IMG/VR virus record: IMGVR_UViG_3300025502_001322
Coordinates: 64,001-128,000 of that record
Source: a virus
Taxonomy: Duplodnaviria; Caudoviricetes
Length of the DNA stretch: 64,000 nt
Reading direction: 5' to 3' (one strand)
Below, piece by piece: positions 1 to 64,000 of this stretch. The translations under genes and the position numbers were made by a program. The notes below the pieces were generated by a model, which worked only from the letters and a program-made list of their open reading frames with translations, had not been told where the DNA came from and searched no databases. Within the stretch, counting starts at the first letter, position 1. The number at the start of each line of letters is the position of its first letter.

Positions 1-597
1 TCTCCATTGGTACATTCTTAGGTCTTCTGTGTCTGTCGTAACTACCGCTTCTAGAAACTCTGCAGGTAAACTATGCTTGTTAAGGTAGGCAGCCTGATCT
101 GGTACACCGCCTAAAAAGTTATAAGTTTCCCAACTATGTACCTCAATAGAAACATCATTGGGAATAAAAACGCAATCTGACTTTGCAAAGTTTTTAGCAC
201 ACCACCATGTAGTTAGAATCCCTTCATCTATACCTGCACCGCCTAGTGTTTCCGAAATTACGACATCTATAGAGTCAGGGTCTATCAGCTGTTCCACCTC
301 ATCAGTCCAAAAATTTGTATTAATTACAGTGTACCTATCACTATCGAAACATTTGCTTAAGACTCCATGTAGGATAGGCGAGATTCCTGGATCAGACTCA
401 ACAGCATATACGTGTTTGGCGCCTGCTTGAAGCGCATAATATGTGAGTAGCCCAGATCCCGCACCTACATCTAAGACCACCTTATTGGGACAATTCTGCT
501 CAATACGGTGCTTAAACCACTCGTTACGAGATCGATCGTTAAGCATTTCAGCGTGTTGCACTAGTGTATTTGATTGTACTGGATATCGATCAGACAT
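1..597 (-). CDS. SAM-dependent methyltransferase, protein-arginine-methyltransferase (PRMT)-like; runs off the left edge
   Basis: Hand-translated, absent from the ORF track: MSDRYPVQSNTLVQHAEMLNDRSRNEWFKHRIEQNCPNKVVLDVGAGSGLLTYYALQAGAKHVYAVE...DVVISETLGGAGIDEGIL...VFIP. Shows H-x-x-ML-x-D-x-x-R, motif I, post-I and a double-E-loop-like segment. Frame is open to position 1. Confidence 0.8.
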   Translation of the reverse strand, partial: MSDRYPVQSNTLVQHAEMLNDRSRNEWFKHRIEQNCPNKVVLDVGAGSGLLTYYALQAGAKHVYAVESDPGISPILHGVLSKCFDSDRYTVINTNFWTDEVEQLIDPDSIDVVISETLGGAGIDEGILTTWWCAKNFAKSDCVFIPNDVSIEVHSWETYNFLGGVPDQAAYLNKHSLPAEFLEAVVTTDTEDLRMYQWR

Positions 598-611
598 ATA
601 CTTATATTTAA

Positions 612-619
612 TATAAATA
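612..619 (+). promoter_or_regulatory. T4-type late promoter TATAAATA
   Basis: Exact TATAAATA about 22 nt upstream of the ATG at 642. Confidence 0.5.
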
Positions 620-641
620 CAGTACACCACAAGGAATTAAT

Positions 642-965
642 ATGGCTCGCATTATTATTCTTATATGTGCTATGTTATATTCGGTATCAGCATATAGCGA
701 AGAACTACCTAGATTACAAATTAATAAACTTATTCCACTAGAGAAATGTGTGTATAAAGCAAAACTAGCGGCTGCCGCTTCCTGGTTGCGCATTACAAAA
801 AAAGCTACCGATTGCAACAGTATTAAGATACATTGGCACGGAGACGAAACAGAATACGAAATAGACTTTATTAAAGAGTGGTCCTGTGTTGGCTTTCGAT
901 TCGACAAAGATCCGATTAAAACTGGTGATACTGTCTATCTAGATTGTATTAAAAAGTTACCGTGA
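642..965 (+). CDS. Hypothetical protein with N-terminal signal-like hydrophobic stretch
   Basis: 107 aa ORF with AAGGA RBS; overlaps the next gene (GTGA). Confidence 0.6.
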   Translation: MARIIILICAMLYSVSAYSEELPRLQINKLIPLEKCVYKAKLAAAASWLRITKKATDCNSIKIHWHGDETEYEIDFIKEWSCVGFRFDKDPIKTGDTVYLDCIKKLP

Positions 966-1474
966 GACACAGTTTCTCATGGACCATGAGAAACATACTA
1001 ACAATTATTTGTGCTGTATTATCTTTGTCAGCCAGCGCACAGAACAATGGCACAATCGACTACAATTATGTAGACTTGCTATTAAAACATATAAATGTTA
1101 GCTCTGATTTAGGCATACCCAAAAAAGGTACTCCAGAATATCCTACAGTAGTGTTTGTTCCAGCCGAGGAAGTATATAAGTTAGTATGCCATAACAGTTT
1201 AAAGTGTACTGCTGTGGCAGCCGCTAAATGGAACCTAGTACTGTTAACCAAGTACGTGGACTTAGATACCCCAGAAGGAGATTCTATTTTATATCATGAA
1301 CTAGTGCATGTGGCACAGTGGTATACAAAAGGCACAGCCAAAACCTGCAAAGAATGGTCAGACAACGAAATACAAGCATATCTACTGCAACACAAATATT
1401 CACAGTCTAAAGGTCATGACATGGACGTGATATATAAATGGATACAGACTATACGTAAGCGTTGCAATTATTAG
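962..1474 (+). CDS. Exported-type protein with HExxH zincin-like motif
   Basis: Signal-like N-terminus; ILYHELVHVAQWY; several Cys. Confidence 0.55.
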   Translation: MRHSFSWTMRNILTIICAVLSLSASAQNNGTIDYNYVDLLLKHINVSSDLGIPKKGTPEYPTVVFVPAEEVYKLVCHNSLKCTAVAAAKWNLVLLTKYVDLDTPEGDSILYHELVHVAQWYTKGTAKTCKEWSDNEIQAYLLQHKYSQSKGHDMDVIYKWIQTIRKRCNY

Positions 1475-1518
1475 TTTTTTAGTGTATAATCCAAGCATAA
1501 ATTAACAAAGGAAAACAA

Positions 1519-2250
1519 GTGTATAAGGAACAAGTTACTTGGGTCCACCATTGGGGCGACAAAACATTTAGTTTTCGCACAACCAGAAATCAATCATTTA
1601 GATTCAATGCTGGCGAGTTTGCTATGATTGGATTGGAAGCAGATGGAAAGAAAATACTACGTGCGTACAGTATTGCCAGCGCACCATGGGAAGAACACTT
1701 GGAGTGGTTAAGTGTAAAAGTACAAGACGGTGAACTGACCGGCAAACTGCAACATCTTAAAGAAGGTGACGAGGTTATCATCATGCCCAAGTGTGTGGGC
1801 ACATTACGCAACGAAGCATTTACAGACGGTGACACGCTCTGGATGATGGCAACAGGCACTGGTCTGGCGCCTTTTATGAGCCTGATACGTGATGTGGACA
1901 CACTAGAACGTTGGAGTAAAATTATACTTGTTCACAGTGTGCGTAACAGAGAAGAACTTGCATACAAGCACGAACTAACTCGCAAGTTTGTGGGCACAGA
2001 ACTATTTGATCTAATGCATAATACCTTAGAATATGTACCTATCGTAACAGGTGAAGGCGGTGACCGCATTACCACACAGTTAGAATCAGGCAGCCTAGCA
2101 GTAAACACTGATTCAGACAAAATTATGATATGTGGTAACATGACATTTAATGAAGACGTTATGGCTTGGTGCGAAAGTAAAGACATGCGAGAAGGTACTT
2201 TACGTACACCTGGCGATTATGTGTTTGAAAGAGCATTCGTAGAAAAATAA
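1519..2250 (+). CDS. fpr: Ferredoxin/flavodoxin-NADP+ reductase
   Basis: RAYSIAS FAD motif, GELT, MATGTGLAPF NADP motif, MICG and terminal FERAFVEK, typical of bacterial Fpr. Confidence 0.93.
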   Translation: MYKEQVTWVHHWGDKTFSFRTTRNQSFRFNAGEFAMIGLEADGKKILRAYSIASAPWEEHLEWLSVKVQDGELTGKLQHLKEGDEVIIMPKCVGTLRNEAFTDGDTLWMMATGTGLAPFMSLIRDVDTLERWSKIILVHSVRNREELAYKHELTRKFVGTELFDLMHNTLEYVPIVTGEGGDRITTQLESGSLAVNTDSDKIMICGNMTFNEDVMAWCESKDMREGTLRTPGDYVFERAFVEK

Positions 2251-2322
2251 GCGGATATCGTATAATGGTTATTACGTGGCGTTGCCAACGCTACAATGTG
2301 AGTTCGATTCTCACTATCCGCT
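2251..2322 (+). tRNA. tRNA-Gly (GCC)
   Basis: Acceptor GCGGATA/TATCCGC, anticodon loop TTGCCAA, T arm GTGAG-TTCGATT-CTCAC; CCA not encoded. Confidence 0.9.
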
Positions 2323-2328
2323 CAAAAC

Positions 2329-2364
2329 GGAAGTAGGTGTTATACTGTATCGAGGGTTCGAATC
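2329..2364 (+). pseudogene. Possible remnant of the 3' half of a tRNA-Ser
   Basis: GGAAGTA...CTGTATCGAGGGTTCGAATC resembles the variable arm and T arm of tRNA-Ser(GCU); no acceptor stem or D arm. Confidence 0.3.
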
Positions 2365-2381
2365 ATTAGATAAATATTCAT

Positions 2382-3890
2382 ATGTATGACGCAGTTTTTC
2401 TCACCGACCATGATGATGTAACCGATGTCAGTATCATAACATTAGGTCCATATAAATGCGCACACGTCTTACGCAAACTAGGTTACAAATGTCTTGTTGT
2501 AACCAACACGGTGAATTTCACCGAAGAAGATTTTAAAGAATTATTTTTTTACGCTATAGGACATAATACAAAGTTAGTGGGGTTCAGCACAACTTTCCAA
2601 TGGGTCAGTGAAGATGGTCTTGCGTCAGGTGAAAAGAGCAGAGAAGAACTAATTCTCATTGAGATAAAGAAATATAACAAAGACACGAAGATTGTTTTAG
2701 GAGGATCAAAATCACACAGAGAGTGCGCTAATAAAAATGTAGATTTTGCTGTAGTAGGACTAGGTGAGACAAGTATAGTTCATATTATGAATCACCTAGA
2801 TCATGGGCAACCACTAAAAGACAGTTTTGTAAACATACATGGCGTCACTATTGTTGACAGTCAAAATAAAGAAACATATGATTTTATGTCTGATGTGATG
2901 CATTGGTTGCCGGAGGATGTAGTTAATTATAGAACACTACCTATTGAAATGGCCAGGGGGTGTATATTCAAATGTAAATTTTGTTTTCACAGAAATTTAG
3001 GCAAAAAGAAGTTAGAGTACGTTAAAAAGTTTGATGCTCTCAAACAAGAACTGCATCAAGCATACAAGGACTTTAATATCACTCATTATCAGATAGTAGA
3101 CGACACATTTAATGATGATGTAGACAAACTTGAACAGATTAGGAAAGTAACAGACACATTACCAGAACAACTCCGTCTCTGGTGTTATATGAGATTAGAC
3201 CTACTAGGCCGCAATCCACAAAGCATACCTATACTAAAGGATATGGGGGTTAGAGCTACAATATTCGGAATAGAGACCATGCATCCTAAAGCGGCTTCTG
3301 TTATAGGCAAAGGTGGTAGCAGACAGCGAGTAATAGACACTTTGCAGATGTTACGTACAGACTTCTCTGACTTATCAATGCATAGTGGTTTTATTGCGGG
3401 ACTGCCTTATGAACCTGTATCATCTTTAGAACGTACTTTAGAAGATTTAATATCTGGTAAAATACCGTTACATAGTTGGAACTGGATGGCATTTGTAATA
3501 CAAAAGTCAGGAATATATCAGGCAGACAGTACTTTTAACCTAGAGTATGAGAAATACGGCTATAGGAATAGAGGTTATGTTTGGGCAGATAAAAAGACAA
3601 TTAACCAAGTAGCCAACAATGCACTAGTTAACTGGGAAAGAGACGACTGGAATTTTGAAGATGCCTGGAAATGGACAACCCAAAAAGAATTTGAGAGTGT
3701 AAATTGTGGAACATACCACTACGACGGACTATTAGCCGTTGGCACACACACTTTCCCAGCCCCTAAGTTGGACTTTGACCTCATGCGTAAAACACTATAT
3801 CAGGATGTTGATTTTTCACTGATACGTCGTGCCAAAATGCAATTTATTCAAGACTATAAGAAAAAATTATTCAAATTAATAAAAACTTAA
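2382..3890 (+). CDS. Cobalamin-binding (class B-like) radical SAM protein 1
   Basis: N-terminal B12-binding-like domain (GPYKCAHVLR...VGFST...IVLGG...GLGE), then EMARGCIFKCKFC (CxxxCxxC), DDTFN, FGIET. Confidence 0.85.
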   Translation: MYDAVFLTDHDDVTDVSIITLGPYKCAHVLRKLGYKCLVVTNTVNFTEEDFKELFFYAIGHNTKLVGFSTTFQWVSEDGLASGEKSREELILIEIKKYNKDTKIVLGGSKSHRECANKNVDFAVVGLGETSIVHIMNHLDHGQPLKDSFVNIHGVTIVDSQNKETYDFMSDVMHWLPEDVVNYRTLPIEMARGCIFKCKFCFHRNLGKKKLEYVKKFDALKQELHQAYKDFNITHYQIVDDTFNDDVDKLEQIRKVTDTLPEQLRLWCYMRLDLLGRNPQSIPILKDMGVRATIFGIETMHPKAASVIGKGGSRQRVIDTLQMLRTDFSDLSMHSGFIAGLPYEPVSSLERTLEDLISGKIPLHSWNWMAFVIQKSGIYQADSTFNLEYEKYGYRNRGYVWADKKTINQVANNALVNWERDDWNFEDAWKWTTQKEFESVNCGTYHYDGLLAVGTHTFPAPKLDFDLMRKTLYQDVDFSLIRRAKMQFIQDYKKKLFKLIKT

Positions 3891-3987
3891 AGGTACGAAT
3901 GTAATTTTCTTAGTAATGAAAAAAGGTTAATAAATCTTGGTAAAAAGATTGCAAAAGAGTTCAATTTCAGTTATATTTTATGGTTAC

Positions 3988-4077
3988 GGAGAGTTGGCTG
4001 AGTGGCTAAAGGCAACGGTTTACTAAACCGTCATACGTGAATACGTGTCGTGGGTTCGAATCCCACACTCTCCGCCA
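3988..4077 (+). tRNA. tRNA-Ser with anticodon ACT (A34), long variable arm, CCA encoded
   Basis: Acceptor GGAGAGT/ACTCTCC, G73, stem ACGGT-[TTACTAA]-ACCGT, T arm GTGGG-TTCGAAT-CCCAC. Confidence 0.88.
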
Positions 4078-4083
4078 GACCAC

Positions 4084-4112
4084 TTGACAAGAAAGTTTTA
4101 CGGCACTACAAT
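4084..4112 (+). promoter_or_regulatory. Sigma70-type promoter
   Basis: TTGACA-17 nt-TACAAT upstream of the AdoMetDC gene. Confidence 0.65.
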
Positions 4113-4161
4113 AAATAACATCTATAATCTATTAGAAATAAATAACATCTATAATCTATTA
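4110..4161 (+). repeat. Perfect 25-nt direct repeat containing a late-promoter-like AATAAATA
   Basis: AATAAATAACATCTATAATCTATTA at 4110-4134 and 4137-4161. Confidence 0.9.
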
Positions 4162-4177
4162 AAGGAGAAAAAATTAG

Positions 4178-4540
4178 ATGGCATACTGGGGATATCACGC
4201 AATGTTTGATTGCGCCGCATGTGACAAAGAACTTGTTATGAGCAAAGAAAATGTTTATAACTTTATTAAAGAATTAGTTCCAGCAATTGGTATGAAGGCA
4301 TTTGGTGAACCAATGATCGAGCATTTTGCTACGCATGCCCCTGATAAGGCAGGTCTTAGTTGTTGCCAAATGATTGAGACCAGTAATATTTGCGGACACT
4401 TTGTAGATAGCAATGGTGATGCTTATATTGATATTTTTTCGTGTAAGCCAGTTGATATTGGTGTAGCACAAGATGTTATTGAAAAGTTTTTTAAGCCTAC
4501 AAAAACTCGTGTTAATTTCTTAACACGTAGCGCAGGATAA
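4178..4540 (+). CDS. speD: S-adenosylmethionine decarboxylase (class 1b) family proenzyme, paralogue 1
   Basis: WGYH...IETSNICGHF (pyruvoyl-forming Ser region)...YIDIFSCK; 120 aa. Actual substrate uncertain. Confidence 0.85.
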   Translation: MAYWGYHAMFDCAACDKELVMSKENVYNFIKELVPAIGMKAFGEPMIEHFATHAPDKAGLSCCQMIETSNICGHFVDSNGDAYIDIFSCKPVDIGVAQDVIEKFFKPTKTRVNFLTRSAG

Positions 4541-4552
4541 ATTGGAGATAGT

Positions 4553-4708
4553 ATGACAGTTAAAAAGAAGAACAGCCCATTAGCATATGAATCAGGCAAT
4601 CCAAGACTTGGTCCAATGAGTACTGAAGCATTACAAGACCTACTAGGTAAATGTAGACCAAGACACAAGAACAAAATTTCACACGAGTTAGCAAAACGTA
4701 GTAAATAG
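4553..4708 (+). CDS. Small basic hypothetical protein (51 aa)
   Basis: Hand-translated MTVKKKNSPLAYESGNPRLGPMSTEALQDLLGKCRPRHKNKISHELAKRSK; GGAG RBS. Confidence 0.6.
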   Translation: MTVKKKNSPLAYESGNPRLGPMSTEALQDLLGKCRPRHKNKISHELAKRSK

Positions 4709-4714
4709 ATGCGT

Positions 4715-4788
4715 GCCCGGTTAGTTAAATGGTATAACGATGGTTTTGTAAACCTTAATTGGCAGTTCAATTCTGTCACTGGGCACCA
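4715..4788 (+). tRNA. tRNA-Thr (TGT)
   Basis: Acceptor GCCCGGT/ACTGGGC, loop TTTGTAA, T arm with TTCAATT, ACCA end. Confidence 0.88.
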
Positions 4789-4809
4789 TTTTTCAATTAT
4801 AGGTACAAT

Positions 4810-5232
4810 ATGAAAAAACTTATAGCGACAGTACTAATTTTAATATCACCGTTTGTGTTTGCACGTCGTGAATATATTGATGATCCTGCACTGCATGTAC
4901 ATGAACCAACAGAAACTCTACGCTTCATGCCCCAAGAAATTGATAAAGTTTTAGGTAGGCCTGACATATTTGAGGCATATTGGGAAATTAACGGTCCGTA
5001 CATAAACAACAATAAAGTTCACATGCGTAGAATGTTGTTCTTTGTGGACTGTTCACCAGAAAACTTCCCTGAAACTAAACCAGTGCATGTAGCTCTAAGC
5101 ACGATTGCGCTAGGTGGAGAGCAAGGTCATATGATTAAGATTATCTTAGTCCCACCCGGCACTGAAGAGTGGATGGATTGGTCTGAAGTAAGTTTTATTA
5201 AACAAGAAGATATTTCAAAGATATGTAAATGA
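4810..5232 (+). CDS. Hypothetical exported-type protein
   Basis: MKKLIATVLILISPFVFA signal-like start; start chosen at 4810 because the longer ORF overlaps the tRNA. Confidence 0.6.
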   Translation: MKKLIATVLILISPFVFARREYIDDPALHVHEPTETLRFMPQEIDKVLGRPDIFEAYWEINGPYINNNKVHMRRMLFFVDCSPENFPETKPVHVALSTIALGGEQGHMIKIILVPPGTEEWMDWSEVSFIKQEDISKICK

Positions 5233-5271
5233 AGTTCGAGTCTCGTCCGTTCCGCCAAGTAAGTATATAAT

Positions 5272-6945
5272 ATGTTTAATAATGACAAGCCCAACGTAAT
5301 ACTACTTTCTGATTTTGGCAATCAACTATACCTAGAGAAAACAATAGGCCCATATAAGATTGCACAACAGTTACGTAGTGCTGGCTTTGAAGTCGCAGTT
5401 GTTCATCACCTGATGACGTTTACTTTGACTGAAGTTAAACATATTCTTACACACCTAATATCAGACAAAACACTGTTTGTAGGTGTTAACAACTTCTTCT
5501 ACAAAAAAATTGTTAATTACGAAACAATAGAGTTACAGTACCCAGATCCTCATGCTATTATCCCGCACGGCAGTGAGTTTAACGCAGAGATAAAACAGCT
5601 GATACTAGAATGCAATCCCAATTGTAAACTAGTACTTGGTGGACCTAACGCCTGTGACATTCCTATATATAGTGACTATGATTATATAATACTGGGGTAT
5701 GCTGAAATGTCTATAATTAATCTTGCTAAACACCTTGAGAACCCAGTAATATATTTAGATAAAGCACGGGTAAGCAAACATGGTTTTACAGTTATCGACG
5801 ACAGCAAAGCACCCACATACGACTTTGTTAACCATGTTATGCACTACGAAGATCATGATGCAATTATTGATTATGAAACGCTGGTAGTTGAAATTGCACG
5901 TGGTTGTATCTTTCAGTGTAAGTTTTGTAGTTATCCACTTAATGGCAAAAAGAAACTGGACTTTATTAGAACTGAAGAAAGTTTATATCGAGAGTTCATG
6001 GACAATTATGAACGTTTTGGTATAACCAATTATACAATTAGTGATGATACCTTAAACGACAGCGTAGAGAAATGTGAAATGCTGGCTAACCTTACAGAAC
6101 GGTTACCGTTCCAGCCGATGTATAGTGCCGCAGTAAGATTAGATCTCATGACCAAACACAGGGACACGATTGACATGCTGTGGCAAGCAGGGTTGCGATC
6201 AGCGTTCTTTGGTATAGAGAGTATGCATAGTGAAGCGGCTAAGTTTGTGGGCAAGGGAGGTTCCAGAGAACGCCTAATAGAAACATTAAAATACATACGC
6301 AACACTTATGGCGGTGAGTTAAATCAGACAGGTGGGTTTATTTTAGGTTTGCCCAAAGAACCATTAAGCAGTATGCGTGAAACTATAGATTGGCTGTTGA
6401 GTGACGATAACCCACTAGATATATGGCAAATGTTTCCCTTAATGATCAGAGATATGAGTCTTGTACAAGGTGGAAACGGATTTGTTAGCGACTTTGATAA
6501 AAACTGGAAACTGTACGGATACGAAGACACCGGTATTAAAACTAGCAAATACTATATGCATGGTTATATTCCTTGGCGTAATGAATTTACAGATTTTAAT
6601 GAAGTCAGTGACATGGTAGACGATGCAGAGTCTACACGCCGTCTTCACAAGGACACGTCTAGTAATGCAGGTAGACACGTACTTTTACTAGCCAGTTTGG
6701 TTGCTAAAGAGAGTGCTATTATTGCTCAGACGGATTATCTTAACATCAACTGGGACCAACTAAACACCCTTAAACTAGAAAAGAGTCTTAAATACAAAGA
6801 CATGTTATTCAAACAGTGTAATATACCCAACATTGACAGGGCAGGCACATATAGAACTTTTACTGAGGTTATACAATCTAAAGAATACCGCAGAAATCAC
6901 TTACTACTTCCGACTCATCCTTGGTATTCAAACGTGTTTGTCTAA
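5272..6945 (+). CDS. Cobalamin-binding (class B-like) radical SAM protein 2
   Basis: GPYKIAQQLR...LVLGGP...GYAE; EIARGCIFQCKFC; DDTLN; FFGIES; clear paralogue of 2382-3890. Confidence 0.85.
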   Translation: MFNNDKPNVILLSDFGNQLYLEKTIGPYKIAQQLRSAGFEVAVVHHLMTFTLTEVKHILTHLISDKTLFVGVNNFFYKKIVNYETIELQYPDPHAIIPHGSEFNAEIKQLILECNPNCKLVLGGPNACDIPIYSDYDYIILGYAEMSIINLAKHLENPVIYLDKARVSKHGFTVIDDSKAPTYDFVNHVMHYEDHDAIIDYETLVVEIARGCIFQCKFCSYPLNGKKKLDFIRTEESLYREFMDNYERFGITNYTISDDTLNDSVEKCEMLANLTERLPFQPMYSAAVRLDLMTKHRDTIDMLWQAGLRSAFFGIESMHSEAAKFVGKGGSRERLIETLKYIRNTYGGELNQTGGFILGLPKEPLSSMRETIDWLLSDDNPLDIWQMFPLMIRDMSLVQGGNGFVSDFDKNWKLYGYEDTGIKTSKYYMHGYIPWRNEFTDFNEVSDMVDDAESTRRLHKDTSSNAGRHVLLLASLVAKESAIIAQTDYLNINWDQLNTLKLEKSLKYKDMLFKQCNIPNIDRAGTYRTFTEVIQSKEYRRNHLLLPTHPWYSNVFV

Positions 6946-6948
6946 ATG

Positions 6949-6977
6949 TTGACAGCACCTAAGAGTTGTAGTATTAT
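6949..6977 (+). promoter_or_regulatory. Sigma70-type promoter
   Basis: TTGACA-17 nt-TATTAT. Confidence 0.6.
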
Positions 6978-7019
6978 TATTATGATTCTGAAACTTACTT
7001 ACGTTAACAAGAGGCCAAC

Positions 7020-7220
7020 ATGGCAACCAACGCTGAAATAGAAAAACTGGTAGAAATACTAAAATTCACTCCATGTACATATACGATCAGTGTCTCTGGA
7101 TACGGCAGGGAGCATACATTTGGTCATATGCCTAATCAGTCAAGTATAGTATACATGGGGAAGCACGATCTTAATTGGGAAGATGTTATGGGGATGAGCC
7201 CTGATGAATGGGATGATTAG
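7020..7220 (+). CDS. Hypothetical protein
   Basis: 66 aa ORF with GAGG RBS after the promoter. Confidence 0.55.
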   Translation: MATNAEIEKLVEILKFTPCTYTISVSGYGREHTFGHMPNQSSIVYMGKHDLNWEDVMGMSPDEWDD

Positions 7221-7575
7221 TTATAGCACAAACATGATGGGTCCTTGGCATACGAGTTGGTATACTGAAAGAGGACTTACTCACAAAGCAACTCGCACAG
7301 TGACCTCTGACATCATCAAAGGATACTCTCCTGGTGACACAATAGAGTATGATGAAATAACCACACATTATGCTGGTGGTAGAATAGATATTCGTGGCGT
7401 TCCAGATGAACCATATGGTCTCGAATATGGTCTAGCGGTGATGCACGGTGAGGATTGGAACGCATTAAGTGAATGGTTAGCTGATTTTGAATCTGAAGAG
7501 CTTGTGTCACACGACTCTCTCATAGAACAATTTGAAAATGATTATGGTAAAAAGATAAGGTGGTGGAACGACTAA
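7204..7575 (+). CDS. Hypothetical acidic protein
   Basis: 123 aa ORF; start uncertain. Confidence 0.5.
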   Translation: MNGMISYSTNMMGPWHTSWYTERGLTHKATRTVTSDIIKGYSPGDTIEYDEITTHYAGGRIDIRGVPDEPYGLEYGLAVMHGEDWNALSEWLADFESEELVSHDSLIEQFENDYGKKIRWWND

Positions 7576-7651
7576 TGAAAATTAAGTTTGATAAAGAATC
7601 TATACAACTTAGACGAATGGGTTTAATCCTAACGATACATGAGGAACAAGA

Positions 7652-7924
7652 ATGACAACTAACTTTACAAGACAGAATGACCAAACAAAACCATCAGATA
7701 GAAAAAGAAGCACAACATTAGAAGTCAAGATGGATCTAGTGTTAAGTAAACTCGACAAGATTTTAAACAACCTAGATGCAATTAATTTTACTGAATATAC
7801 TTACACTGAAGAAGAAATACAAATTATGACTACACAAAATGACTTCTGTTCCAGTACTGACCGGGACGAAGAAGCATATAATAAGTTTTTAACTGAATTA
7901 AATGACGGATATTCTCCCCAGTAA
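7652..7924 (+). CDS. Hypothetical protein
   Basis: 90 aa ORF with GAGG RBS. Confidence 0.5.
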   Translation: MTTNFTRQNDQTKPSDRKRSTTLEVKMDLVLSKLDKILNNLDAINFTEYTYTEEEIQIMTTQNDFCSSTDRDEEAYNKFLTELNDGYSPQ

Positions 7925-7932
7925 ATAACTGT

Positions 7933-8286
7933 ATGCCTTGGGGTTACCATTATCACTACGATGTTGCTGGTTGCAGTAACGTATCAGACAAAGAACATGT
8001 TACTGGTTTTATCAAAGAACTAGTTACCAGTATAGACATGACGCCACTAGGCGAACCTTTTGTGGAACACATAAATGTAGAAGGTGTAGACAGTGGTATA
8101 ACCGCAGTACAAGTTATTACAACAAGCAGTATCACAGCGCATTTTATAGACGATACAGGTGATCTTTACCTAGACGTTTTTAGTTGTAAAGAGTTTGATG
8201 TAAATAACGTTAAGGCAGTAGTAGACAAATTCTTTAAACCAAAATTATGCGCAGAATCATTCATGACCCGACAAGCACCAAGATAA
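7933..8286 (+). CDS. speD: S-adenosylmethionine decarboxylase family proenzyme, paralogue 2
   Basis: WGYH...GEP...VITTSSITAHF...YLDVFSCK; aligns with 4178-4540. Confidence 0.8.
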   Translation: MPWGYHYHYDVAGCSNVSDKEHVTGFIKELVTSIDMTPLGEPFVEHINVEGVDSGITAVQVITTSSITAHFIDDTGDLYLDVFSCKEFDVNNVKAVVDKFFKPKLCAESFMTRQAPR

Positions 8287-8315
8287 CGGGTAAAGATATC
8301 AATGAGGAGAGTTTT

Positions 8316-8678
8316 ATGAAGAGACTAATTTATATTGCAGGCAGTATTAGTTTAATTGGACTACTAATGTATCCGATTCTTTCAACTTCCGGAGTAACAG
8401 GCACAGCCGCACCAGGATCAGGTGCTAACGTAAAATCTGCAGGTGAAATTGTTGCTAAACAGAACCACTGCCTAGCATGCCACAGTGTGGATAACAAACT
8501 GGTTGGTCCGGCATTTAAGGACGTAGCTAATAAATATACAGAGGCCGACCGTGAGTTTTTAGTTAACAAAATTGTTAAAGGTGGTGGTGGGGTGTGGGGG
8601 CCAATCCCGATGCCGCCAAATGCTGTAGACCAACAGCAAGCAAACCAAGCAGTTACTTGGATTTTGGATCTTAAATAG
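8316..8678 (+). CDS. Class I c-type cytochrome (c551/c552-like) with N-terminal signal/anchor
   Basis: CLACH haem motif, KLVGPAFKDVANKY, GVWGPIPMPPN (axial Met); GAGGAG RBS. Confidence 0.92.
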   Translation: MKRLIYIAGSISLIGLLMYPILSTSGVTGTAAPGSGANVKSAGEIVAKQNHCLACHSVDNKLVGPAFKDVANKYTEADREFLVNKIVKGGGGVWGPIPMPPNAVDQQQANQAVTWILDLK

Positions 8679-8791
8679 ACGGCCAGTTATCCGCATCAAC
8701 AACGGGTATATGTATAAAACCAATTTTTATAACAAGCTCTTTAATAATTGTATGAATAAATATGTTTATACATTTAATAAGGGCTTGTCAA

Positions 8792-9553
8792 ATGTCAGAC
8801 ATAAAAGAAATACACCTGCATGCTGAATGCGCACAGATTGCCTACCTAGGTCTTAAAGAGGCAAAACCAAAATTTAAAAAACTTGGACTTAAAGTTAATA
8901 GTTACTACGACATTGACGGTGCCCAGGCATACTTACTAACAAACAAAGATAGAAGCATACTGGCATTTAGAGGCACAGAGCCCAAAGAAAAGTCAGATAT
9001 TTTCGCTGACTTAAATGCTCTTAGAGATCCAGAACCAACAGGTGGTAGAGTGCATCAGGGCTTCCAGGGAGAAGTTGATAAACTCTGGCCAGAGATAACA
9101 AAGGACCTATTGACTGCTAAAATTAACACTAACTTAACAGTGTGCGGTCACTCATTAGGTGCGGCAATGGCAACTATTGCGGCAGGAAGATTACACTGTC
9201 AACTAGTAAACACTAATTGTGATTTTAAAGAATTATATACATTTGGCTCACCTAGGGTAGGTAATAGACAATGGTTAAAACACGTTGAAGGCATGATCCA
9301 TCACCGTTGTGTTAACAATAATGACTTAGTGCCCAAGGTTCCGCCTGCATTAATGCTTTACAAACACCAAGGAAATCTAGTATACTTTAACTGTTACGGA
9401 AGTATTAGAAAAACCACAATGTGGCAAAGATTCAAAGACCAAATACGTGGACGTAGACGTGCATTACAAAAGGGACAACCGTTTGATGGCATCTACGATC
9501 ATGTCATGACAGAGTACATACGATCAATTGACACAAACCTAACGGAGGAATAA
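8792..9553 (+). CDS. Class 3 lipase / alpha-beta hydrolase
   Basis: LAFRGTE, RVHQGF, CGHSLGAAMA (GxSxG), YTFGSPRVG, NNDLVPKVP, DH; start chosen downstream of the AATAAATA at 8755. Confidence 0.9.
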   Translation: MSDIKEIHLHAECAQIAYLGLKEAKPKFKKLGLKVNSYYDIDGAQAYLLTNKDRSILAFRGTEPKEKSDIFADLNALRDPEPTGGRVHQGFQGEVDKLWPEITKDLLTAKINTNLTVCGHSLGAAMATIAAGRLHCQLVNTNCDFKELYTFGSPRVGNRQWLKHVEGMIHHRCVNNNDLVPKVPPALMLYKHQGNLVYFNCYGSIRKTTMWQRFKDQIRGRRRALQKGQPFDGIYDHVMTEYIRSIDTNLTEE

Positions 9554-9599
9554 AAGGTAGCTAACCGAAGTAATAAAGACGCAACATAAAGCGGCTTTT

Positions 9600-9842
9600 T
9601 TATTTGGCGTACTTTAATTTATAGAAGAGTTCGTTCTCTTCTGACAGTTTTGCTGTCACCACAACACGGTATTCCCATTGACCTGGACGTATATAAAATA
9701 CAGGTTTCTCCAATGCATTATCTAATACCCATTGTCCGTGGTCAGTTTGTTGCCACTCCCATAATGGTTGGGCGGCATATATTTCAGGATCTTCGCAATC
9801 GGATAGGTCAAACGCATGTACTTCTATTTCTTTACGATTCAT
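9600..9842 (-). CDS. Hypothetical phage protein
   Basis: 80 aa ORF. Confidence 0.6.
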   Translation of the reverse strand: MNRKEIEVHAFDLSDCEDPEIYAAQPLWEWQQTDHGQWVLDNALEKPVFYIRPGQWEYRVVVTAKLSEENELFYKLKYAK

Positions 9843-9855
9843 AATTTAATTATAT

Positions 9856-9884
9856 TTGACATTGTTAGATAATGCAAGTATAAT
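9856..9884 (+). promoter_or_regulatory. Consensus sigma70 promoter
   Basis: TTGACA-17 nt-TATAAT. Confidence 0.75.
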
Positions 9885-9910
9885 GAACATATTAACAAAA
9901 GGACTCAGTA

Positions 9911-10360
9911 ATGTTAAAGGCAACCCCAATAGTAAAAAACAAATTTTGGTTAGTAACAAGTAACGGTGAAAAAGTTGGTGCCGTAAAGTCCAGTGACAAA
10001 GGGCTAACGTATATACACGGCGACGAAGAAGAACGTTTTGCAACAGTTAAACTGTTAGAAGACAAGTACAATATTAAGTTTGAGTCATACAAATCAGATA
10101 ATGTTAAAGATTCAGAATACGAAGCATACGGAGCATACGGATATCCTACCGGTAATAACTACCCCCATAACCCCTTGTGGCATATACAACTAGGTATACC
10201 AGTGTTTACTAAAGAAGAAAAATCTCGTAGTTTTTACTGTGCGGGTTACTATCTGGTTAAAGAACGCAATAAAACTAAGTTGCGATTCTGTCCTAAAATT
10301 ATTCTATTAGAACGCAATGAGTTTGAAGGGCCTTTAAAGACCACATTAGGAAACTTTTAA
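9911..10360 (+). CDS. Hypothetical phage protein
   Basis: 149 aa ORF downstream of the promoter. Confidence 0.65.
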   Translation: MLKATPIVKNKFWLVTSNGEKVGAVKSSDKGLTYIHGDEEERFATVKLLEDKYNIKFESYKSDNVKDSEYEAYGAYGYPTGNNYPHNPLWHIQLGIPVFTKEEKSRSFYCAGYYLVKERNKTKLRFCPKIILLERNEFEGPLKTTLGNF

Positions 10361-12159
10361 AAGTCGTCTAACGAAGAATACGAACCTTCATGTTCATGAG
10401 TATCAGGAACATTGTGAGGTTGTAGTATTAACGCAAGTAGTGTGTCTCTTTTTTGTTCGTACGTCTGACCTGCGTATAGGCCTTCTGGGGGAATAGTACC
10501 CATGTCCACAAACATTGTTCTCTTCATAAAGTTCCACATATCCACAGTATACACACTGGTATAGAAATAAGCATCCAGTGTTTTTCCTAATACAATATCC
10601 TCGCATTTCTTAGATATAATACGCCAGACGTCGTTGGCGCCAGGTGTTTCGAACCACGACAACGCCAGATCCAGGAAGTCTGTTAACATAGTGCTATGGT
10701 ACCCTGAGTAAAATTGTTTTAGCCAGGTGGCCACTTTAAAGTTATCTATAGCAGTTTGTGTGCCTTTAATGTAACTTATACAGATTGGGAATTCCTCAAG
10801 GTCGTCTTCTGTTGGTGGCCTTGTTAGGATGTCACCAGGAACCTTTAAGTTTAGTACCTTAACTCCAATCTTTTCTCTGTATTCTTTGCTACCCACTGGG
10901 CTATTTGGTAGATACATCCAGAGATACCAACGTGTTCTAACATTACATTTCAGTACTTCGTACTGTGTGTCTAGCATACTTTGTGGTGTTTGGTTAGGCA
11001 TACCACTTATTAACTCTGTAACTAACTGCAAATCAGGAAATTTTGACTGTATGTTATGTATGTATTCTTTGTGTTTTTCCCAGGGTATCTCAGGTCTGTC
11101 AATCGCAGCCAATACGTCTTTATCGACATCTTGGAAACTTAGTGTCCAGGTTATTAGGTTTACATTTTCTGGATCACCATCAAACTTTTCAGTAAGCATA
11201 TAGTCAAATATTTCATACACTCTGTCTTTCTGCAACTTAGCCCAGGTTATCTCCCAAGGACAAATTACCTTAGGATATTTACGTCTCACTTTTGCCCAGA
11301 ACTTTGTTATATCCATGTCACGTGGGACTTGTCCAAAGTTTGCATCACAGAGCTTTAAGTATCTAATGTCTTCTTGTCCAAAGAACGCAAGATCTTTGTA
11401 AATTGGTATTAGACTCCAAAACGTAACTTTATTATGTAGCCCGCTGGTCCAGTCACAAAATGCGCAGTGGTACGGACACCCTCGGCTTGCCTCAAAATTA
11501 ACAATTGCAGTTAATCCTTGCTGTTTAGCCCAGGCAAACCATTCCCTAACAAGTTTTCTATTGTGCCACCATAACGGAATACCGAAGAATTTTTTATCCT
11601 TAAACGTAGCATGCTTTGCTTTAACTATCTTATCGCCTTCTATCCACAAAGCATTTTCAGTCTCTTCGATAACAGGTGTTTTGTCCTCAAAGTGGCAGTC
11701 TAAGATGTATTTTACAAACTTGTAGCCATCACCGTAACATGCGTATGTGATCCAATCTCTTTCATTAAGCCAAGTATAATCTTTGTGCTCTACTTCAGGA
11801 CCACCCACCATAACCTTAATATTAGGAAGTTTTTTCTGAACTGCTCGTACAATCTTTGCTAGACCTGGCTGAGTCCATATATACATACCCACAAACAACC
11901 AGTCTGATTGATTCTCTACAATTTGATCTACGTATGTGTTAACATAGTCTTCAGTAGGTAAAACTTGATGCCAGTCAACTTGTTTAGCAAGCTCAGGACT
12001 ATACAGATCGTAGTATGTCTTAAAATGCAACATACTGGCATTTATAAACCATGCTGGTCTAGGCTCAGTACTCATTTTATGCTTAGATACGACAGTATTA
12101 TGAAATATTGTCGTATCGAGGATACAGTTTATGAAACTAATCTTTAATTTTTTTGTCAT
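10357..12159 (-). CDS. Cobalamin-binding (class B-like) radical SAM protein 3
   Basis: FVGMYIW...VMVGGPE...YGDG; EASRGCPYHCAFCDW; DANFG; probable start MTKKLK at 12159. Confidence 0.85.
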   Translation of the reverse strand: MTKKLKISFINCILDTTIFHNTVVSKHKMSTEPRPAWFINASMLHFKTYYDLYSPELAKQVDWHQVLPTEDYVNTYVDQIVENQSDWLFVGMYIWTQPGLAKIVRAVQKKLPNIKVMVGGPEVEHKDYTWLNERDWITYACYGDGYKFVKYILDCHFEDKTPVIEETENALWIEGDKIVKAKHATFKDKKFFGIPLWWHNRKLVREWFAWAKQQGLTAIVNFEASRGCPYHCAFCDWTSGLHNKVTFWSLIPIYKDLAFFGQEDIRYLKLCDANFGQVPRDMDITKFWAKVRRKYPKVICPWEITWAKLQKDRVYEIFDYMLTEKFDGDPENVNLITWTLSFQDVDKDVLAAIDRPEIPWEKHKEYIHNIQSKFPDLQLVTELISGMPNQTPQSMLDTQYEVLKCNVRTRWYLWMYLPNSPVGSKEYREKIGVKVLNLKVPGDILTRPPTEDDLEEFPICISYIKGTQTAIDNFKVATWLKQFYSGYHSTMLTDFLDLALSWFETPGANDVWRIISKKCEDIVLGKTLDAYFYTSVYTVDMWNFMKRTMFVDMGTIPPEGLYAGQTYEQKRDTLLALILQPHNVPDTHEHEGSYSSLDDF

Positions 12160-12193
12160 ATAAGTAATTACAACTAAACGGAAGGTGTACAAG

Positions 12194-12201
12194 TATTTAT
12201 A
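12194..12201 (-). promoter_or_regulatory. Late promoter TATAAATA (minus strand)
   Basis: Exact TATAAATA on the minus strand about 35 nt upstream of 12159. Confidence 0.5.
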
Positions 12202-12413
12202 TGAACACTCATTATATAAACCAATTAAACAATAAAATACAGATTTTAAATTCTGGCCCAAATAAGCAGATTATATTAAGCAAGCAGGAAGCACAAGGAC
12301 TGCACAATGAGGTTTACCGGCTTCTGGCTAGGATAGCAGAGCTTGAGGGGATTCAAGAGCAACAGCCCACCGAGGAAGTTATTCGAGCAAATGTAGATGG
12401 TGGTGGTTGGTAA
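12201..12413 (+). CDS. Hypothetical protein
   Basis: 70 aa ORF. Confidence 0.55.
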   Translation: MNTHYINQLNNKIQILNSGPNKQIILSKQEAQGLHNEVYRLLARIAELEGIQEQQPTEEVIRANVDGGGW

Positions 12414-12430
12414 TATACGTATATTATTGG

Positions 12431-12438
12431 TATAAATA
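12431..12438 (+). promoter_or_regulatory. Late promoter TATAAATA
   Basis: Exact motif 5 nt upstream of the ATG at 12444. Confidence 0.5.
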
Positions 12439-12443
12439 ATACT

Positions 12444-12731
12444 ATGTCGAGACCCAAACCAGACGTTCTATTAGAACACGTTAATAAACAAAATTACAAG
12501 AGTGATCAAGTCATTGCTTCTCAGGGCATATGGGCAGTTTACCACAACGGTCACCCTATTAACTTAAAAAGTGCAAATATGTTGGTTAGTTATCCTGGGC
12601 CCAAGTATAAGAAAACAAGTTTTAGTAACCCAGGACACGCAATTAATCTTGCAAAGAAACTCAACAAACTGTTTGATACTGCATTATTCAGTGTGGTGTT
12701 ATTAAAAGCAGGTGAGCAAGTCTTCCCTTAG
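12444..12731 (+). CDS. Hypothetical phage protein
   Basis: 95 aa ORF (MSRPKP...GPKYKKTSFSNPGHAINLAKKLN). Confidence 0.7.
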   Translation: MSRPKPDVLLEHVNKQNYKSDQVIASQGIWAVYHNGHPINLKSANMLVSYPGPKYKKTSFSNPGHAINLAKKLNKLFDTALFSVVLLKAGEQVFP

Positions 12732-13056
12732 ATCACAAGTTAGCGAATATCTGTCTAAAGAAACAGGACTTAAGCCGGTTCACATCTGGGTTAATCCATT
12801 AAACAAGACAAGTATGCGTTTGTCTGTGACTGCCTACCGAACACTTAAAAAATTAAAGTTCCAGCGATTCACACACAAGTTTACTGACCGGATAACACCA
12901 AGGCACATGCTGGAATTAGACAGACTATTCAAGTATCCATATTACATAAGCAGTTACCAAACCATAGAAGTATTTTCTGAAGAGGATACCCTAATGCTAA
13001 CGTTAAACAACAATAATTTAGATAACTATCTGAAAGCACTTCGCCTAAGTTGTTGA
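12712..13056 (+). CDS. Hypothetical protein
   Basis: 114 aa ORF. Confidence 0.6.
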   Translation: MSKSSLRSQVSEYLSKETGLKPVHIWVNPLNKTSMRLSVTAYRTLKKLKFQRFTHKFTDRITPRHMLELDRLFKYPYYISSYQTIEVFSEEDTLMLTLNNNNLDNYLKALRLSC

Positions 13057-13076
13057 TTTAAAACAAAAACAAAAGG

Positions 13077-13105
13077 TTGACGCAATGTTCGAGTAACACT
13101 ATAAT
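13077..13105 (+). promoter_or_regulatory. Early sigma70-type promoter
   Basis: TTGACG-17 nt-TATAAT; near-identical to 13530-13558. Confidence 0.75.
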
Positions 13106-13155
13106 AGCACTTGAAGTACAGTTAGTTATTAATAATACTAATAAGGAGAGTAAAT

Positions 13156-13362
13156 ATGGGTTATTTTAATGAACTTGAAACAGATGTACTTGACTTGTAT
13201 TGTGCTGACGTTCCTGCAGACAAAATTGCTGAAGAATACGGAATCAGTATTGATTTGGTAGAGAAAATTGGCAAAAAGTGGGAACAAGAGAACAATCTTA
13301 ATGTGGTGTCACGCTCAGTGAAGACTTCGCCAAAGACCGTGTGTAAGTTGTTGGCTTACTAA
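13156..13362 (+). CDS. Small protein, possible helix-turn-helix
   Basis: 68 aa; VPADKIAEEYGISIDLVEKI; AAGGAG RBS. Confidence 0.55.
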   Translation: MGYFNELETDVLDLYCADVPADKIAEEYGISIDLVEKIGKKWEQENNLNVVSRSVKTSPKTVCKLLAY

Positions 13363-13372
13363 ACAATGGTGC

Positions 13373-13460
13373 GCCCGGGTGGCGAAATTGGTAGACGCAC
13401 GGGACTTAAAATCCCGGGCCCCTTAAAGGCGTGCCGGTTCGATTCCGGCCCTGGGCACCA
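13373..13460 (+). tRNA. tRNA-Leu (TAA)
   Basis: Acceptor GCCCGGG/CCTGGGC, stem CGGGA-[CTTAAAA]-TCCCG, long variable arm, ACCA end. Confidence 0.93.
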
Positions 13461-13529
13461 ACTAATTCAGATTTATAGTACGTTGGGCAAGTGTTTGTTT
13501 TTAAACAGTTTCTTTTTTTGTCCAAATTG

Positions 13530-13558
13530 TTGACGTATGGTCCGAGTGACACTATAAT
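13530..13558 (+). promoter_or_regulatory. Early sigma70-type promoter
   Basis: TTGACG-17 nt-TATAAT. Confidence 0.75.
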
Positions 13559-13592
13559 ATACATATGCTGTTAATAAAGAAGAGGGGAAACA

Positions 13593-13733
13593 ATGTATAA
13601 AGTCGATTTTTATAATTTTGGTTATTTGAAGCACTTCGACACACTCGAGCAAGCAATTGAAAATGCAAAGTCTTCAGGATTTCAATGTGCGGTTTGGTTT
13701 GATAATGCACTGATTAAACACTTTGGAGGGTAA
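13593..13733 (+). CDS. Small hypothetical protein (46 aa)
   Basis: Hand-translated MYKVDFYNFGYLKHFDTLEQAIENAKSSGFQCAVWFDNALIKHFGG; GAGGGG RBS. Confidence 0.55.
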   Translation: MYKVDFYNFGYLKHFDTLEQAIENAKSSGFQCAVWFDNALIKHFGG

Positions 13734-13734
13734 T

Positions 13735-13914
13735 ATGACTGACGCAATTGATATGGCATTATTCTTAGAATCTATTAAGTATGACATCACCAACAAAATG
13801 GCATCATCAGAAGATGAAGTTGCATTAACAAACAAACTGGATCAGAAAATTGATGAACTGCGACGTGAGGTTTCTAGAATGCAGACTCACTTTGACAGCC
13901 AACTAACTTACTAG
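13735..13914 (+). CDS. Small coiled-coil-like hypothetical protein
   Basis: ORF with GGAGG RBS. Confidence 0.55.
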   Translation: MTDAIDMALFLESIKYDITNKMASSEDEVALTNKLDQKIDELRREVSRMQTHFDSQLTY

Positions 13915-13922
13915 GAGACGGT

Positions 13923-14132
13923 ATGCTTATAAGATCAGATGTAGCAATAGATGTATGCGGTGGTGATCAGTATTTGATGATACGGATGGCCGCACAACGA
14001 GCAAGAGAAATACTACAAGGCTCCGAACCTAGAGTCGTAGCAATTGAGGACGAAAAGGCAGCCAGCACCGCTATTAGAGAAATTGAGCTGGGCGTGTACA
14101 CCGTAGAGGATTTTAACCAGGGGGCAACATAA
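13923..14132 (+). CDS. rpoZ: RNA polymerase omega subunit homologue
   Basis: GGDQYLMIRMAAQRAREILQGSEPRV...EKAASTAIREIELG aligns by eye with the RpoZ pattern GNRFDLVLVAARRARQ...DPLV...DKTTVIALREIEEG; AGGAG RBS. Confidence 0.8.
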   Translation: MLIRSDVAIDVCGGDQYLMIRMAAQRAREILQGSEPRVVAIEDEKAASTAIREIELGVYTVEDFNQGAT

Positions 14133-14144
14133 CAGGAGATGCAG

Positions 14145-14315
14145 ATGGCTAATTATGCTATGGCACCAAAAAAACGTTGGTATGTTACAGAAGAAGGCAA
14201 AGAGATTGTACAACCATTTCCAAACACCGAGTACGAATGTCAAATTACTATAGACCGGTTAGTAGAAGAAAATGAGAAACGTATTCTAACTGTTGAAAGT
14301 GCGACACTGTCATGA
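14145..14315 (+). CDS. Small hypothetical protein (56 aa)
   Basis: Hand-translated MANYAMAPKKRWYVTEEG...; AGGAG RBS; ATGA overlap with the next gene. Confidence 0.55.
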   Translation: MANYAMAPKKRWYVTEEGKEIVQPFPNTEYECQITIDRLVEENEKRILTVESATLS

Positions 14316-14527
14316 ACGATCTGTTGGAGATGATAGATTTTTTAGGCGAACTTGATTACGACTTACATGGCAATATCTCAGGTGAAGAGTTAATTATGGT
14401 ACGTGAGAAACTACATCGGTATAAAGATAGATTAGAAGCAGAAGTTGATGTATTCGAAAATTCTTTCGAGGATACAAAAACAACATTCTACAGCTTGACA
14501 AGAGAAGAGAGTGGCAGTACACTGTAA
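14312..14527 (+). CDS. Hypothetical protein
   Basis: 71 aa ORF. Confidence 0.5.
   Translation: MNDLLEMIDFLGELDYDLHGNISGEELIMVREKLHRYKDRLEAEVDVFENSFEDTKTTFYSLTREESGSTL
14495..14523 (+). promoter_or_regulatory. Putative sigma70 promoter for the MoxR-VWA pair
   Basis: TTGACA-17 nt-TACACT upstream of a GGAGG RBS. Confidence 0.45.
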
Positions 14528-14555
14528 CTCTAACTTAAAGAAGGAGGTAATGTAG

Positions 14556-15683
14556 ATGGCTACTACAGAAACTACGCTAACAAGAACTAGTACATTAGAT
14601 GGTGTTAAACGAGTAATCGAACGATGTGCTAAATCAAAAAAGAAACATCCTATTATGCTCTGGGGTCCTCCAGGGGTAGGTAAGTCAGAAATTGTTGAAC
14701 AAATAGCAAGGGAATTAAATGGGCGGGTATGGGACTTACGTCTTGCACAGAATGACCCAACTGACATTAAAGGTATTCCTTACTATAATAAAGACAGCAA
14801 TAAAATGTCTTGGGCAGACCCAGACGAATTACCTAGCGCAGAAGAAACTAAAGACTATGGTACATGTTTCTTGTTTATGGACGAGATTAACTCTGCTCCT
14901 AGTGCAACACAGGCTAGTGCGTATCAGTTGGTATTAAACAGACGTGTAGGTAAGCACTACAAAGTTCCTGACAATGTTTACATTATTGCGGCAGGTAACC
15001 GAGAAGGTGATCGAGGTGTTACTTACAAGATGCCTAGTCCACTCGCTAATAGATTTATCCACATAGAAGTTCGACCAGACTACGAGACCTGGGAAAAGTG
15101 GGCAACTAAGAATCGTATCCACAAAGATGTAGTGGGTTATATTGGATTTGCCAAACAGGACTTGTTTGATTTTGATCCTAGAAACGCATCACGTGCCTTC
15201 GCAACGCCACGCACCTGGGAATTTGTATCCGACTGTTTACACGATTCTGATACTGATACAGAAACTATTACAGACATGGTTGCTGGTGCAGTGGGCGAAG
15301 GTATTGCTCTTAAGTTTATGGCGCATCGAAAGATTGCTGGACAGTTGCCCAAACCTGAAGAGATCCTTAACGGCAAAGTTAGTACACTTGAAATTAAAGA
15401 AATTAGTGCAATGTACTCTCTAACAATTGCATTGTGTTATGAGTTGCAGGACATCTATCGTAAGGTAGGTAACGACAGCAATGCACTAGATGCTTGGTAT
15501 AAACAGTCTGACAACTTCTTTAAATTTATGATGGAAAACTTTACAACTGAGTTGGTTGTGATGGGTGCCAGAACTGCTCTTACTACTTACGAGTTGCCGT
15601 TTATCCCTAGCAAGTTAAAGAGCTTTGATGAATTCCACAAACGCTATGGTAAGTATGTGGTTAGAACAACGGAGAAGAAATAA
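14556..15683 (+). CDS. MoxR-family AAA+ ATPase
   Basis: Walker A GPPGVGKS, Walker B LFMDEIN, AAGN, PLANRF (Arg finger), TPRTW. Confidence 0.9.
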   Translation: MATTETTLTRTSTLDGVKRVIERCAKSKKKHPIMLWGPPGVGKSEIVEQIARELNGRVWDLRLAQNDPTDIKGIPYYNKDSNKMSWADPDELPSAEETKDYGTCFLFMDEINSAPSATQASAYQLVLNRRVGKHYKVPDNVYIIAAGNREGDRGVTYKMPSPLANRFIHIEVRPDYETWEKWATKNRIHKDVVGYIGFAKQDLFDFDPRNASRAFATPRTWEFVSDCLHDSDTDTETITDMVAGAVGEGIALKFMAHRKIAGQLPKPEEILNGKVSTLEIKEISAMYSLTIALCYELQDIYRKVGNDSNALDAWYKQSDNFFKFMMENFTTELVVMGARTALTTYELPFIPSKLKSFDEFHKRYGKYVVRTTEKK

Positions 15684-16951
15684 TGACTGCGACCTCTGAA
15701 AAAGACCTAGGTCAGGCAGAAATTTTAGGGCCAACAGATCCAGAAGTGGATGCAGAGGCAATAGAGCTTCTCATAACTGCTAGGGTAGGACTTTTACTAA
15801 AACATCCGTTCTTCGGCAACATTGCTACAAGGCTTAGCCTTGTTAACGCAGATGAGTGGTGCCCTACAGCGGCTGTCGATGGCAGACGTATGTACTACAA
15901 CTCAAGGTTCATAGTAAAACACACGGTAGCAGAACTTCAGTTTTTGTTTGCACACGAAGTTCTACATTGTATCTATGACCACTTGGGAAGACGTGGTGAC
16001 CGTGATCCGCAACTAGCGAACTGCGCACAAGACTATGTGGTTAATGATGATCTGGTACAACACCACATAGGTGACATGATTAAACCTTGTCTATGGGATC
16101 CCAAGTACCGTGGTATGAGTTGGGAAGAAGTATACGATAAGCTATATGACCAGATGGACAAAGTTAGTCTTGCGCAATTAGTCGAATTAATGTTAGACGA
16201 ACACTTAGACGGTGAAGGTGAAGGTGGTGTTGGTGGCGACGGTGATGGTAAAGATGGTGACCAACAAGGAAAACGCCCAGCACTTAGTGATACAGAACGT
16301 GAACAGATTAAACAGGAAATTAAAGAAGCCATGTTAACTGCGGCTCAGACTAGCGGCGCTGGAAACTTACCGGCAGGCATTAAACGTTTAATTGAAAACA
16401 TGACTGATCCTAAGATAAACTGGCGTGAGCTTATTGCACAGGATATTGCGGCATGTTTTAAGAACGACTACAGTTTTACTCGACCTAATAAACGTGGTGC
16501 TCACATAGATGCAATACTTCCTGGCATGATACCTGGACAAAAGATTGACGTTTGTGTTTTTAATGACTGCTCAGGATCAATGACAGACTCCATGTTACGT
16601 GATATCCATTGTGAAGTAAAAGGTATTATGCAGACATTTCAGGAGTTTGACTTACACCTAGGAACATTTGACACTGATGTTTACAATTTCCAAACGTTTA
16701 CCACAGACAACATCGACGATATTGATCAATACGAAATGAAAGGTGGTGGTGGTACTAATTTTGAATCTGTCTACAACTTCCTTAAAGAACGTGACATTAT
16801 GCCCAAAAAGTTAATTATATTTACAGATGGTTATCCGTATGGTTCATGGGGAGACCCTAACTACTGCGATACAATATTTGTAATTCATGGCAGTAACGAC
16901 ATCAATGCACCATTTGGCATCACTTGCCAGTACGAAGAGTACAAAAAGTGA
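15683..16951 (+). CDS. Metallopeptidase-like (HExxH) plus VWA domain protein, partner of the MoxR ATPase
   Basis: FAHEVLH; acidic Gly-rich linker; MIDAS-like DCSGSM, GGGTNF, IFTDGY. Confidence 0.88.
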   Translation: MTATSEKDLGQAEILGPTDPEVDAEAIELLITARVGLLLKHPFFGNIATRLSLVNADEWCPTAAVDGRRMYYNSRFIVKHTVAELQFLFAHEVLHCIYDHLGRRGDRDPQLANCAQDYVVNDDLVQHHIGDMIKPCLWDPKYRGMSWEEVYDKLYDQMDKVSLAQLVELMLDEHLDGEGEGGVGGDGDGKDGDQQGKRPALSDTEREQIKQEIKEAMLTAAQTSGAGNLPAGIKRLIENMTDPKINWRELIAQDIAACFKNDYSFTRPNKRGAHIDAILPGMIPGQKIDVCVFNDCSGSMTDSMLRDIHCEVKGIMQTFQEFDLHLGTFDTDVYNFQTFTTDNIDDIDQYEMKGGGGTNFESVYNFLKERDIMPKKLIIFTDGYPYGSWGDPNYCDTIFVIHGSNDINAPFGITCQYEEYKK

Positions 16952-16967
16952 ATGTAGTAGCCAACCA

Positions 16968-16988
16968 GGGGGGACACAGTGTCCCCCC
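16968..16988. repeat. Perfect GC-rich inverted repeat (possible terminator or processing hairpin)
   Basis: GGGGGGACAC-A-GTGTCCCCCC directly after the VWA stop; no strong U-tract. Confidence 0.6.
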
Positions 16989-17000
16989 GCCCTTTCGACA

Positions 17001-17279
17001 ATGTTAAAACATGGCATAATTAATCCGCTAAACGCACTGGATATCAGATGTGTGAGCTTTCGGCCGCCGCATTTTACCTGTACCACACTAGATGGACTAT
17101 GGTGCGACATACGAGACATAGAAGACTACATTTATCGAAACCTAGAAAGTCGCTATTGTATAACATCAGTTACTATAGGCAATCAGGAGCATGTGGAGAT
17201 AGGATTCGAAGACCACGCAGAAGCAAGTATATTTGGGCTAGTAATAAATCAAATAAACAGGCGTCCTGACTTGTTCTAG
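17001..17279 (+). CDS. Hypothetical phage protein
   Basis: ORF, probable start MLKHGIINPLN. Confidence 0.6.
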   Translation: MLKHGIINPLNALDIRCVSFRPPHFTCTTLDGLWCDIRDIEDYIYRNLESRYCITSVTIGNQEHVEIGFEDHAEASIFGLVINQINRRPDLF

Positions 17280-17344
17280 AAATTTTTATATAGTATAATA
17301 CTGCTTTAAATAAGTATACATTAATTTAATGGAGAGTTAAACAA

Positions 17345-17623
17345 ATGGCTAAGAAACGAGTCGAGCAACAACCAGAAAAGCAGAAGGCTGCGCCGACCCA
17401 ATCAGAAGGACTACAACTAACTGACTTGCAAGTTATGATGCAAATTATCGATGTAGTCACACAACGTGGCGCAATTAAGGCAGATGAAATGTCTGCGGTC
17501 GGGGCCGTGTATGCTAAACTTAAAGCATTCACAGGCTCGTCCACTCAGGCTGCACCTGCTGAAACAGGTACCAAAGAAGCACCTGCTGAAGTAAAAGATG
17601 ATTCTGGAAACGGAACAGACTAA
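17345..17623 (+). CDS. Hypothetical phage protein
   Basis: 92 aa ORF with GGAG RBS. Confidence 0.7.
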   Translation: MAKKRVEQQPEKQKAAPTQSEGLQLTDLQVMMQIIDVVTQRGAIKADEMSAVGAVYAKLKAFTGSSTQAAPAETGTKEAPAEVKDDSGNGTD

Positions 17624-17633
17624 GGAGATTATT

Positions 17634-18305
17634 ATGATTAAACATGTCGGTAGACACAATAATGAAAGAGTAGCAATACTTTACAAAACAGTACCAGGGG
17701 AGGACCACATGGCATTAGTTGCGTACAGTGGAAAACTTCCTGCATTAATACACGATGAGGTTATGAAAACTCTGGAAAGTGAAATGGGGCAACAGGCTAA
17801 GGAACTTGCAGATGCTTTATTTAGAACCATTATGGCAGATGGTCGTAATGCATTAACCGCAATGCATGAGGAAGGACTAATTAAAAAAGTCCCTACTAAT
17901 CAAGTTATCGTTACTCCCCGGGCAAATAGCCATGTAAGGTTAGACGAGCTTAATAGCATATTGAAAAAGATGGAAGCTGGCGAAGAAGCTATTCAAGAAA
18001 TGGCTAATATAGATTCGCAACGTGGTGTGCGTGATCCGGCGAAGAGGCTAGAGCCAAGAGAAGTTGGAGAGCCTGCTAATTCAAGAGCAACGCCAGTGCA
18101 AGTACAGGCACCACAAGACGGTGCATTAACAGATGTGGATATTGCAAGGGGTTATAGAGACCAAGCAACACGCATGCAAGTGGAAGCCAAAGCTATGGTA
18201 GCAGAGGCGGCAAGACTCACGAAAGAAGCACTTAAAATAGACCCTTTGACCAATGCCAAAAAAACTACAAAGAAAAAAACAACGGATCGTAAAGTTAAGT
18301 CCTAA
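17634..18305 (+). CDS. Hypothetical phage protein
   Basis: ORF starting MIKHVGRHN after an AAGGAG RBS. Confidence 0.7.
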   Translation: MIKHVGRHNNERVAILYKTVPGEDHMALVAYSGKLPALIHDEVMKTLESEMGQQAKELADALFRTIMADGRNALTAMHEEGLIKKVPTNQVIVTPRANSHVRLDELNSILKKMEAGEEAIQEMANIDSQRGVRDPAKRLEPREVGEPANSRATPVQVQAPQDGALTDVDIARGYRDQATRMQVEAKAMVAEAARLTKEALKIDPLTNAKKTTKKKTTDRKVKS

Positions 18306-18591
18306 TGGTGAACATAGTTGGAAGCGTATTCTAGAACAAATTGACAAAAAAGAAGTTCCTGTTGAAATATTAAAGTCTGTGGAGATTACCTTAAATGATG
18401 GTACCATAGTAGAACTTTCAATGAAGGAACTTACAAGTCAAGGCTTGAGTTATAAAGATATAGAATCTGCTCTCAACGACCGCATGGATAAAATGGGCGA
18501 CTTAATTAAAAATGTGGACTTCTTTGTGGACATTGAAAAAGTGGAAGCAGAAGTCCAACCAAATACTGACAAGCTGTTAAAAGGCTTATGA
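18253..18591 (+). CDS. Hypothetical phage protein
   Basis: 112 aa ORF; ATGA overlap with DHFR. Confidence 0.65.
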   Translation: MPKKLQRKKQRIVKLSPNGEHSWKRILEQIDKKEVPVEILKSVEITLNDGTIVELSMKELTSQGLSYKDIESALNDRMDKMGDLIKNVDFFVDIEKVEAEVQPNTDKLLKGL

Positions 18592-19112
18592 TTAAGGCTA
18601 TATTTGCAATAGACGCATTCGGCAACATGGGATTTAATAACAAGTTGCCTTGGCCTCCGTGTAAAGAAGACTTTGCTTGGTTTGCGAATAATACCAAGGA
18701 CAAAACAGTCATCATGGGTCGCAAAACGTGGGACAGTGTTGGCATGCCTACCCCGCTACCTGGTAGACGTAATATTGTTGTTTGCAAAAATAGATATTAT
18801 AAAGCCGCAGGTGCAGAAGTCTGGACCGACAACTGGCTGGAACGTCTAGAACGTTTGGGTCATAATGACCTCAATGATGTCTGGGTAATAGGCGGAGTTA
18901 GTCTATTAGAACAGGCTAGGCCTCTTATTAAACAGTTTTATGTCACTAGATTTAAAGGTGTCTACCGAGCAGATACTACGTTAAACACACGAACTTATTT
19001 TGAAGGCTTACAATGTCGCACAATAGTGCCCAGTAAGGAAAACAATCAAATAAATTTTGAGGTGTGGATTCCATGGTTAAGCCAGGCTACAGGGTGGGGA
19101 TCCAATGGTTGA
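18588..19112 (+). CDS. folA: Dihydrofolate reductase
   Basis: IFAID..G.MG...LPW...ED..WF...T...VIMGRKTWDS...PLPGRRNIV...VIGG. Confidence 0.95.
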   Translation: MIKAIFAIDAFGNMGFNNKLPWPPCKEDFAWFANNTKDKTVIMGRKTWDSVGMPTPLPGRRNIVVCKNRYYKAAGAEVWTDNWLERLERLGHNDLNDVWVIGGVSLLEQARPLIKQFYVTRFKGVYRADTTLNTRTYFEGLQCRTIVPSKENNQINFEVWIPWLSQATGWGSNG

Positions 19113-20016
19113 GTACCTAAGGAACTTAACGCATGTTTTATACAACGGTGATAAACGCACAGACAGAACAGGTGTAGGCACTCGGTCGATATTTGGTTTA
19201 CAAATGCGTTTTGATTTACGCAAAGAATTTCCTGCGGTAACTACTAAGCGGCTTGCCTGGCGTGGTGTTGTTTCAGAACTGCTATGGTTTCTAGAAGGTT
19301 CTGGAGATGAACGTAGACTAGCAGAGATACTGCATGGTACACGTGACACAGACAAGAAAACCATATGGAGTGCTAATGCTGATGCAGACTACTGGCAACC
19401 CAATGCAAAGTATGAAGGTGACCTAGGTAGAGTATACGGAGTGCAGTGGCGTAGTTTTAGAGGTGCCCGTGCTGAGAAATCTATTAGAACATTTAAAGGC
19501 ATAGAACACCATTCATATGATGACACAAACTTAGTAACATTTGAAGTAGATCAAATTACCGCATTATTAGAAGGTATTAAGTCTGATCCGAACAGTAGAC
19601 GTCACATCATTAGTGCATGGAATCCTGCAGACTTGCCTGCAATGGCACTACCTCCCTGTCATGTCATGAGTCAGTTCTACGTAAACAACGGTGAACTTAG
19701 TTGTCAGATGTATCAGCGTTCAGCAGATATGTTTTTGGGTGTACCATTTAACATTGCCAGTTACAGTTTGCTAACACACATGATAGCACATTGCTGTGAC
19801 TTAAAGGTAGGTGACTTTGTACACTCGATAGGCGATGCACACATTTACAATGACCACGTAGATCAAGTCATTGAACAACTTGGTAGAAAGCCACTACCAG
19901 GACCTAAATTAGTATTAGATTGTGAATCAAAAAACATCTTAGATATCAAAATGGAACATATTAACTTGCTGGACTATCAGAGTCATGCACCAATATCTGC
20001 TTCAATGGCTGTGTGA
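19105..20016 (+). CDS. thyA: Thymidylate synthase
   Basis: DRTGVGT, SELLWF, DLGRVYGVQWR, SRRHI, ALPPCH, YQRSADMFLGVPFNIASY, DAHIY. Confidence 0.97.
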   Translation: MVEYLRNLTHVLYNGDKRTDRTGVGTRSIFGLQMRFDLRKEFPAVTTKRLAWRGVVSELLWFLEGSGDERRLAEILHGTRDTDKKTIWSANADADYWQPNAKYEGDLGRVYGVQWRSFRGARAEKSIRTFKGIEHHSYDDTNLVTFEVDQITALLEGIKSDPNSRRHIISAWNPADLPAMALPPCHVMSQFYVNNGELSCQMYQRSADMFLGVPFNIASYSLLTHMIAHCCDLKVGDFVHSIGDAHIYNDHVDQVIEQLGRKPLPGPKLVLDCESKNILDIKMEHINLLDYQSHAPISASMAV

Positions 20017-20037
20017 TGTGATGGGATGTAGCAGTGT

Positions 20038-20307
20038 ATGTATCTAGTACACCAGTTTGTTATAGACGCCAGTGCGCATTCACTAGTCTCTCACTCTCCG
20101 CATGAACTTGATTTTGAAAGATATGCAGGTTGGGAATTTGTTAGATGGTTGGATGCTACAGAAGATGGAAAGTTATATAAACGACACATTAATTTACCTG
20201 TATCACTAGAACTAATATACAACAACGATAGCGTAGGTGTAAAAGTATATGCACCGTTGACCCAAGAACAAGCAGTATTTTTTGAACTTATAAAAACAAA
20301 TGACTAG
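20038..20307 (+). CDS. Hypothetical protein
   Basis: 89 aa ORF. Confidence 0.5.
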   Translation: MYLVHQFVIDASAHSLVSHSPHELDFERYAGWEFVRWLDATEDGKLYKRHINLPVSLELIYNNDSVGVKVYAPLTQEQAVFFELIKTND

Positions 20308-21310
20308 ACATACCGATCTCCCAGTATTAGTAGTTGGCGGCAATGGTTTCATTGGCAGTCGCATTACACAGAACTTGGTAGCAAGTTTAAAATGGAATCC
20401 TATTGTAGTGGACAATCAGGAAGACTATGGTATACTAGACCGAACCCAACTCAGTAAGCTACACCGACTTAGGCGATGCACAAGACTGCTAGAGAACTCC
20501 AGTTACGATGTACACAATATCAGTATCATGGAGTTTAACAAGATGGAAACTATGTTTAAAAAGTGTCAACCACATAGTGTTATCCATCTTGCCAGTTACC
20601 CAAGACAAAAAGTAGTTAACGCCAATCCTTTAAAGGCAACAGGCGTGATGTGTGATGCACTGGTTAACATGCTAGAGCTTGCAGTAAAGTACCAGGTAAA
20701 ACATTTTATGTACTTTAGTTCAAGTATGGTATATGGTGATTTTAATGACAGAGTTAACGAGAATGCCGTGTGTGCCCCAAAAGGTCAGTATGCCATTATG
20801 AAACACATGGGCGAGCAACTAGTACGTGACTACCATATCAGGCATGGGTTACAATACACAATTATCAGACCCAGTGCTGTATACGGACCTTTAGATGTAG
20901 AAGATCGTGTTGTTAGTAAAATGTTATTAAATGCATTGCGTGGTAAAGAAATACAGGTAAACGGTCCTAATGAAATATTAGACTTTACATACGTAGACGA
21001 CATAGGCAAACAGATTCCCATAGTGCTAAATGCACCCTACACCAACAACGGTATTAATCAAACATATAATTTAACTGCCAGTGAAATTGATGCACGTACA
21101 CTGTTAGACTGTGCAAAAATAATTAAGAAAATCGTACCTGGAACACAAATTGTGATTAACGAGCGAGATCAAAGTTTTCCCCAACGTGGCAGATTAAACA
21201 ACAACAAGATTAATATGTACTTTGAGAACGTTAAAAGAACACCACTAACCACAGGACTAGTGGCATATCATTCCTGGCTTGTCAAGAACTTTGAACTATT
21301 CAATAACTAA
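20300..21310 (+). CDS. NAD-dependent nucleotide-sugar epimerase/dehydratase (extended SDR)
   Basis: GGNGFIG, VIHLA, SSSMVYG, YAIMK (YxxxK), RPSAVYGP, DFTYVDD. Confidence 0.9.
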   Translation: MTRHTDLPVLVVGGNGFIGSRITQNLVASLKWNPIVVDNQEDYGILDRTQLSKLHRLRRCTRLLENSSYDVHNISIMEFNKMETMFKKCQPHSVIHLASYPRQKVVNANPLKATGVMCDALVNMLELAVKYQVKHFMYFSSSMVYGDFNDRVNENAVCAPKGQYAIMKHMGEQLVRDYHIRHGLQYTIIRPSAVYGPLDVEDRVVSKMLLNALRGKEIQVNGPNEILDFTYVDDIGKQIPIVLNAPYTNNGINQTYNLTASEIDARTLLDCAKIIKKIVPGTQIVINERDQSFPQRGRLNNNKINMYFENVKRTPLTTGLVAYHSWLVKNFELFNN

Positions 21311-21322
21311 AATAATACCGCA

Positions 21323-22402
21323 ATGATTCCGTTTACAGACTTATACGCACAGTACCAAGAAGCAAAAACAGAAATAGACCAAGCCTATCACAGAGTAATG
21401 ACTACGTCTAGTTATATTACTGGTCCAATTGTAGATGAATTTGAGACTGCATTTGCTGAGTACGTAGGAGCAGAAGCATGTGCCAGCACAGGTAGTGGTA
21501 CAACTGCCTTACTTTGTGCATTACTAGCATGTGGAATACGAGACGGAGAAGTAATTACGACTCCGTTAACTTTTGTTAGCACTAGTGAATCAATATTATG
21601 GACAGGTGCTAAACCAAAGTTTGTAGACATCGACAACAACTATCAAATAGACGTTGACAAAATAGAAGCAAAGATTACAAGTCATACTCGTGCTATACTG
21701 TACGTCAGCCTTTATGGTCAGACACCTGATGTAGATAGACTACGTGAGATTGCAGACCGATATAACTTATATCTGATTGAAGATGCCGCCCACAGTATTG
21801 GCAGTAGTTATAAGGGCAAGCCTGTTGGCTCACTTGCTGACTTAACTTGTTTTAGTTTTAACCCTGTTAAGAACTTGGGTGCCGCAGGTGATGCAGGCTG
21901 TATTACAGGCAGAGCTGACTTAATTAAACGAGCACGTATGTATAGAGACCATGGTCGCCAAAACAAATGGGATTATGAACTACAAGGTATCAATGCTAGG
22001 ATAGACAATTTCCAAGCTCTTGTAGTATTGGCTAAGTTAAAATATTTAGACTCTTGGTTAACTAAAAAACGTGAAATATGCAACAGATACACCCAAGAAC
22101 TTAAGGATTATTGCCCTACACCTACTGAATTTGCAGACAGTTACCACACATACTATGTTTATGTAATACAAGTACCTGAAAGAGATGCATTTGTCAAATA
22201 CATGCAGGACAACGGTGTTAGTGTTAACGTACACTACCGTGGACCACTGCATAAGCAACCAGTATTTTTATCATACGATGTTTGTCCAAACACAGATAGA
22301 ATTGTGGAAAGTATTGTAAGTTTGCCTTGCTATCACACTCTAACAATAGAACAACAAGACACAATTACAGGATTAACAAAAGCATGGTTAAAGTCGCACT
22401 AG
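21323..22402 (+). CDS. DegT/DnrJ/EryC1/StrS-family sugar aminotransferase
   Basis: SGTTAL, TFVST, IEDAAHSIG, SFNPVKNLGAAGDAG (PLP Lys), NARID, SLP. Confidence 0.93.
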   Translation: MIPFTDLYAQYQEAKTEIDQAYHRVMTTSSYITGPIVDEFETAFAEYVGAEACASTGSGTTALLCALLACGIRDGEVITTPLTFVSTSESILWTGAKPKFVDIDNNYQIDVDKIEAKITSHTRAILYVSLYGQTPDVDRLREIADRYNLYLIEDAAHSIGSSYKGKPVGSLADLTCFSFNPVKNLGAAGDAGCITGRADLIKRARMYRDHGRQNKWDYELQGINARIDNFQALVVLAKLKYLDSWLTKKREICNRYTQELKDYCPTPTEFADSYHTYYVYVIQVPERDAFVKYMQDNGVSVNVHYRGPLHKQPVFLSYDVCPNTDRIVESIVSLPCYHTLTIEQQDTITGLTKAWLKSH

Positions 22403-23268
22403 TAGGAGCAGGCTACTGGGGTAGCAAAATACAGGCTAGCCTAAGTAACAACAAGTCTGTTACAGACACAGTAATTATAGATATTCGGAATGGCGACTCA
22501 CTGGATGACATTCCCATTGAGTACAAGTGTGCTATTGTGGCAACTCCACTTTGGGATCATTTTGATACAGCACGAGAATTATTACAACGTGGCTTTGATT
22601 GCTACATTGAAAAGCCACTTGCAGAAACTAAAGAACATTGTGAACAATTGCGTGACATGTTGGATGATCAGATTCTAATGGTAGGACATATCTTTTTATA
22701 CCATCCAGGATTAGACATTGTCAAACAAAATCTAAATCAGATAGGCAAAGTAAAACACATCACTAGCCAACGTTTAAACTGGGGTATATACCAAACTAAG
22801 ACAACACCATTGCTAAGTTTGCTACCACACGATGTCAGTATTGTGCAAGACATATTAGGCATTGATCACAAACTGCTGAATGTCGTACATAACAGTTTTA
22901 ACAATGACCAACAGCCAGACTATGTAAGTTTTAATTTGCAGTTTGGGGACGTCACATGCAACGTTACAGGCAGTTGGTATTGGCCAGAGCGTGTGCGTAA
23001 GTTAACAGTTATCGGAACTCAGGGACATATTGTCTGGGACGACGTCATAAACATGGTCAGTATCTATCAGGGCACTGTGGAAGATAAAAAACTTACTGAG
23101 TTAACAGTGTTAGATTGTTTAACACCTGACATGTCTGTGACACCATTAGAAAGAGAAATCGATCACTTTATAGATTGTGTTGTTACTAGAAACACACCAC
23201 GTAGCGATGTTAACAATGCTATAGAGGTTGCCAGTTTGCTTGACGAAGTTGCAACTTACCTAGGCTAG
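22384..23268 (+). CDS. Gfo/Idh/MocA-family NAD-dependent oxidoreductase
   Basis: VALVGAGYWG, ATP...H, IEKPLA, MVGH, HDVS. Confidence 0.9.
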   Translation: MVKVALVGAGYWGSKIQASLSNNKSVTDTVIIDIRNGDSLDDIPIEYKCAIVATPLWDHFDTARELLQRGFDCYIEKPLAETKEHCEQLRDMLDDQILMVGHIFLYHPGLDIVKQNLNQIGKVKHITSQRLNWGIYQTKTTPLLSLLPHDVSIVQDILGIDHKLLNVVHNSFNNDQQPDYVSFNLQFGDVTCNVTGSWYWPERVRKLTVIGTQGHIVWDDVINMVSIYQGTVEDKKLTELTVLDCLTPDMSVTPLEREIDHFIDCVVTRNTPRSDVNNAIEVASLLDEVATYLG

Positions 23269-25267
23269 GATCATCCACACTATCATACAAACCTGCAAAG
23301 TGTTCACGCAACCAGGTCCACAAAAAGGCTTGTTGTAATGCATCACTGTCGTCTGCATTAGCACGATAAAATTCTACACCGTCTCTCGCACCACGTGTGC
23401 ACCACTCTGCATAATCACCGTTAGCACTTTTAGTCCAGGTACGTAGTCTATATTCAGTTTCTACATCTTGCGTTTGTGAATTAAACTGTGCAAGTTTTGC
23501 GCCTTCTCTAAATGCAGTACGCCAAGTTTGGTATGGGTTTGTGTTGAATCTAGCAACCGCACTAACCAGTGGAACAACCTCATGTCGAAAACTCAGTGTG
23601 TAGTCTACGCCAAACTGTTTTGCAGATTTTACCATATCGCAATTATACATAACAATACCCATGTGACCATAGCATAGTCCGTTCATGGGATTTTCAGCGT
23701 GGAAGATATAGTGCTTGGGTTGTTGTAAGTAATCCGGAACAACATCAAATTTAAAGTCTGGGTGTAGTTCTGTTTTAGCAAACACCATATAACACCAGGG
23801 AGTTCTACTGATCTCAGCCGCCTGTCGCAGAGCATTTTCCATACCATCAACACCGTGCAGTCTCTGACTAGATGGGAACCGTCCATGTAGTTTGTTCCAG
23901 TTTTCATCAGCATTCGTTTCGTCATAACTTATAAACACAATATCCTGTTTAGATTCCGATAGTGTCTTGTGCTTAGTTATATAAGGGTAGTCGTATACTT
24001 GCTCACTGACGTGTTGTCGCACTTCTCTAGGGACCTGAGCAACCGAGTTACTCTGTGTAAACGTATGCACGTCACGGTCTTTGACGGCCCAGAGCTTGGG
24101 TGTGTGGGATATAGAGCACTCATATGGTGCAAATAGTACGTAGGGATCCGTAAATTGGTTATGATTTACAGCATCTACTAGTGTATCCTGGTTGTATACA
24201 ACTGTAGGCATACTCTCTCTGGGCACGACAACGTCTTCAACATAGTGTACAGTGTCATACCAGTCTAGTAGTTTAATCCTGTCAGATTGTTCTCTGAAAG
24301 ACTCTACATTTACCAGGAAGGTATCACCAAACGTTTGCTCATTACTGGCAAATGCATGCAACATTGTGCTTTGCCAGGTCTCTGGATGCCAGTTAAAATC
24401 AAAATTACTGTAGTCACATAGTGTAGTTACTACCCAGATATATTCTGTAGTAGCCGTGGCACAAATTCGCTTGATTATGTCTAAGTAAGACCCTACAAAT
24501 CGTGTTTTTTTAACCACCAAACCTCTGTTTTTTAGTGTGTCTAACTTTGCTGTAGTGCTATCAGTCATAAAGTCTATTAGATATACTTCAGTGTCTGCTC
24601 TACGTTTAACCTTGCGAGTCATACTAGTATACTTCTTGACTGTGGCACCAGGCACTGTGTACAACAAGCCACTGGTCTTCTGATGCTCAGTAGCAAACTC
24701 ATATATAAATGCTGATTGCGTGGGATCTGGGTGCCAGCTAAAGTCTACATCCTCAATGTCTTTAGGCACAGTCCAGTTTGTCTTATCTGATAGTGCTGTT
24801 ACAACAACGTCGCTTGTAAACTTATTAGGACCCGTACCATAAGTTACTCCACTTGCCCGTTGATGCTGGCTGGGAAAGTGGTATGTAAATTCGGTTTCTA
24901 ATGGATCTGGGTGCCATGTTGTGGCAACCGTTTCAAGGTCTATGTTTTTAGGAAATGTAAACAAGTGCGGATGCTGTAAACGTTCGCACTGTTGATCGAC
25001 GTTGTAGAAATGATCAGCGTTGACATTGCCTTTCTTTACAAGAAAAGTATACCCGTGTTTTTGCCATTGATCACCAAAAACATGTGTAAAGTTTTGCTCC
25101 CAGTTATTAGGACGATAATAGAAGTTAAATTTACGGTAATTGTTACCACCATAAATATACCAGTAGCATGATGTTTTACTTAACTGATCGGCAACCTCCA
25201 ATGACTCCGCAAATTTCTCGTGCGGAAACAAACCGGGCTTAGGTCCAAAATAGAATATATCGTACAT
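23219..25267 (-). CDS. Multi-domain glycosyltransferase-A-like protein with internal WHPDP repeats
   Basis: The C-terminal domain IVFISYDE...RLHGVDG...YGHMG...TWRTAFREGAKL parallels 43254-44177 but lacks its DGD; several upstream degenerate repeats. Confidence 0.6.
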   Translation of the reverse strand: MYDIFYFGPKPGLFPHEKFAESLEVADQLSKTSCYWYIYGGNNYRKFNFYYRPNNWEQNFTHVFGDQWQKHGYTFLVKKGNVNADHFYNVDQQCERLQHPHLFTFPKNIDLETVATTWHPDPLETEFTYHFPSQHQRASGVTYGTGPNKFTSDVVVTALSDKTNWTVPKDIEDVDFSWHPDPTQSAFIYEFATEHQKTSGLLYTVPGATVKKYTSMTRKVKRRADTEVYLIDFMTDSTTAKLDTLKNRGLVVKKTRFVGSYLDIIKRICATATTEYIWVVTTLCDYSNFDFNWHPETWQSTMLHAFASNEQTFGDTFLVNVESFREQSDRIKLLDWYDTVHYVEDVVVPRESMPTVVYNQDTLVDAVNHNQFTDPYVLFAPYECSISHTPKLWAVKDRDVHTFTQSNSVAQVPREVRQHVSEQVYDYPYITKHKTLSESKQDIVFISYDETNADENWNKLHGRFPSSQRLHGVDGMENALRQAAEISRTPWCYMVFAKTELHPDFKFDVVPDYLQQPKHYIFHAENPMNGLCYGHMGIVMYNCDMVKSAKQFGVDYTLSFRHEVVPLVSAVARFNTNPYQTWRTAFREGAKLAQFNSQTQDVETEYRLRTWTKSANGDYAEWCTRGARDGVEFYRANADDSDALQQAFLWTWLREHFAGLYDSVDDPSLGKLQLRQANWQPL

Positions 25268-26405
25268 GTATAACCTTAATAATCACTATGATAGCATATG
25301 GCAACTAACATTGCAACGTTTTAATAACCCACGAATTAATTACTTTATGCCTTTTGGTGCAACTGGGATAGAAGATATTGAGCAACGGTTTGTGAGCATA
25401 GGTGGAGTTGATTGTAGTATCTTTGCGTATGACCAAGAGCCTTTACTAAAGTTATTTAATCCCAGCGTATTCTTTAAAATACAAAGTGACAGTCACGCAG
25501 ACGGGCTAAAGTGGACTATACTACTGAACACAGAATTACATAGTGATCCCAAAGACGATATTCTAAAAAGATTTAGAATGATAGACTGTTATTATTTCCA
25601 CCACGCTCTTGCGGCGGCAGACTGGTACCGAGGAGGCAATTACTGGCATGAGATTAAACCGGTGGCTAGTAGAGTTATTAAAAATAAATTTATTACATTT
25701 AACAGACTAACCAGTAATGACAGGGTGTATAGATCTCTGTTAATTAACGAGTTATATAAACATGACATTCTCAGAGAAGGATTAGTAAGTTACAGTAAGC
25801 AATGCCCAATGGGAGGAGACTATAAAGTAGAAATAATGCATAGCAAACATATCCCAGACGGTTTAAAACTAGAGGCACTGTTTAATATAGGAAAAATAAA
25901 AGACGAGTTAAGGATAGATATACAGGGAGAAATTCCTAATCAAAGTTTTAATATTAGTTGTATTCCAGAATGCATGGAAACATTTTTATATGTTGTTACT
26001 GAAACTTGTTACTGGGGTCGTAAAAAACACCTAACTGAAAAAATATTTAAACCTATAGTCACAATGAACCCGTTCCTACTAGTCGGACCTGCTCATAACC
26101 TTGCATACCTTAAGAGTTATGGGTTTAAGAGTTTTGATAAGTGGATAGATGAATCTTATGATTTAATAGAAGACGATATTAAGCGTATGGAAGCTATAGG
26201 CAACGAACTAAAGCGTATAGCAAGTCTGGATTTTTACCAACTTAAACTAATCTACTATGATATGCAGGCAGTCTTAGAGCATAACAGAGACTGGTTCTAC
26301 AGTCAGGACTTTATTAAGTCAGTACACACCGAACTTATAGATAATTTTACTCAGGCATGTGACGAACTTCAACATCGCACTGCTTTAAAAAATCAACACC
26401 CTTAG
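25266..26405 (+). CDS. Putative glycosyltransferase (GT10-like ET..TEK motif)
   Basis: YVVTETCYWGRKKHLTEKIFKPIV...GFKSF...DESYD; the family call is by-eye inference. Confidence 0.5.
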   Translation: MYNLNNHYDSIWQLTLQRFNNPRINYFMPFGATGIEDIEQRFVSIGGVDCSIFAYDQEPLLKLFNPSVFFKIQSDSHADGLKWTILLNTELHSDPKDDILKRFRMIDCYYFHHALAAADWYRGGNYWHEIKPVASRVIKNKFITFNRLTSNDRVYRSLLINELYKHDILREGLVSYSKQCPMGGDYKVEIMHSKHIPDGLKLEALFNIGKIKDELRIDIQGEIPNQSFNISCIPECMETFLYVVTETCYWGRKKHLTEKIFKPIVTMNPFLLVGPAHNLAYLKSYGFKSFDKWIDESYDLIEDDIKRMEAIGNELKRIASLDFYQLKLIYYDMQAVLEHNRDWFYSQDFIKSVHTELIDNFTQACDELQHRTALKNQHP

Positions 26406-26841
26406 TGTCTCGATATTCCGTTGCATAGTATACTTCTTTTATACCAGCCTGGTATATACCTTTTGCACAATCTAAACAAGGACTGTGCGTGATAAACATT
26501 GTGGCACCTTCACCGCCTCCGTTAGATTTTGCTAACTTCAATAGCGAGTTCATTTCAGCATGAAGTACTTCGGGTTTACTTTTTAACTTAGAATATTTGC
26601 CATAAGCAAATGTCCAACCTGATTCTGTTAATGCAGTATAATCGTGCCATGGATTGTCTTCCATTTCCTCAATGGTGTTTTCGCAATTGTTATCCCAACC
26701 GCTCGGCATTCCATTGTAGCCACATCCTATTATCATGTTGTCTTTTACGACAATAGCGCCTACTTGTAGTCTACGTGCTGTACTACACTCCGCAAATGCA
26801 TGCGCAGTTTTCATATAGGCTTTTGTATGTTTTTCTTTCAT
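26347..26841 (-). CDS. dCMP deaminase
   Basis: VGAIVVKD, GYNG, LHAEMN, SPCLDCAK zinc motifs. Confidence 0.93.
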   Translation of the reverse strand: MKEKHTKAYMKTAHAFAECSTARRLQVGAIVVKDNMIIGCGYNGMPSGWDNNCENTIEEMEDNPWHDYTALTESGWTFAYGKYSKLKSKPEVLHAEMNSLLKLAKSNGGGEGATMFITHSPCLDCAKGIYQAGIKEVYYATEYRDTKGVDFLKQCDVEVRHMPE

Positions 26842-27422
26842 TATAAGTGTTCTTTGTCTATGTAGTTGTGCCAAAATATTAAACTGTACCTAACACTGTT
26901 AGGTACAACATCAAACTCTCTGCTGTGCATGGTTTTTTGACAGTCTTGCATTACCCAACCGTAGTTGTTTCTATAAGGCAAGGTAAACAACAACTCTTTA
27001 TTGTTGTTCAACATACTTGTACCATTTGTTTTATGCAACTCTCTAGTTAGGAATATTTGCCCTTGTGCTTGGCCGGCGTTTTCTTGGTGTGCAAGCAATG
27101 GACCAAACCCGGGGTAGTCAGCCCAAAGATTGCACTGCACGAATTCCATTTTTAGAGGACCTTTTCCCTGTTCTTGTAGGTAAACTTGCATGGGCTGTAA
27201 GAACCGCGGATCACGTAGTATTGACTCTAGTTTTTTAAAAGTGTCAGTGTTGCCTTTGTGTATTTTACGAAGATCAGTCCACTCAGCATACTGCCAATCT
27301 TGGGCATGTGTTTCTGAAGTTTCGCACATGGTCAACAACTCTTCTATTAGATCATCTGGGAAAAAGTTATCCACCAACAGTACCTGCAACTTGTCAGGAT
27401 ACATAAATGTGTTAACTATCAA
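26841..27422 (-). CDS. 2OG-Fe(II) oxygenase-like protein
   Basis: DNFFP start, HQE (HxD/E) motif, NYG, distal H and R (MHS...RYSL). Confidence 0.6.
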   Translation of the reverse strand: MIVNTFMYPDKLQVLLVDNFFPDDLIEELLTMCETSETHAQDWQYAEWTDLRKIHKGNTDTFKKLESILRDPRFLQPMQVYLQEQGKGPLKMEFVQCNLWADYPGFGPLLAHQENAGQAQGQIFLTRELHKTNGTSMLNNNKELLFTLPYRNNYGWVMQDCQKTMHSREFDVVPNSVRYSLIFWHNYIDKEHL

Positions 27423-27835
27423 AGTTTACCTTCAGATCTGAGTCTAGCTCTAATTTCTGTTGCACTTATATTGTGTATTTCTTCACCAAGATCATGTTCT
27501 GTAAATGTGTACCCGACGCCACGCCCGTAACTGATATCAACTATGTTGGGCACTTGCATTATAATGTATTCCTCACCATATGTAAAGCCTTCTTCAAACA
27601 GTCCTTGAGTGATCTTGTTTTTTACGATATTGAAGTTAAATGGATTATCATCCTGTACAGTTGAGGTACGGTTAGCACCGGCATCCTTGCCAACAATACC
27701 ACCCACGTCTCTAATCATAATACATACTTGTCCTGTTTCTAACAGTGCTTTTTTAAACAATGCCGTGTGTCCTGGGTGCCATGGCTGCCACCTCCCAAGT
27801 AGCATAGTGGTTGGCTTCTGATTATCAAACTTCAT
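27419..27835 (-). CDS. HxGH-family nucleotidyltransferase (cytidylyltransferase-like)
   Basis: LGRWQPWHPGH and ISATEIR. Confidence 0.8.
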   Translation of the reverse strand: MKFDNQKPTTMLLGRWQPWHPGHTALFKKALLETGQVCIMIRDVGGIVGKDAGANRTSTVQDDNPFNFNIVKNKITQGLFEEGFTYGEEYIIMQVPNIVDISYGRGVGYTFTEHDLGEEIHNISATEIRARLRSEGKL

Positions 27836-28041
27836 TATTCTTTCACTCCATATTTTATATGCGTGTACCAAACACGCTCGTGTGCATAGTACAACACAAA
27901 TTTAATTACCAAATCTGCCGCAAATACCAGACCCACTGCTTTAGCTGGTAAGCCAAACCACCATGCTATAATAACAGTAACCGTGCTGGCAATTATTCGC
28001 CATGTAACTGCTTTTGCTAAATGTCGTCTTGCTGAAACCAT
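27835..28041 (-). CDS. Small membrane protein, DUF2061-like
   Basis: RHLAKAVTWRIIAS...YYAHERVW. Confidence 0.75.
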   Translation of the reverse strand: MVSARRHLAKAVTWRIIASTVTVIIAWWFGLPAKAVGLVFAADLVIKFVLYYAHERVWYTHIKYGVKE

Positions 28042-28042
28042 G

Positions 28043-28372
28043 TTATGTCATCCTTTGTAGTACTGCCCACATAATTGCACCAGTAATCACTGCGCTTGTT
28101 AACAGTGCTGTATAAAATCCAAAACTGTATAACCAAACAAACATAGGAAAAAACATAAGACTCAGCGCAACAAAAAACACAGTCTCGTAACTAAAGGTAC
28201 GAAATGTTTCAAAAGGCACACCTGCGTGGTGCATCAATACCAATGTAATAACACTTACAAAAGGAATGCCCATAATAAACGCTCCCAGTGTGGGAGTTCG
28301 TTGTGCAATAGTGCTGACTATGCCTATTAGCAAGCCACCTATTAGACTTTTAATTACAATATCAATCAGCAT
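28043..28372 (-). CDS. Small multi-pass membrane protein
   Basis: 109 aa with four hydrophobic segments. Confidence 0.65.
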   Translation of the reverse strand: MLIDIVIKSLIGGLLIGIVSTIAQRTPTLGAFIMGIPFVSVITLVLMHHAGVPFETFRTFSYETVFFVALSLMFFPMFVWLYSFGFYTALLTSAVITGAIMWAVLQRMT

Positions 28373-28393
28373 TTCTTTCCATGTACTTTTGTA

Positions 28394-28828
28394 TTATCTC
28401 TGTAAAAAAGGCCACAAGTACTTGCTTACGATTTCTAACAATTCTTTGTGTGTGTCATCAAACCATTCCGCAACATGATAATCATATTCGTCTTGTTCTA
28501 AAGGCTCAAACATTTTGTTTGTATCTTCAAATCTACCTTCTTTAATTGTGTCCATCCAGATGGTGTAGTCTGCACCAAAGCCTGCTCTTGCTTGTTTTGT
28601 GGGTGCAATAAAGTCTGCTATACAGATCTTACCTGCCTTGACAATGCCGTCTGCCAGATACTTCATGCGTAGTGCTTGTCGCATACGCCCTTCTGGTGAA
28701 AAATCCCAGTCGTCGTATTCTTTTCTAACAGCGTCAGCGTTGATATGTACTGCACTAATTAGTTTAGCAAATGGTTCTGCTAGTGTAGTTTTACCACTAC
28801 CGGGTAATCCGCAAATTAAAATTTTCAT
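28394..28828 (-). CDS. Adenylylsulfate-kinase-like P-loop kinase
   Basis: ILICGLPGSGKTT, NADAVR, DFS..GR.RQA, DFIAP. Confidence 0.8.
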   Translation of the reverse strand: MKILICGLPGSGKTTLAEPFAKLISAVHINADAVRKEYDDWDFSPEGRMRQALRMKYLADGIVKAGKICIADFIAPTKQARAGFGADYTIWMDTIKEGRFEDTNKMFEPLEQDEYDYHVAEWFDDTHKELLEIVSKYLWPFLQR

Positions 28829-29423
28829 TGAGATGTTTCTCCATTCGTTTTGCTATTGCCTGATGTCCTGCTTCTAATGGGTGACCACCAGGACCTTTGT
28901 CACAATTGTAAGTCATTTGTGTCAGTGGCTCCAGGAATGTTTCTGTGTCTAAGACGCCGCCGACGGCGTAAAACATGCTACGTTTTTCTAGAATGGTATT
29001 CATTGAAGTCATAACGTAAGGTTGTTCCATTCTTTTAAAATGATTCTGTAGTGCGATTATCTGAGTTATAGTTCGTTGCCACGCATAGTTATCATCATAA
29101 AATTCTTTGTAGTACTTATCTAGCCACTTCTTGTCGACCTTGTTTAAGCGTTGTGTGCTGGGATTAACCCCTTGAATATCGGCACCACATATACTTAAAT
29201 CTACCCTACCACGTTCTGTCCATTGTACTATAATTACATCATACCGTTCCCAGACAGTTCGCTCGACGGCTGTTGTAAATATCCAGTCATTACTTGCACC
29301 AGACTTTCCTAAGTTAAGAACGTCTACGCCATAAAAACTATCTGCTAGTAAATTGGGCCAGGCGTTTCTGGTATCTGATAATTCTTCCCCGTAGGTAAAA
29401 CTATCACCTATACATAGAATCAT
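28797..29423 (-). CDS. SGNH/GDSL-family hydrolase or acyltransferase
   Basis: GDSFT (block I), NLGKSGASN (block II), GHP (block V). Confidence 0.8.
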   Translation of the reverse strand: MILCIGDSFTYGEELSDTRNAWPNLLADSFYGVDVLNLGKSGASNDWIFTTAVERTVWERYDVIIVQWTERGRVDLSICGADIQGVNPSTQRLNKVDKKWLDKYYKEFYDDNYAWQRTITQIIALQNHFKRMEQPYVMTSMNTILEKRSMFYAVGGVLDTETFLEPLTQMTYNCDKGPGGHPLEAGHQAIAKRMEKHLNENFNLRITR

Positions 29424-29521
29424 TTGTAGATAAAAGGATCCCTCTTACGAAGTTCTTTAAGTTTTTTACGATATGCTATTTCTAATTTAATCCTGTTTAC
29501 TATATTGCGTAACCATGTCAT
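29420..29521 (-). CDS. Basic 33-aa micro-protein
   Basis: Hand-translated MTWLRNIVNRIKLEIAYRKKLKELRKRDPFIYK; its stop overlaps the next start (ATGA). Confidence 0.6.
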   Translation of the reverse strand: MTWLRNIVNRIKLEIAYRKKLKELRKRDPFIYK

Positions 29522-30299
29522 TGAATGTGTCCTTTATAAGTTCTGCGGCAGCCGTGTGTGCTGATTCTCTTGGGTGTGTTGTATACATAGGGTATTTATT
29601 TTCCACAGCCCATTGGTAAAAACCTCTGGGAGCAACTGTTTCTCCCTGATGTGTGCCTTTGGGAAACCAAAAAAACTTCTCCCAGTCTATACTGTTATAA
29701 ACTGCGGCAATACTGGGGTCTCTACCTTGTATATTATGATTATCCATAATACAGTTATCAGCGGCAGTAAACATATAAGGTATTGACATTTGTTTGAGGT
29801 ACATTTGTAGGTATAGTATCTCTTTAAGAGTAGTGTATGTTTTCCAATACATGTCAGCACCTACATGTTTAAAGTACGACTTAGCAAAGTCTGAAACTCC
29901 TGTGAGTCTCGCCCTCTCATTATGCTTGTTCTGCAATGTCTTTTGTTTGTGATCAACTTCAAAAAAGTAAACGCTGGGGTCAAAATCATCATCTTCAGCA
30001 ACCCAAGGACTAATGTTATACCAGTGACCACTGCGTTGACCAGTGTCGTAGTTAAATTTAAATTCGTACCTAGCAGGAAAAGTCCACTGTACTATTACAC
30101 CACATCTACCTATCTGAGATATTTCATTAATGACATTACGAGCAATACCTTGGTTACTCCAGCCGGGGCCAGCAACTAATCTATAGTCATGGTCTTGACT
30201 TAACAGTGCGGGCCATGTAGATGCACTACCGGTTTTAACGTCCCAGTCTTGTAATTCGACTCCGTGTATAAAACTACAACCGCCTGCTACTATAATCAT
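29487..30299 (-). CDS. SGNH-like protein, paralogue 2
   Basis: AGGCSFIHG, GWSNQGI, VQWTF, THP. Confidence 0.7.
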   Translation of the reverse strand: MIIVAGGCSFIHGVELQDWDVKTGSASTWPALLSQDHDYRLVAGPGWSNQGIARNVINEISQIGRCGVIVQWTFPARYEFKFNYDTGQRSGHWYNISPWVAEDDDFDPSVYFFEVDHKQKTLQNKHNERARLTGVSDFAKSYFKHVGADMYWKTYTTLKEILYLQMYLKQMSIPYMFTAADNCIMDNHNIQGRDPSIAAVYNSIDWEKFFWFPKGTHQGETVAPRGFYQWAVENKYPMYTTHPRESAHTAAAELIKDTFNDMVTQYSKQD

Positions 30300-31428
30300 A
30301 TCCGGGTTTCATCATTTCAATTTGATTGTGTTTGTAATTGTGGTCTGACCAACAGTAATCGAACTCTCCCACAACATTATCTATTTCTATTCTGTATATG
30401 TCCAAGTGCTTACTCAGGTGTTGCCACACTGTTTGTGGATGTGCTGTTCCAAATGCTGAACGTAAGTCTATCTCACCTAACTCCAGATAACCTAAACTCA
30501 ATGAACTGTCTTCAGTATTCATGTTGTTGTCACCAAGCCACTTGTCAAACTCTGTCATTTGTTTATTATGCCAATCAAAGTCTCCTCCTTTGACAATGTC
30601 TACACCCCACTCTACATCGAACTCACCTGACCAGTACTGCAAATGTGTTATGGCGTCACACACTGTGTCTGTAAGTTTAGGTGCATGTTCGTCTCTAAAC
30701 ACTTCCATAAGTGTTTTACCAATCTGTGTCCAGTGCATGTAGACTCCACCAAATTTCCTATCGTATCCGTTAGTTAAAAAGCCTTTGCGATGTTCGTCTT
30801 GTAACTGGAATCTATTTGCGTGTAAGAACGTTGTTATCTGACTAGGACGCACAAACTGTGGTGTTGTTGCTAGTTTACGTTGACTTAGTACTAGACTTTC
30901 TAGTTCATGACAGATATTGTTTAACTGTCTGATTGCATACTTTGTGTCGTAGTCTGCTAGTATGTAATACTCACTTAAGTGTTCTACTGTGCCTTGTAAG
31001 ACTTCAAAATGATTGTGTAACTTGTTCATTACTTCATGCTTAATACCTAATCCCAAGTTAGCATCATTATATCCTACAGGATACTCGTCTCCAAATCGTA
31101 TTACGTCAGGTGTAAAGTAATCTTCAATTACATAACTATCTAAGCCCATGTGTTGCCACGTGCGACTGGCATTAAACATGTTGATCTGAAACACTACTTG
31201 ATTTAGTTCGTTACACAGATAGGTTAAGTTGCGTGGACTATGTGGGAACCCCATAAAGCAAAAGTTTTTTTCTAATAACTTTTTGTTACGCAACTCATGC
31301 GTCAGTGCTGATCGCCAGTCTCTTGCAAGTCTAGAATCGTTTAAGATAATGTCATAGTCTAGTGTCTGAGTCTTCTGAAACGGATTACGCAGTACTACTT
31401 TAACTTTCGATTGATTGCCACCACTCAT
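30274..31428 (-). CDS. Hypothetical protein at the end of the radical SAM array
   Basis: 384 aa ORF overlapping both neighbours; no motif recognised. Confidence 0.7.
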   Translation of the reverse strand: MSGGNQSKVKVVLRNPFQKTQTLDYDIILNDSRLARDWRSALTHELRNKKLLEKNFCFMGFPHSPRNLTYLCNELNQVVFQINMFNASRTWQHMGLDSYVIEDYFTPDVIRFGDEYPVGYNDANLGLGIKHEVMNKLHNHFEVLQGTVEHLSEYYILADYDTKYAIRQLNNICHELESLVLSQRKLATTPQFVRPSQITTFLHANRFQLQDEHRKGFLTNGYDRKFGGVYMHWTQIGKTLMEVFRDEHAPKLTDTVCDAITHLQYWSGEFDVEWGVDIVKGGDFDWHNKQMTEFDKWLGDNNMNTEDSSLSLGYLELGEIDLRSAFGTAHPQTVWQHLSKHLDIYRIEIDNVVGEFDYCWSDHNYKHNQIEMMKPGYDYSSRRL

Positions 31429-32719
31429 ATACGTCTGGTCTCGCTTTTAGAATTTCGTCTATTGTTATTGAATCGTTACGTATTTCTTCTAATTGTAACA
31501 TACGATGCTTGCCTTTTGCAAGACCTTGTTGGTATTCTTCTGGCCACTGCTCTGCAAACGTTGGTCTTGTTTTTAGTTGAGTTAAGACATCACGTAATGC
31601 TCCGCTGGTTTTTGGCACTATTTCATCAACCCAATCATCTAGTAGTTTTCTTGGCAGGGCAAGCGGGCTCATTATAATGTCAGGTGAAAAACTAAAGATA
31701 ACTTTAGCCAATATGCCTACCCCGTTCTCTTGTGCGAACTTCACAATGTTTTCAACTTCAAACATGCCCAGTAACGTGAGAGTAAAGTCTACACGTAGTT
31801 GTCTACTATGTTGTGTTATCTGTTTTACTTGCCTAAAGTTTTCCTGCCATTCAGCCCAATTTAAACCTGTACGTATATATTCACCTATTTTGCCTGTGCC
31901 ATCTATACTAGCACATATCTGCCAGTCACGCAACTCACTCAATATGTCGCATAAGTTAGCGCCTTTGTATTTTATTCTACTTAGGTTTGTATTATAACGT
32001 GCGTATACCTTGGCGCCGTCGCCTTGTTCTACAATCTGCTTCATGTACCGCCAGTGTTGCTCGTACATTAAAGGCTCACCACCCACCCAGTATATTTCTT
32101 CTACTCTACTTTCGTCTACTGCTTTGGCAAACTCACGTTCTATCTGGTCGTCTTGGTATTTAGATATCTGTTCACGTATGTCTGGCTTCATCCAGTTGTT
32201 TTTAGGATTGGACCAATCTATCTGATCATGTTTCTTTTGTTCTGATTCCCAGCTAGAACTTAACATGTCGCCACAAGTACGACACTTAAAGTTACATAAG
32301 TTGCTAAACCTATAATCAAAACTAACAGGCTTTAATGCTGTAGAGCCATCATAACCGGTCATCCAGGCTACATTCTGAAACTTATCTTTAAACAAATTCC
32401 AAAAGTAGTCCTTGTATACGTCTGTGTTTAGTAACTTGTTATTGCATACGTCACACTCGGGAAGAGTTTCGCCATTCATCATGCGTCTGCGTACACTACG
32501 CATATGCTCGCCATTCCACCAGTCATCTAATGATTGTGGATTGTACTTGCCTGTGCCAGACTTAGTGTCTATATACTGTGTAAAGTTTTGCGCTGGCTCT
32601 CTACTGGCACAGCACATACGTCTTTCTGTCTGTGGACTTAGATATGTGTGTACCCAAGGCGCCATACAAAAACTTGGACTAGGTGAGGCTAGATATTTTA
32701 ATGGAAACACTTTAATCAT
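31400..32719 (-). CDS. Radical SAM protein with N-terminal Cys cluster (SPASM/twitch-like), type A
   Basis: CMAPW...MCC...CDVC; NLCNFKCRTC; VGGEP; YNTN; SIDG. Confidence 0.88.
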   Translation of the reverse strand: MIKVFPLKYLASPSPSFCMAPWVHTYLSPQTERRMCCASREPAQNFTQYIDTKSGTGKYNPQSLDDWWNGEHMRSVRRRMMNGETLPECDVCNNKLLNTDVYKDYFWNLFKDKFQNVAWMTGYDGSTALKPVSFDYRFSNLCNFKCRTCGDMLSSSWESEQKKHDQIDWSNPKNNWMKPDIREQISKYQDDQIEREFAKAVDESRVEEIYWVGGEPLMYEQHWRYMKQIVEQGDGAKVYARYNTNLSRIKYKGANLCDILSELRDWQICASIDGTGKIGEYIRTGLNWAEWQENFRQVKQITQHSRQLRVDFTLTLLGMFEVENIVKFAQENGVGILAKVIFSFSPDIIMSPLALPRKLLDDWVDEIVPKTSGALRDVLTQLKTRPTFAEQWPEEYQQGLAKGKHRMLQLEEIRNDSITIDEILKARPDVYEWWQSIES

Positions 32720-32727
32720 AATCGTAT

Positions 32728-34098
32728 TTACACAATCAAGTAAGGGAACAAACTTCTCCAGTCAGTCGCTCGACGTCTGTCAAGTTCGTCTAGATAAATG
32801 TGTAAATTTTCTATCTGTTCAGAATCGTGTTGGCTAACTGTCTTTAATTGTTTTTCTAACCCCCGTAGTCTAACAAAAACCTCACGTTGTTCTATTGTGC
32901 CTTGCTTTAGTGTATCGTATATACGCTTAAAGTCTTGTTGCCACATACTGTAAGAAAAAATCTTGGGGTGTAGGTATTGTTCTGGCCCAATGTAAAATTC
33001 AAAATAGTGTCCGATGTGTTTGTTGTCGTTATAGCGATTAACAACTTCGATCAGTTCGGGCATGGTTTTAATGGTCATGTTTGTTATTGTCTGATTAATG
33101 TTTAAGTTAAGCCAATCAGACTGTTGACTTGCCCATGCTAATCGCTGTTCAAATAGTTCTAAGTCCAGGCCACGCCTGACAAATTGTGCTGGCTCTCCCC
33201 AACAGTCTATGCTTGCTGTTAGGTCAAACCCTTTAATCGGTAGATGTTTTATTCTCTCGATGTAATTAATCCAGTGTTTTTCTGGCGCATTCATGTTACT
33301 GAAAATACCCAATCGTAGTTCACTGTTAGGCTTGCGCTCCAGTATATCTAAAATGTCAGTCATCAGTCGATGTTGTATAAACGTCTCTCCACCTAATAGA
33401 TGTAGTCTGCGTAAGTGTTGAACATTATCTGTTAACCAATCTAAAAATTTAGCATATAACGCTGTGTTATCCTGCTTGTTTGGTAGTGTATTTTTTAACC
33501 AAACACCCTTTTGTTTAAACTCACCGTATCTATTATTCTCTTGTTCTATCTGACTGCTTAGGTTACTGTTGCAGTATATGCAACTAAAGTTACAGGTGTT
33601 ATCTGCAAATATTTCCTGTATACGTTGTGTTATATACAAACTCCTGGTGTCAGTATCTAGTTCCAACGGTGTTAATCCTGGTATTAGGTTATTGTGATGT
33701 CTATCGCTGTGTCCACCTGCCGCTTCTATATCTCTACAATATTCACACCCATTACCAGGCCATTTGCCTTCAAGCATCTGCTCACGTGCCAGAATTTTAT
33801 TTGGTCCGTTGTGTAAGTTAAAATCATCTACACTTATATTGTCCCAGCTTGCACGGTGGCAACTGCTTGTCCTCGCTTCATTAAGCCATAGTGTGTTCCA
33901 GGTCCACTTGCTCTGACATGAGGTTGCTGTCTTAATAGGAAAGTATTTGCCCTGCTTGGAAAACTGCCGTACAAAGTCTGTAATCTCTTGGTCTATGCTA
34001 TCTATGCCGGTGGTTGCTCCAGCAACAAAGTCGACCCATTGGGGCCAGTTTTCGCCTTGGTGTTCTAGGTAGTCTGCTTGATCTATATTAGATCTCAT
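32728..34098 (-). CDS. Radical SAM protein, type B
   Basis: CQSKW...SCHR...CEYC; NTCNFSCIYC; LGGET. Confidence 0.85.
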   Translation of the reverse strand: MRSNIDQADYLEHQGENWPQWVDFVAGATTGIDSIDQEITDFVRQFSKQGKYFPIKTATSCQSKWTWNTLWLNEARTSSCHRASWDNISVDDFNLHNGPNKILAREQMLEGKWPGNGCEYCRDIEAAGGHSDRHHNNLIPGLTPLELDTDTRSLYITQRIQEIFADNTCNFSCIYCNSNLSSQIEQENNRYGEFKQKGVWLKNTLPNKQDNTALYAKFLDWLTDNVQHLRRLHLLGGETFIQHRLMTDILDILERKPNSELRLGIFSNMNAPEKHWINYIERIKHLPIKGFDLTASIDCWGEPAQFVRRGLDLELFEQRLAWASQQSDWLNLNINQTITNMTIKTMPELIEVVNRYNDNKHIGHYFEFYIGPEQYLHPKIFSYSMWQQDFKRIYDTLKQGTIEQREVFVRLRGLEKQLKTVSQHDSEQIENLHIYLDELDRRRATDWRSLFPYLIV

Positions 34099-35299
34099 AA
34101 CCCATGGCCCGTGCTATCTCTGGATGGGTATCTGTAAATTTCTCTTTACGCCACTTGTCTGCTAGATACATACGTTCATCAAACATAGGTAACTTATCGC
34201 CTGAGCCGTTTTCAATAAAACGTATTACGTTATCTACTTCAGTCTGATACTCTGGCTTCCAGTCTATGCTTTGTAATTTTACTTTAACCAGTGCTTGTGC
34301 GGCAGGTGTCATGTTCTTAATACACATCTCTGCAGGATCATGTAACATGTTAAAGTAGACAGTACCAAAGCCCTGCTTGTCTGCCCAGTCTAAAAGTTCG
34401 TTTATGTAGTAGACGTTTTGTATATTAATAGTAAAACAGAGTTGTGTAGTAATGTTTGTTACTTCTTTCTGCACTCCATGCACACGTTTAATAATCTCTT
34501 CTGCACGATTCCACTTAGCGCCGTAACGTTCGTATTCAAAACGCTTGCCAACATTGTCTATACTAAATGCAATATCTACTCTACCAAACTCTCGCCATAT
34601 GTCTACAAACTCCTCGTCCCAGGTTGTGGCGTTTGTATTGTAATGTATATCTATATGCTTGCTGTCGCCTGTTCGAATAGCAGTTTTAAGTAAGTTAAAA
34701 TGTTCTTTAATTAAGAAAGGTTCGCCGCCAGTAAATTCAAAGTACTTGATATTAGGCAACAGTGTTTCTAAGTTCTGCCAAAAGACCGGTGACTTACGAG
34801 GCCACTGACCTTCCCGTAGCATTGTGCGTGCTAGGTGATTTTTATTGTCGTGATCTTCTGTAACGTAGTCTATTTCTTCCTGGGCCCATTTGCTTGACGA
34901 CCATGAGCCACATATACGACACTTTAAGTTACAGATGTTACCCAGTTTTAAATCTATAAACCACAGTTGGTCGGGGTTGTCATTCTCCCAGTCAATTTGC
35001 TTATACAAGTCTCGAAGTCTAACCTCACTGTTAATACGTTTACTGTCTCTGCCAGCATCTTCTTCTGCCCAACAGCGTTTGCAAGTTGCAGGCTTCTCTC
35101 CACGTCTAAACTGTTGCCGTAAGTCTTGCATGTACTCACTTGCATAAATCTCTTCCAGTGTGTGTTCAGACATTTTGTACTTTGTGCCATCTGGTTTGAT
35201 TATCTCATCATCTGCAAGACAACATGGTCGAGCAGTACCGACTGGTGATGTTTCAATGCTTATCCAGGGCAAGCCACAAATTGTGTTAGGCAGAGACAT
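34088..35299 (-). CDS. Radical SAM protein, type A
   Basis: CGLPW...PCC...CKRCW; NICNLKCRIC; TGGEP; YNTN. Confidence 0.88.
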   Translation of the reverse strand: MSLPNTICGLPWISIETSPVGTARPCCLADDEIIKPDGTKYKMSEHTLEEIYASEYMQDLRQQFRRGEKPATCKRCWAEEDAGRDSKRINSEVRLRDLYKQIDWENDNPDQLWFIDLKLGNICNLKCRICGSWSSSKWAQEEIDYVTEDHDNKNHLARTMLREGQWPRKSPVFWQNLETLLPNIKYFEFTGGEPFLIKEHFNLLKTAIRTGDSKHIDIHYNTNATTWDEEFVDIWREFGRVDIAFSIDNVGKRFEYERYGAKWNRAEEIIKRVHGVQKEVTNITTQLCFTINIQNVYYINELLDWADKQGFGTVYFNMLHDPAEMCIKNMTPAAQALVKVKLQSIDWKPEYQTEVDNVIRFIENGSGDKLPMFDERMYLADKWRKEKFTDTHPEIARAMGYEI

Positions 35300-36734
35300 T
35301 TAGGTCCTTGAACTCAGGGAATGTTTCCCAGAAGTTTTCATTACGTATGCCATCTAGTTTTGCTATTTGTTTCTCAAACTCAGGCCATTGTTTGTAATTG
35401 TCCTGTGCATTTATTAAACTTAAAATACTCTTGTAACCGTTAGTAGCACGACGTAATCTATCCTTAGGGTCTAACCATTCTATGTGTTTTTCATAGGCAG
35501 GCGTAATTACTCGGTCCTTAAACTCTTGTGGGAATATGTCTGGTCTGTACCAATCAGGTGACTGACATATGTTAATGTTCCAGTCCTTTGCTGTAATTAG
35601 TCCTAGGTTTGTCCATTCTTTGTGAAAATCTAGTACATGTAAAACATTCATGGCACTAATAGTTGAACTCACATAAAAATCTACGTGAGGTACTTTAGCC
35701 ATCATCTGAAATCTATTTTGAATAGCCTGTTCCCAGTCAGTTCCTTTACGTATAAGTTCTGCTTGTGGCCCCATTGCATCTAAACTGGCACCTACACTTA
35801 CATTTTTAAAATGTTTCCAGTAGTCATATACGTGCTTGTCTTTAAAACGCATTTCACTAAAGTTAGTGTTGTACTGAATACGCACATCTGTTTTACCATG
35901 CTCTATTAGTTTCTCTAATAGGTAGTAGTGTTCCTTCATTATTAGCGGTTCACCACCTGCAAAGTATACCTGCTCTAAATGTGGAATATGTGGTTCCATT
36001 TGTTCTAGCATGGAAGACTCATCACCAGCAGTGTACTCTACACGTGCCATATCTCTGCCTAATACGTCTGGCTTTTTACCATATAACTTTACATGGTCAT
36101 TATACCAGTTACTGCTAAAGATAGGACCACAACTTCTACAGCTAAAGTTACACAGGTTACTGAACCTGACATCCCAATAGCGTATCTTAAATTCTTCGTG
36201 ATGTCCATCTGACGCAGTTTGTTTTATTTCATGTACATTGTGTCCGTAGGTTTTATTAGCATCGTTGCGCATACTGAATGCTCCGTGTTGTTCACGTTCG
36301 TAACAATTTTTGCATTCTTTACAGGGTTTGTCATCTAACATGTTACGGCGCATCTGCTTGTATGGATCTTGATTCCATACTTCTGCCATTGTGTTCTTAC
36401 GTAGATCACCAACTGGGCTCCAGTAATCACTTAAACAGCACGGATAAGCTCTACCATCCGGAAAAGCATGCATGTGTACCCATGGCAACATGCAGAAGTT
36501 TTTACTTTCAGTTAGTTTGTATTTTTGATCATCGTCTAGCTGGTCCCATTTTATGTGTGTTGGTTTGAGCGAATTATAATCGTAACCAATGTTAATTTTA
36601 GCAGATTGCTTCCCGAACTCCACAAGTTTAAGTTTTATCGCCGGGTCGGTTATTTTATCTGCAACATAATCCTCATACGATGGCCAGTCTGATCCGGCAA
36701 ACTGGTCATATGCTTCTTTGTGTAGTTTGTTCAT
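35286..36734 (-). CDS. Radical SAM protein, type A, with N-terminal G-x-DWP module
   Basis: CMLPW...PCC...CKNCY; NLCNFSCRSC; AGGEP; start at an ATGA overlap. Confidence 0.88.
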   Translation of the reverse strand: MNKLHKEAYDQFAGSDWPSYEDYVADKITDPAIKLKLVEFGKQSAKINIGYDYNSLKPTHIKWDQLDDDQKYKLTESKNFCMLPWVHMHAFPDGRAYPCCLSDYWSPVGDLRKNTMAEVWNQDPYKQMRRNMLDDKPCKECKNCYEREQHGAFSMRNDANKTYGHNVHEIKQTASDGHHEEFKIRYWDVRFSNLCNFSCRSCGPIFSSNWYNDHVKLYGKKPDVLGRDMARVEYTAGDESSMLEQMEPHIPHLEQVYFAGGEPLIMKEHYYLLEKLIEHGKTDVRIQYNTNFSEMRFKDKHVYDYWKHFKNVSVGASLDAMGPQAELIRKGTDWEQAIQNRFQMMAKVPHVDFYVSSTISAMNVLHVLDFHKEWTNLGLITAKDWNINICQSPDWYRPDIFPQEFKDRVITPAYEKHIEWLDPKDRLRRATNGYKSILSLINAQDNYKQWPEFEKQIAKLDGIRNENFWETFPEFKDLNVSA

Positions 36735-38074
36735 AATGTGTTGTACCAATCTGCTAGTTCTGGAAAAGTTGCTGTCAAGTTCTTTCCTCTACGTTTGTCG
36801 TACTGCTCGTGAAACTTTTTAAAGTCGTTGTGTAGTTTGGGCATGTCGAATGTGTCTGAATGTGGTGTCTCCACTACATCCAAGTAATCAATTAATCTTA
36901 TGATGTGGTTAATCTCATGTTCGTGTAACAACTGCCCAATTGGTCTTGCCATCTGATAATCCAACCATGTGCGTAAACGTTCTTTGTGCTTAATTCTAAT
37001 TTCTTTAGGGAACACTAACGGACTTTGGAAACTAGGGAAGCGTAAGATATTAAGCGTAAAACTTACAGCATGTTTACCGTGTTTTGACTTCCATCCAACT
37101 AATAAATCTAAAAAGTCAGTTAGACTTTCCAAACACAATGCATTAATTGTACACATTACATGTAACCCACGTAATTTATTTCTATGTACTTGTAGTATTT
37201 TGTTTATGTTATCACACCATAGTTCCCATTCCAGCCCATCACGTATATACTCTGCATGACCGTTAACACTTTCATTGCTGGTGTACACATCAATTGGTTG
37301 GTCTACACTGTCAAACAACCTACCTACATCTATATCCTTACCTAAGTTACTGTTAATAGCCAGACGTGTTTTGCTTTTACCTTTGTTTTCTTTAAACCAA
37401 TCAATAAGTTTCCAAGTGTAGCCACTCATCAAAGGTTCGCCACCTGTAATGCGTAGTTCGTCTAGTGTTCGGTGTAGGTCTGATTCCCACCACTTGAAGA
37501 ACGCCTCAACATAAGGATTTTCCTCGCCGAATTTATACAACTGCGCACTGTCATGAGCATGGGTAAAATGATTGCGCCCATCAGAAACGAGCCCAGTATA
37601 ACTTCCGTTTGATTTAATGTCCTTAACCCATGTACTACTAAAAGCAGGGTTGCAATAACTGCAAGCAAATTGACAAGTCCTATCGAAACTGATTTCCAAA
37701 GTTCGTAAGTCCACGTCTCTTGTTGCATCTGATTGATATGCATCGTCTAATTCCTTTATAGTGTATATTTTACTTTTATAGACACGGTCAGAAATATTAT
37801 CACGGTTGATATCTTCAATCTTCCAGCAGTACTCACAACCTGGCGGACGTTCTCCTGCCTGCATCTGCGCTCTGTCTTTTTTCTTTTCAGGCGTGTTGTG
37901 TATTGCTTTGGGATTACGCTTAACTTCTTCAATATCAACTTTGTGTGCTGGTGGGTGATGACAACTGGTACTCATGCCACTGCCTAACCATATGGTGGCG
38001 TTATACCATTTCGCTCCACAAAAGCTCGCTGACTTTGTGTCTAACATTTGTTTCTTAAATTCTAAATCATTCAA
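36731..38074 (-). CDS. Radical SAM protein, type B
   Basis: CGAKW...SCHHP...CEYCW; RTCQFACSYC; TGGEP. Confidence 0.88.
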   Translation of the reverse strand: MNDLEFKKQMLDTKSASFCGAKWYNATIWLGSGMSTSCHHPPAHKVDIEEVKRNPKAIHNTPEKKKDRAQMQAGERPPGCEYCWKIEDINRDNISDRVYKSKIYTIKELDDAYQSDATRDVDLRTLEISFDRTCQFACSYCNPAFSSTWVKDIKSNGSYTGLVSDGRNHFTHAHDSAQLYKFGEENPYVEAFFKWWESDLHRTLDELRITGGEPLMSGYTWKLIDWFKENKGKSKTRLAINSNLGKDIDVGRLFDSVDQPIDVYTSNESVNGHAEYIRDGLEWELWCDNINKILQVHRNKLRGLHVMCTINALCLESLTDFLDLLVGWKSKHGKHAVSFTLNILRFPSFQSPLVFPKEIRIKHKERLRTWLDYQMARPIGQLLHEHEINHIIRLIDYLDVVETPHSDTFDMPKLHNDFKKFHEQYDKRRGKNLTATFPELADWYNTL

Positions 38075-39301
38075 TTACCATACTCCATTGTCATTGAGTA
38101 TTTTTCCATACTCAGGAAATATTGTAACATAATCTTCATTTCTATACAAGTCTTTTTCTTTTGTCCAAAACTTAAACTCGTCCCAGGGTGTGTTGACATT
38201 TAACTCTGATTCATCAAATAACTTTGGTTTTGTTTCAAGTAGTTTTACTATAGACGTTACATTATTTTTTCCTATAAGTTCTACATGAGACTCTAAATGT
38301 TCACGCACAATAGGTTTAATTTTGTCTGGTATTACATTTACGCAATAATAACTGGGCCACTGTACAAGTATTACAAACGGTGTGATCTCAATATTGTGAA
38401 ACATCTTAAACTTTACAAACTGTTCATATACTTCATGAAAGTCCCATACATTAATAGCACTTACACATATGACAGGGACGATACTTACACTATAGTTTGA
38501 CTGTTCTTCTAGTTTGATAAAATCACATAGGTTATTATATACTATTTTCCAATCTGCTGGGTGTCTCACGTAGGTTATCTTTTTGCCCACTGCGTCCAGA
38601 CTGATGTTAACAGTTACATTTTTAAAACCAAGTAAAATGTTACGCCAGGCTTCTGTCAACTTATGTGTGCAGTTTGTGCTTATCTTTAGGTCTATGTCTT
38701 TGGCTTTTCCTGAATCAACAATGCGAGTAAGCAGTTTAGGAACCATGTTATCCAACAGTGGCTCCCCACCATACAGTTCTATTTTTTCTAAGTTATCAAC
38801 ATAGTTATATAGGTCATCCAACTGCTCATCTGTAAAATGTTTTTTAAACTTTTCTCTGGTGTATATTGTATTAGACAACCCATGTTTTTCTTCATAGTGT
38901 TTGCCTTCTATGTGGTACAAGTAACTGTCGTAACTTTGACATGTTCTGCAACGCAGGTTACATATATTACTTACTTTAATGTTTAAGTTTTTAGGTCCTT
39001 TAGTGTAATCTGTGTTAACAAAATCAAACAAGGATAATCTACTTAGTTGATTTACTCTTTCACTTCTATGTCCTAATTTTTCTTCCGACCAACATCTCTG
39101 ACACATGTCTAATTGTTCGCCGTTACTGGATCGCTGTCTAGCATCTTCAAGTTCAGGGCTTGCCCAAATCTCCTTAAAAGTTTTATTAGGAAATTTGTAT
39201 GCCCCGCCCCCCAGCGCAGTACATGGGCTATATGATCCTGCAGGATCTACAGTAGCATCTACATAGAATGCTGGGCAGGTGTTTTCATTAAACTTGTGCA
39301 T
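38075..39301 (-). CDS. Radical SAM protein, divergent type A
   Basis: CPAF...PCT...CQRCW; NICNLRCRTC; YGGEP. Confidence 0.85.
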   Translation of the reverse strand: MHKFNENTCPAFYVDATVDPAGSYSPCTALGGGAYKFPNKTFKEIWASPELEDARQRSSNGEQLDMCQRCWSEEKLGHRSERVNQLSRLSLFDFVNTDYTKGPKNLNIKVSNICNLRCRTCQSYDSYLYHIEGKHYEEKHGLSNTIYTREKFKKHFTDEQLDDLYNYVDNLEKIELYGGEPLLDNMVPKLLTRIVDSGKAKDIDLKISTNCTHKLTEAWRNILLGFKNVTVNISLDAVGKKITYVRHPADWKIVYNNLCDFIKLEEQSNYSVSIVPVICVSAINVWDFHEVYEQFVKFKMFHNIEITPFVILVQWPSYYCVNVIPDKIKPIVREHLESHVELIGKNNVTSIVKLLETKPKLFDESELNVNTPWDEFKFWTKEKDLYRNEDYVTIFPEYGKILNDNGVW

Positions 39302-40658
39302 GGTACCTACATTCTGACCACCAGGATTCCATTTCCGGGAAAGTTTCTAAAAAGTTTGTATTTCTACGTTTATCGTGTTCATTGAAAAATAAAAAGAAGT
39401 TTCTCTTTTGTTGTTTAATGTACTCTCCATCCAGTTGTTGGCCTTCTCGCATCCAAGCAATGGTTCTTCGCATACGTTGTACCTCAAAGTCTTTAAAACC
39501 TGTACTGTATTCTATATTCTCTTCCATCCAGTCAGCAACTTCGTCTAGACGTTGTGCATAACTTTCTGGTAGTATTTGTAAACTCTGCCAAGCAGGTTGT
39601 CTAAGTAAAGGAGTATCAAACCAAATTTTATTGTACTCTTTATTGTGTTGACGTCGCAATTCTAATATCCAGCCTAGCAATTTTTGTAATCTGATAACAC
39701 TTAAATTATTCATTGTAATAATAAATGTTAGACTGTTCTTGTATTTAACTTCACGTAGGTAATGCTCTACGTATCCTGTCAAGCGTTGCATTTTTAAACC
39801 ATCACGTATGTACTCTGCTTGTACACCCATGCTGTCTACACTAACATACTGCATAAAGTGTTCTAAGTAGTTGCTCGAACACATCTTCTTAACGTATTCT
39901 ATGTACTTGATAAACAAACCATTCTCAACACTGAAGTTACTGGTAACATTTAAATGTAAATCAGGCTTAGGCAATGCTAACACGTACTCAAACACACGGT
40001 ATGTGTTACGATCCATTAGTGGCTCACCACCAGTCATTCTAAAGTGTTCTAGTTTGGGGTATAGTTCTGGCCACCATTTCCAAAATGCGTCAACATATGG
40101 ATTTTCTTCTCTATTAGGAACAGGTCGCCTGTCTCCCATAAAGTGTTCTGGTGCATTGTGTGGTTGTATTGTTGGGTAAGCACCTTTGTCTTGTACTTCT
40201 TTTGCCCAACTTGAACTAAACTGTGGGCTACAATAACTGCACCTAAGGTTACATGCGTTGTTAAAATTGACTTCCACATAACTAGGTATAACATCTTCTT
40301 GCCAGTCTATTGTGGCAGGATCCATTTGTGCCCAGGGCTCACCTGAACGATAATGTCTATCACTCAAGTTACCTGCATCTTCTATTGCCCAACAGTAACT
40401 ACACTCTTCAGGACGCTTGCCCTCTATCATTAACTTACGTTGTTGTTTTTTATGCTCTGTGTTATGTAGTGCGCTGGGATTCTTTTGTATTGCCGCTAAA
40501 GGTATTTTGTGCAACGGTGGATGATAGCAACTGTTGTTAAGTCCTGTGGGCAGGTGCAAACTTACTTGTTTCCATTTTGCATAGCAAAGACTAGGACCCA
40601 ACTGGTCCTTCATGGCCTCTGCCGCTGACATAAATTCGCTTTGATCGCCTTTTGTCAT
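39288..40658 (-). CDS. Radical SAM protein, type B
   Basis: CYAKW...SCYHP...CSYCW; NACNLRCSYC; TGGEP. Confidence 0.88.
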   Translation of the reverse strand: MTKGDQSEFMSAAEAMKDQLGPSLCYAKWKQVSLHLPTGLNNSCYHPPLHKIPLAAIQKNPSALHNTEHKKQQRKLMIEGKRPEECSYCWAIEDAGNLSDRHYRSGEPWAQMDPATIDWQEDVIPSYVEVNFNNACNLRCSYCSPQFSSSWAKEVQDKGAYPTIQPHNAPEHFMGDRRPVPNREENPYVDAFWKWWPELYPKLEHFRMTGGEPLMDRNTYRVFEYVLALPKPDLHLNVTSNFSVENGLFIKYIEYVKKMCSSNYLEHFMQYVSVDSMGVQAEYIRDGLKMQRLTGYVEHYLREVKYKNSLTFIITMNNLSVIRLQKLLGWILELRRQHNKEYNKIWFDTPLLRQPAWQSLQILPESYAQRLDEVADWMEENIEYSTGFKDFEVQRMRRTIAWMREGQQLDGEYIKQQKRNFFLFFNEHDKRRNTNFLETFPEMESWWSECRYHAQV

Positions 40659-41632
40659 ACTACTCTTCTCTTTGATCCGTTACGTCTAACATCAAGTGTT
40701 AAACAATGTATACCGGCTTCCCAAAACATGCCGTGTCTTACGGGAACATGGTGTACTGTTATGCCATGTGCTTCTACTTCAGGTAACTCTATACTACTTA
40801 CAATGTTTTCGCTGTCCACAACTAAAACGTTACTTTCAAATGCTGTGTCTTGTGCGAGTCCTTGCCACTGTTCCAGCCACGTAAATAAATTTTTCCTGTT
40901 ACCCTGTTGTATGTCTTTTAAACTTTCACTATACTTGAAAGTTCTATTGTTTAGTTCTATAATTGTTTTGCTACGTAAGCATTGTGGTACCCACGAGATG
41001 TCAACACAAAACACTGTGTCATCATCCGTCATGTAAAAGCCTTGATCTATGTGGCCCCATCGACCTTGTCTTGTGTCTACGTTTTTTACTAGAGTGCCTT
41101 CACAGTTTCTCTCCATCCAGTCATACCCATTTTGGTTACCCGGACCGTAGTCATTAATAATTATGCTATCACCTGCCTTAAACATTGTAGCAGTGTGCCA
41201 TAACAATTTATTTTTATATTCGTGATGATACGGTGTGGCAACCATTTGGTAGGATAACTGTTCTAGTATAGGCGGTGGCTGACTTAACCAGTTATGTCCT
41301 TGCATAAACAGTTGTGCAAATACATCATAATAACATAAGCCGTCCCAGTATCTATCCTTCATACTTGTATATGTTTGGTATACACAATCGCCATATACCA
41401 AATACTGATCACGTGGCACAATAGGATATATTTGACTAGGCTGTAGATCGCCTATTGTTGGGCGGTGTACTTTAATGCCTAACTTAGTTAAGTAGTTGGC
41501 TAAGTTATCTAAATCCTCTTTTGTTTCTGTTAGTATTTTATCTAACTCAGGCACGCCTGGATATGTAGGTCTGCAATCTCCTACTATAACTTCTTCAAGT
41601 GGATCCCATTCAGTCCAGACTGTCACCAACAA
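40655..41632 (-). CDS. Amidinotransferase (glycine/inosamine-phosphate amidinotransferase family)
   Basis: TEWDPLEEVIVG, PRDQ, GHID, GIHCLTLDVRR (catalytic Asp/His/Cys pattern). Confidence 0.88.
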   Translation of the reverse strand: MLVTVWTEWDPLEEVIVGDCRPTYPGVPELDKILTETKEDLDNLANYLTKLGIKVHRPTIGDLQPSQIYPIVPRDQYLVYGDCVYQTYTSMKDRYWDGLCYYDVFAQLFMQGHNWLSQPPPILEQLSYQMVATPYHHEYKNKLLWHTATMFKAGDSIIINDYGPGNQNGYDWMERNCEGTLVKNVDTRQGRWGHIDQGFYMTDDDTVFCVDISWVPQCLRSKTIIELNNRTFKYSESLKDIQQGNRKNLFTWLEQWQGLAQDTAFESNVLVVDSENIVSSIELPEVEAHGITVHHVPVRHGMFWEAGIHCLTLDVRRNGSKRRVV

Positions 41633-42086
41633 TCTCCTTTAAGTATTCTGGTTCCCAAAATGTATAATAATCTGTTTTTGCTAACTGCGTACGTGCGCCT
41701 AGTAGTTTCTGTTTATTTTGACACAGTATTAACTTATACTTGCCGTTATTAGTCTGCACACCGTTAATGTGTGTTTCTTTTTCACTGTCAGGTAAAAATA
41801 TCATATCAGGATATTGTTCTGCTAATCTAGCACAATGCTCTTTTAGTTCGTTGTGTGTCAGCGGGTTGTTATGACTTAACTTCTGTTCACTACAGATTAG
41901 TATCAGTACATCACACTTAATGTCTGGCAGTTCTTTAAGGTCTCTAATTTGTACATTAACTGCTCGCATCTTAGCCAGGTGTGCATAAGGACAAACACGA
42001 TTGCCGCCTAATTCTTCGTAAGGCATTACTAAACGTTTAATCCAGATTAATAGATGATTTTGTTGTTCATGTGTTGCTAAACGCAT
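41610..42086 (-). CDS. Hypothetical protein, DUF1415-like CPYA motif
   Basis: LGGNRVCPYA. Confidence 0.55.
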   Translation of the reverse strand: MRLATHEQQNHLLIWIKRLVMPYEELGGNRVCPYAHLAKMRAVNVQIRDLKELPDIKCDVLILICSEQKLSHNNPLTHNELKEHCARLAEQYPDMIFLPDSEKETHINGVQTNNGKYKLILCQNKQKLLGARTQLAKTDYYTFWEPEYLKEIVGDSLD

Positions 42087-43254
42087 TGTCTAACCTTTCG
42101 TTTAACTCGTCCCAATAACCATTATCTTCTATACCGACAGGAACACATAATGTTAAATGATTATTGTCATAATAACATCCTAATCCGCTGGGCATTATTC
42201 CACTCTCTAACAACTTAAGTTGTGTTATTGGGTTAACTAGCTCAACACTACACAAAATACCTTTGTGCCAGCCTTGTTTAATGTGACCCTTTGTTAGCCT
42301 CTCAGTAATTAAACTGTTGAACCTAGAAGTAATATTATTAAAGGCTGTTTCTTCTGGCCAATGTCTCCAGATCCAGTTTGCGGCATCAACTCCTGCCATG
42401 TTAGGACTCCAGGTGTGACTAAAACCAAACTTCGCACTTACTGATCTTGTGATATCCTCGCTCATACACACTGTGCTTAGTGGTGTGTATCCACCAGTAA
42501 TACTTTTACCACTTATTACCAGATCAGGTAAGATGCCCTGTGCATTGTGTGTAAATCGTGTACCTGTTTTACCATAGCCGCCCATGACATCATCAACAAT
42601 CAGTAAACATTCATACTTGTCGCACAACCTACGCACTTCATGCCACCAGGAATCCGACCAGGGGCGCAATTTTTCTATCCAGGGTATGGACTCCATAAAC
42701 ACTGTGCCGATATTGTGATTATTCTTTAATAGATCCTCTACCTGTTGTAAAGCGGCATTTTCATGATGTTGTCTTGCGACTATAGTTGGCCATATACCAG
42801 TATCCACAATGTGGCACCAGGGAACCTCGAATTCACCACGTAATATACTAGGCAAAAGACTTGTACCACTATACCCTGGTGCAAAACATATTATTTCCTG
42901 TCTATTGGGATTATGTTTTTTAAAATACAAATCTTTAAGGTAAAACGCAAGCTCTACGGCATCAGTACCACTAACTGCCCATGCTACACTGTGTAATCCA
43001 CTTTCCTGTGTGATATTGTTGGCAAGTAAATCTACAGACTCGGTGCTTTCGCTTGCCTTGTAGTTTACCCATGATACTTTATTTGTTATACCATGTACTG
43101 CCCAGAGTATATTCCAGTGGTTGTATCCCCAGATAAATGTCTGATTGCCACAACTGATGTCAAACAATCTTCCAGCATTGGTGTCACAATACCACCTGTC
43201 TTGTTTGCTTACGAGTAAGTTTACTCGATCATCGGTTAACTCTGCTAATTCCAT
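42067..43254 (-). CDS. Class III PLP-dependent aminotransferase
   Basis: SGTDAVE, FMES, LIVDDVMGGYGKTG, PDLVISGKSITGG, HTW. Confidence 0.9.
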   Translation of the reverse strand: MELAELTDDRVNLLVSKQDRWYCDTNAGRLFDISCGNQTFIWGYNHWNILWAVHGITNKVSWVNYKASESTESVDLLANNITQESGLHSVAWAVSGTDAVELAFYLKDLYFKKHNPNRQEIICFAPGYSGTSLLPSILRGEFEVPWCHIVDTGIWPTIVARQHHENAALQQVEDLLKNNHNIGTVFMESIPWIEKLRPWSDSWWHEVRRLCDKYECLLIVDDVMGGYGKTGTRFTHNAQGILPDLVISGKSITGGYTPLSTVCMSEDITRSVSAKFGFSHTWSPNMAGVDAANWIWRHWPEETAFNNITSRFNSLITERLTKGHIKQGWHKGILCSVELVNPITQLKLLESGIMPSGLGCYYDNNHLTLCVPVGIEDNGYWDELNERLDNAFSNT

Positions 43255-44177
43255 TACCAGCCTTCAACAATCCTGATAATGTCTATTTCTCTGGTCATGG
43301 GCTTTATGTTAAAATGTTTTCCGGTTAGGTGATGCTTTAGAAATTTACTTTGCTCTGCATCTAGTGTAACAATTGGCAGTCCTAATCGTTTTGATAGAAC
43401 AGTTTCCAATATCTTACTGTGTTCTACTGGGTCGTTGTCTTTAACTGACTCCCATAACTTTTCTAGTTCCACAAAGTCTTGTACACGCTTGTAAGGCCAG
43501 TCTTCCAACATGGTCATGTAAGTACCAAGTCGTGCGCCATACATTGCCCAGATGCCGTTAGTTATGTCCTGTCCAACACTTTGCCAAATACATAACTGAT
43601 CGTAATTCCTATTGTTTACTTTTTTATCAAACTCCAACAGCGATGGTTTAACTCCACGATCCAAACACATCTTTACACCTTCTCTAAATCCTGCTCGCCA
43701 TGCTTGAAAAGGTGTTTGGTTAGGATAGGTAGTACTATAACAATTATGCATTGCCAAATATCGTTTGTCGAAACAAAACTCCACTGCGGTATCATCACTA
43801 CCGTCTGAGTTTTCGTGTGTGCGCATATCGGCAACAAAGTCTTTTGTCCAGCAACTGATACCACCATTGCCATACATAAGTCCGTTTATCTCATTGCGGG
43901 CTCTCCATCTAAACACACAGTCTCGATTTGTATCATCTAGCTCTAACTGTATGTTAAAGAAGTCTGGATCAGGCAAGTTGTCACCGTCTATTAACACAAA
44001 CCTATATGTGTCACTTGCTTCACCTGCGGCTTTGTGTGCATTATCACTGCCTTGCACACCGTCCACACGTTTGGCCCAAGGTACTATGTTTTGTATTTTA
44101 ATCCAGAACTCTTCCTTCTTGGGCTCGTCATACGTTAAAAATATGACATCTAAATCTGCTACATCAATAATGTCCAT
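43254..44177 (-). CDS. GT-A fold glycosyltransferase-like protein
   Basis: VIFLTYDEP, RVDGVQG, LIDGDN (DxD), YGNGG, AWRAGFREGVKM. Confidence 0.7.
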   Translation of the reverse strand: MDIIDVADLDVIFLTYDEPKKEEFWIKIQNIVPWAKRVDGVQGSDNAHKAAGEASDTYRFVLIDGDNLPDPDFFNIQLELDDTNRDCVFRWRARNEINGLMYGNGGISCWTKDFVADMRTHENSDGSDDTAVEFCFDKRYLAMHNCYSTTYPNQTPFQAWRAGFREGVKMCLDRGVKPSLLEFDKKVNNRNYDQLCIWQSVGQDITNGIWAMYGARLGTYMTMLEDWPYKRVQDFVELEKLWESVKDNDPVEHSKILETVLSKRLGLPIVTLDAEQSKFLKHHLTGKHFNIKPMTREIDIIRIVEGW

Positions 44178-44529
44178 GGTCCCAATACTCCGGATTGTTG
44201 TCATCAGGAAATGCTAGGTTGTTACGCATAACACTGTAGCCTGAATTGCTTGGTTTTAGTAATTTAGTCTTTACCTTATGTGGTATATCTGTTATCGTGC
44301 CGTCCTTAATAATACAGTTATGTAACTTATGCATAACTGTATTATATTCGTTCCAGTTCATTTCCAAACAAGGACCAGTGGGGTCTCCCGGTTCATTATG
44401 AACTTGCTTAGTTACTTCTCCTTCACTATTATAATATATTCTGTATGTTTCTACAATAGCTTTAGGTGGAATAAACTCAGTTACGGCTTTGGAAAATTCG
44501 CTCCAGGCTTTGGATTGCTTGTCTGACAA
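44164..44529 (-). CDS. Hypothetical protein
   Basis: 121 aa ORF in the operon. Confidence 0.6.
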   Translation of the reverse strand: MSDKQSKAWSEFSKAVTEFIPPKAIVETYRIYYNSEGEVTKQVHNEPGDPTGPCLEMNWNEYNTVMHKLHNCIIKDGTITDIPHKVKTKLLKPSNSGYSVMRNNLAFPDDNNPEYWDHGHY

Positions 44530-45328
44530 ACTCTTTGTCCTTTATAAAATAATGCACAGGATACATCTGCTTTTGTGTGTTCAAACTTAACACCCCATCA
44601 TTGCCAAACTGTGCTAGTACATGATCTTGCCAGTTTAAATTAGGATGCCAACTGTTAACTGCACCTTTCATATGCACAAAACTTGGTATAGCATGTGGTA
44701 AATAACACCGTTCTTCTCCTACTAGCTTTGCTGTTACTGCATATGCAACGTCGGTACTAACCCTATCTTCCCTACAATTTTTAAGTATTCTATCTCTGAA
44801 TCTTGGCCAATGTTGGTATACATACCTTAGTTGCCGCCAGAACTCCTGACTGGTATGCCCATACCTAAAATAACTAAATCCGTTGTACGTGTTTAATAAA
44901 TTATTTTCCACAAACAATTTACGGTAAGTCATCGTGTTATTGATGTTGCCTTCCCAGTCTCGTATATTTGTACAAATGCAGACCTCACGCTCCTGCATTG
45001 CAGACCACCAATGATCTATGTTGGTGGTTAATAATATGTCTGATTCAATTTTTACTGTCTCCTTGAAGGGAGTCAATGGACCCACCTGCCATTCGTTGGC
45101 CAGTTTCCAGTCATCATCGACGGCATCGTCCTGTTGTAAATCAATTACATGGTCAAATACAGCCAGGTACTTTTCCTTCATTGCCAGTCTGGTTTGTTTA
45201 TCAACCAGTACTGCATAGTTGGTATATTTTTTCTGTGTTAGTTTAATACTCAGAGCCTGCAGATACGCTAACTCTAAGTAGTCAGTAGTACTATTGTTCT
45301 GTGCTATTGTCACGTACCCTGATGTCAT
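44477..45328 (-). CDS. GT8-like glycosyltransferase, paralogue 1
   Basis: GYVTIAQN...YLELA...TPFKETVKIESDILL...DVAYA...HMKG. Confidence 0.6.
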   Translation of the reverse strand: MTSGYVTIAQNNSTTDYLELAYLQALSIKLTQKKYTNYAVLVDKQTRLAMKEKYLAVFDHVIDLQQDDAVDDDWKLANEWQVGPLTPFKETVKIESDILLTTNIDHWWSAMQEREVCICTNIRDWEGNINNTMTYRKLFVENNLLNTYNGFSYFRYGHTSQEFWRQLRYVYQHWPRFRDRILKNCREDRVSTDVAYAVTAKLVGEERCYLPHAIPSFVHMKGAVNSWHPNLNWQDHVLAQFGNDGVLSLNTQKQMYPVHYFIKDKEFVRQAIQSLERIFQSRN

Positions 45329-46155
45329 ATAAAATCCACTAACGACTTTTTATCCATAATATGTATGTCTTGTCGGACCCTGCCTACATAGTTATGCTTT
45401 TGTTTTTCGTAGACATATTTTATCCCACGTTCATTGTAGTCAATGATCTTTGCTCTAGATGTCAGTGTGGGCAATGCCCATGGTATGCTATATGTATTTG
45501 TGCCATAGCCTCCCAGTATGTGTAATGCTATACTAAGTGCAAAATCGTTCCTAAATACTTTGCGGTTAAATTGGTATAGTGATGAATAATACTCCCAGTG
45601 TTCTTTAACTAACTTCATCATCGTAAATACATTTTCTGAAAAGTTGCACTTGTCGAACAAAACTGCTGTTGCCCATACCATTGGTATAGTGTAACTGTTT
45701 AACCTCTTGTCGGAGTTATATAAGTTCTGCCCGGTAACATCTAACACACTGTAGTGACATGTAAATTCAATATCCAGATCAAACAATTTTTTGTAGTTGT
45801 TTGACATTATCAAGTAGTCAGCATCTAGTAAAAGTGTCCGATCAAAAGGCGTTAGGTCATATGCATCACTGCGACTGCCATTTATCCAGGGAGTTGACAA
45901 TGATTCGCCGTTAAAGTAAAACACCCTTTTGTTCGTGTCTTCAGTATTATCCATGATGACATGGTCAAACATGGTGGTGTCTGATTCATCACGTGTCTTG
46001 GTGTCAGTAATTACTGCTACTGGTAACTGTAAATGTTCTTTTATCAATCCACAATTATGTTGTGCTATGCGCATGTAATCCAGTTTAGAATTACGTGCGA
46101 ACATTAGTACACCTTTAGACTTGGGTTGCTCGCCTGGTTTGTTTGAGTTGCTCAT
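45325..46155 (-). CDS. GT8-like glycosyltransferase, paralogue 2
   Basis: KGVLMFA...YMRIA...TPFDRTLLLDADYL (DxD)...RNDFA...HIMDK. Confidence 0.65.
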   Translation of the reverse strand: MSNSNKPGEQPKSKGVLMFARNSKLDYMRIAQHNCGLIKEHLQLPVAVITDTKTRDESDTTMFDHVIMDNTEDTNKRVFYFNGESLSTPWINGSRSDAYDLTPFDRTLLLDADYLIMSNNYKKLFDLDIEFTCHYSVLDVTGQNLYNSDKRLNSYTIPMVWATAVLFDKCNFSENVFTMMKLVKEHWEYYSSLYQFNRKVFRNDFALSIALHILGGYGTNTYSIPWALPTLTSRAKIIDYNERGIKYVYEKQKHNYVGRVRQDIHIMDKKSLVDFI

Positions 46156-46438
46156 ATTCTACATGGTATGCATTAATCTTTTGTTGGTATGATTGTTTAG
46201 CATATTCTAATAATGTTGTTCTTTGTACCTGAATAGGATTTTCGTAGGTGTCTACCATATAGATAGTGTCCTCTTCCCAGGCATTTAGAAATGCTATTAG
46301 ACCTTGATCTGCCTTAAACATACCACCATTGTGTGCAACGTATAGATCTGAATCTATACGTTCTTTAAGATTCTTTTTTGCTACAGCAAGTTCGAAACGA
46401 GCCTGTGCGAACTGTTCTAATTTATCTACTTTGTCCAT
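46115..46438 (-). CDS. Hypothetical protein
   Basis: 107 aa ORF, first gene after the structural genes. Confidence 0.65.
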   Translation of the reverse strand: MDKVDKLEQFAQARFELAVAKKNLKERIDSDLYVAHNGGMFKADQGLIAFLNAWEEDTIYMVDTYENPIQVQRTTLLEYAKQSYQQKINAYHVEYEQLKQTRRATQV

Positions 46439-46527
46439 GTTGGTATTTTACATTAATATTGTTGAATAGTCAATACAAAAATGGCACTATTTCTAGTGCC
46501 AAATTTGTGTTTATTTGTAAAACTAAG

Positions 46528-47532
46528 TTATGCGACTGCCGCCGTTGCTTGTGCCATTGTGACTGTGCCCCAAGTAGTAGTTAAATGCGTTGCACTTGGT
46601 GGGACATTGCTGGCCACAACCCTAGCATCACCGTCCATTATGTCAAGAGGATCATATTCTGGCTTATCATAAGTTTGGTCTGTTGAAGCGTCTAAGAAGC
46701 TAATCTTAAATGTTACAATACTGCCACTATCACTGTTTGATCCTTGTGCGCCGTTAGATTTTGCTTCAATCCTAATATTGTTTGCGGCACCACTAATGTA
46801 CGGGCTACCAGCTGATGTTAAATCTCTTTGAAGTATTGTCTGATAACCTGTGGTCATGTCATAATAACCAATAGTAGTTGCTAATGTGACTTGAGAGCTT
46901 GTGTGTGCTTCTGTAACTGTGATAGAATCGGCACCACCACTTATAACGCTACCGTTTGCACTGTATACCAGAGACCCAGCCATCTGTGTTAATGCGTTCC
47001 AGGATCTTGCTTTGGCATCATCTGTATAACCTACCATTTGCGGATCTAATACAATTGTACCACCTGCATTAAAGAAATATCTTGCTTGATCTGCTGAACT
47101 AAATGTAAAAGTTACTTCCTGAATATTACTTACTGTCCAGTTGCCTGACGAGTTAAAGGTTGAAGAAGCAGTTGATCCTTGGGCCGCCGCATTAGTTTTG
47201 TTGCTATGTAATGTACTAATGTTTGTGCTAATTGCGGCTATGATTTCAATCTCATTTCCTGCACTAGGAGAAGTCATTGAAGTTAAACTAGACCCTTGGT
47301 GACTGCCCATTGTGGTTATTCTTGAAAGAGCCGTAGCCCACTGTGTTGCAGTTACGTTACTGCCTGCTGTAACTGCTGATAATGTTCCAGACTGACCGTA
47401 ACCCCGGTCTCCTGTCCCAGTTCCCCAAATGTTGTTAATATTTGCACTGTCGGTTGCCGTTCCTCCAGTATGCCCTGTAGCGAATACATTGTATTCGTCA
47501 TCTAGTATTGTATCACCGGTTTGGTATGCCAT
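46528..47532 (-). CDS. Putative virion structural protein, paralogue A
   Basis: Ser/Thr/Gly-rich; MAYQTGDTILDDEYNVFATG; RYFFNAGG. Confidence 0.65.
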   Translation of the reverse strand: MAYQTGDTILDDEYNVFATGHTGGTATDSANINNIWGTGTGDRGYGQSGTLSAVTAGSNVTATQWATALSRITTMGSHQGSSLTSMTSPSAGNEIEIIAAISTNISTLHSNKTNAAAQGSTASSTFNSSGNWTVSNIQEVTFTFSSADQARYFFNAGGTIVLDPQMVGYTDDAKARSWNALTQMAGSLVYSANGSVISGGADSITVTEAHTSSQVTLATTIGYYDMTTGYQTILQRDLTSAGSPYISGAANNIRIEAKSNGAQGSNSDSGSIVTFKISFLDASTDQTYDKPEYDPLDIMDGDARVVASNVPPSATHLTTTWGTVTMAQATAAVA

Positions 47533-47547
47533 CTTTATTTCTTCCTA

Positions 47548-48549
47548 TTATGTATGTGTACTACTACCCAACGCAATTGTTGGATTAGACCAACTCTGAG
47601 TCAAATATGTTGTGCTAGGTGGAACACTAGAAATTTCATTTCGTACTGTGCCATCCATAATATCTAAGTCACTATATTCAGTCTTATCAAAGGTACTATC
47701 CTCACTTGCGTCATTATAATCTATTGTAACTGTAATAATTGTTCCGTTGTCACTAAAACTCCCCTGAGTCCCATTTGATTTCACATAAACCTTAACGTTA
47801 TTTGCTGTATTTACAATATAAGGACTAGCAAATGTAGTCAATGTCTTGTCAAACAGCAATTGATTGCTTGTAGTTAGGTCATAATAACCTAACGCACTTA
47901 CGGATGCAGGACTTGATGCATGGGCATCTGTAACTGTAATACTATTTGATTCTCCAGTAACTGTTGTAGCGTCTGACTTAAACTGTAGACTTCCTGCCAT
48001 CTGTACCAATGCGTCCCAACTACGTGCTTTTGCATCGTCTGTGTAGCCAATAACTGTGGGATTAATATGTATGTATCCACCTGCATTAAAGAAATATCTT
48101 ACTTCATCTGCATCTGCCCACGTAAGTGTAATAATTTGTTGTGCCTGTGTTGACCAGGATCCTGTGCTATCTATGTTTGATGTTGTACTAGAACCGGTTG
48201 CTACAGCAGTTTTCCTATTAGTGTGTATAGTGCTAACATTGGCACTAATTGTGCCGATAACCTCAATAATGTCTGTAGCACTAGGATTTGTCATAGATGA
48301 AATGCTAGATCCCTGATGGTCTGCCGCACTAGTGACACGAGCTAACATAGTAGACCATTGTGTAGCAGTTACTGTGGATCCTGCTGTAACAGCACTCAGT
48401 GTAGTTGCCTGGCCGTAACCTCTGTCTGCTTGTCCGATGCCCCAGACATTGTTTATGTTTGCACTATCTGTGGAGCCACCGCCTATTAATCCTGTGGCAA
48501 ATACATTGTATTCGTCATCTAATATCGTGTCTCCGGTTTGGTATGCCAT
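47548..48549 (-). CDS. Putative virion structural protein, paralogue B
   Basis: Identical first 20 aa to paralogue A and collinear throughout. Confidence 0.65.
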   Translation of the reverse strand: MAYQTGDTILDDEYNVFATGLIGGGSTDSANINNVWGIGQADRGYGQATTLSAVTAGSTVTATQWSTMLARVTSAADHQGSSISSMTNPSATDIIEVIGTISANVSTIHTNRKTAVATGSSTTSNIDSTGSWSTQAQQIITLTWADADEVRYFFNAGGYIHINPTVIGYTDDAKARSWDALVQMAGSLQFKSDATTVTGESNSITVTDAHASSPASVSALGYYDLTTSNQLLFDKTLTTFASPYIVNTANNVKVYVKSNGTQGSFSDNGTIITVTIDYNDASEDSTFDKTEYSDLDIMDGTVRNEISSVPPSTTYLTQSWSNPTIALGSSTHT

Positions 48550-48558
48550 ACTACATCC

Positions 48559-50046
48559 TTATGAATTCAATTGGACTACTGCTTCTACTACGCCGATGCC
48601 ATCATCAGTTTTACTTGTTAATGCTCGACCAATTACGTTAAAAGAAGTGATCTCTGAACGAGTACCTGCTCTTGCAAGTCCGTTTCCAGCTGAAATTAAT
48701 CTATCACCTTTATTTACCTTACCTAGCACTTGTACTGGTACCCTACCTTGTAGAGCAACACCAGGATGTGTTTCATCTGTGCCTGCTCCAGCATTCATCA
48801 AGTGTGCTGGTTGTTTACTAATAACACCAAATACATCTTCTGATGCATCGTCTAATACTCTAGTAATTTCATTAACACCACCTAGTGCAACTACTGTACC
48901 AGGTGTATAAACATCATCAGCGTGGAAGCGTTCGGCCACGTCAGCGTATTGCGCTTGTGTTGATGTTCCGTTAAATGTTGTTGCATATATTGTAGCAAAC
49001 TTAGTTAACGATGCACCCAAATTATGAGTATTATTAGTGTCTGGTAAAATATTTCCACTTATAGTGTTTGCGCCGTTTCTTGCTAGTGCATTACCTGTTA
49101 GGATAATGTTGTCTACATAGTTCTTTGTTGCTACACCTAGTCCTGTTGTAGGATCACTTGCTACTAACAAAGTTGATGTAGCACCATCTATTGTTAATGC
49201 CGTAGTAAGTACACCACCATCGTTAACTTTAATGTAGATGTCTCCATCTGATGTTTGATTTTGAATTGTTGCATCACTGCCACTAACACTGATTTTTACG
49301 TCACTGTCAGCACCAACAATAAATCCTGTATCGTTAAGTACACTCAGTGTTCCTGATGTTGAGTCGTTAGCGTCTGCACGTAAAAACTGTGTACTAGTTA
49401 GACTATCTAACAAGTCTGCATTACTTGCTGTGCCTGTTAGTTGGATACCTGCAATAGTTCCTGTACTTGCAAGATTAATACCTGGCTTAATAGTACTAAA
49501 TCCTGTAATACTTGGATCTGGGGTAAATGTTCCATCCTTGCTGATAATGCTAACTACTGTGTTACTAGTATAGTTCTTAATAACGACATGATCCACTGCA
49601 CCCGGAGTATCGGTGACTGTCTCAACAATGGCGCCTGATGTTCCTGCGCCTGCTGTAGCGGGTGGACCAACGAGAATAAATGCTGACCCGTCGTATGCTT
49701 TCAACTGCTTGTCAGTACTGCTCCACCATAAATCACCTGTTGTGTTATTTGTGGGCGTACTAGTAGTACTTGTAATTGCTGACAACCGCTTAAAGCCAAC
49801 AGCACCACTGATGTACACTTTTAAGTGACTGGTAGTAGTATCGTACCAAAGTTGTCCTGCAATAGGCGTTCCTGGTTGTGTAGTATTTGCAAAGTTTTCT
49901 AACAACTTCACATAGTTTTCGTTCTGTAACTCACCGTAACCAGCATAATTTTTGCCAATTAAGGTTAAGTCTGAAGTGGTGTCGATAGTACCATCAGCGA
50001 TTGTTGTTAACACCGCCCCACTTGTTTTGTTAATTGTATAAGCCAT
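48559..50046 (-). CDS. Tail fibre/spike protein with C-terminal intramolecular-chaperone-like domain
   Basis: MAYTINKT...LIGKNY.GYG...ENF anchor; C-terminal YADVAERF...GTVV..GG...GVIS..PA.LMN...GRVPV. Confidence 0.75.
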   Translation of the reverse strand: MAYTINKTSGAVLTTIADGTIDTTSDLTLIGKNYAGYGELQNENYVKLLENFANTTQPGTPIAGQLWYDTTTSHLKVYISGAVGFKRLSAITSTTSTPTNNTTGDLWWSSTDKQLKAYDGSAFILVGPPATAGAGTSGAIVETVTDTPGAVDHVVIKNYTSNTVVSIISKDGTFTPDPSITGFSTIKPGINLASTGTIAGIQLTGTASNADLLDSLTSTQFLRADANDSTSGTLSVLNDTGFIVGADSDVKISVSGSDATIQNQTSDGDIYIKVNDGGVLTTALTIDGATSTLLVASDPTTGLGVATKNYVDNIILTGNALARNGANTISGNILPDTNNTHNLGASLTKFATIYATTFNGTSTQAQYADVAERFHADDVYTPGTVVALGGVNEITRVLDDASEDVFGVISKQPAHLMNAGAGTDETHPGVALQGRVPVQVLGKVNKGDRLISAGNGLARAGTRSEITSFNVIGRALTSKTDDGIGVVEAVVQLNS

Positions 50047-50084
50047 TTATAGTTTACTCCATTTATCTTATATTTATTACGATT

Positions 50085-50228
50085 CTAACCTGAGAAAATT
50101 TGTTTCCAGGTTCCACTTACTTTAACATAAGCGGCAGTAATGTTCTTCCATGTTCCGCTTACCTTGGTCTTAATTGCTGTGACCTGTTTTTGTGATCCTG
50201 CTACTTTTACATAAACATTAGTGGACAT
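50085..50228 (-). CDS. 47-aa fibre-tip-like peptide with KVSGTWK repeats
   Basis: Hand-translated MSTNVYVKVAGSQKQVTAIKTKVSGTWKNITAAYVKVSGTWKQIFSG; start overlaps the upstream stop (TAATG). Confidence 0.7.
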   Translation of the reverse strand: MSTNVYVKVAGSQKQVTAIKTKVSGTWKNITAAYVKVSGTWKQIFSG

Positions 50229-51934
50229 TATGCTTCCCTAACAAACCAGATGTCACCATCGACACCATCACTGCCAGTAGGCGCACTTGTTTCAACATGT
50301 TTGTTGGAACCCTGCCACTTGGCTGTTTGATCTGCATATGTTTTAAGTGCGTATGAGCCCAACGTGTCTGATACAGCACTATCTACGTAACCTTTTGTTG
50401 CGGCATGCCCTGTTGCTGTTGGTACACCAGATAATGTTAATGCACCTGTCAATGTATCGCCGGCAATATTAACAGCACCTAAGTTCGTCCTTGCGTCTGC
50501 GGCTGAGCTTGCGCCTGTGCCGCCTTCTGTAACTGCTAAGTCATTGGTTAGCGCCAGTGTAGTTATTGTTGCTGTGCCACTTACAGTTAACCCGCCTAGT
50601 GTGCCAACGCTTGTGATATTTGTTTGTGACGCAGAGCCTAGTGTACCACTAATTACCCCACTTGCAACATTGATACCATTATTAAACGTTGCTGAACCAG
50701 ATACTTGTAGTCCGCTCAATGTTCCAATTTGATTAATGTTTGTTTGTGCCGCTGTACTTAACGTTCCTGTTAATGTTGTTGCACTAAATGTATTTGCAGT
50801 TACTGTGTCAGTGACTGCTAAACTTCCCAATGTACCAATACTTGTGATATTAGGCTGTGCCGCTGTACTTAACGTTCCTGTTAATGTTGTTGCACTAAAT
50901 GTATTTGCAGTTACTGTGCCAGTGACTGCTAAACTTCCCAATGTACCAATACTTGTGATATTAGGCTGTGCCGCTGTCGTCAATGTACCCACAACTGTGT
51001 CTCCAGTAAGTACACCTGATGCCGTTATAGTTCCTGCTGAAAGGATTGCCGCTGACAATGTATTAGTTGCTATAACATTACCAGTGCTACCATCTAGTGT
51101 CAGTAAAGTAGATAATGTAGAACTGTCTTTGGCCTGAAAAATAATATCTTTGTTTAATGCTTCATTTTTTACTATATAATCATCGTCTTGTATTTCCTGA
51201 GTCACAAATGCGTTTGAGCCCAGCACCATACCAGCATTATTATTAATTGTTAACTTTGCTGTTGCTACATTCGCCAGGTCTAGTCGCATAAATTTTGAAC
51301 TATCTAAACTGTCGACCTGATCTGCACTTGTGGCAGTTCCTTGGAACTTCATTGACGAATAATCAGCACTAAAAGTTAAGCCTGCTTTTATCTCTGCAAA
51401 GCCACTAATACTAGGACTAGGAGTAAATGTTGTCGTTGATATATATGCTATAACAACCCCTGCTTGCATGACCTTACTAACAACATAACTTGTTGTTGTG
51501 CTATCTTGTAATGTTTCAACAAATATACCACTTTGCCCTTGTGAATCTGTGTATTGCGGGCCTAATAGTTTGTGAGCATTTCCGTCTGTTAGATACAACT
51601 GCTCGTTTGTGGTGTTATACCATAAATCTCCTGCTTGCTGACTTGCAGGGGTAGATGATTGCACAACTACCACACCAAGTGATTTAAAAACAGATCCGTT
51701 GTAGACGCTAAGTCTATCATTACTCTTATCCCACCAGAGCTGCCCCTCAAGTGGGGTCGTTGGTGAAGTGGCATTACTGAAGTTTTCCAGTAGTTTAATT
51801 AAATTTTCATTAAAAACTTCACCAAAATTACTGTAATTCTTGCCAATCAGTCTTAAGTTTGTTGTTGTGTCCAATGTCCCATCTTCAACTACAGTTAAGA
51901 TAGTGTCATCTGTCTTATTAATGGTATAACTCAT
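50228..51934 (-). CDS. Tail fibre protein
   Basis: Same N-terminal anchor as 48559-50046; TAAQPNITSIGTL repeats; ATKGYVD; terminal DGDIWF. Confidence 0.78.
   Translation of the reverse strand: MSYTINKTDDTILTVVEDGTLDTTTNLRLIGKNYSNFGEVFNENLIKLLENFSNATSPTTPLEGQLWWDKSNDRLSVYNGSVFKSLGVVVVQSSTPASQQAGDLWYNTTNEQLYLTDGNAHKLLGPQYTDSQGQSGIFVETLQDSTTTSYVVSKVMQAGVVIAYISTTTFTPSPSISGFAEIKAGLTFSADYSSMKFQGTATSADQVDSLDSSKFMRLDLANVATAKLTINNNAGMVLGSNAFVTQEIQDDDYIVKNEALNKDIIFQAKDSSTLSTLLTLDGSTGNVIATNTLSAAILSAGTITASGVLTGDTVVGTLTTAAQPNITSIGTLGSLAVTGTVTANTFSATTLTGTLSTAAQPNITSIGTLGSLAVTDTVTANTFSATTLTGTLSTAAQTNINQIGTLSGLQVSGSATFNNGINVASGVISGTLGSASQTNITSVGTLGGLTVSGTATITTLALTNDLAVTEGGTGASSAADARTNLGAVNIAGDTLTGALTLSGVPTATGHAATKGYVDSAVSDTLGSYALKTYADQTAKWQGSNKHVETSAPTGSDGVDGDIWFVREA
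50745..50977. repeat. 111-bp in-frame tandem duplication inside the fibre gene
   Basis: Copies start at 50745 and 50856 (one mismatch); a third copy begins at 50967. Confidence 0.92.
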
Positions 51935-52590
51935 TATGCAACACCGGTTAAGTTAGTTAAACTCTGAATTCTAACAGTATAGTCAATTTGTATTAATCTA
52001 TTCAATGATTTTTGCACTGGATGAAAAATTACGTGTGTTAGTAATTTGCCTGTAGCAATTGTCCCTACCCAACTCTTAAGCCCTAGTTCGTCAAAAACAT
52101 ACTCCTCATCTAAATTGGAGGTGTTATCAAATGCACTTTGTCCGCTAGGTTCTCCATAATCTAATAAACAAGTTACTAGAATATCTGTGTAATTGTTGCC
52201 CGCTGTGTGCCTAGTTTCAATTTTATTTCTGGTGGGGTCTGTATTTAAACTGGAGTTATCATCTACAACTTTGTAATAAGTTTGGTTGTATAAGTCAGAA
52301 TTTTGACCTGTGTTGTTTGCTGGCAAATATGTAATTACCCCGGTAGGGTCCACACTTGTGCCACCGTTGCCAAAGTGCATCTCATGAATAAATCCAGTGG
52401 TTTTGTTTGATAAACTTAGTGCTAGTGCTTCACTGATGTTCTCGTAATGAATAGCATTACGTTTATCCACAAATACTTCACCTGAGTCTGGATCATGAAT
52501 TTTTATGTGGCCTTCTATATGGATTCCAGAGTCCTCATTGGGCTTTTCTTGTTGTTCAGTAGTCATATTATCCTGCTTATTTTCTTCCAT
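51934..52590 (-). CDS. Probable baseplate/tail structural protein
   Basis: 218 aa (GHIKIHDP...KRNAIHYEN...FDELGL...HVIFHPVQKS) in the structural operon; GATAAATA upstream at 52596-52603. Confidence 0.65.
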   Translation of the reverse strand: MEENKQDNMTTEQQEKPNEDSGIHIEGHIKIHDPDSGEVFVDKRNAIHYENISEALALSLSNKTTGFIHEMHFGNGGTSVDPTGVITYLPANNTGQNSDLYNQTYYKVVDDNSSLNTDPTRNKIETRHTAGNNYTDILVTCLLDYGEPSGQSAFDNTSNLDEEYVFDELGLKSWVGTIATGKLLTHVIFHPVQKSLNRLIQIDYTVRIQSLTNLTGVA

Positions 52591-52598
52591 ATTAGTAT

Positions 52599-55500
52599 TT
52601 ATCCTTGGTAAAATGCTGTTCGATCTCTTAGGAATTTAGCCTGTGTAGTTGTTGCTGTACCCAAACTTTTACCTGCTGTAGTCTTAACCACCAGTGTGCT
52701 TCCGTCCGGACCAACCTGGCCTCCTGCATCTATGTCATACCATATCTTTGTTGTAGCTGGTACATTCTGCTGTGTACTTGCATCCTGCACTGTACTGCCT
52801 GCCAGGTGAGTATTTTTTGCGCCTGTACCATATGTTCCTCTTCTTAACTGCGATAATGTGTTATTTGCTTTGTCTATTGCATAATATGTAATTCGTTCAC
52901 TGTCAATATACACAATGCCTGGATCGTTGGCTGTTATACCTGGATCTGGTAAAACACTTGCATTAGTAACGTGTATTTCAGTATCTGTAATCTGTAGCGT
53001 TCTAGACAATGTAGTAGCCTCTTGGTCACTAATACGTTTGTAAATTACATTGCCTAATATATCTTGCCCTATTCTAAATCCAAATGCATCTGGTCTTACG
53101 TTTTCAGTAAACGACGTTACTGCTATTACTGTATCACCAGCTACATTTAAGTGGTCTCCCAATAATATCTTATTAGTGCCAGTTATTTCAAAGTCCACTG
53201 TTGGGTGTATTCTAACACCATCTACAGCAACCCAGAGAAAAGTTGCATTTGTTACGCCTCTGCTTAAGGTATATTCAGGTGTTGTAACAACTAATGACGT
53301 TTCTCCGTCAAAAGTATCTGCCTCATACCCAAGTTCATCATACCCTGTTGTAACTGTTGTTGTACCTGTTGTAGTACCAACGAAAACCTGTGTTCTCATA
53401 CGTAGCGGATCATGGTTAGCAAAAGTGTGTATAGTTATAGTATTACCTGCCGCTAAAGTTAAGCCACTGTCTAATAAAATCTCGCTACTTGAATTAATTC
53501 TAAATTGTTGTCCTGTTAGTAAAGATATAACAACTCTGTTGCCACTTACTGGTGCTGTAATGAATGTAATATAACGTAAACTACTACCGTCACTCGGTGC
53601 TAGTGTATAATCAATATTTTGCACAAGTCTCGTACCATTATTATACACTTCTACATCGTTGTCTGCAACCGTATCCGGATCTAATGTTCCATCACTGCCA
53701 CTTACTGTGTACACTGTGGTTGATCCATCACCGGTATAATAAGCATTATTAGATGGGCGTAATCTTGTTCCATTTAGCTCTAAGATAAGCATCGCACTCA
53801 ACGGACCTTCATATTGTAATTCTTTGTCTAGAGTTATTGTATAGTCAGTTGGGTATGTTCCACCTGTCAGTGTCTCATATTGAGAATGTGGGTAAGAAAC
53901 ATCTCTTACGCCCGTTGCACCATTATGCACGTGGACGTCAATGTGTGTTCCTGCCAACGGAGCAGGACTAAACCTAATAATTGCTTGTCCTGGATCGCTA
54001 TCAACTACAGTGTGTGCTGTCTCTACGTTGTCTACTAGTACTAACGTATTTATTGTTAATGCATAGTCAGCATTAACAATAAAATCTGTTGTGCTTCCGT
54101 CTCCGGCATATTCACCGGTAAAAATTTCATTATTTCCAACAATATCCATAACATAAATGAATACAATGTCACCGGCAACTGGAGTAGTTCCTAAAGTTAT
54201 TGTTCTATTAGTGTAATCTGTTGTGTAGTGCGTAGGATTGTGTAGGTCACCTCGAGTTTGAGTGTAAACAAAGAGTTGGTGGCCCCCAGGAGCACTTGCC
54301 CAACTAAACGTTGTTGCGCTTCCGTCTCCGGTATGAGTTATTAAGTGTTGCAGACTTCCGCTACCGTCTGATTCGATATCGTTGCCAGATGTTTGATATA
54401 CCTGTATGTCTAAAGTATCAAAAACTCTGCCAGGTAGTAACTCCTGCGGAGCAAACGAACTGAACTCATCAACAAATGCGGCGCCATCTATATTAATATC
54501 TTCTGCCTTTAACCCTAGCGTTACAGATGAGCCATCTGCGTCTACGAACGTACTACTAATAAAAGTATCGTAATAGTCCGTACTTGCTTCAATACTGCTT
54601 GCATCACTGTATGTTGTGTTTAGGTCCTGCACGAGAACGCCTCGATATTCTAATCCATCAACTAACTGAGTTAGGTCTCTACCCAACATTCCACTAGTAG
54701 GATTGTATAATGCCATAATCCTATCATTGGCGTTTTCGAATTCGCTACCACCTAGTTCTGTTAAGTTTGTTAAACTAAACGTGCTTCCACTAGTGAAGCC
54801 TGTTGTGGCTTGATACGCTTTGCCTAGGTATCTAATATAATCGTCTTCAGCGTATGCCGTGCTAGCGGCCCAGTCGTTAATAGTATGGCTATAAGTAATA
54901 CGGTCAAATTTTAATGTATTACTAAAAGTTCTTACAAGTGTGTTGTTGCCTAATTGTACATACGCCTTTGCTGTTGTTCCCGTAATAGGTGCAGGTCCTA
55001 TAGTTACTGTTGGAGTAGTTGTATAACCGACTCCTCTGGTGACCATAGTTATAGATGTTACTATACCGTTAACTATTCTTGCTGTAGCCGTTGCGCCGGT
55101 GCCTCCCCCACCTGTAATTGTTACTGTGGGAGTTTGCGTGTAACCTACTCCACCTTGGTAGATATCAATGCTCTGTACTTGATACTTGTGGTGAGTGTTC
55201 CAGTCTGTATATTCTGGTTGTGTTGACAGTAGATCCGGGTCAACAGTAAACTCTCCACTAGGACTCCTAAACCGGTTTACAGTGGTGTGGTAATATGCTG
55301 GCAAATCAAAGTCACTGTTGCCTACGTAGTTATTCTCTAACTTAGTATAATTAAGTAGGTATTCCCTTATCTTTGTGTGGTAAGGTTTAACCTCATTAAT
55401 GTAATCCTGTAAATATGTCTGGTTGTCTTTCTGATAACTAGGATTTTGGTCAAGGTCTCTTAACTTGTGTAATACCGTTAATAAACTAGTCTTGAATGCA

Positions 55501-55643
55501 TAATCAACAGAAGTTTGCTCAGACAAGATTTGTCTAATAAGAACAAAGAACATATTTCGGTGTTCAATACTTAGATCTTTAATGAAAATATCATTTTCTA
55601 ATGCCTCTAAGATATTTCTAATCTCTGTTGATCCTACGGCCAT
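52599..55643 (-). CDS. Large virion (baseplate-associated) protein with GDGST repeats
   Basis: 1014 aa; YINEVKPYHTKIRE; GGVGYT..PTVTITGGGG beta repeats; repeated GDGS(A/T)T. Confidence 0.7.
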   Translation of the reverse strand: MAVGSTEIRNILEALENDIFIKDLSIEHRNMFFVLIRQILSEQTSVDYAFKTSLLTVLHKLRDLDQNPSYQKDNQTYLQDYINEVKPYHTKIREYLLNYTKLENNYVGNSDFDLPAYYHTTVNRFRSPSGEFTVDPDLLSTQPEYTDWNTHHKYQVQSIDIYQGGVGYTQTPTVTITGGGGTGATATARIVNGIVTSITMVTRGVGYTTTPTVTIGPAPITGTTAKAYVQLGNNTLVRTFSNTLKFDRITYSHTINDWAASTAYAEDDYIRYLGKAYQATTGFTSGSTFSLTNLTELGGSEFENANDRIMALYNPTSGMLGRDLTQLVDGLEYRGVLVQDLNTTYSDASSIEASTDYYDTFISSTFVDADGSSVTLGLKAEDINIDGAAFVDEFSSFAPQELLPGRVFDTLDIQVYQTSGNDIESDGSGSLQHLITHTGDGSATTFSWASAPGGHQLFVYTQTRGDLHNPTHYTTDYTNRTITLGTTPVAGDIVFIYVMDIVGNNEIFTGEYAGDGSTTDFIVNADYALTINTLVLVDNVETAHTVVDSDPGQAIIRFSPAPLAGTHIDVHVHNGATGVRDVSYPHSQYETLTGGTYPTDYTITLDKELQYEGPLSAMLILELNGTRLRPSNNAYYTGDGSTTVYTVSGSDGTLDPDTVADNDVEVYNNGTRLVQNIDYTLAPSDGSSLRYITFITAPVSGNRVVISLLTGQQFRINSSSEILLDSGLTLAAGNTITIHTFANHDPLRMRTQVFVGTTTGTTTVTTGYDELGYEADTFDGETSLVVTTPEYTLSRGVTNATFLWVAVDGVRIHPTVDFEITGTNKILLGDHLNVAGDTVIAVTSFTENVRPDAFGFRIGQDILGNVIYKRISDQEATTLSRTLQITDTEIHVTNASVLPDPGITANDPGIVYIDSERITYYAIDKANNTLSQLRRGTYGTGAKNTHLAGSTVQDASTQQNVPATTKIWYDIDAGGQVGPDGSTLVVKTTAGKSLGTATTTQAKFLRDRTAFYQG

Positions 55644-55653
55644 TTAATTTCCT

Positions 55654-58600
55654 TTATTCATGTGTTTTACTGTACAAACTTGTTGCAGGCACTGACCAGG
55701 TTTTGCTTATGTATGTTGCGCTTGGTTCGTAATACGTAACTGCTGATCGTACTGTTCCGTCCATTGTGTCTGTTGGTGCACCTGTTGAATCGTCTGACGC
55801 ATCAGACAAAACAACTGTAAATGTAATTATCGTTCCGTTGTCAGTGTTATTGCCAATTGTGCCATTTGTTTTTGCATAAATTTTTACGTTGTTTGCTGTG
55901 GCACTTATATACGGACTTCCCGCTGTGGTTAACGTTTTCTCGAAAATTAATTGGTCTACCGAAGTTAAATCATAATATCCAATATTAGAACCTACAACAC
56001 TTGTACTACTTGTGTGTGTTTCTGTTACAGTAGCACTTGTGCTATCTCCCGTAACTGTGGTTGTTTGTGCGTTTAATTTTATTGTGCCACTCATCTGTGT
56101 AAGTGCAACCCAACTACGTGCTTTGGCATCATCTGTATAACCTGTAACTGTGGGTGCAATTGCAATGTAACCGCCAGCATTAAAGAAATAACGTGTCTTG
56201 TCGGGATCATTGAATACCGATCTTATTACCTGAGTTGCACTATCACTCCAGGATCCTGTGCTATCTATGTTTGTTAACCGACCGACATTGGTTGTTTTTG
56301 CAACCAATCTGTTTGTGTGAATATTAGTTATGTTTGTACTAATATCATCTAAGTCCAGTTCTAAATCATCTGAGGACATAGCCAACATCGCTGTGTCCTG
56401 ATGACTTCCTATACTATTATTAATAGTGAACATAGCACTCCATTCTTCAGTTGATGGGTCACTATCCTCTGCTTTAGGTACTATGATATTTGTTTGTCCA
56501 TAGCCTGCGTCTCCACTGCCTATGCCCCATACATTATTAATATTAGCACCTACTTGTTGTATTCCTGATTGTGCTCCTGTAGCAAAAATATTATAATCGT
56601 CCCAGTACCCAGATTGTACTTCTGACCAAATTGTAGACTTAAACTGTATGGTGCCGTCTTCTAATCCCACTACTTCTGTAGTTAAGTCATCCTTAACACG
56701 AAGCACTTCAAATAAACCGTTACCCCTGTTTGTAACATTAATTATATCTCCTACAGATAAATTAGTAAGCCCTGCAACTGCATTTCTATCAGTCACATTG
56801 TGGTCTGGTATAGTTGTTAAATCATGATCTGACGCATACCAATCTGCATAATCCCAGTACGTTGTTGTATCGTATGACTGTTTATCTATCTGCAACCATA
56901 TGCGTGTGCTTGAATCAACTACATCTAATTCGTATAGTGACCAACCACCTGCATTATTTTGTTCATCTGCTAGTACGAGTACTTTGTACCCGTCGCTGAA
57001 TAAGTCTTGATCTAAGAACAGTAGCTCTGCATAACTGTTTAAACTTTCTGTCCAACCACCAACTGCTTTAGTAGGTGTGGGCTCTTTAGATAATAACCTG
57101 GTTAAGTCTCTCGATTCAGACACCTGATTTTCTGTCATAACAATGTTAACATACCTAAACAATGCTTCTAATGCATTGCCTCGATCCACAAACACAGTCT
57201 GTCTAGGTCTAATGTTTATTCCATACCGCTCAGTTTTTACTAAGCCTGTCTGAGGTACTGCATTTCCGTATACGTCCTCACCACACAAACTATCGTATAG
57301 TTTTTCAACAATGTTATTAGGCAATGCGGCATCTGCTTTGTTCTCTTGCACGAGTTGATATTCGTTGTGTAAGACTGCTTCATTATAACTTGTGTCATAA
57401 TTTATACCCAGGATTACATTATCTGAATCTATATAAGATTGTATATTAAACATACCTATTAGGTTCTTGTCCATTATAGCTATATGTGCAACTCCCTGAT
57501 TGAAGGGATCTGTCAGCAATGCATTTACCTGACTGATTGTTAGACTCTTAGTTATGTTGTCTGTCACTGTTCTTTGACCTACCCAATAACAATAAATTGG
57601 AGTAGAAGCGCCTGTACTTGTGTCGTTTTTAGTTTTTGTAACATAGTCTATGTTGTTCTCGTCTCTTGGGACTCCGTTGTATCCTGCACTTACATAGTTG
57701 CTAGGAAGCACATCAGTTTCTACCCATTCATAAACATTAAAGACACTGCCAGGAAAACTAGATCCCCAGTTATTTGATCTATAGAGGTAATCTCCTTGTT
57801 CGTAATCTATATAACGAACAGTACTGGTGTCCCACCAATACTTGCCTTTATTAAAACCTGACCAACCGGTAGAGTATGTGGCAGGATCTACTTCAGAAAT
57901 GTAGTCTGTCTCTTGGCTTGCTAAACCTATAAACTTTCCTTTAGCAGGGTCATAAACATCTAAGTATGTAGATATTTCTTTAGTAACTCTATTATAGAGA
58001 TATGCTTTATTAATAACTCTTGGTTCTATCTGACTAGTTCGAGATCTAAGTACTTTCCAACCACCAACACCTGTACTATCAAAATCATATACTGCGCCTG
58101 CGTCAATGCCTTGCTCGTCATCTTGCTCGGCCCCAACTACAGCGTAATTACCTCTAACACTAATACTAACACCGAACCGATCTTCTGCCGCCATGTTGTC
58201 AGTTGCAGAACTAACTTCTAGTTCTTGCACAAAGTCAAACTGTCCAGGATCAGTAACGAGATTGCGAGGATTACCTAAAAATTCGTACACGTAGGCTGCG
58301 CCAGAGTTAGGATTTGTATCAAAGAATGTTGTGCTATCTATATCAAAAGTTGTATCTGGTTTGTTATCAACAGCGTCAACATCAAACTGTACATTAACTC
58401 TCATAGTGCAGTTAGGAGCACCGACAAACAACTTGGTTGCATCATCACTTATTGCAATGGTGTCACCAAAATTACTGTTGGAAGAACCTTTGGGCGCTAG
58501 TATTGATTGTGTGTAGTAAAATACTGTTAAGCCTAAATCAATTAATCCTGTGCCTACGCCTGGTAATACTTTTAACTTTTGTAATTCGATAGTGCTTGTA

Positions 58601-61600
58601 CTTGTAACTGTAAGCACACCACTAGTAACACTGGCAGATACACCTGCAATACCAGCATTGTTAATATCTGTCTTAACAGAATCTATAGTTGTGCCTGTAA
58701 ACGCAACCTCAAAGTCGTTTATTCTGATACTATCAGTAGCTGTCACTGTGGGGCTAGTTTTGGTGCTTGTTATTAAGCCGTATACTCGACCCTGATTAAC
58801 ATAGCGATCAACACTGCCTGAGTTACGTAGTTCTCTTGGATCGTCGCTTGGATTTCCAATGTATATCGAACAGTCTGTAGGACAAATTAGCACAGTCTTA
58901 CCAAAACTATTACCCACACCACGTGTGTTAGCAGTCTGCTCTGCCATCTTTTGCATTTGTATAAACGTATTTGTGTCGACTTTTATAATTGCACCTGAGC
59001 TCGGCGCAATGTTAAATGTTAGAGTTGTTCCTGATACTGAGTAGTCCCAATATGCATCAGCGCCTTTGCGCTGATCCTGTAACACCCGGTTAACAGTTGT
59101 TTTGTTAACATCTGCATCCATTGAGCGTATTGTAGTAAATGCTGTTGTACTACCGTCTCCTTTAAATGCTTCTACAGTTCTATCAAACACGTAAGAGGCG
59201 CCTGAATTTATAACACTATCCTCTCCTGCGTTATCATGACTAGGAGCGCCGATTACTGTTTGTGTACCATCTGTGCTTGTCCAAACACTAGCACCAAACT
59301 GATCGCCAGCATCTCCACCACTTGCGGTAAGTGTAGCAATATATTTGTAACTAAAGTTTTCTGACACTGTAACATTAACACTAGGCGCAGTTGCAAAAGT
59401 AATATCACTGCCACTAACTGTGTAGTCTGTTGTGGGTCTGTATATAACACCTGTCGCATCCTGTACAAAAATACTTGTCAGGCTCTTAGGAGTAAATCCT
59501 AATGCATGTACTGTGGTACTACCATCACCTGTTACTGTAACAGACTGTTCTGTTAATTTTGTATCTAAACAGTAAGCATAAACTTTATCTTCGCCTGGTG
59601 CACCAATATATAACCAACTTGCGTCTTGACTTATCGCTACTGCTTTACCGAACTCATCACTAACAACTGCACTAACTGGTGCAATATACTGATGCGCTGT
59701 CCATGTGCCGCTTCTGTATCTGTAAATTACAACTCCGCCACGTGTGCTGTTACTGTCAGGCGCACCTACTGCAAGATATTCGTCACTAACTACTGTAGAT
59801 CCGTCATAGTTAAAACTAAGTTGTCCAGTAGCAAGACTTCTACCAAACAACTGGGTAATGTCTGCACCTGCTCCTACTTCTGCGTCTAGTAACGTATCTT
59901 GTTCTAAATCGTTAATGCTGTTAATATCGTAAAGTTGTACTCTACCAGTATCTCTGCCTGGTGCACCTACTGCAACCCAGGTAGCACTTTGTCCTATAAG
60001 TACAGTCTGACCTAATAAGTCATCTGCATCAAATCCTGCTCTTATATATTTCTTATTGTTGCTCCAAGGTTCTGTTTTTTCTAATACTTGCCAGTCACCA
60101 GCACTGTTATATTCATCTACAAATACTTTATCACCCACTTTCCAATGGTTTAGTGGATCTGTAGCGGCTACTCTGCTGGGGTATGCATAACGGTTACTAA
60201 CTAACTTATATACGTTTCCGGTTTTTCCTACACTGCCAGGAGCTCCAGTGTTTGGATCTATTAGCAAACTCATCCTAGCCTGTGTTGATTTAACACTGAA
60301 CTCTAGACCATTAATTACACTATAGACTCTATAAATTGCATTGAATCGTGTATCAACGTCTTTAATTATTACTACATCATCTTTAGAAAGAGTGTGTGGT
60401 AAACTACAAGTAACCTTCATAAAGTTATTTGTGATGTTTGTGAGTTTTGTAACTAGTGTATTTGTTTCTGTAATTCTGTAAGTATTCCAGCTTCCGTTGT
60501 AATCTTTAGCTACCCAGATCTCTTGTCCAAGTCCAAACTTTTCAACGCTCTGATCCAGCGTAGTGGCTGATCTTATATCAAATATTTTCCAGTCTGTGTC
60601 GTCAAGTCTAGGAAATCCAGCCTTAGCAATGTCTTTGTTTAAATCTGTGTCGAAATCTCTGTACACGAAAGGAGTTGCATTATAATTAGCTGGCCGCTTG
60701 TACACTCCTGCAAATGGCACACTAACAATATCTATAGGTGTGGCATCAGATGCCGTTAGTAATTTAACTGTGGTATTGCTGTTACTGTATGTGGCATCAG
60801 AGGTTTGTATTTCAATAACTTGATTTTTGTCTAATACTCCGTAACTGCCTGTTCTAAATGCCCACTCTTCAAATAGGTTAACACTGGTATTTAAGTTGTT
60901 TAACCGTGCTTTGACCAATGCATTTATTGAGTTTAGAGTACCTTTTTCCTGAATAAATCCCTGGTAGAATTTTACCTGACTGGTGTCGTCTATACCAAGA
61001 GCATTAAGATATTCTCTGTTTTTATATCCTATTAAACTTTTACTGAATAAGTCTGCATCGCTTTCTAAATTAATATCATCTATATCGTAAAATTTCTCAA
61101 TAGCGGCTGCTGTATTACTTAGGTTAGGCAATAAGCCTTTCTTAATAGCATTGTAATCTATCTTTACCCAGTTTTCTTCTTTAAACGTGGTGCTTGCTGG
61201 GGTATTAGCCAGGGCTCGGTAATATCTCTGTTTAAACTTAACTAACTTGCCTTTTCTATAATCTGTATTGGTTTGCCATAATGCAATGTTATCCTGGTTT
61301 AGCAAGAAACCTCCAGGTGAGATTGTGCCGTTCCAGTTGTTGGATTTAAATCCAACTAATTTAACCCTACCTTGCCTATTGCCCAACTCAGGCTGATAGA
61401 TAACATCATTAAACACAGTAATATTGTTAGGGACAAAAGTGTGTTCGTACTGTATAGTTTCTAAGACAGCGAGTCCAATAGTTTTATTATTGGCTGTTTT
61501 TATTGATGCACTGTTGCCTATTCTATCTATCTCTAATTCTTTGCTACCAATCGTGTTGTAGTTCTGATCTAAGATTCTGCTACTTCTATACGCACCTGAT

Positions 61601-64000
61601 ATGTTGTCTATAGTAGCATTATCAAGAACTAACTCAAGTTGATCAAACACTGGACTTAATACTAAAAGGTTGCCAGATGCCCAGCCCTGCTGTGCCCAGA
61701 CTAAGAACTCTTTCGCACTCATTAACCAGGTTTTAGTCTCACCTAAAGTTCCTATTCTTGCCTGGAAAACAAATCCCTGCGCTGTTAGATATCTACCATA
61801 TCCTAACAGAAAGTCTATTACTGCTTGTTGTGATGTAAACTCTGTACCGTAAGGCACAGATTCTGACACAGGGAGAAACTCGTCGTTTAATGCAACACTA
61901 GCACCAAAAATATTAAGTGTGCCGCCTGACTTTGATTCTTTCCTGTGAGGTACTATTCTAAAGTAAGGGTTATCTGTATCGTACCCATCAACTTTGTATC
62001 CTTTTGCTGTTTTCTCTACAATCACAGCACTATAACTTAAACGCTCAATAGCACTAGACTTCTGAAGGAACAACTCATAGTCTGTGTCAGGAATAAACAC
62101 AGAATCAGTTGTACTTGTAGGACTATTCTGTTCCGCTAACACTTTAAGGTAGGTCTTATCAGTAAAGCCTCCTAATTTACTTGCTAGTTGTATATAAAGG
62201 TTGTCTAACTTGTTACGTAGAGTTACTGCTGGGTCAACGCCCAAGGATCTTATCCTGTCTGAAATCCAGTTTACATAGCCAGCAGTAAACTGCCGGACGC
62301 TACCAACAAGAGCACCATTAATTGTAATATCTGATTTTGTTAATCTGTTGTTCGTAGAACTTAAAACGTATTGTCCTAAATTACTATTAACTGTAAATCC
62401 ACTAACCCTGGCATTAAGTCCAAAGTACTTTGCTGGTTTTACCAAAGCTAATAGCTTTTGTACAGCAAACGGATATTGACTGCTCTTGATCCAGGCAGTT
62501 TCAGCAGGCGCCTCGTCTCCCGCTACAAATGTTTTTTGTATATATGTACCGTTAAAACTTCTAATTAAAAACTCGTTAGGTGCTTTTAATTCACCGTAAA
62601 CATTTACAGGAATAAATTTTGTTACTCCAGGTCGTGCATAGCGAGTATCGATTCGAGTATTACCTGGTTCTTTAATATATCCTGTTTCTAAGTCGTCCCA
62701 GAGTACTAGGTTACCTGAAGAGAAAGGTGCGGTACCGTATGCGGCAGCCCACCAACTTGGCTCTTCTGCAAGACCCAGGCACTCCCAGGGAGTCAAGTGA
62801 GGAGTATCAGTATCGTAATAGTGCCTATAAACACCACGCCAGAAACCTGGCAATAACACACCGTCTACCGCACTAGAACTTTGACTCCAGTTGTAAGTAA
62901 AAGGATCAGAGTTGTTAAAGAAGTCCTGGTTAGCAAAATCAATTACATTATTGCCTGCCCACCTAGAAAACTCCTGTCCCAAGATCCCTACGCATTCTGC
63001 TCTTGAGTACTCAGTTGTTCTAAATTGTCCTGGGAACACATCATGTAAGTCTAGTCTAGACTTTTGGTATCTTACTTTTATGTTGTTGTATATTCTTTTT
63101 TCTAATTCTAGCAGTAGGTCGTCTCTTGAGTCACCAAAGCTAGGGGTGTAACTACCGTCATGTCCAATAACAAATGTAGTTGTTGTTCTGTATGTACTAT
63201 CTGTCAGTAATCTAGGCTGATAACTAGGATACATTCCCATCTTGGTGGGTGTTTCAGGAACAAAACTTCCGTTAGTGCTGGTGTACTCTCTAATTGTTAT
63301 AACATCATTATGAGCAGGAGTATAGTCTGCGGTAAATTCAACAAACAATCCATCACTGCTTATGTTATAGTCCTTATATCTTAATAGTTGTGTGGTACCA
63401 TTAAACACCAGCACAGACACCTGACTAGGAGTATCCATTTTATTAGTGTATGTTGTCCTTATGGACTTACTGTTGCCAGCCCGCCAGGTTTCTGTAAACT
63501 CTGTGTACGTGCTTCCAGCAGGAATCATATCTGAGTAGTACCAAGGGAATGTGTCTGTTTTTGCTTCGTTAATACTTGTTATTATGGCATCTACCGCTTT
63601 GTCAGTGGATAGTTGTTCTAAACCTGACAGCGTAAATGACGCCTCAATAAACTTATTTTTAAAGTTAGAGTATTCCCTAGCGGCAAGATCTAAACTGTCA
63701 AAGAAGTTTGTCTGTTTATCACCAGTAAACAACATTGCGTAAGGTAGCCCAGATGTGTGTTGTAGTATACTTCCCTGACTTTGTTTAGCGTTAATATCTC
63801 TGGAGTTATTTCTTCCAGGAAACACTCCGGAAACATTCAGCGTATTTTCAAAACTTGTTTGGAAGTGGTTACGCAGTTGTCCTAACGTAACATTGTTAAA
63901 ATTAGCATTAACACTATTATAATCCAAGTTGGTCGGTATCTGATAATACGCATTAGCAAGTACGCTATTGTCAAGAGTTAATATTGTAACTGTTTTGTCA
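55654..64000 (-). CDS. Giant virion protein (baseplate wedge/hub-like), more than 2780 aa, truncated at the right edge
   Basis: Frame remains open from 63927 to the window end; FG-GAP-like repeats; C-terminal copy of the paralogue A/B domain. Confidence 0.75.
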   Translation of the reverse strand, partial: DKTVTILTLDNSVLANAYYQIPTNLDYNSVNANFNNVTLGQLRNHFQTSFENTLNVSGVFPGRNNSRDINAKQSQGSILQHTSGLPYAMLFTGDKQTNFFDSLDLAAREYSNFKNKFIEASFTLSGLEQLSTDKAVDAIITSINEAKTDTFPWYYSDMIPAGSTYTEFTETWRAGNSKSIRTTYTNKMDTPSQVSVLVFNGTTQLLRYKDYNISSDGLFVEFTADYTPAHNDVITIREYTSTNGSFVPETPTKMGMYPSYQPRLLTDSTYRTTTTFVIGHDGSYTPSFGDSRDDLLLELEKRIYNNIKVRYQKSRLDLHDVFPGQFRTTEYSRAECVGILGQEFSRWAGNNVIDFANQDFFNNSDPFTYNWSQSSSAVDGVLLPGFWRGVYRHYYDTDTPHLTPWECLGLAEEPSWWAAAYGTAPFSSGNLVLWDDLETGYIKEPGNTRIDTRYARPGVTKFIPVNVYGELKAPNEFLIRSFNGTYIQKTFVAGDEAPAETAWIKSSQYPFAVQKLLALVKPAKYFGLNARVSGFTVNSNLGQYVLSSTNNRLTKSDITINGALVGSVRQFTAGYVNWISDRIRSLGVDPAVTLRNKLDNLYIQLASKLGGFTDKTYLKVLAEQNSPTSTTDSVFIPDTDYELFLQKSSAIERLSYSAVIVEKTAKGYKVDGYDTDNPYFRIVPHRKESKSGGTLNIFGASVALNDEFLPVSESVPYGTEFTSQQAVIDFLLGYGRYLTAQGFVFQARIGTLGETKTWLMSAKEFLVWAQQGWASGNLLVLSPVFDQLELVLDNATIDNISGAYRSSRILDQNYNTIGSKELEIDRIGNSASIKTANNKTIGLAVLETIQYEHTFVPNNITVFNDVIYQPELGNRQGRVKLVGFKSNNWNGTISPGGFLLNQDNIALWQTNTDYRKGKLVKFKQRYYRALANTPASTTFKEENWVKIDYNAIKKGLLPNLSNTAAAIEKFYDIDDINLESDADLFSKSLIGYKNREYLNALGIDDTSQVKFYQGFIQEKGTLNSINALVKARLNNLNTSVNLFEEWAFRTGSYGVLDKNQVIEIQTSDATYSNSNTTVKLLTASDATPIDIVSVPFAGVYKRPANYNATPFVYRDFDTDLNKDIAKAGFPRLDDTDWKIFDIRSATTLDQSVEKFGLGQEIWVAKDYNGSWNTYRITETNTLVTKLTNITNNFMKVTCSLPHTLSKDDVVIIKDVDTRFNAIYRVYSVINGLEFSVKSTQARMSLLIDPNTGAPGSVGKTGNVYKLVSNRYAYPSRVAATDPLNHWKVGDKVFVDEYNSAGDWQVLEKTEPWSNNKKYIRAGFDADDLLGQTVLIGQSATWVAVGAPGRDTGRVQLYDINSINDLEQDTLLDAEVGAGADITQLFGRSLATGQLSFNYDGSTVVSDEYLAVGAPDSNSTRGGVVIYRYRSGTWTAHQYIAPVSAVVSDEFGKAVAISQDASWLYIGAPGEDKVYAYCLDTKLTEQSVTVTGDGSTTVHALGFTPKSLTSIFVQDATGVIYRPTTDYTVSGSDITFATAPSVNVTVSENFSYKYIATLTASGGDAGDQFGASVWTSTDGTQTVIGAPSHDNAGEDSVINSGASYVFDRTVEAFKGDGSTTAFTTIRSMDADVNKTTVNRVLQDQRKGADAYWDYSVSGTTLTFNIAPSSGAIIKVDTNTFIQMQKMAEQTANTRGVGNSFGKTVLICPTDCSIYIGNPSDDPRELRNSGSVDRYVNQGRVYGLITSTKTSPTVTATDSIRINDFEVAFTGTTIDSVKTDINNAGIAGVSASVTSGVLTVTSTSTIELQKLKVLPGVGTGLIDLGLTVFYYTQSILAPKGSSNSNFGDTIAISDDATKLFVGAPNCTMRVNVQFDVDAVDNKPDTTFDIDSTTFFDTNPNSGAAYVYEFLGNPRNLVTDPGQFDFVQELEVSSATDNMAAEDRFGVSISVRGNYAVVGAEQDDEQGIDAGAVYDFDSTGVGGWKVLRSRTSQIEPRVINKAYLYNRVTKEISTYLDVYDPAKGKFIGLASQETDYISEVDPATYSTGWSGFNKGKYWWDTSTVRYIDYEQGDYLYRSNNWGSSFPGSVFNVYEWVETDVLPSNYVSAGYNGVPRDENNIDYVTKTKNDTSTGASTPIYCYWVGQRTVTDNITKSLTISQVNALLTDPFNQGVAHIAIMDKNLIGMFNIQSYIDSDNVILGINYDTSYNEAVLHNEYQLVQENKADAALPNNIVEKLYDSLCGEDVYGNAVPQTGLVKTERYGINIRPRQTVFVDRGNALEALFRYVNIVMTENQVSESRDLTRLLSKEPTPTKAVGGWTESLNSYAELLFLDQDLFSDGYKVLVLADEQNNAGGWSLYELDVVDSSTRIWLQIDKQSYDTTTYWDYADWYASDHDLTTIPDHNVTDRNAVAGLTNLSVGDIINVTNRGNGLFEVLRVKDDLTTEVVGLEDGTIQFKSTIWSEVQSGYWDDYNIFATGAQSGIQQVGANINNVWGIGSGDAGYGQTNIIVPKAEDSDPSTEEWSAMFTINNSIGSHQDTAMLAMSSDDLELDLDDISTNITNIHTNRLVAKTTNVGRLTNIDSTGSWSDSATQVIRSVFNDPDKTRYFFNAGGYIAIAPTVTGYTDDAKARSWVALTQMSGTIKLNAQTTTVTGDSTSATVTETHTSSTSVVGSNIGYYDLTSVDQLIFEKTLTTAGSPYISATANNVKIYAKTNGTIGNNTDNGTIITFTVVLSDASDDSTGAPTDTMDGTVRSAVTYYEPSATYISKTWSVPATSLYSKTHE

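Follow-up and report, generated by a model that had tools for sequence, protein, structure and literature searches.

A phage gene for a serine tRNA with the anticodon ACU raises the question of which codons an encoded A34 can read in the codon box that serine shares with arginine, and how such a gene comes to be kept. Ehrlich et al. 2021 described ANN anticodons as universally missing from split boxes, isoleucine excepted. They named the Ser-Arg box among those where A34 is universally missing, and wrote that the genes absent from bacteria are absent from phage tRNAs as well (PMC8007984). The gene lies in a stretch of 64,000 nucleotides, here called the window, which comprises bases 64001-128000 of an IMG/VR record of 289,070 bp with 39% GC and an estimated completeness of about 80%. 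The record is that of a jumbo phage, which encodes structural proteins, a terminase, a SAM decarboxylase, and numerous radical SAM proteins. For one ATPase, the nearest relatives in culture are from Pseudomonas PA5oct-like, Sinorhizobium, Salicola, and Agrobacterium jumbo phages. Naming a host from these relatives was rejected because identities of 36-49% are too distant.

The tRNA-Ser(ACU) gene and its encoded A34

ARAGORN calls the gene as tRNA-Ser(act), with the anticodon starting at tRNA position 35 (Table 1). Rfam RF00005 matches it over the full model (1-71) with 55.4 bits and an E-value of 3.2e-9, above the gathering score of 29 that marks a tRNA. All stems are perfectly paired, both in the sequence and in the ARAGORN fold. 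The acceptor stem has 7 bp with 0 mismatches and begins with G1-C72, G2-C71, and A3-T70; the anticodon stem has 5 bp (ACGGT/ACCGT), the D stem contains C11-G24, and the T loop reads TTCGAAT. The variable arm of 18 nt, with a stem of 6 bp and a loop of 4 nt, is that of a type II tRNA, and the gene ends in G73 and an encoded CCA. In E. coli, the identity set of tRNA-Ser consists of the G73 discriminator, G1-C72, G2-C71, A3-U70, and C11-G24, and the window gene carries the whole of it, as read from the sequence and the ARAGORN drawing. By every sequence feature examined, the gene can be assigned to tRNA-Ser. The initial annotation, which had described a paired Ser-type tRNA with the loop TT-ACT-AA, was right in both description and coordinates.

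The promoter-like site upstream of the gene is weak, as such sites are not enriched relative to shuffled sequences. Beyond the gene is a perfect 25-nt direct repeat on the plus strand (window 4110-4134 and 4137-4161) with TATAAT within each copy. The repeat lies directly downstream of a TTGACA-17-TACAAT site (4084-4112) and upstream of the SAM decarboxylase start; its copies may be stacked promoters or an operator.

Table 1. Features of the window that bear on the tRNA-Ser(ACU) gene, in window coordinates
Feature	Position	Strand	Basis or remark
tRNA-Gly(GCC)	2251..2323	+	One mismatch to the ortholog of the sister phage; synteny anchor
Decayed tRNA-Ser(GCU) remnant	2329..2363	+	Pairwise alignment to the intact sister gene L060:5895-5987
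Promoter-like site TTGCAA-17-TATATT	3949..3977	+	Ends 10 nt upstream of tRNA-Ser(ACU); 9/12 matches
tRNA-Ser(ACU), type II	3988..4077	+	ARAGORN, Rfam RF00005, sequence; encoded CCA at 4075-4077
Anticodon ACT	4022..4024	+	A34 is window 4022; loop 4020-4026 is TTACTAA
tRNA-Thr(UGU)	4715..4788	+	tRNA-Thr of the sister phage has the same specificity and a different sequence
tRNA-Leu(UAA)	13373..13460	+	Last of the four tRNAs in the 289-kb record
CDA-fold deaminase	26347-26841	-	dCMP deaminase: PDB 4p9c, E 1.8e-36

The identity of the letter at window 4022 has support from outside the record. DNA runs from 2017-2018 that contain the stretch number 18, all with the label salt lake metagenome, and RNA runs contain only 6-9% of its sampled words. 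Logan contigs of four runs (X16, X17, X18, and X1) span position 4022, and no letter differs. These are separately assembled contigs rather than raw reads, with depths of 3.6-29 that are low in three runs. X16, X17, and X18 are not flagged as the source, and the samples of the four runs may share one campaign. A34 at 4022 is not a sequencing error, and the gene is real and intact. The initial annotation had called for confirmation of A4022 and allowed for reads that show G; the contigs of the four salt-lake runs agree on A, at the level of contigs. That the letter is an error of sequencing or assembly, or that the gene is dead, is extremely improbable: although position 4022 was checked on contigs and three runs are at low depth, four separate assemblies gave the identical sequence, every stem is paired without fault, and homologous ACU genes are found in cultured, completely sequenced phages.

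Another contig of these salt-lake runs, 7349 nt long and with a depth of 74 in X1, has only the T arm in common with the window, with a loose end before window 4034, and bears another Ser-type TT-ACT-AA loop. It points to a second, more abundant ACU-bearing genome in the same lake.

Codon usage and the sister phage

The whole 289-kb record contains four tRNAs, Gly(GCC), Ser(ACU), Thr(UGU), and Leu(UAA). Neither a Ser(GCU) gene nor any second tRNA-Ser was found in it at about 80% completeness, and one may be present in the part that the record lacks. Among 281 long ORFs, serine is most often encoded by AGT, with 43% of Ser and an AGT/AGY share of 0.74. ACA makes up 50% of Thr, TTA 36% of Leu, and GGT with GGC 68% of Gly, so all four phage tRNAs match heavily used codons. 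The same ORFs use AGA as the top codon for arginine, with 38% of Arg and 15.6 occurrences per 1000 codons. At AGY the T/C ratio is 0.74, a usual value for all Y-ending pairs of the genome except the four NAY boxes, which are read by queuosine tRNAs and have a ratio near 0.5.

Two contigs, the only close relatives found, represent a sister phage that has 78% nucleotide identity to the window over 42 kb and the same gene order; the radical SAM proteins of the two are 86% identical. In the sister phage, tRNA-Gly(GCC) is followed after 4 nt by an intact tRNA-Ser(GCU), then by the radical SAM gene, tRNA-Thr(UGU), and five more tRNAs. The corresponding order in the window is tRNA-Gly(GCC), a 35-nt remnant of tRNA-Ser(GCU), the radical SAM gene, and, 97 nt past its stop codon, tRNA-Ser(ACU). 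The 58 nt between tRNA-Gly and the radical SAM gene of the window align to the tRNA-Ser(GCU) of the sister phage with deletions of 43 and 11 nt. What is retained is the 5' GGAAG and a part of the variable arm and T arm, while the 43 nt of the D and anticodon arms and the 11 nt of the 3' T stem and acceptor are gone. A partial tRNA of this kind can be nothing but a relic, so the common ancestor had tRNA-Ser(GCU) at this place, and the gene decayed in the window lineage. The window segment with tRNA-Ser(ACU) and SAM decarboxylase has no counterpart in the sister phage. ACU has thus taken the place of GCU in the window lineage.

Codon usage in the sister phage is the same, with an AGT/AGY share of 0.744 vs 0.737 in the window phage and AGT at 46% vs 43% of Ser. 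The replacement thus took place at constant codon usage, which did not force the switch. A within-lineage replacement of GCU by ACU, documented at constant codon usage, is new, and it supplies the comparison by which faster decoding of AGU through A34 can be told from mere tolerance of A34.

Near the same locus (L314:3816-9228), the sister phage has at least 8 tRNAs: Gly, Ser(GCU), Thr, Glu, Asp, Leu(UAA), Arg(UCU), and Cys. Its tRNA-Thr(UGU) and that of the window share an anticodon and are unrelated in sequence. The tRNA genes of this lineage turn over fast, with specificities kept.

Eight consecutive minus-strand ORFs of 384-487 aa occupy window 30274-40658, with radical SAM PHROG matches in three of the four tested, and three more radical SAM or B12-binding genes are near the tRNAs, at 2382-3890, 5272-6945 (+), and 10357-12261 (-). 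The SAM decarboxylase gene (4178-4540) adjoins radical SAM and B12-binding genes. This radical SAM complement is unusually large for a phage. At the far end of the window, an open frame of at least 2781 aa (55654-63999, minus strand) runs past the window end and adjoins a 1014-aa ORF with virion-structural PHROG matches.

The ACU class in phages and Patescibacteria

The best match of the gene in a cultured phage is a tRNA-Ser of Xanthomonas phage XaC1, which is 81% identical, shares the acceptor stem and T arm, and also has the anticodon ACU. The same anticodon is found in Erwinia phage Hallingskeid, Salmonella phage Munch, and Rhizobium phages RHph_TM30 and RHph_TM2_3B; occurrence in related phages, proposed as a check by the initial annotation, is thereby borne out. 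These cultured-phage genes share 75-85% identity with the window gene, and four further phages of about 340-360 kb give the same match as Munch. GenBank notes of the Rhizobium phages already read 'tRNA-Ser(act)'. The XaC1 paper counts eight tRNAs and does not remark on the ACU anticodon.

A scan pattern that combined a Ser-type D arm with TACTAA and a long variable arm found at least 119 stretches in IMG/VR and at least 120 in species-representative genomes. ARAGORN calls tRNA-Ser(act) in 79 of the 80 IMG/VR loci fetched and in 78 of the 80 cellular loci fetched. Among the matches listed, about 60 of the 80 cellular loci are from named Patescibacteria/CPR, some on contigs of 180-840 kb. IMG/VR, the cellular genomes, the window, and the five cultured-phage genes together yield at least 163 ARAGORN tRNA-Ser(act) genes with at least 152 distinct sequences. 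Loops of the class read TTACTAA or CTACTAA, and the window gene has this YU-ACU-AA loop on a Ser body. It is a member of a widespread but unremarked class. The initial annotation made the correct point that A34 beyond tRNA-Arg(ACG) is unusual; its treatment of the gene as a singular oddity does not agree with a class of this extent.

Phage loci almost always carry one anticodon or the other: 78 have ACU only, 1 has both, and 51, which were chosen by their GCU-type arm, have GCU only. In the cellular loci, a GCU gene is near the ACU gene in 47 of 78. Exclusion in phages and pairing in cells are expected if ACU cannot read AGC. A pattern search of the five complete cultured ACU phages found no GCU gene, a result that is weak for Hallingskeid and Munch, as the ACT control pattern recovered 3 of the 5.

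Relations within the class were approached through parts of the gene. The window anticodon arm with any anticodon (NNN) matches 47 GCT genes and no other ACT gene in viral_contigs, and a scan of the same set with the window gene's own variable arm gave no match, so there is no close copy with another anticodon in it. By these matches, the anticodon arm can be classed as GCU type, which says nothing on origin. In a pattern-biased sample of 236 masked AGY tRNA-Ser sequences, the nearest neighbours of the window gene mix ACU and GCU at 80-82% identity. A claim from a tree about single versus multiple origin was dropped because a 90-nt gene cannot resolve it.

About 20 of the 80 cellular ACU loci are not from named Patescibacteria. 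They include Gammaproteobacteria MAGs, Polynucleobacter, Planctomycetota, and Verrucomicrobiales (L184, L185, L186, L204, L214, L217, L247, and others) and may represent prophages, or contigs of phages that were binned into MAGs. Two IMG/VR GVMAG contigs, labelled giant-virus MAGs (L087 and L089), also have an ARAGORN tRNA-Ser(act). Another A34 tRNA is present in phages on three IMG/VR contigs, where a Ser-type tRNA with the same anticodon arm has the anticodon AGA in the loop TT-AGA-AA (L007:2690-2711, minus strand; L013:839-860, minus strand; L052:2015-2036, plus strand). ACU-bearing loci also contain tRNA-Leu(aag) twice, tRNA-Thr(agt) once, and tRNA-Arg(acg) four times.

Proposed decoding by A34 and its alternatives

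The explanation favoured here, with moderate confidence, is that the gene encodes a functional tRNA-Ser dedicated to AGU, in which A34 stays unmodified and which most likely reads AGU only. The intactness of the gene, its agreement between runs, its recurrence in other genomes, the replacement, and the codon usage are observed here, whereas we infer that the tRNA is expressed and charged, lacks inosine, and reads AGU alone. Seryl-tRNA synthetase ignores the anticodon and recognises the long variable arm, the acceptor stem, and G73. Charging by the host enzyme would be expected, since the Ser identity set is present. The charged tRNA would decode AGU through a Watson-Crick A34:U3 pair and would read AGC, AGA, and AGG little or not at all. 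It would supply the most used serine codon of the phage, with AGC falling to the host tRNA-Ser(GCU). In the window lineage it succeeded the phage tRNA-Ser(GCU) of the ancestor, whose gene subsequently decayed. An orthogonal tRNA with the ACU anticodon behaved in this manner in E. coli: AGU was read at 9.4% and AGG at 0.36%, AGC and AGA were below detection, and position 34 of the cDNA was only T, meaning no inosine (PMC11066159).

The proposal of the initial annotation that the anticodon is an adaptation to AGU holds in part. Its suggested comparison of AGT with AGC gives the AGT/AGY share of 0.74 noted above, and AGT is indeed the leading serine codon, but the sister phage keeps GCU, and the ACU carriers among phage loci have no AGT excess that is independent of GC. 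ACU-bearing phage loci are more AT-rich than GCU-bearing ones, with a median GC of 0.374 vs 0.423, and their higher AGT share follows from the lower GC. Once GC is accounted for, no AGT excess was found in the ACU carriers among phage loci (coefficient 0.03, with a GCT set that is biased and partly redundant). As the sister phage manages with GCU at the same codon usage, an advantage of A34 over G34 is not obligatory.

The success of the sister phage with GCU and the lack of a GC-independent AGT excess would also suit a tolerated, nearly neutral change of G34 to A, after which AGU is still read, the host GCU covers AGC, and nothing is gained. The identity of the anticodon arm to 47 GCT genes and the mixture of ACU and GCU among the nearest neighbours are likewise in its favour. 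Such a variant is nevertheless unlikely: at least 152 distinct intact ACU sequences were found, several related cultured phages included, and many Patescibacteria keep ACU as a second gene. Five Rhizobium phage hits were fetched or matched at the same place, and in the window lineage it is the GCU copy that decayed and the ACU gene that stayed intact. Retention beside GCU in Patescibacteria also points to a role in decoding rather than to escape from a host anticodon nuclease, in which tRNA-Ser(GCU) would be cut and the A34 copy would resist. Changes in the anticodon loop can protect phage tRNAs from host tRNA nucleases (PMC10264068), and the idea has been cited for jumbo phages too (PMC11273794). 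The escape changes of van den Berg et al. are outside the anticodon, however, and tRNA-Ser(gct) is named there as not targeted (PMC10264068). The literature searched contained no nuclease specific for Ser(GCU), and the escape that the initial annotation had suggested is very unlikely.

Conversion of A34 to inosine, whether through the TadA of the host or through a phage enzyme that escaped recognition, would let the tRNA read both AGU and AGC, and AGA at some cost. Genomically encoded A34 nearly always becomes I34 in known systems (PMC11066159; PMC8007984), and a single tRNA covering both AGY codons would fit the loss of the GCU gene. The modification is improbable all the same on the evidence of the loop and of the codons that it would open. 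E. coli TadA modified only ANG anticodons, ACU being left as A by the cDNA result, and changes at positions 32, 37, or 38 blocked the enzyme (PMC11066159). The window loop, U32 U33 A34 C35 U36 A37 A38, departs at two positions, U32 and U36, from the Arg2 loop, C32 U33 A34 C35 G36 A37 A38. Judged by its loop, the window tRNA would not be a TadA-type substrate, under a rule that is that of E. coli and may not be the host's. No TadA-like gene was found in the phage genome, where the sole CDA-fold deaminase is a dCMP deaminase that scores 27.7 bits against the TadA model, with a cut-off of 150. I34:A3 pairing would place serine at many arginine sites, given the rank of AGA among the Arg codons, and the GCU gene beside ACU in Patescibacteria would be redundant if ACU became ICU. 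The misreading of AGA through I34 that the initial annotation had raised is unlikely.

The reading with an unmodified A34 dedicated to AGU has a wider form. It is marginally favoured that phages and ultra-small Patescibacteria routinely use unmodified A34 in a split box, which would make the 'universally missing' rule wrong, and that the window lineage represents a switch in progress, with GCU decaying after the takeover by ACU. A conserved natural tRNA-Ser(ACU) contradicts the 'missing A34' picture (PMC8007984). Work on unmodified A34 has relied on engineered tRNAs, and natural examples were thought almost absent (PMC11066159). Full-text searches of one literature collection brought up no paper that describes a natural tRNA-Ser(ACU) from a phage or a bacterium, nor did broader searches of the same collection on A34 tRNAs in Patescibacteria and in phages; Morgado and Vicente 2019 do not go into anticodons in their main text. 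If the favoured explanation is true, the window lineage and the cultured ACU phages are a natural system for the costs and gains of A34 relative to G34. The presence of ACU in cultured Salmonella, Erwinia, Xanthomonas, and Rhizobium phages makes the avoidance of A34 directly testable.

Among known systems, the standard reader of AGY in bacteria and phages, tRNA-Ser(GCU), shares the type II body, G73, the GGA start of the acceptor stem, and the codon box with the window tRNA. It differs in having G34, with which it reads AGC and AGU, whereas the A34 of the window tRNA is expected to read AGU only. The cultured-phage tRNA-Ser(ACU) genes (XaC1, Hallingskeid, Munch, RHph_TM30, and RHph_TM2_3B) have ACU on a Ser-type body, as the window gene does, but belong to other phages and hosts and are mentioned solely in annotation lines, for example as 'tRNA-Ser(act)'. 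The tRNA of Schmitt, Tittle and Fisk 2024 has the same ACU anticodon, keeps A34, and reads AGU; it differs in being an engineered, Tyr-charged M. jannaschii body with C32 and not a natural Ser tRNA (PMC11066159). The tRNA-Arg(ACG)/TadA system shares an encoded A34 followed by C35, but tRNA-Arg(ACG) has G36 and C32 where the window tRNA has U36 and U32, and E. coli TadA took ANG only (PMC11066159). Mycoplasma tRNA-Thr(AGU), a natural bacterial tRNA, likewise keeps an unmodified A34 (cited in PMC11066159). It serves a four-codon box, where it reads ACU, ACC, and ACG and loose reading is harmless, whereas the Ser/Arg box is split, so that loose reading by the window tRNA would give missense.

Follow-up and report, generated by a model that had tools for sequence, protein, structure and literature searches.

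Phages retool the RNA polymerase (RNAP) of their hosts by means of inhibitors, sigma-like factors, appropriators and covalent modification, and no description is known to us of a phage which supplies a replacement for one of the core subunits. Among the subunits of the bacterial RNAP omega is the one least understood; its gene rpoZ is found in many proteobacteria in the chromosomal setting gmk-rpoZ-spoT. In E. coli there is an rpoZ-spoT operon, and omega takes part in a binding site for the alarmone ppGpp: site 1 is made up of omega residues 2–5, other omega residues and R417, K615 and R362 of beta-prime, and its loss has modest effects only (PMC7676912). Among the phage factors, T4 AsiA/MotA and Alt/Mod, T7 Gp2, Xp10 P7 and P23-45 gp39 share the aim of redirecting or protecting the host RNAP (PMC3950348, PMC6624301). 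All of these are accessory binders or modifying enzymes, whereas the protein which we describe here is homologous to a core subunit and is expected in the place of that subunit. The regulatory axis considered here, that of the ppGpp sites, is shared by TraR/DksA-type factors, of which TraR binds in the secondary channel of RNAP (PMC7676912). In the Rhodobacter gene transfer agent a virus-derived regulator, GafA, works by direct contact with omega, although it is the omega of the host that is used (PMC9638019). A homologous fold in the same Pfam family is found in Rpb6/RpoK of eukaryotes, archaea and eukaryotic giant viruses. The giant-virus copies demonstrate that viruses can carry the subunit, but for their own polymerase; in the phage studied here we have found no viral polymerase, and its omega sequence is of the bacterial type.

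The window which we have analysed is a stretch of 64,000 nucleotides, bases 64001–128000 of a 289,070-bp IMG/VR virus record of an uncultured phage. According to CheckV the record is about 80% complete. It encodes tail-fibre and virion-structural proteins, four tRNA genes are found in the phage DNA around omega, and the same DNA is present in at least 21 salt-lake metagenome runs. A sequence-only reading had singled out a 69-aa ORF with a strong ribosome binding site, behind twin early promoters: the gene, of 69 codons with an ATG start, its Shine-Dalgarno sequence and both promoters are all present (Table 1). Third-position GC in the gene (0.386) equals the GC of the genome (0.392). Around it we find small ORFs of the phage, a tRNA gene and an ATPase like that of PA5oct, not the gmk-rpoZ-spoT arrangement of bacterial chromosomes.

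Table 1. Features at and around the phage omega gene; positions are those of the window.
Feature	Position	Strand	Remarks
Promoter-like site 1, sigma-70 type, TTGACG-17-TATAAT	13077–13105	+	11/12 consensus positions; upstream of a 68-aa ORF and tRNA-Leu
tRNA-Leu (anticodon TAA)	13373–13460	+	found by ARAGORN; between the two promoters
Promoter-like site 2, sigma-70 type, TTGACG-17-TATAAT	13530–13558	+	11/12 consensus positions
46-aa ORF, first gene of the unit	13593–13733	+	no family; homologue upstream of omega in the 221-kb contig
59-aa ORF, second gene	13735–13914	+	no family
Shine-Dalgarno sequence AGGAG	13913–13917	+	5 nt ahead of the omega ATG
Omega (RpoZ/Rpb6-fold) gene, 69 aa	13923–14132	+	HMMs, fold, predicted docking, tree
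Codons of Y59-T60 of omega	14097–14102	+	part of the G-x-Y-T motif
56-aa ORF just 3' of omega	14145–14315	+	no family; kept downstream of omega in L005
71-aa ORF overlapping the preceding stop	14312–14527	+	weak PHROG match, function unknown

The product is almost certainly a protein of the omega fold. The sequence-only reading had taken it for RpoZ, had proposed a search with Pfam RNA_pol_Rpb6 as a check and had named the lack of any HMM or structural match as fatal to the identification. Matches of both kinds exist: the Pfam model (PF01192) gives 35.3 bits with a cut-off of 26 (E 1.2e-8), TIGR00690 (rpoZ) gives 29.8 bits with a cut-off of 23.6, and in a six-frame search of the genome the gene has an E-value of 5.8e-9. 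In PDB phmmer retrieves omega chains only. The alignment is ungapped and places residues 14–59 on residues 14–59 of E. coli omega, so that K45, A50, R52, E53, I54, E55 and G57 coincide in both proteins; the AAxRAR and A(I/L)REIE helices are shared residue for residue over this range. An AlphaFold2 model, built from 38 relatives, has a mean pLDDT of 89.2. Among its best 50 Foldseek matches in PDB there is nothing but omega from solved structures of bacterial RNAP, with TM 0.64–0.82 and probability 0.99–1.00; their E-values are just 0.012 and weaker, because the protein is short. Four residues (R26, G33, A50 and E53) are invariant across 38 viral omegas. Thus the phage protein shares with proteobacterial RpoZ (E. 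coli omega, 4jk1, 8tom) the family cut-offs, the helical fold and, as described below, the predicted seat on beta-prime. It differs from it in other features: proteobacterial RpoZ lies in the gmk-rpoZ-spoT setting, has a median length of 91 aa, an acidic tail and a MARVT start, while here we find a phage gene for a protein of 69 aa, which is missing the acidic tail of host omegas and starts with MLIRS.

The predicted docking was obtained with E. coli beta-prime (residues 330–940 and 1131–1407), a stand-in for that of the phage's own host. The cofold of both proteins has an ipSAE of 0.73, against 0.00 for the best of three controls; the docking mark is reached by 58 of 80 solved complexes and by 2 of 110 mismatched pairs. 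The runs share at least 78% of their contacts, and the pLDDT of the partner is at least 78. Omega residues 14–31 and 43–48 are predicted to lie on beta-prime 474–488, 907–912 and 1360–1364, and residues 1–6 on beta-prime 362, 364, 417–420 and 613–618, which correspond to ppGpp site 1. The predicted interface is the normal seat of omega on beta-prime. Since many omega/beta-prime structures have been solved, such a result may be a memory of solved complexes, and it would then speak for likeness to omega rather than for binding by the phage copy. We consider it probable that the phage protein binds host beta-prime as omega does. The homology with omega is thus supported by HMMs, by fold and by predicted docking, in a real phage.

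Omegas about 75% identical to the window copy are found on four related viral contigs. In one related contig of 221 kb the 46-aa ORF, the counterpart of the 59-aa ORF, omega and the 56-aa ORF follow each other in matching order. By comparison with relatives which are 70–75% identical we obtain pS 0.72 and pN 0.17, a dN/dS of about 0.08 in which the synonymous sites are saturated: the gene is under purifying selection. The ORF is a real gene under selection, which codes for an omega subunit. When 1.84 billion representative proteins were searched exhaustively with HMMER, only 16 matched at E ≤ 0.001, and the best viral-type relative outside its own clade has 50.9 bits and 55% identity. We traced P0005, P0018, P0023 and P0033 (representatives or cluster members): none of the four has the gmk-rpoZ-spoT setting, and on the three longer traced contigs the surroundings of omega are of phage type (Mtd_N fibre domains, 2OG-Fe(II) oxygenases, ThyX, ClpP, HSP70). 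A pattern scan of IMG/VR found at least 44 contigs with omega. The parent genomes implied by CheckV for the omega-bearing contigs are mostly of 250–550 kb, typically about 350 kb. Terminase_6N was considered as a marker and given up: of 32 viral contigs with omega, which are fragmentary, only 2 have it.

In a maximum-likelihood tree of 140 sequences (80 columns kept, with a bacterial sample rich in Gammaproteobacteria and an unknown root) a branch of length 0.96, with support 100/99, parts the 86 bacterial omegas from the viral and metagenomic ones. The window omega belongs to a clade of six with support 99/98. The best match in 401 Pseudomonadota genomes has 31.6 bits and 40% identity, and among the matches listed none exceeds 48%; no close bacterial copy was found by a pattern scan of the genome_contigs collection. 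Side by side with the tree stands a sequence signature, a G-x-Y-T motif after the EIE helix, found in 45 of 54 omegas of viral or metagenomic origin and never among the 86 of bacteria. The window omega has this motif. It is one of many members of an omega lineage which is specific to phages and has a signature of its own, a membership which the sequence-only reading had missed. The best match in BFVD, A0A6J5T227, is 40% identical with TM 0.80. Together with A0A6J7WH19 it is filed in UniProt/BFVD as 'DNA-directed RNA polymerase [uncultured Caudovirales phage]'. In both cases gene and virus are of the kind described here, although their names are automatic only, and the paper which we take to be their source has no mention of omega.

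Among 50,697 phage records tblastn found no match for the window omega, and PHROGs has no family either for it or for two other viral omegas. The matches of these two other omegas in the same records were rejected, as they fall only in bacterial or contaminated records. Four phage-filed records (MG065691.1, MG065686.1, CAKLQH020000003.1 and AFYI01000003.1) have omega genes of enterobacterial or Acinetobacter type, and two "Campylobacter phage" genomes give the same match, with 50% identity and an equal score, as records labelled E. coli or Salmonella. The omega genes in such phage-filed records probably represent contamination or bacterial contigs.

The sequence-only reading had also pointed out that the N-terminal MAR of proteobacterial omega is not conserved. 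This is the case in the window copy, which starts MLIRS where E. coli omega has MARVT, and the in-register motif is lost across its whole clade: the N-termini are MLIRS, MMARS, MSEIAGRS and MSKIAGRS, with no MAR-type start in register. A start of the form MAR[VI][TI] is found in 86 of the 86 bacterial omegas compared, nearly always as MARVT or MARIT; the wider viral family, counted as 53 distinct sequences, has a MAR-type start in 27. The conserved arginine is shifted, in the alignment, to the position of T5. An arginine (R4) is kept one or two positions away; R4 and R52 are both present in the phage protein and might still hold ppGpp. An initiator Met before Leu is normally not removed, and the free N-terminus of the phage omega therefore probably differs as well. 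An N-terminus of this type fits a weakened or altered ppGpp site 1. It is rather doubtful, in our opinion, that the phage omega alters the ppGpp response, the more so as E. coli tolerates the loss of site 1 with mild effects (PMC7676912). Blindness to ppGpp cannot be the general purpose of viral omegas, because about half of them keep MAR(V/I)T, and the idea of a retuned stringent response as a general rule is weakened by these sequences and by the nearby R4. The sequence-only reading had proposed that a phage omega could displace host omega and blunt or retune the stringent response; such retuning is a hypothesis only.

Concerning other genes of alarmone metabolism, HD_4 and zf-dskA_traR (TraR/DksA) domains have no match in the phage genome, which differs in this respect from the TraR/DksA systems. 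A gene with a MazG domain is found outside the window, at G000:C1:8854-9069, far from omega. An omega-bearing contig of viral type (L013:1784-6167) has genes for ClpP, an HD_4 (SpoT-type hydrolase) protein and HSP70. In this HD_4 gene there is a hint that viral omega and the turnover of alarmones are connected in that lineage.

The two promoter-like sites are identical in 24 of 29 positions. Site 2 is the closest promoter upstream of omega: 365 nt separate its end from the start codon, with no terminator-like site on the + strand in between. Since only two small ORFs and no such site follow site 2 before omega, we place omega third in a unit of small genes close to the promoter. Nine sites with at most one mismatch to TTGACA-N17-TATAAT occur in the window, where shuffled sequence has 1.11 ± 1.04. 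Of these sites seven belong to the + strand at positions 2854–14789, in the first 15 kb, where they stand among small ORFs and four tRNA genes; this part of the + strand looks like an early region driven by host RNAP. The promoter type, the gene size and the anatomy of the region are what suggest that omega is expressed early. An ORF of 55 aa at 13366–13533 was discarded as an artefact, since it overlies the tRNA-Leu gene. The 59-aa ORF has a counterpart by position in L005 (5470–5643), of similar size and with a shared ...HFD(S/T)QL(T/S)Y tail when the translations are compared by eye.

Three metatranscriptome runs contain small shares of the stretch. Their contigs cover 13158–13306, 13365–13460, 13584–13939 and 14727–14943, and the body of omega lies outside them. 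The aquatic contigs at 13584–13939 span both ORFs upstream of omega, with DNA carry-over as a possible source. One of them differs at 2 letters; the other, which reaches 13939, differs at 12 of 199 and is thus from a related phage.

We will now consider the polymerase on which this phage depends. A Pfam search of the 289-kb record, about four fifths of a genome in which divergent pieces of phiKZ type could escape the models, gave no match to Rpb1_1, Rpb1_2 or Rpb2_6 (PF04997, PF00623, PF00562), nor to Sigma70_r2 or a T7-type RNAP; the split beta/beta-prime of phiKZ/AR9 type was not found in the record. By their MoxR-type AAA ATPase, which has 49% identity with that of this phage, the PA5oct-like jumbo phages of Pseudomonas are the closest cultured relatives. 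PA5oct is reported to rely on host RNA polymerase (PMC7318152), and no omega was found in it. The simplest reading is that the phage relies on the host polymerase and supplies omega to it.

Our proposal as a whole is that an early phage omega becomes the omega of host RNAP and that the site-1 response to ppGpp is weakened or altered; we give it a probability of about 0.5. Unmodified host RNAP would probably make omega early, given that the gene stands third among the small ORFs which follow a near-consensus sigma-70 promoter. The protein would then most likely become the omega of the host enzyme, either by incorporation into core which is newly made or free of omega or through exchange, since the helices which clamp beta-prime are kept in the register of E. 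coli 14–59 and the predicted seat is the normal one. It is likely, as judged from these features, that it takes the place of host omega. The changed equivalents of omega residues 2–5 would give a host polymerase with a weakened or altered site-1 response, and all phage transcription would pass through this enzyme, because no polymerase has been detected in the phage itself. An altered site 1 would keep phage promoters active in starved hosts. It appears unlikely, although worth stating, that a lineage of huge aquatic phages swaps a core subunit of host RNAP and that in this clade site 1 is disabled or rewired, so that the starvation alarm is ignored.

The phage omega might instead act just like host omega, in the folding of beta-prime and the assembly of the core, with no regulatory change: the phage would top up the omega pool while the long infection of a jumbo phage lasts, or where its salt-lake host is under stress. 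The strictly conserved core which clamps beta-prime, the canonical docking predicted for it and the host-like MAR start in half of the viral family all agree with such a supply, and chaperoning beta-prime is the established role of omega (PMC7598289). On the other hand E. coli omega is dispensable, and much the same amount of it is present whatever the growth conditions (PMC7676912); furthermore the viral omegas are a distinct old lineage with a motif of their own, which suggests a function unlike that of the host copy. We see supply without regulation as an unlikely but serious explanation. A different possibility is that omega is a handle which brings one or more phage proteins to host RNAP, perhaps through the exposed Y59-T60, as a natural counterpart of omega-tethered activation. 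Y59-T60 is outside the predicted contacts with beta-prime; however, the docking covered beta-prime 330–940 and 1131–1407 only, so that these residues may touch beta-prime 1–329 or the remaining subunits. GafA offers a precedent for a regulator that contacts omega, as mentioned above. A conserved, all-helical protein of about 190 aa, almost solely viral, adjoins omega in 24 of 49 other viral and metagenomic omega loci. Omega overlaps its start by 4–29 nt, or the partner begins within 1 nt (L015:8001-8782, L013:7684-8509, L031:4992-5775 and 21 further loci). The pair looks translationally coupled and may form a two-gene module. This partner has no Pfam, PDB or usable PHROG match, and its structural relatives in the ESM Atlas fall in clusters which are 91–100% viral. 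In the window genome, however, tblastn found no such partner, and by hhalign the three small ORFs which flank omega are unrelated to it: the window clade thus differs from many other viral omegas both in its N-terminus and in the absence of the partner. A role as a handle is improbable for the omega studied here.

There are two further explanations. The gene could be a captured host gene without a role, or a decoy which binds a target other than beta-prime: it is small, and the RNA contigs leave it uncovered. The low dN/dS, the gene order kept in the 221-kb contig, the copies on four related contigs and a third-position GC equal to that of the phage make a passenger gene or an assembly artefact unlikely; the recurrence of the same DNA in the salt-lake runs and the lack of a close copy in genome_contigs and in the 401 Pseudomonadota genomes also speak against this explanation, to which we give very little credit. 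Finally, omega could be a subunit of a multisubunit polymerase of the phage itself, like Rpb6 in eukaryotic giant viruses. The incomplete record leaves some room for such an enzyme, and the beta and beta-prime pieces of jumbo phages are very divergent. Nevertheless there are no Rpb1/Rpb2 domains in 289 kb, the omega sequence is in register with gammaproteobacterial omega, and the jumbo phages known to have multisubunit RNAP encode no alpha or omega (PMC7598289). We regard a polymerase of the phage as the least credible of all.

An omega that enters the host enzyme, as we propose, would be the first case in which a cellular RNA polymerase receives from a virus a substitute for one of its core subunits. 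Our search of the literature, a 2026 jumbo-phage review included, did not turn up any account of omega, rpoZ or Rpb6 in a phage; neither the 50,697 phage records, nor PHROGs, nor the literature gave us a genuine cultured phage, a family or a paper with one. The phage probably inserts its own omega into the transcription machine of the host, and for such a takeover strategy we found no description in papers. The viral omegas, diverged and strongly selected, are a ready set of variants (site-1 N-terminus, absence of the tail, invariant Y-T) with which the part of omega in assembly, sigma choice and the stringent response can be probed. If the ppGpp response is altered, a direct route at the level of the polymerase would be added to the ways in which phages counter starvation-based restriction. 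If it is not, the conservation in viruses would mean that the 'dispensable' omega matters more than laboratory deletion phenotypes suggest.

Other features of the window deserve mention. The MoxR-type AAA ATPase adjoins a DUF2201 metallopeptidase/VWA protein, both at 14556–16951; the PHROG of the VWA protein is named 'HNH endonuclease', at odds with its Pfam domains. On the – strand, at 30274–43254, there is a run of paralogous ORFs of 384–487 aa, two of which match a radical-SAM PHROG.

Follow-up and report, generated by a model that had tools for sequence, protein, structure and literature searches.

A counterpart of the locus reported here is found in minimal form in the tail module of the cultured Ralstonia phage RsoM2USA. 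There, a fibre gene with a V334-like domain is followed by homologues of the genes termed X107, GT8a and GT8b below, a small protein, a GT-A-fold glycosyltransferase, an N-terminal-twitch (N-twitch) radical SAM enzyme and a second GT-A protein. The tail sheath, a giant protein and ORF356 of this phage have been confirmed in virions by mass spectrometry (PMC8504454). The whole series, fibre gene included, comes directly after the sheath and giant-protein genes of RsoM2USA. The sheath gene and ORF356 are separated by a gene resembling an epimerase.

A far larger block was analysed in a salt-lake giant phage (IMG/VR record IMGVR_UViG_3300025502_001322), in a window of 64,000 nucleotides covering positions 64,001 to 128,000 of that record; coordinates below refer to this window and to its minus strand unless marked as plus. 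Here, 26 kb beside tail-fibre genes encode sugar-building and sugar-transferring enzymes together with seven radical SAM genes. Pfam, NCBIfam, PDB sequence searches and folding recovered nearly every item of the initial annotation in its place, and the genes from 46438 down to 26347 lie on one strand, mostly abutting or overlapping as it had described, with no gap exceeding 171 bp. Eleven genes of the locus match curated families and 17 do not. Fifty-nine related jumbo-phage contigs of IMG/VR share the order fibre, X107, GT8a, GT8b, small protein, GT-A protein, variable cassette, R7-R5-R4-R3, variable cassette, R1, X384, SGNH protein, carbamoyltransferase and kinase; the synteny among relatives proposed initially as a check thus holds, rather than scattered homologues being found. 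The cassettes of the relatives encode sugar-nucleotide enzymes, such as a UDP-Glc dehydrogenase with an epimerase, and one type places a hexapeptide acyltransferase, an epimerase and a DegT protein between the radical SAM genes. Because of this conserved order, the swappable sugar-nucleotide cassettes and the NDP-sugar enzymes at two of the four other places with N-twitch genes in the genome, the locus is very probably a glycan synthesis and tailoring system, its product being a glycan or pseudo-oligosaccharide, in keeping with the original proposal of a heavily modified glycan. The genes running from 46438 down to about 28797, assisted by the plus-strand trio 20300-23268, would form a self-contained, cytoplasmic system for building and heavily tailoring an oligosaccharide.

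Two GT8-like glycosyltransferases and a GT2-like one, all three soluble and of GT-A fold, would lay down this glycan from nucleotide sugars. The operon starts with X107 (46115..46438), a small helical protein with counterparts in 42 loci as well as RsoM2USA, followed by GT8a (45325..46155), a GT8-like retaining glycosyltransferase. The AlphaFold2 model of the latter (pLDDT 81) is matched in Foldseek by UGGT, GlyE, glycogenin and LgtC (E about 1e-6), by XXYLT1 and by GT8 proteins of Swiss-Prot, and its residues D111-x-D113 and H265 are invariant. GT8b (44477..45328), found in 46 related loci, aligns with the GT8a profile over 184 columns (hhalign E 1e-4). X121 (44164..44529) occupies a position where a 113-141-aa protein occurs in 43+4 loci, and precedes the core GT2-like protein (43254..44204; pLDDT 87.7), which has a DGD motif, a helical C-terminal domain and 63-81% identity to its counterparts in 48 loci. 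Foldseek matches the last-named protein to the BcsA GT2 domain, PBCV-1 A64R, SunS and TarP, and the VIA-align matches listed (Z ≤8.2) are mostly GT-A glycosyltransferases, the rest being nucleotidyltransferases of the same fold. None of the glycosyltransferases of the locus reaches a Pfam threshold, and they resemble known folds to a moderate degree (TM about 0.3-0.5, Z ≤8.2). The initial count of about five glycosyltransferase-like proteins stands for these three. X682 (23219..25267), syntenic in 13 relatives, combines an uncharacterised N-terminal region of about 430 aa with a C-terminal domain homologous to the GT2-like protein (BLASTP 29% over 163 aa, E 8e-17) but lacking the DxD motif. 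X379 (25266..26405, plus), which has four paralogues elsewhere in the genome and no match in Pfam or PHROG, may be glycosyltransferase-like.

The sugars would be supplied and altered by exchangeable cassettes. On the plus strand, the products of a 3-oxidation/3-amination gene pair would act with an epimerase/dehydratase, and all three genes match the Pfam families expected from the initial annotation. The NAD-dependent NDP-sugar epimerase/dehydratase (20300..21310, plus; PF01370, E 7e-37) has UDP-glucose 4-epimerase and dTDP-glucose 4,6-dehydratase as nearest solved structures, while the DegT aminotransferase (21323..22402, plus; PF01041, E 3e-102) is closest in PDB sequence searches to NDP-3-keto-sugar aminotransferases (7b0d, 1.7e-84; QdtB, 6e-67; WbpE, 8e-64). 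The Gfo/Idh/MocA oxidoreductase (22384..23268, plus; PF01408, 38 bits, cut-off 24) matches PDB structures of its family at E 3e-10 and likely starts at ATG 22384, though its reading frame opens at TTG 22327. The cassette following the GT-A gene contains a class III (BioA/ArgD-like) aminotransferase (42067..43254), which was correctly recognised at the outset (PF00202, E 5e-39) and falls under every NCBIfam equivalog cut-off, X158 (41610..42086; phrog_10325, E 1e-18), found in only one related locus (L016), and an amidinotransferase of the StrB1/AGAT family (40655..41632). The identity of the last, also given initially, is borne out by StrB1 (PDB 1bwd, E 1.7e-22), with HsvA, AGAT and SxtG matching too and the catalytic-Cys motif aligned; tblastn found it in just one of the 59 related loci. 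The aminotransferase would introduce an amino group and the amidinotransferase then a guanidino group.

The seven tandem radical SAM genes (31400-40658), all noted previously, belong to NCBIfam NF033640 (207-400 bits, cut-off 170), and each product contains CxxxCxxC and an N-terminal four-Cys cluster. To our knowledge, this N-terminal-twitch family has no assigned function and its chemistry is unstudied; among SPASM/twitch radical SAM enzymes, peptides are the commoner target. Five form the core of the locus in relatives: R7 (39288..40658; 318 bits), with 33% identity to the RsoM2USA radical SAM protein encoded next to the GT-A gene; R5 (36731..38074; 295 bits), of the SC(H/Y)H subtype and 51% identical to an RsoM2USA protein; R4 (35286..36749; 400 bits), the most conserved, with orthologues in all 59 loci (54-77% identity); R3 (34088..35299; 335 bits; median identity 64%); and R1 (31400..32719; 306 bits), of the CC subtype (median identity 67%). 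R2 (32728..34098; 207 bits) is accessory, with orthologues in five loci, while the lineage-specific R6 (38075..39301; 260 bits) has no relative match above 30% identity and lies in a stretch of lower GC (0.355, 38001-40000). Of the places elsewhere in the genome with further N-twitch copies, that at about 196-213 kb encodes a GDP-mannose 4,6-dehydratase, a DegT protein, an FkbM methyltransferase and a carbamoyltransferase, and that at about 279-287 kb a UDP-Glc dehydrogenase and an amidinotransferase-like protein. It is rather likely that the radical SAM enzymes of the locus act on sugars. The five conserved and two extra enzymes would then modify sugar carbons, each at its own position, and, if BtrN and HygY, themselves twitch enzymes, are a guide, would do so as dehydrogenases or epimerases.

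X384 (30274..31428), a core protein of 53-54 of the 59 loci, always adjoins R1. Searches of Pfam and PDB gave no match, while a library of 1.8 billion proteins contains 581 representatives, some of them C-terminal domains of 712-775-aa proteins. Both SGNH proteins reported initially are present, the first (28797..29423), a hydrolase or acyltransferase, through PF00657 (Lipase_GDSL, 30 bits, cut-off 23.6) and DUF6071, and the second (29487..30299), which has no Pfam match, through homology to the first (BLASTP E 8.5e-6, 265 columns). Acyl groups may be added or removed by these enzymes, and in relatives, where the locus includes a NodU/CmcH carbamoyltransferase gene, carbamoyl groups may also be added.

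As to the acceptor, a virion protein of the fibre is tentatively favoured, since the enzymes are soluble, no export or lipid-carrier gene occurs among the 11 genes of curated families, the neighbouring fibre proteins are Ser/Thr-rich and Cys-free, and adjacency to fibre genes is kept as far as RsoM2USA. The screen for flippase, polymerase, lipid-carrier primer and export genes covered the 11 genes with curated-family matches and was negative for these. A hydropathy scan placed membrane-spanning segments in a single 109-aa protein; the system is proposed to be cytoplasmic, all its enzymes being soluble. V334 and V333 (46528..48549) are paralogous to the last 310 residues of a 3652-aa virion protein (43-51% identity) and lie upstream of X107 in 34 relatives, all those in which both were found. 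The Ser/Thr richness first ascribed to the upstream virion proteins is evident: they contain 27-28% Ser+Thr, against a mean of 13.5% for 35 examined proteins that include these four, and V334 and V333, also at 27-28%, have no Cys. As putative fibre-tip domains V334 and V333 are candidate acceptors. The adjacent tail-fibre protein (48559..50046) has PHROG tail-fibre and virion matches. Structural neighbours of the glycosyltransferases that act on proteins or virions include UGGT, GlyD/E/F, glycogenin, PBCV-1 A64R and, weakly, the mycobacteriophage Che8 glycosyltransferase. Taken as a whole, a virion glycan made by a cytoplasmic locus, in which V334/V333-type Ser/Thr-rich distal domains of the phage's own fibres would receive the product as a coat, is the favoured explanation, though a possible rather than a probable one; if correct, the phage would wear an unusual sugar coat, probably on its fibres, produced by chemistry new to study.

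The expression signals weigh on the other side. The 89-bp gap between X107 and the fibre genes (46439-46527) contains a hairpin resembling a terminator (46482-46501), with a T-run behind it, and after these a sigma-70-like promoter (TTGACT, 17 nt, TAAAAT; hairpin and promoter both within 46445..46501). Such a promoter, strictly defined, occurs in 17 of 28 distinct relatives' gaps as against 0.2% of random windows, and 25 of the 28 gaps fold at ≤-12 kcal/mol. The ATAAATA motif, which precedes the fibre gene (50071-50077, 25 nt upstream) and other large structural genes, is absent before the tailoring operon. These signals speak against the operon being joined to the virion module as first supposed; it may instead be expressed early or in the middle phase, like the nucleotide and DNA-modification genes of the phage, which share the sigma-70-type promoter, and co-expression with the fibre genes is putative. 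Attachment to virion proteins, as initially suggested, is plausible: the conserved fibre adjacency and the lack of export genes among the 11 speak for it, the separate promoter against. Fibre adjacency could also stem from the modular arrangement of genes and carry no functional meaning. DNA modification, remodelling of the host surface and a free aminoglycoside-like product are rival readings. The GT8 family also includes LPS-core transferases, for which no export partner is required.

Towards the distal end, the kinase/nucleotidyltransferase pair of the initial annotation was recovered. The P-loop, APS-kinase-like protein (28394..28828; PF01583, E 6e-10) covers positions 2-116 of phrog_10255 and has homologues in the phages Sano, Salvo, DLP6 and RsoM2USA, while the nucleotidyltransferase of the HxGH (cytidylyltransferase) superfamily (27419..27871) covers positions 123-228 (E 1e-16) and has the motifs HxGH (WHPGH) and ISxTxxR (ISATEIR). 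In other phages PHROG 10255 fuses the two, whereas here the C-terminal half is a separate gene. Between them lies the gene of the 109-aa protein (28043..28372), which has four hydrophobic segments and no orthologue in the 59 loci, where tblastn gave one weak match over less than half its length. The accessory X193 (26841..27422), found in three relatives, is probably a PF13640-type 2OG-Fe(II) oxygenase, in line with the first proposal; this assignment comes from a language-model lead to viral PF13640 clusters (protein-atlas feature score 0.94-0.95), Pfam having given no match. The dCMP/cytidine deaminase (26347..26874; PF00383, E 9e-22) is syntenic in 19-22 relatives and, like the kinase and the nucleotidyltransferase, probably belongs to nucleotide or cofactor metabolism, outside the sugar pathway. 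The deaminase, the 109-aa protein and the intergenic promoter and hairpin are additions to the features first listed.

The tailoring locus is a real, conserved and widespread glycan-tailoring system of a jumbo-phage clade and, as virus-encoded glycosylation goes, is of a new form that is unprecedented in having radical SAM enzymes; its enzymes very probably both make and tailor a glycan. The seven radical SAM enzymes listed in the initial annotation are encoded in tandem (R1-R7; 31400-40658, minus strand), and all of them contain the CxxxCxxC motif and exceed the curated cut-off (170 bits) of NF033640, the NCBIfam family "twitch domain-containing radical SAM protein" (N_Twi_rSAM), matching nearly the full model with scores, in order from 31400 to 40658, of 305.7, 207.1, 334.8, 400.5, 294.6, 260.4 and 318.2 bits. 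A twitch-like auxiliary-cluster module with four Cys residues is located N-terminal to the CxxxCxxC core in each protein, and the residues C86, C146, C149, C200, C204 and C207, numbered as in R4, do not vary across the seven. With pairwise identities of 18-31%, R1-R7 are old paralogues. Those conserved in relatives form five orthologue groups (R1, R3, R4, R5 and R7), with median identities of 64-70%, R2 and R6 being extras, of which R6 (38075-39301) is probably a recent insertion into the array. Hundreds of metagenomic contigs, the longest of 368 kb, encode an orthologue of R4 (35286-36749) with 65-85% identity, and more than 6000 metagenomic proteins match one radical SAM orthologue alone.

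No paper on NF033640 was found in a literature search, NCBIfam assigns the family no function, and comparison of the radical SAM sequences with solved structures gave no sequence-level match. In this clade the family has expanded, each phage genome having 6-13 copies (13 members above the cut-off in the source genome and 6-12 in relatives), with two in the cultured Ralstonia phage RsoM2USA, and its sugar-nucleotide neighbourhoods provide the first coherent biological context for it. Six further copies above the cut-off and one below it occur outside the window at four places in the genome. Three (one below the cut-off) are found at ~196-213 kb together with a GDP-mannose 4,6-dehydratase (E 1e-118), a second DegT aminotransferase, an FkbM methyltransferase and a carbamoyltransferase, two at ~279-287 kb with a UDP-glucose/GDP-mannose dehydrogenase and an amidinotransferase-like paralogue, one at 218 kb, and one between primase and helicase genes. 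As NDP-sugar enzymes thus neighbour the radical SAM genes at two of these four places, and sugar enzymes are also interleaved in the arrays of relatives, the radical SAM enzymes of the locus are likely to act on sugars.

The glycosyltransferase-like proteins, as well as the other family-less proteins of the locus, matched nothing in Pfam at E≤10. Two of them, GT8a (45325-46155) and GT-A (43254-44204), both encoded on the minus strand, were folded from alignments of their orthologues. The GT8a model (pLDDT 81) adopts the GT-A fold, and Foldseek searches of the PDB and Swiss-Prot retrieved mostly UGGT, GlyD/E/F, glycogenin, LgtC, galactinol synthase and LARGE (E ~1e-6, TM 0.4-0.5), the structural neighbours in both databases being almost all GT8-clan retaining transferases. 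Residues D111 and D113 (D111-x-D113) and H265 are invariant across 19 orthologues and are presumably the metal ligands (DxD and distal His). As neither GT8a nor its homologue GT8b (44477-45328) matches the GT8 model PF01501, even at Pfam E≤10, and hhalign comparisons of GT8a with E. coli WaaJ and WaaO were not significant, the two proteins are designated GT8-like by predicted fold only. The matches listed in a profile search based on the GT8a alignment were all close orthologues that lack annotation. The GT-A model (pLDDT 87.7) consists of an N-terminal GT-A domain and a helical domain, with a strand at 68-73 that leads into a DGD motif (D73-G-D75). Its listed Foldseek and VIA matches are mostly GT-A glycosyltransferases, the rest being the same-fold nucleotidyltransferases RmlA, MobA and IspD, with middling Z-scores of up to 8.2, and they include GT2-type enzymes and viral glycosyltransferases, among them PBCV-1 A64R, at moderate scores. 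When the alignments of GT8a, GT-A and the 384-aa protein X384 (30274-31428) were used for profile searches of the PDB, no meaningful sequence match resulted, and the protein atlas returned only unnamed viral clusters for GT-A and nothing for X384. The C-terminus of X682 (682 aa; 23219-25267) is homologous to the GT-A domain but lacks the DxD motif. The estimate of about five GT-like proteins is therefore upheld by fold for GT8a and GT-A and by homology for GT8b and the X682 C-terminus, the product of 25266-26405 being a candidate fifth. The latter (X379; 379 aa) belongs to a five-member family with paralogues at genome positions 26808, 212792, 267274 and 273862, and members of this family also occur in the variable cassettes of relatives.

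Pfam matches corroborate the predicted NAD-dependent epimerase/dehydratase (20300-21310), DegT aminotransferase (21323-22402), Gfo/Idh/MocA oxidoreductase (ORF from 22327, likely start 22384) and class III aminotransferase (42067-43254). The DegT protein matches both WbpE (8e-64) and QdtB (6e-67) and adjoins the oxidoreductase gene, as in the synthesis of NDP-3-amino sugars by WbpB/WbpE and QdtB, but a search of the window identified no WbpA, WbpD or WbpI partner, and the oxidoreductase gives a weak match. Its best solved match, 7b0d, is deposited as a scyllo-inositol transaminase, a PDB name that may be automatic. The amidinotransferase (40655-41632) has no Pfam match and was recognised by its similarity to the StrB1 inosamine-phosphate amidinotransferase (1bwd; E 1.7e-22), with which it aligns in three stretches (N-terminal, central and C-terminal), including the catalytic-Cys motif, H-C-x-T-L-D-V-R-R, in the C-terminal one. 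Two SGNH proteins were proposed, the first of which (28797-29423) has a Pfam GDSL/SGNH match, the second being recognisable only by homology to the first. For the 2OG oxygenase, encoded by an accessory gene, the evidence is a language-model lead to PF13640 only. The kinase/nucleotidyltransferase pair is made up of an APS-kinase-like kinase (28394-28828) and a neighbour (27419-27871) with the HxGH and ISxTxxR nucleotidyltransferase motifs. The nucleotidyltransferase motif resembles that of archaeal-type NMN adenylyltransferases, a hint that the protein serves to salvage cofactors and not to activate sugars. The two proteins are separate here and in RsoM2USA and form one fused protein (245 aa) in Xylella phage Sano, which speaks against a kinase gene split by an insert and makes this a case of domain fusion or fission. 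Two genes had been missed, one for a dCMP deaminase (26347-26874) and one, between the kinase and nucleotidyltransferase genes (28043-28372), for a 109-aa protein with four hydrophobic segments. The latter has one weak partial match and no ortholog in the 59 related loci; in size it is comparable to a small subunit of a GtrA/SMR-like flippase, but no match identifies it. The mostly abutting or overlapping arrangement described from 46438 down to 26347 was likewise observed, the genes overlapping or being separated by gaps of ≤171 bp.

The window derives from a 289,070-bp single-contig IMG/VR virus record, and near-identical sequence was found in 20 sequencing runs, all of salt-lake DNA metagenomes and none of RNA. 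PHROG matches to tail-fibre, virion and T4-like replication proteins show the source to be a jumbo tailed phage. A megablast of the phage collection with 12 kb of the tailoring locus gave no match. Gene order is strikingly constant across the 59 IMG/VR loci fetched for comparison. On the fibre side, the tail-fibre gene is followed by genes for a V334/V333-type protein, a 107-aa protein (X107; 46115-46438 in the window), GT8a, GT8b, a ~120-aa protein and GT-A. Then come 0-8 variable genes, R7, R5, R4, R3, 0-3 variable genes, R1, X384 and the SGNH proteins, and distally a ~494-aa protein, the kinase, the nucleotidyltransferase, the dCMP deaminase and X682. In 46 relatives the ~494-aa protein, a NodU/CmcH carbamoyltransferase, is encoded between the SGNH genes and the kinase gene; in the source genome its gene (203426-204901) has moved out of the window, to the second sugar/radical SAM locus. 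Among relatives, the variable positions are occupied by UDP-glucose dehydrogenase and epimerase genes, a hexapeptide acyltransferase gene and, between radical SAM genes, an epimerase gene and a DegT fragment. The trio of class III aminotransferase, X158 (41610-42086) and amidinotransferase occurs in one of the 59 related loci besides the window. R6 has no orthologue in relatives (best match ≤30% identity), and its gene lies in the lowest-GC stretch of the window (0.355 vs ~0.40). Median identities in relatives are 31-41% for V334, X107, GT8a and GT8b, far below those of GT-A and the radical SAM enzymes, and a Spearman test of GT8 divergence against fibre divergence across loci yielded no usable signal. 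Of the 42 loci with X107, 34 have a V334/V333-type gene immediately upstream of it, and none was found in the stretch covered for the other eight.

A minimal form of the same module is encoded in the 344-kb genome of RsoM2USA, where the genes occur in the order fibre (with a V334-like C-terminus), X107, GT8a, GT8b, a small protein, GT-A, an N-twitch radical SAM enzyme and a second GT-A, with identities of 30% (GT8a), 32% (GT8b), 37% (GT-A) and 33% (radical SAM). ORF355 is the fibre, ORF353, ORF352 and ORF350 are glycosyltransferases and ORF349 is the radical SAM enzyme. This module directly follows the genes for the tail sheath (ORF359) and a giant structural protein (ORF361), within the tail gene block, and an epimerase-like gene is located between the sheath gene and ORF356. 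ORF359, ORF361 and ORF356 were found in virions by mass spectrometry, in a study in which virion bands were identified and glycans were not looked for (PMC8504454). With its minimal module of fibre, two GT8-like enzymes, GT-A and radical SAM enzyme, RsoM2USA represents a tractable model.

The initial annotation described the locus as joined to the virion module. The adjacency to the fibre genes is indeed conserved, but the operon has a promoter of its own. The 89-bp gap before X107 (46439-46527) contains a terminator-like hairpin (46482-46501) with a T-run and a sigma-70-like promoter. A strict promoter (TTGACN, 16-18 nt, TANANT) is present in 17 of the 28 distinct gaps of relatives, as against 0.2% of random windows, and 25 of the 28 fold at or below -12 kcal/mol. 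In many relatives (gaps of L016-L074) the -10 box of this conserved gap is positioned inside the hairpin loop, suggesting a combined terminator, promoter or operator. Promoters of the same sigma-70-like type are also found ahead of the second sugar locus and ahead of folE, a gene of the phage's 7-deazaguanine cluster. The heptamer ATAAATA, which is probably a T4-like late promoter element, is under-represented in the window (13 copies vs 22.7 expected), yet 33 of the 67 copies in the genome are followed within 45 nt by a start codon on the same strand. Copies in the window include those at 50071-50077 and 52596-52602 (minus strand). The motif is found before the fibre gene and further large structural genes, but before none of the tailoring genes.

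The fibres or other virion proteins are a plausible, though still tentative, acceptor for the glycan. Between the operon and the tail-fibre gene (48559-50046), two paralogous proteins, V334 and V333, are encoded (46528-48549, minus strand). Their first 20 residues are identical, and both align at 43-51% identity with the C-terminal 310 aa of a virion protein of 3652 aa, whose gene (genome 119654-130612) continues beyond the window end, so that one distal fibre domain is present three times in the genome. Neither V334 and V333 nor the two fibre proteins contain any Cys, and V334 and V333 consist of 27-28% Ser+Thr, compared with a mean of 13.5% (35 proteins examined, these four included). A virion acceptor is favoured by this Ser/Thr-richness and by the paralogy to the last 310 residues of the virion protein, by the linkage to fibre genes that is kept out to RsoM2USA, and by glycosyltransferase folds that resemble those of enzymes glycosylating proteins and virions. 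The enzymes are, furthermore, soluble, and no export or lipid-carrier function is encoded among the 11 genes with curated-family matches, the 17 genes without such a match falling outside this screen. It is possible, if doubtful, that the radical SAM enzymes edit a glycan already attached to the fibre, each paralogue reworking (oxidising, epimerising or otherwise altering) one sugar position. If so, a rare-sugar coat would be made from ordinary host UDP-sugars, which would constitute both new enzymology and a new viral way to diversify or shield receptor-binding proteins.

The sigma-70-type promoter, suggesting expression before or independent of the structural genes, also accords with a rather unlikely alternative, remodelling of the host envelope, in which the soluble GT8-like, GT-A and tailoring enzymes would act on lipid-linked glycans of the host (LPS core, O-antigen or capsule precursors) on the cytoplasmic side and the host would export the products. 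The altered surface could serve the phage during a long infection, for example against superinfection, or keep progeny from sticking to debris. LPS-core transferases belong to the GT8 family, LgtC is among the fold matches, DegT and the Gfo/Idh/MocA protein together resemble the pathways to surface sugars of WbpE/WbpB and QdtB, and the linkage to fibre genes could reflect a common tie to the host receptor glycan. Similar islands encoding glycosyltransferases, DegT, radical SAM enzymes and amidinotransferases in the T4-like cyanophages S-SCSM2R (ORF302-310) and P-SSM2 have been interpreted, without tests, as cell-wall or cell-surface modification or antibiotic genes (PMC12801897). Compared by the families named, these islands show the same mix clustered in a lytic myophage as the locus described here. 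However, no membrane-associated primer, ligase, flippase or polymerase is encoded among the 11 curated-family genes (the other 17 being outside the screen), and as regards an Und-P-dependent (Wzx/Wzy or ABC) locus, the sole protein with membrane segments is the 109-aa protein that lacks an ortholog in relatives. The core is also conserved over many phages with probably different hosts, whereas host acceptors vary, and the RsoM2USA module is embedded in the tail gene block.

The amidinotransferase cassette brings to mind a secondary-metabolite pathway borne by the phage, the product of which would be a sugar or cyclitol that is glycosylated and carries amino, guanidino and carbamoyl groups. Either released or active within the cell, it would be directed at the host or at competing phages. 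A StrB1-type amidinotransferase, a DegT protein whose best solved match is named as a scyllo-inositol transaminase, a Gfo/Idh/MocA dehydrogenase, a kinase and, in relatives, a NodU/TobZ-type carbamoyltransferase would all suit such a free aminoglycoside-like pseudo-oligosaccharide, as would twitch radical SAM enzymes comparable to BtrN and HygY. This is nonetheless improbable, given the rarity of the cassette, the possibly automatic name of 7b0d and a conserved core of glycosyltransferases and radical SAM enzymes beside fibre genes, and no cyclitol synthase, exporter or self-resistance gene was seen. That the N-twitch enzymes make a free metabolite of this kind, which would be a still more unusual variant, is held to be equally improbable.

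Direct maturation of fibre proteins by the N-twitch enzymes, through cross-links, epimerisation or C-H functionalisation and with glycosylation as a separate process, has little probability, even though the radical SAM genes adjoin structural genes and their NCBIfam matches below the cut-offs are peptide maturases, among them PapB, SkfB and XyeB. Peptide substrates fit poorly, since the absence of Cys from V334, V333 and both fibre proteins excludes thioether chemistry and the gaps of ≤171 bp in the 26347-46438 run leave no space for a precursor-peptide gene. Neither the adjacent precursor peptide nor the Cys-rich substrate of a RiPP/SPASM maturase was thus found. At two of the four other radical SAM places the neighbours are NDP-sugar enzymes and not structural proteins, and sugar enzymes are interleaved within the arrays of relatives.

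Phage glycosyltransferases classically act on DNA and phage carbamoyltransferases can act on 5hmC, and a decorated phage base that blocks restriction would suit an operon that ends with kinase, nucleotidyltransferase and dCMP deaminase genes, 300 bp from a thymidylate synthase gene, and has the promoter type of folE. DNA is nevertheless an unlikely target and its hypermodification here very improbable, as the single thymidylate-synthase homologue of the genome is 45% identical to E. coli ThyA with aligned catalytic-Cys flanks (P-C-H in both), no hydroxymethylase or TET-type oxygenase was seen (the accessory 2OG oxygenase lead being of PF13640 type), small phages that lack the tailoring locus can also encode the kinase/nucleotidyltransferase pair, and the glycosyltransferases are GT-A, whereas characterised DNA glycosyltransferase clusters combine a thymidylate-synthase-like hydroxylase with glycosyltransferases that have GT-B-type structural matches (PMC13326640).

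Virus-encoded glycosylation of particles, which affects immune recognition and stability, has been established for a few giant viruses and, recently, mycobacteriophages. If the virion reading is true, it would extend to a widespread clade of uncultured jumbo phages and include a layer of radical chemistry absent from every described glycosylation system. In the mycobacteriophage virion glycosylation that Freeman et al. reportedly described in Cell Host Microbe in 2023, cytoplasmic glycosyltransferase genes are located beside structural genes and the structural proteins are Ser/Thr-rich. The locus is similar in that phage glycosyltransferase genes adjoin genes for Ser/Thr-rich structural proteins, and the GT-A model shows a weak fold match to a glycosyltransferase of mycobacteriophage Che8. 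To our knowledge, the mycobacteriophage systems comprise few glycosyltransferases and no radical SAM, aminotransferase, amidinotransferase, SGNH or carbamoyltransferase tailoring; the locus differs in its tailoring set and its own sigma-70-type promoter. Virus-encoded sugar-nucleotide synthesis and soluble cytoplasmic GT-A transferases are likewise features of the chlorovirus PBCV-1 capsid (A64R) and mimivirus fibril clusters, in which the sugar-nucleotide genes also code for a dehydratase/epimerase and a DegT-type aminotransferase. A64R is among the best GT-A fold matches, a similarity of fold only (E ~1e-3, TM 0.3-0.4), and PBCV-1 and mimivirus are eukaryotic viruses that, unlike the locus, have no radical SAM component. 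The nearest functional analogues of the NF033640 enzymes are the C-terminal-twitch carbohydrate enzymes BtrN, a dehydrogenase, and HygY, an epimerase, both twitch radical SAM enzymes of aminoglycoside pathways. Both are mentioned by name in PMC10991966. They share with R1-R7 a radical SAM core with one auxiliary 4Fe-4S "twitch" cluster and a context of aminotransferases, glycosyltransferases, carbamoyltransferase and amidinotransferase, but their twitch domain is C-terminal, as opposed to N-terminal in the locus enzymes.

The "moraphage" lineage seems to be a different one, as the paper on it mentions no radical SAM genes (PMC12619734). The X384 family comprises 581 representatives at E≤0.001 and has no known domain. 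An X384-like domain also forms the C-terminal half of some metagenomic fusion proteins of 712-775 aa, which contain no Pfam domain and whose N-terminal 400 aa resemble no part of the locus. Outside the window, close to the third radical SAM locus (genome 274991-277021 and 270544-272918), the phage encodes a CHASE2-domain adenylate/guanylate cyclase, a protein with a FecR domain and another that combines PA14 and curlin repeats.

Follow-up and report, generated by a model that had tools for sequence, protein, structure and literature searches.

Radical SAM genes have already been recorded in T4-like aquatic myophages. In pelagimyophages, radical SAM cassettes and glycosyltransferases occur in the host-recognition cluster, between VrlC and gp14 (Zaragoza-Solas et al. 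2020, PMC7029224). The cyanophage S-SCSM2R has adjacent genes for an amidinotransferase, a DegT-like protein and a radical SAM protein (PMC12801897), and one environmental genome reported among these two papers and Nishimura et al. 2017 (PMC5332604) has 12 radical SAM genes together with an A-type Fe-S carrier. In all three studies the genes are merely listed, as "radical SAM cassettes" or "antibiotic synthesis genes", and none describes the protein family, its paralogue structure, its fusions to glycosyltransferases or the micro-gene that accompanies it. Among characterised enzymes, the closest points of comparison are BtrN, the 2-deoxy-scyllo-inosamine dehydrogenase of butirosin biosynthesis (PDB 4M7S/4M7T), and the radical SAM/SPASM peptide maturases SkfB, CteB, anSME, SuiB, PqqE and MftC, which combine a core of the same clan with a Cys-rich auxiliary domain.

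The array described here occupies positions 31400-40658 of the window, the 64,000-nucleotide stretch of DNA that was analysed, in the 289 kb genome of a giant salt-lake phage. It shares the setting of the pelagimyophage and cyanomyophage cassettes, namely a T4-like aquatic myophage, a position between a VrlC-type protein and fibre genes, and the company of glycosyltransferases. Seven neighbouring genes on the minus strand are joined by junctions ranging from an 8-nt gap to a 19-nt overlap in the ORF list (Table 1). The first-pass annotation had described them as consecutive abutting or overlapping genes, each with CxxxCxxC and GGE(P/T), which is confirmed, and each additionally carries an N-terminal block of four cysteines. 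Seven further copies of the family are dispersed elsewhere in the genome, where 14 genes match the NCBIfam model NF033640 (N_Twi_rSAM), 13 of them above cut-off. Together with three B12-type genes, this brings the genome to 17 radical SAM genes, accompanied by two Fe-S carrier genes.

Table 1. Genes of the array and its module in the window.
Feature	Position	Strand	Evidence
APS-kinase-like P-loop kinase, 144 aa	28394..28828	-	Pfam APS_kinase 5.6e-10; syntenic in relatives
SGNH/GDSL-type hydrolase or acyl-esterase (DUF6071-like), 208 aa	28797..29423	-	Pfam Lipase_GDSL 6e-7, DUF6071 3e-5
Conserved micro-gene, 33 codons, very basic, ends ...RKRDPFIYK	29420..29521	-	AAGGA 8 nt upstream; at least 118 viral contigs
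Conserved 384-aa protein	30274..31428	-	Orthologues at 35-66% identity
A1, N-terminal-twitch radical SAM, 439 aa	31400..32719	-	NF033640 305.7 bits
B1, divergent type-B N-terminal-twitch radical SAM, 456 aa	32728..34098	-	NF033640 207.1 bits
A2, N-terminal-twitch radical SAM, 403 aa	34088..35299	-	NF033640 334.8 bits
A3, N-terminal-twitch radical SAM, 487 aa	35286..36749	-	NF033640 400.5 bits; Pfam SPASM 5e-13
B2, type B N-terminal-twitch radical SAM, 447 aa	36731..38074	-	NF033640 294.6 bits
A4, N-terminal-twitch radical SAM, 408 aa	38075..39301	-	NF033640 260.4 bits
B3, type B N-terminal-twitch radical SAM, 456 aa	39288..40658	-	NF033640 318.2 bits; B signature
325-aa protein directly upstream of array	40655..41632	-	phrog_25854, function unknown
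Class-III PLP aminotransferase, 395 aa	42067..43254	-	Pfam Aminotran_3 4.6e-39
Very conserved 316-aa protein, LIDGDN (DxD-like) motif	43254..44204	-	60-71% identity to orthologues
GT8-like (glycogenin-like) glycosyltransferase, 283 aa	44477..45328	-	Five-orthologue profile vs glycogenin-1, E 4e-5, N-terminal 110 residues
GT8-like paralogue, 276 aa, DADY motif	45325..46155	-	hhalign 98% probability, E 6e-14 vs 283-aa family

Judged by the CxxxCxxC cluster motif and the GGE SAM-binding motif, all seven array proteins are members of the radical SAM superfamily, and cluster binding and SAM cleavage are predicted for them. The pattern common to all 14 copies is C-x17/18-C ... CxxC(W/Y)xxE, followed by CNxxCxxC and GGE(P/T), with the twitch CxxC preceding CxxxCxxC by 43-61 residues (typically about 50) and an R/K-R..F..FPE motif at the C-terminus. 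Every array gene passes NF033640 (207-400 bits against a curated cut-off of 170), with matches that run from positions 1-3 to 388-398 of the 398-position model. Pfam SPASM scores above its cut-off at the N-terminus of the four "type A" genes (E down to 5e-13), and PF04055 does so in four of the seven, falling below in B1, B2 and B3. Given the NF033640 scores and the SPASM matches, the shared motif pattern is not a product of chance. The placement by HMM that had been suggested for these genes thus assigns all of them to one family, for which a literature search found neither a characterised member nor a paper naming it; as a database model of this kind, NF033640 provides a name and no function. 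The family is large, with 6,737 clusters at 50% identity (E 1e-30), and the Atlas clusters nearest A3 are 95-100% viral.

Comparison with BtrN and the peptide maturases clarifies what is unusual in this architecture. The array enzymes share with BtrN the C-x17/18-C ... CxxC spacing in a Cys-for-Cys alignment and a single auxiliary [4Fe-4S] site, which is predicted in the array, and in both cases aminotransferases and sugar-tailoring genes lie nearby. The twitch domain of BtrN is C-terminal, whereas it is N-terminal in every array copy, so that the classical BtrN-type arrangement does not apply; the likeness is confined to this domain (E is 3e-4 when the whole-protein profile is used and 0.05 for the domain by itself). 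The array proteins are also some 150-200 residues longer, and their helical C-terminal domain ends in the FPE motif. Relative to the peptide maturases, which rank among the best fold matches (Z 10-12), the auxiliary domain is again placed on the opposite side of the core, and its four cysteines suffice for only one cluster. The array module also includes a small conserved ORF, a candidate counterpart of the maturases' precursor gene. The permuted order proposed in the first-pass annotation is therefore real, being supported by the SPASM match and the alignment to the BtrN twitch, but it is not new, since NF033640 was already curated with the same succession of an N-terminal four-Cys twitch and a CxxxCxxC core. 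What goes beyond that definition is the presence of 14 copies in one phage, the conserved order of a five-gene core and the linked micro-gene.

The array members are, on sequence comparison, anciently diverged. Paralogues are 14-47% identical, while B3, B2, A3, A2 and A1 have orthologues at 62-72% identity, in the same order, in the related contigs L009 and L012; the low paralogue identity and the conserved orthologues of five of the seven genes indicate that the genes are not redundant copies. B3, the first gene in the direction of transcription, has orthologues at 63-64% identity in both contigs, B2 at 68-69%, A2 at 62-64%, and A1, the last gene, at 67-70%. B2 starts with TTG (an alternative ATG at 38047 would yield 438 aa) and is 46-47% identical to the same-genome paralogue X217 by BLAST and alignment. 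A3 has more than 6000 homologues, with orthologues at 70-85% identity on contigs of 200-370 kb; it carries an additional helical N-terminal segment of about 80 residues, has an alternative ATG at 36734 (482 aa), and its AlphaFold2 model reaches a pLDDT of 84. The two remaining genes are accessory. A4 lies in a stretch of lower G+C (0.355) and is found in L016 and L017 and missing from L009 and L012, with orthologues at 50-91% identity. B1 lacks a close orthologue among the relatives examined and has a short N-terminal motif, W-P-x-(Y/W)-x-D-(Y/F)-V, in common with A3.

The array is the central part of a module that is conserved in large aquatic T4-like (VrlC-type) phages and lies directly behind Ser/Thr-rich, fibre-like tail genes; the 2757-aa protein of the window matches the giant virion protein family phrog_10938. 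The module order is two GT8-like genes, the 316-aa gene, the array, the 384-aa gene, the micro-gene, the SGNH esterase, a carbamoyltransferase in relatives, and the kinase. In relatives, the 316-aa gene stands directly before the array. The 384-aa gene comes after the array in all relatives that were examined and here shares 29 nt with the end of A1; the SGNH/GDSL gene is syntenic in L012 and L017. In this way, large aquatic phages devote 8-10 kb of conserved operon beside their host-recognition genes to a single enzyme family. Several module proteins yielded no match: the 384-aa protein in Pfam, PHROG, NCBIfam, Atlas or PDB (its model is poor, with pLDDT 62 and no fold match), the 316-aa protein in families or PDB, and the 325-aa protein in Pfam or NCBIfam. 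No fold could be recognised in the three most conserved accessory proteins, of 316, 384 and 121 aa.

Stepwise radical tailoring of a sugar or glycan is the best reading of the array, and one that could about equally turn out right or wrong. It is based on sugar genes that flank or interrupt the arrays, on fusions to GT2 glycosyltransferases and on interleaving with GT2 genes. In the window, the array is flanked by the GT8-like pair, the class-III aminotransferase, the SGNH esterase and the kinase; farther off, at 8-20 kb, are genes for a sugar 4,6-dehydratase/epimerase, a DegT aminotransferase and a Gfo/Idh/MocA oxidoreductase. L009 and L010 carry an epimerase and a DegT gene inside the array and a hexapeptide acyltransferase in front of it, L012, L016 and L017 have a carbamoyltransferase behind the array, and dispersed copies in the phage genome adjoin genes for SDR, carbamoyltransferase, methyltransferase and UDP-glucose dehydrogenase. 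B-type members are fused to GT2 in two arrangements, glycosyltransferase first in P0284 and radical SAM first in P0251, both continuous ORFs under table 11, and to GNAT in P0322. On contig L024, six N_Twi radical SAM genes are interleaved with five GT2 genes, and L025 has a UDP-glucose dehydrogenase as well.

Under this model, each enzyme would bind SAM at its CxxxCxxC [4Fe-4S] cluster and generate a 5'-deoxyadenosyl radical, which would abstract hydrogen from a sugar carbon. The N-terminal twitch cluster could then take or return an electron, as in BtrN, leading to oxidation, epimerisation or dehydration. The paralogues may divide the work on one growing glycoconjugate, each taking its own position or residue, and keto products would pass to the neighbouring aminotransferases and to acyl, carbamoyl and phosphoryl transferases. 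The product probably ends up as a decoration of the virion, in particular its fibres, or of the infected cell's surface. Because no family member is known to have been characterised, the assignment of a sugar substrate relies on neighbourhood and fusions, and the type of chemistry and the final acceptor are likewise putative. If correct, sugar editing would represent a new set of oxygen-independent glycan-tailoring reactions and a chemically unusual coat on virions or infected cells, with a bearing on host range, the evasion of defences and the ecology of phages in lakes and oceans.

Several observations do not sit easily with sugar tailoring. Most characterised SPASM/twitch enzymes act on peptides. 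Structure comparison fails to separate enzymes of sugars, nucleotides and peptides, as the scores of BlsE, SkfB, MoaA, CteB, anSME, viperin and DesII differ by no more than about 2 Z units. The array has a tightly linked micro-protein, replication genes (RecA/UvsX-like, primase) surround some of the dispersed copies, and a bacterial-looking contig, L023, encodes a fused B-B protein beside a DNA-alkylation-repair-like (DNA_alkylation) gene with no sugar genes nearby. The foldless 316-, 384- and 121-aa proteins belong to the same list.

The micro-gene had been singled out in the first-pass annotation as the sole possible precursor peptide. It proves to be a real conserved gene linked to the array, for which the role of substrate is a candidate only. 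Stop codon and following start codon overlap as ATGA; the gene is present in at least 118 viral contigs, and its length is exactly 33 codons in 106 of these. It occurs in 111 distinct nucleotide versions that use every synonymous Leu and Arg codon, which shows selection at the protein level, and W3, L13 and E14 are conserved outside the searched motif. N_Twi radical SAM genes lie upstream of it in 49 of 50 testable loci, at a distance of 1.9 kb here and a median of 1.1 kb in relatives. Compared with L016, it is better conserved than its neighbours (67% versus 35% identity).

This conserved, array-linked gene keeps alive a second explanation, in which the substrate of the radical SAM enzymes is the 33-aa micro-protein or a protein of the tail fibre, and the product a RiPP-like molecule or a peptide-anchored scaffold; we regard it as possible though rather unlikely. 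In its favour, most studied SPASM/twitch enzymes are peptide maturases, weak NCBIfam matches lead to PapB, SkfB, XyeB, YhhB and FxsB, and the array is located directly behind Ser/Thr-rich, fibre-like genes. The micro-protein, however, is a very basic helix free of cysteine, unlike usual precursor cores, its gene is downstream of the array and coupled to that of the esterase, and the associated genes encode sugar enzymes. No RRE/PqqD-type domain turned up in the seven enzymes or their module neighbours with E values up to 0.01, and no peptidase in the module; since some maturases work independently of an RRE, the missing domain only lowers the case for membership. Furthermore, the micro-gene is missing where N_Twi genes stand in other surroundings (L014, L015, L024, L025 and the seven dispersed copies of this genome), the 49 of 50 linkage may reflect synteny within one phage clade, and fusions of the family go to glycosyltransferases and GNAT, with a piece of an S8 peptidase as the one exception. 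If the enzymes act on the micro-protein, their product would represent a new class of modified peptides encoded by phages. In either case, the module supplies defined sets of orthologous enzymes for expression and assay.

The peptide explanation can be extended, as the GT8-like and other tailoring enzymes may then decorate the peptide product. Of the solved relatives of the GT8-like protein, the nearest is glycogenin, an enzyme that glycosylates a Tyr in a protein, and mycofactocin is a peptide-derived, glycosylated cofactor. It is conceivable, but unlikely, that a peptide-primed product is the joint work of the array, the micro-protein, the 384-aa protein and the two GT8 proteins of glycogenin type. 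This could be a glycan begun on a Tyr of the micro-protein and then radically edited, or a glycosylated peptide-derived small molecule in the manner of mycofactocin or PQQ. Such a phage-encoded pathway would combine RiPP with glycan biosynthesis and would use a radical SAM subfamily whose chemistry is not known to have been observed.

Action on nucleotides, as in viperin, or the start of a sugar-bearing hypermodification of phage DNA is more doubtful still. Fold comparison places viperin, MoaA and BlsE near the top, the models for prokaryotic viperin and MoaA give weak matches, a dCMP deaminase and a thymidylate synthase lie at the block edge, and the B-B protein of L023 adjoins a DNA_alkylation gene. 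Yet the viperin model NF038283 scores 18.6-30 bits against a curated cut-off of 180, so membership in that family was rejected. The module occupies the tail-fibre/host-recognition region rather than the replication region, its conserved partners are GT8-like, SGNH, carbamoyltransferase and kinase genes, and the dCMP deaminase marks the variable edge; no ParB, base-exchange or nucleotide-kinase genes were seen among the module genes scanned.

The last question concerns the proposed two alternating subfamilies. The type B signature (C-x-x-KW, SC[HY], CxYCW) does mark a tree clade, with support of 0.92, or 0.997 when the basal B1 is included. In contrast, "type A" is, on the tree, a paraphyletic remainder with a looser signature (A4 has PCT, not PCC). 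Along the window the types follow one another as A B A A B A B, an alternation that is no more than approximate and is not conserved, because relatives have B3-B2-A3-A2-x-A1 (B-B-A-A-x-A), with A4 and B1 as add-ons. Obligate heteromers, each type A enzyme being physically paired with a type B enzyme, are highly improbable: types A and B are roughly interleaved in the window, and the existence of two-member fusions makes physical association of neighbours plausible, but the order in relatives, the 4 B-type versus 10 non-B copies in the genome, and fusions that join like with like (A-A or B-B) in 29 of 31 fused proteins speak against it. Sequential steps on one substrate are the better half of what the first-pass annotation had drawn from the interleaving. 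The natural fusions are A3-A2, B3-B2 and A2-A1, an A2-type domain lies behind an A3-like domain in P0222 and P0224, and mixed pairs occur only in P0226 and P0250.

Here a known kind of enzyme is put to a use not described before: several radical SAM paralogues form a conserved module, linked to glycosyltransferases and a conserved micro-protein, that is widespread in uncultured aquatic viral contigs. The phage record that carries it comprises 289,070 bp (estimated completeness ~80%), of which the window covers bases 64001-128000; the phage is plentiful in 17 metagenome runs from a salt lake. Positions 31400-40658 are occupied by seven minus-strand open reading frames, A1-A4 and B1-B3; neighbouring frames are separated by at most 8 nt or overlap by up to 19 nt. 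Each contains the same ordered motifs, C-x17/18-C followed by CxxC(W/Y)xxE, ~50 residues, CNxxCxxC and GGE(P/T), confirming the earlier observation of seven tandem radical SAM genes with an N-terminal cysteine block. A C-terminal R/K-R..F..FPE motif is also common to all seven. The N-termini of A3 and B1 share G-x-x-W-P-x-(Y/W)-x-D-(Y/F)-V-A ahead of the twitch domain, within a helical extension; the extensions of X199 and X279, paralogues elsewhere in the genome, are unrelated to it.

Coordinates of the array genes, the micro-ORF and other genes of interest in the window
Feature	Position	Strand	Description
B3	39288-40658	minus	1st in transcription direction
A4	38075-39301	minus	2nd in transcription direction
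B2	36731-38074	minus	3rd in transcription direction
A3	35286-36749	minus	4th in transcription direction
A2	34088-35299	minus	5th in transcription direction
B1	32728-34098	minus	6th in transcription direction
A1	31400-32719	minus	7th in transcription direction
Micro-ORF	29420-29521	minus	33 codons, very basic, ends RKRDPFIYK
Further radical SAM genes	2382-3890; 5272-6945	plus	502-634 aa (with the next row)
Further radical SAM gene	10357-12261	minus
Downstream side of module	26841-28828	minus	kinase, membrane and nucleotidyltransferase-like genes
Ser/Thr/Gly/Ala-rich paralogues	46528-47532; 47548-48549	minus	333-334 aa, tandem

HMM placement within the radical SAM superfamily assigned all seven array proteins to NCBIfam NF033640 (N_Twi_rSAM, "twitch domain-containing radical SAM protein"), with scores of 207-400 bits against a curated cut-off of 170 bits and nearly the whole model covered. 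In the four A-type proteins, the Pfam SPASM domain is matched N-terminally (E down to 5e-13), and the N-terminal part of a seven-protein profile aligns with the twitch domain of BtrN (E 3e-4), which is C-terminal in that enzyme. When the profile is confined to the N-terminal block, its four cysteines line up with four cysteines of the BtrN twitch region, which are the cluster ligands of that enzyme. The N-terminal auxiliary domain proposed in the first-pass annotation is thus real, but since all seven proteins exceed the family cut-off, the permuted architecture is already catalogued and not new. A literature search found no paper naming or characterising this family, and a PDB sequence search with A3 alone returned no match. 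The family is large: when 1.84 billion representatives were searched with a profile, 6,737 clusters matched at E ≤ 1e-30. The Atlas clusters nearest A3 are 95-100% viral.

The phage genome contains 14 matches to NF033640, 13 of them above the cut-off. The array genes are old paralogues retained for separate jobs, neither recent nor redundant duplicates, because pairwise identity among the 14 is only 14-47%, while orthologues of B3, B2, A3, A2 and A1 are found at 62-72% identity, with order kept, on related 220-270 kb contigs. A3 has thousands of homologues, and contigs as long as 369 kb carry orthologues 70-85% identical to it. Neither near-identical DNA nor the complete module was found in cultured phages, among which family members occur only in Vibrio phages K566, K567 and D479 and Ralstonia phage RsoM2USA (21-33% identity, unannotated contexts); nor were close bacterial relatives of A3 found in the species-genome collection. 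Three more radical SAM genes in the window have a B12-binding-type N-terminus, with weak domain matches ahead of the core in two of the three, and the record total reaches 17 (14 N_Twi and three B12-type). Beyond the window, the record encodes two A-type Fe-S cluster carriers (PF01521), at G000:C1:2584-2883 and 247370-247660, and no flavodoxin. This fits a published T4-like environmental genome, reported to hold 12 radical SAM genes together with an A-type carrier (PMC5332604).

The division into two alternating subfamilies, proposed from the cysteine signatures, was examined in a phylogeny of 210 domains. The B signature (C-x-x-KW, SC[HY], CxYCW) is present in B1, B2, B3 and the distant copy X217. 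B2, B3 and X217 fall within a 114-sequence clade (support 0.92) in which 113 members carry the signature, and B1 branches basally in a clade of 126 (support 0.997). Type B is therefore a clade, but the A proteins are merely all remaining sequences of the tree. Alternation is not kept in related contigs, where the order is B3-B2-A3-(A3 duplicate)-A2-x-A1 (L009, L012), x-B-B-A4-A3-A2-A1 (L016) or x-B3-A4-B2-A3-A2-A1 (L017), and it is incidental; by the same comparison, A4 and B1 are accessory. Thus, of the earlier interpretation, the N-terminal domain and the B clade survive, but the novelty of the architecture and the alternation do not.

Some 30 of the 150 best representatives are natural proteins in which two or three N_Twi domains are fused, which bears on the suggestion that A and B proteins are heteromeric partners. 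Their domains follow the order of the genes and are mostly of one type (A3-A2, B3-B2, A2-A1), with two mixed cases only; translated with table 11, the A3-A2 fusion P0222 is an uninterrupted ORF. Together with the unconserved order, this argues against obligate A-B pairs. The sequences are compatible with cooperation between neighbouring array enzymes, and sequential steps on one substrate are more likely than A-B heteromers. Complex prediction for the naturally fused pair A3 and A2 gave a score of 0.00, which counts neither for nor against association. L023, an 8.8-kb ENA contig of bacterial-looking context, also encodes two B-type N_Twi domains fused in one 950-aa protein, with an AlkD-like DNA_alkylation gene immediately upstream, followed by PadR, ClpX and ClpP; no sugar genes were found near it.

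The array is embedded in a module whose order holds in every relative examined: fibre genes, one with a Peptidase_G2 domain; a ~105-aa gene; two genes of ~260-280 aa; a ~120-aa gene; a very conserved gene of ~300-316 aa; the radical SAM array; a 360-406-aa gene; the micro-ORF; a DUF6071/GDSL esterase; and, usually, a carbamoyltransferase and an APS-kinase-like kinase. Several observations link the family to sugar metabolism. The flanking 283-aa protein has a profile match to glycogenin, a GT8 enzyme (E 4e-5), and the 276-aa protein is its paralogue. In L009 and L010, epimerase/dehydratase, DegT aminotransferase and hexapeptide acyltransferase genes lie within or beside the array; the window itself also holds a class-III aminotransferase gene and, farther off, a sugar 4,6-dehydratase/epimerase, a DegT aminotransferase and a Gfo/Idh/MocA oxidoreductase. 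Some B-type family members are fused to a GT2 glycosyltransferase, in two distinct domain layouts that are both continuous ORFs, and another is fused to a GNAT. On a 28.9-kb contig, six N_Twi enzymes are interleaved with five GT2 genes, and a further N_Twi-bearing contig carries UDP-glucose dehydrogenase. The dispersed N_Twi copies of the phage genome adjoin SDR, carbamoyltransferase, methyltransferase and UDP-glucose dehydrogenase genes, and some adjoin replication genes. The setting matches the pelagimyophage "host recognition cluster", for which the presence of glycosyltransferases and radical SAM cassettes was recorded but not analysed further (PMC7029224). The 2757-aa protein of the window is a member of phrog_10938, a family of giant virion proteins.

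Because of this conserved module, the sugar-enzyme neighbours, the GT2 fusions and the host-recognition setting, the favoured reading, at roughly even odds, is that the array enzymes modify a sugar or glycan by radical chemistry, one step after another. By analogy with BtrN-type twitch enzymes, the chemistry would be oxidation, epimerisation or dehydration, and the acceptor of the edited sugar may be the virion or the cell surface. The predicted model of A3 is good (pLDDT 84), and Foldseek and VIA-align searches with it recovered generic radical SAM cores only (TM ~0.3, Z up to 12.6). BlsE, SkfB, MoaA, CteB, anSME, viperin, SuiB and DesII fell within about two Z units, so that sugar, nucleotide and peptide enzymes were not separated.

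A rather improbable alternative is that the array enzymes modify the micro-ORF product. The micro-ORF is a genuine gene by several signs: AAGGA lies 8 nt ahead of its ATG, its stop overlaps the esterase gene start, and it recurs in L009, L012, L016 and L017, with 67% identity to the L016 copy versus 35% for the neighbouring 384-aa protein. A degenerate pattern of its C-terminal 17 residues located it in at least 118 viral contigs. Among the matches listed, 106 copies have exactly 33 codons, 111 nucleotide versions are distinct, W3, L13 and E14 are conserved though outside the searched motif, and all six codons are used at Leu and Arg positions; this synonymous spread indicates that selection acts on the protein. 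Of the 50 loci with sufficient DNA ahead of the micro-ORF, 49 have same-strand N_Twi genes there, the nearest ending a median 1.1 kb away, although such linkage could be no more than synteny shared by a single phage clade. The phage genome has one copy of the micro-ORF; the gene is absent from the other N_Twi contexts compared (L014, L015, L024, L025 and other genome copies), and without match in cultured phages or NCBIfam. Its product may be a peptide that acts as substrate or scaffold, or else a small operon protein unrelated to the array.

The 384-aa protein gave nothing in Atlas, PDB profile, NCBIfam or Foldseek searches, the last with an AlphaFold2 model (pLDDT 62), and the 316-aa protein matched viral hypothetical clusters only in Atlas and nothing in PDB or NCBIfam. 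An amidinotransferase assignment for the 325-aa protein was unsupported by Pfam and NCBIfam. The T4 late-promoter motif TATAAATA was not enriched (3 observed versus 6.9 expected), and sigma-70-like promoters and terminators in 26000-45900 were at chance level only. Contigs from three metatranscriptome libraries align on the array at 80-93% likeness, with low cover over B1 and A4; they are not proof of array expression, because they come from relatives and DNA carry-over is possible, and the low cover is likewise given no weight.

Several further loci merit description. The paralogues X197 and X234 (32% identical, tree sisters; G000:C1:196073-201139 and 234567-236320) each adjoin a small Rossmann-type protein, and may represent a repeated radical SAM and reductase pair; X197's neighbour matches Pfam adh_short, and that of X234, without Pfam match, resembles it by N-terminal motif only, judged by eye. 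The region downstream of the module encodes the APS-kinase-like kinase, a 138-aa HxGH nucleotidyltransferase-like protein and two small membrane proteins, one of them similar to the DUF2061 segment that relatives carry fused to the kinase; this set hints that a phosphate, sulfate or nucleotidyl group is activated before transfer. The two Ser/Thr/Gly/Ala-rich paralogues, immediately upstream of the GT8-like genes and with nearly identical N-termini (MAYQTGDTILDDEYNVFATG), resemble fibre proteins and are candidate glycan acceptors.
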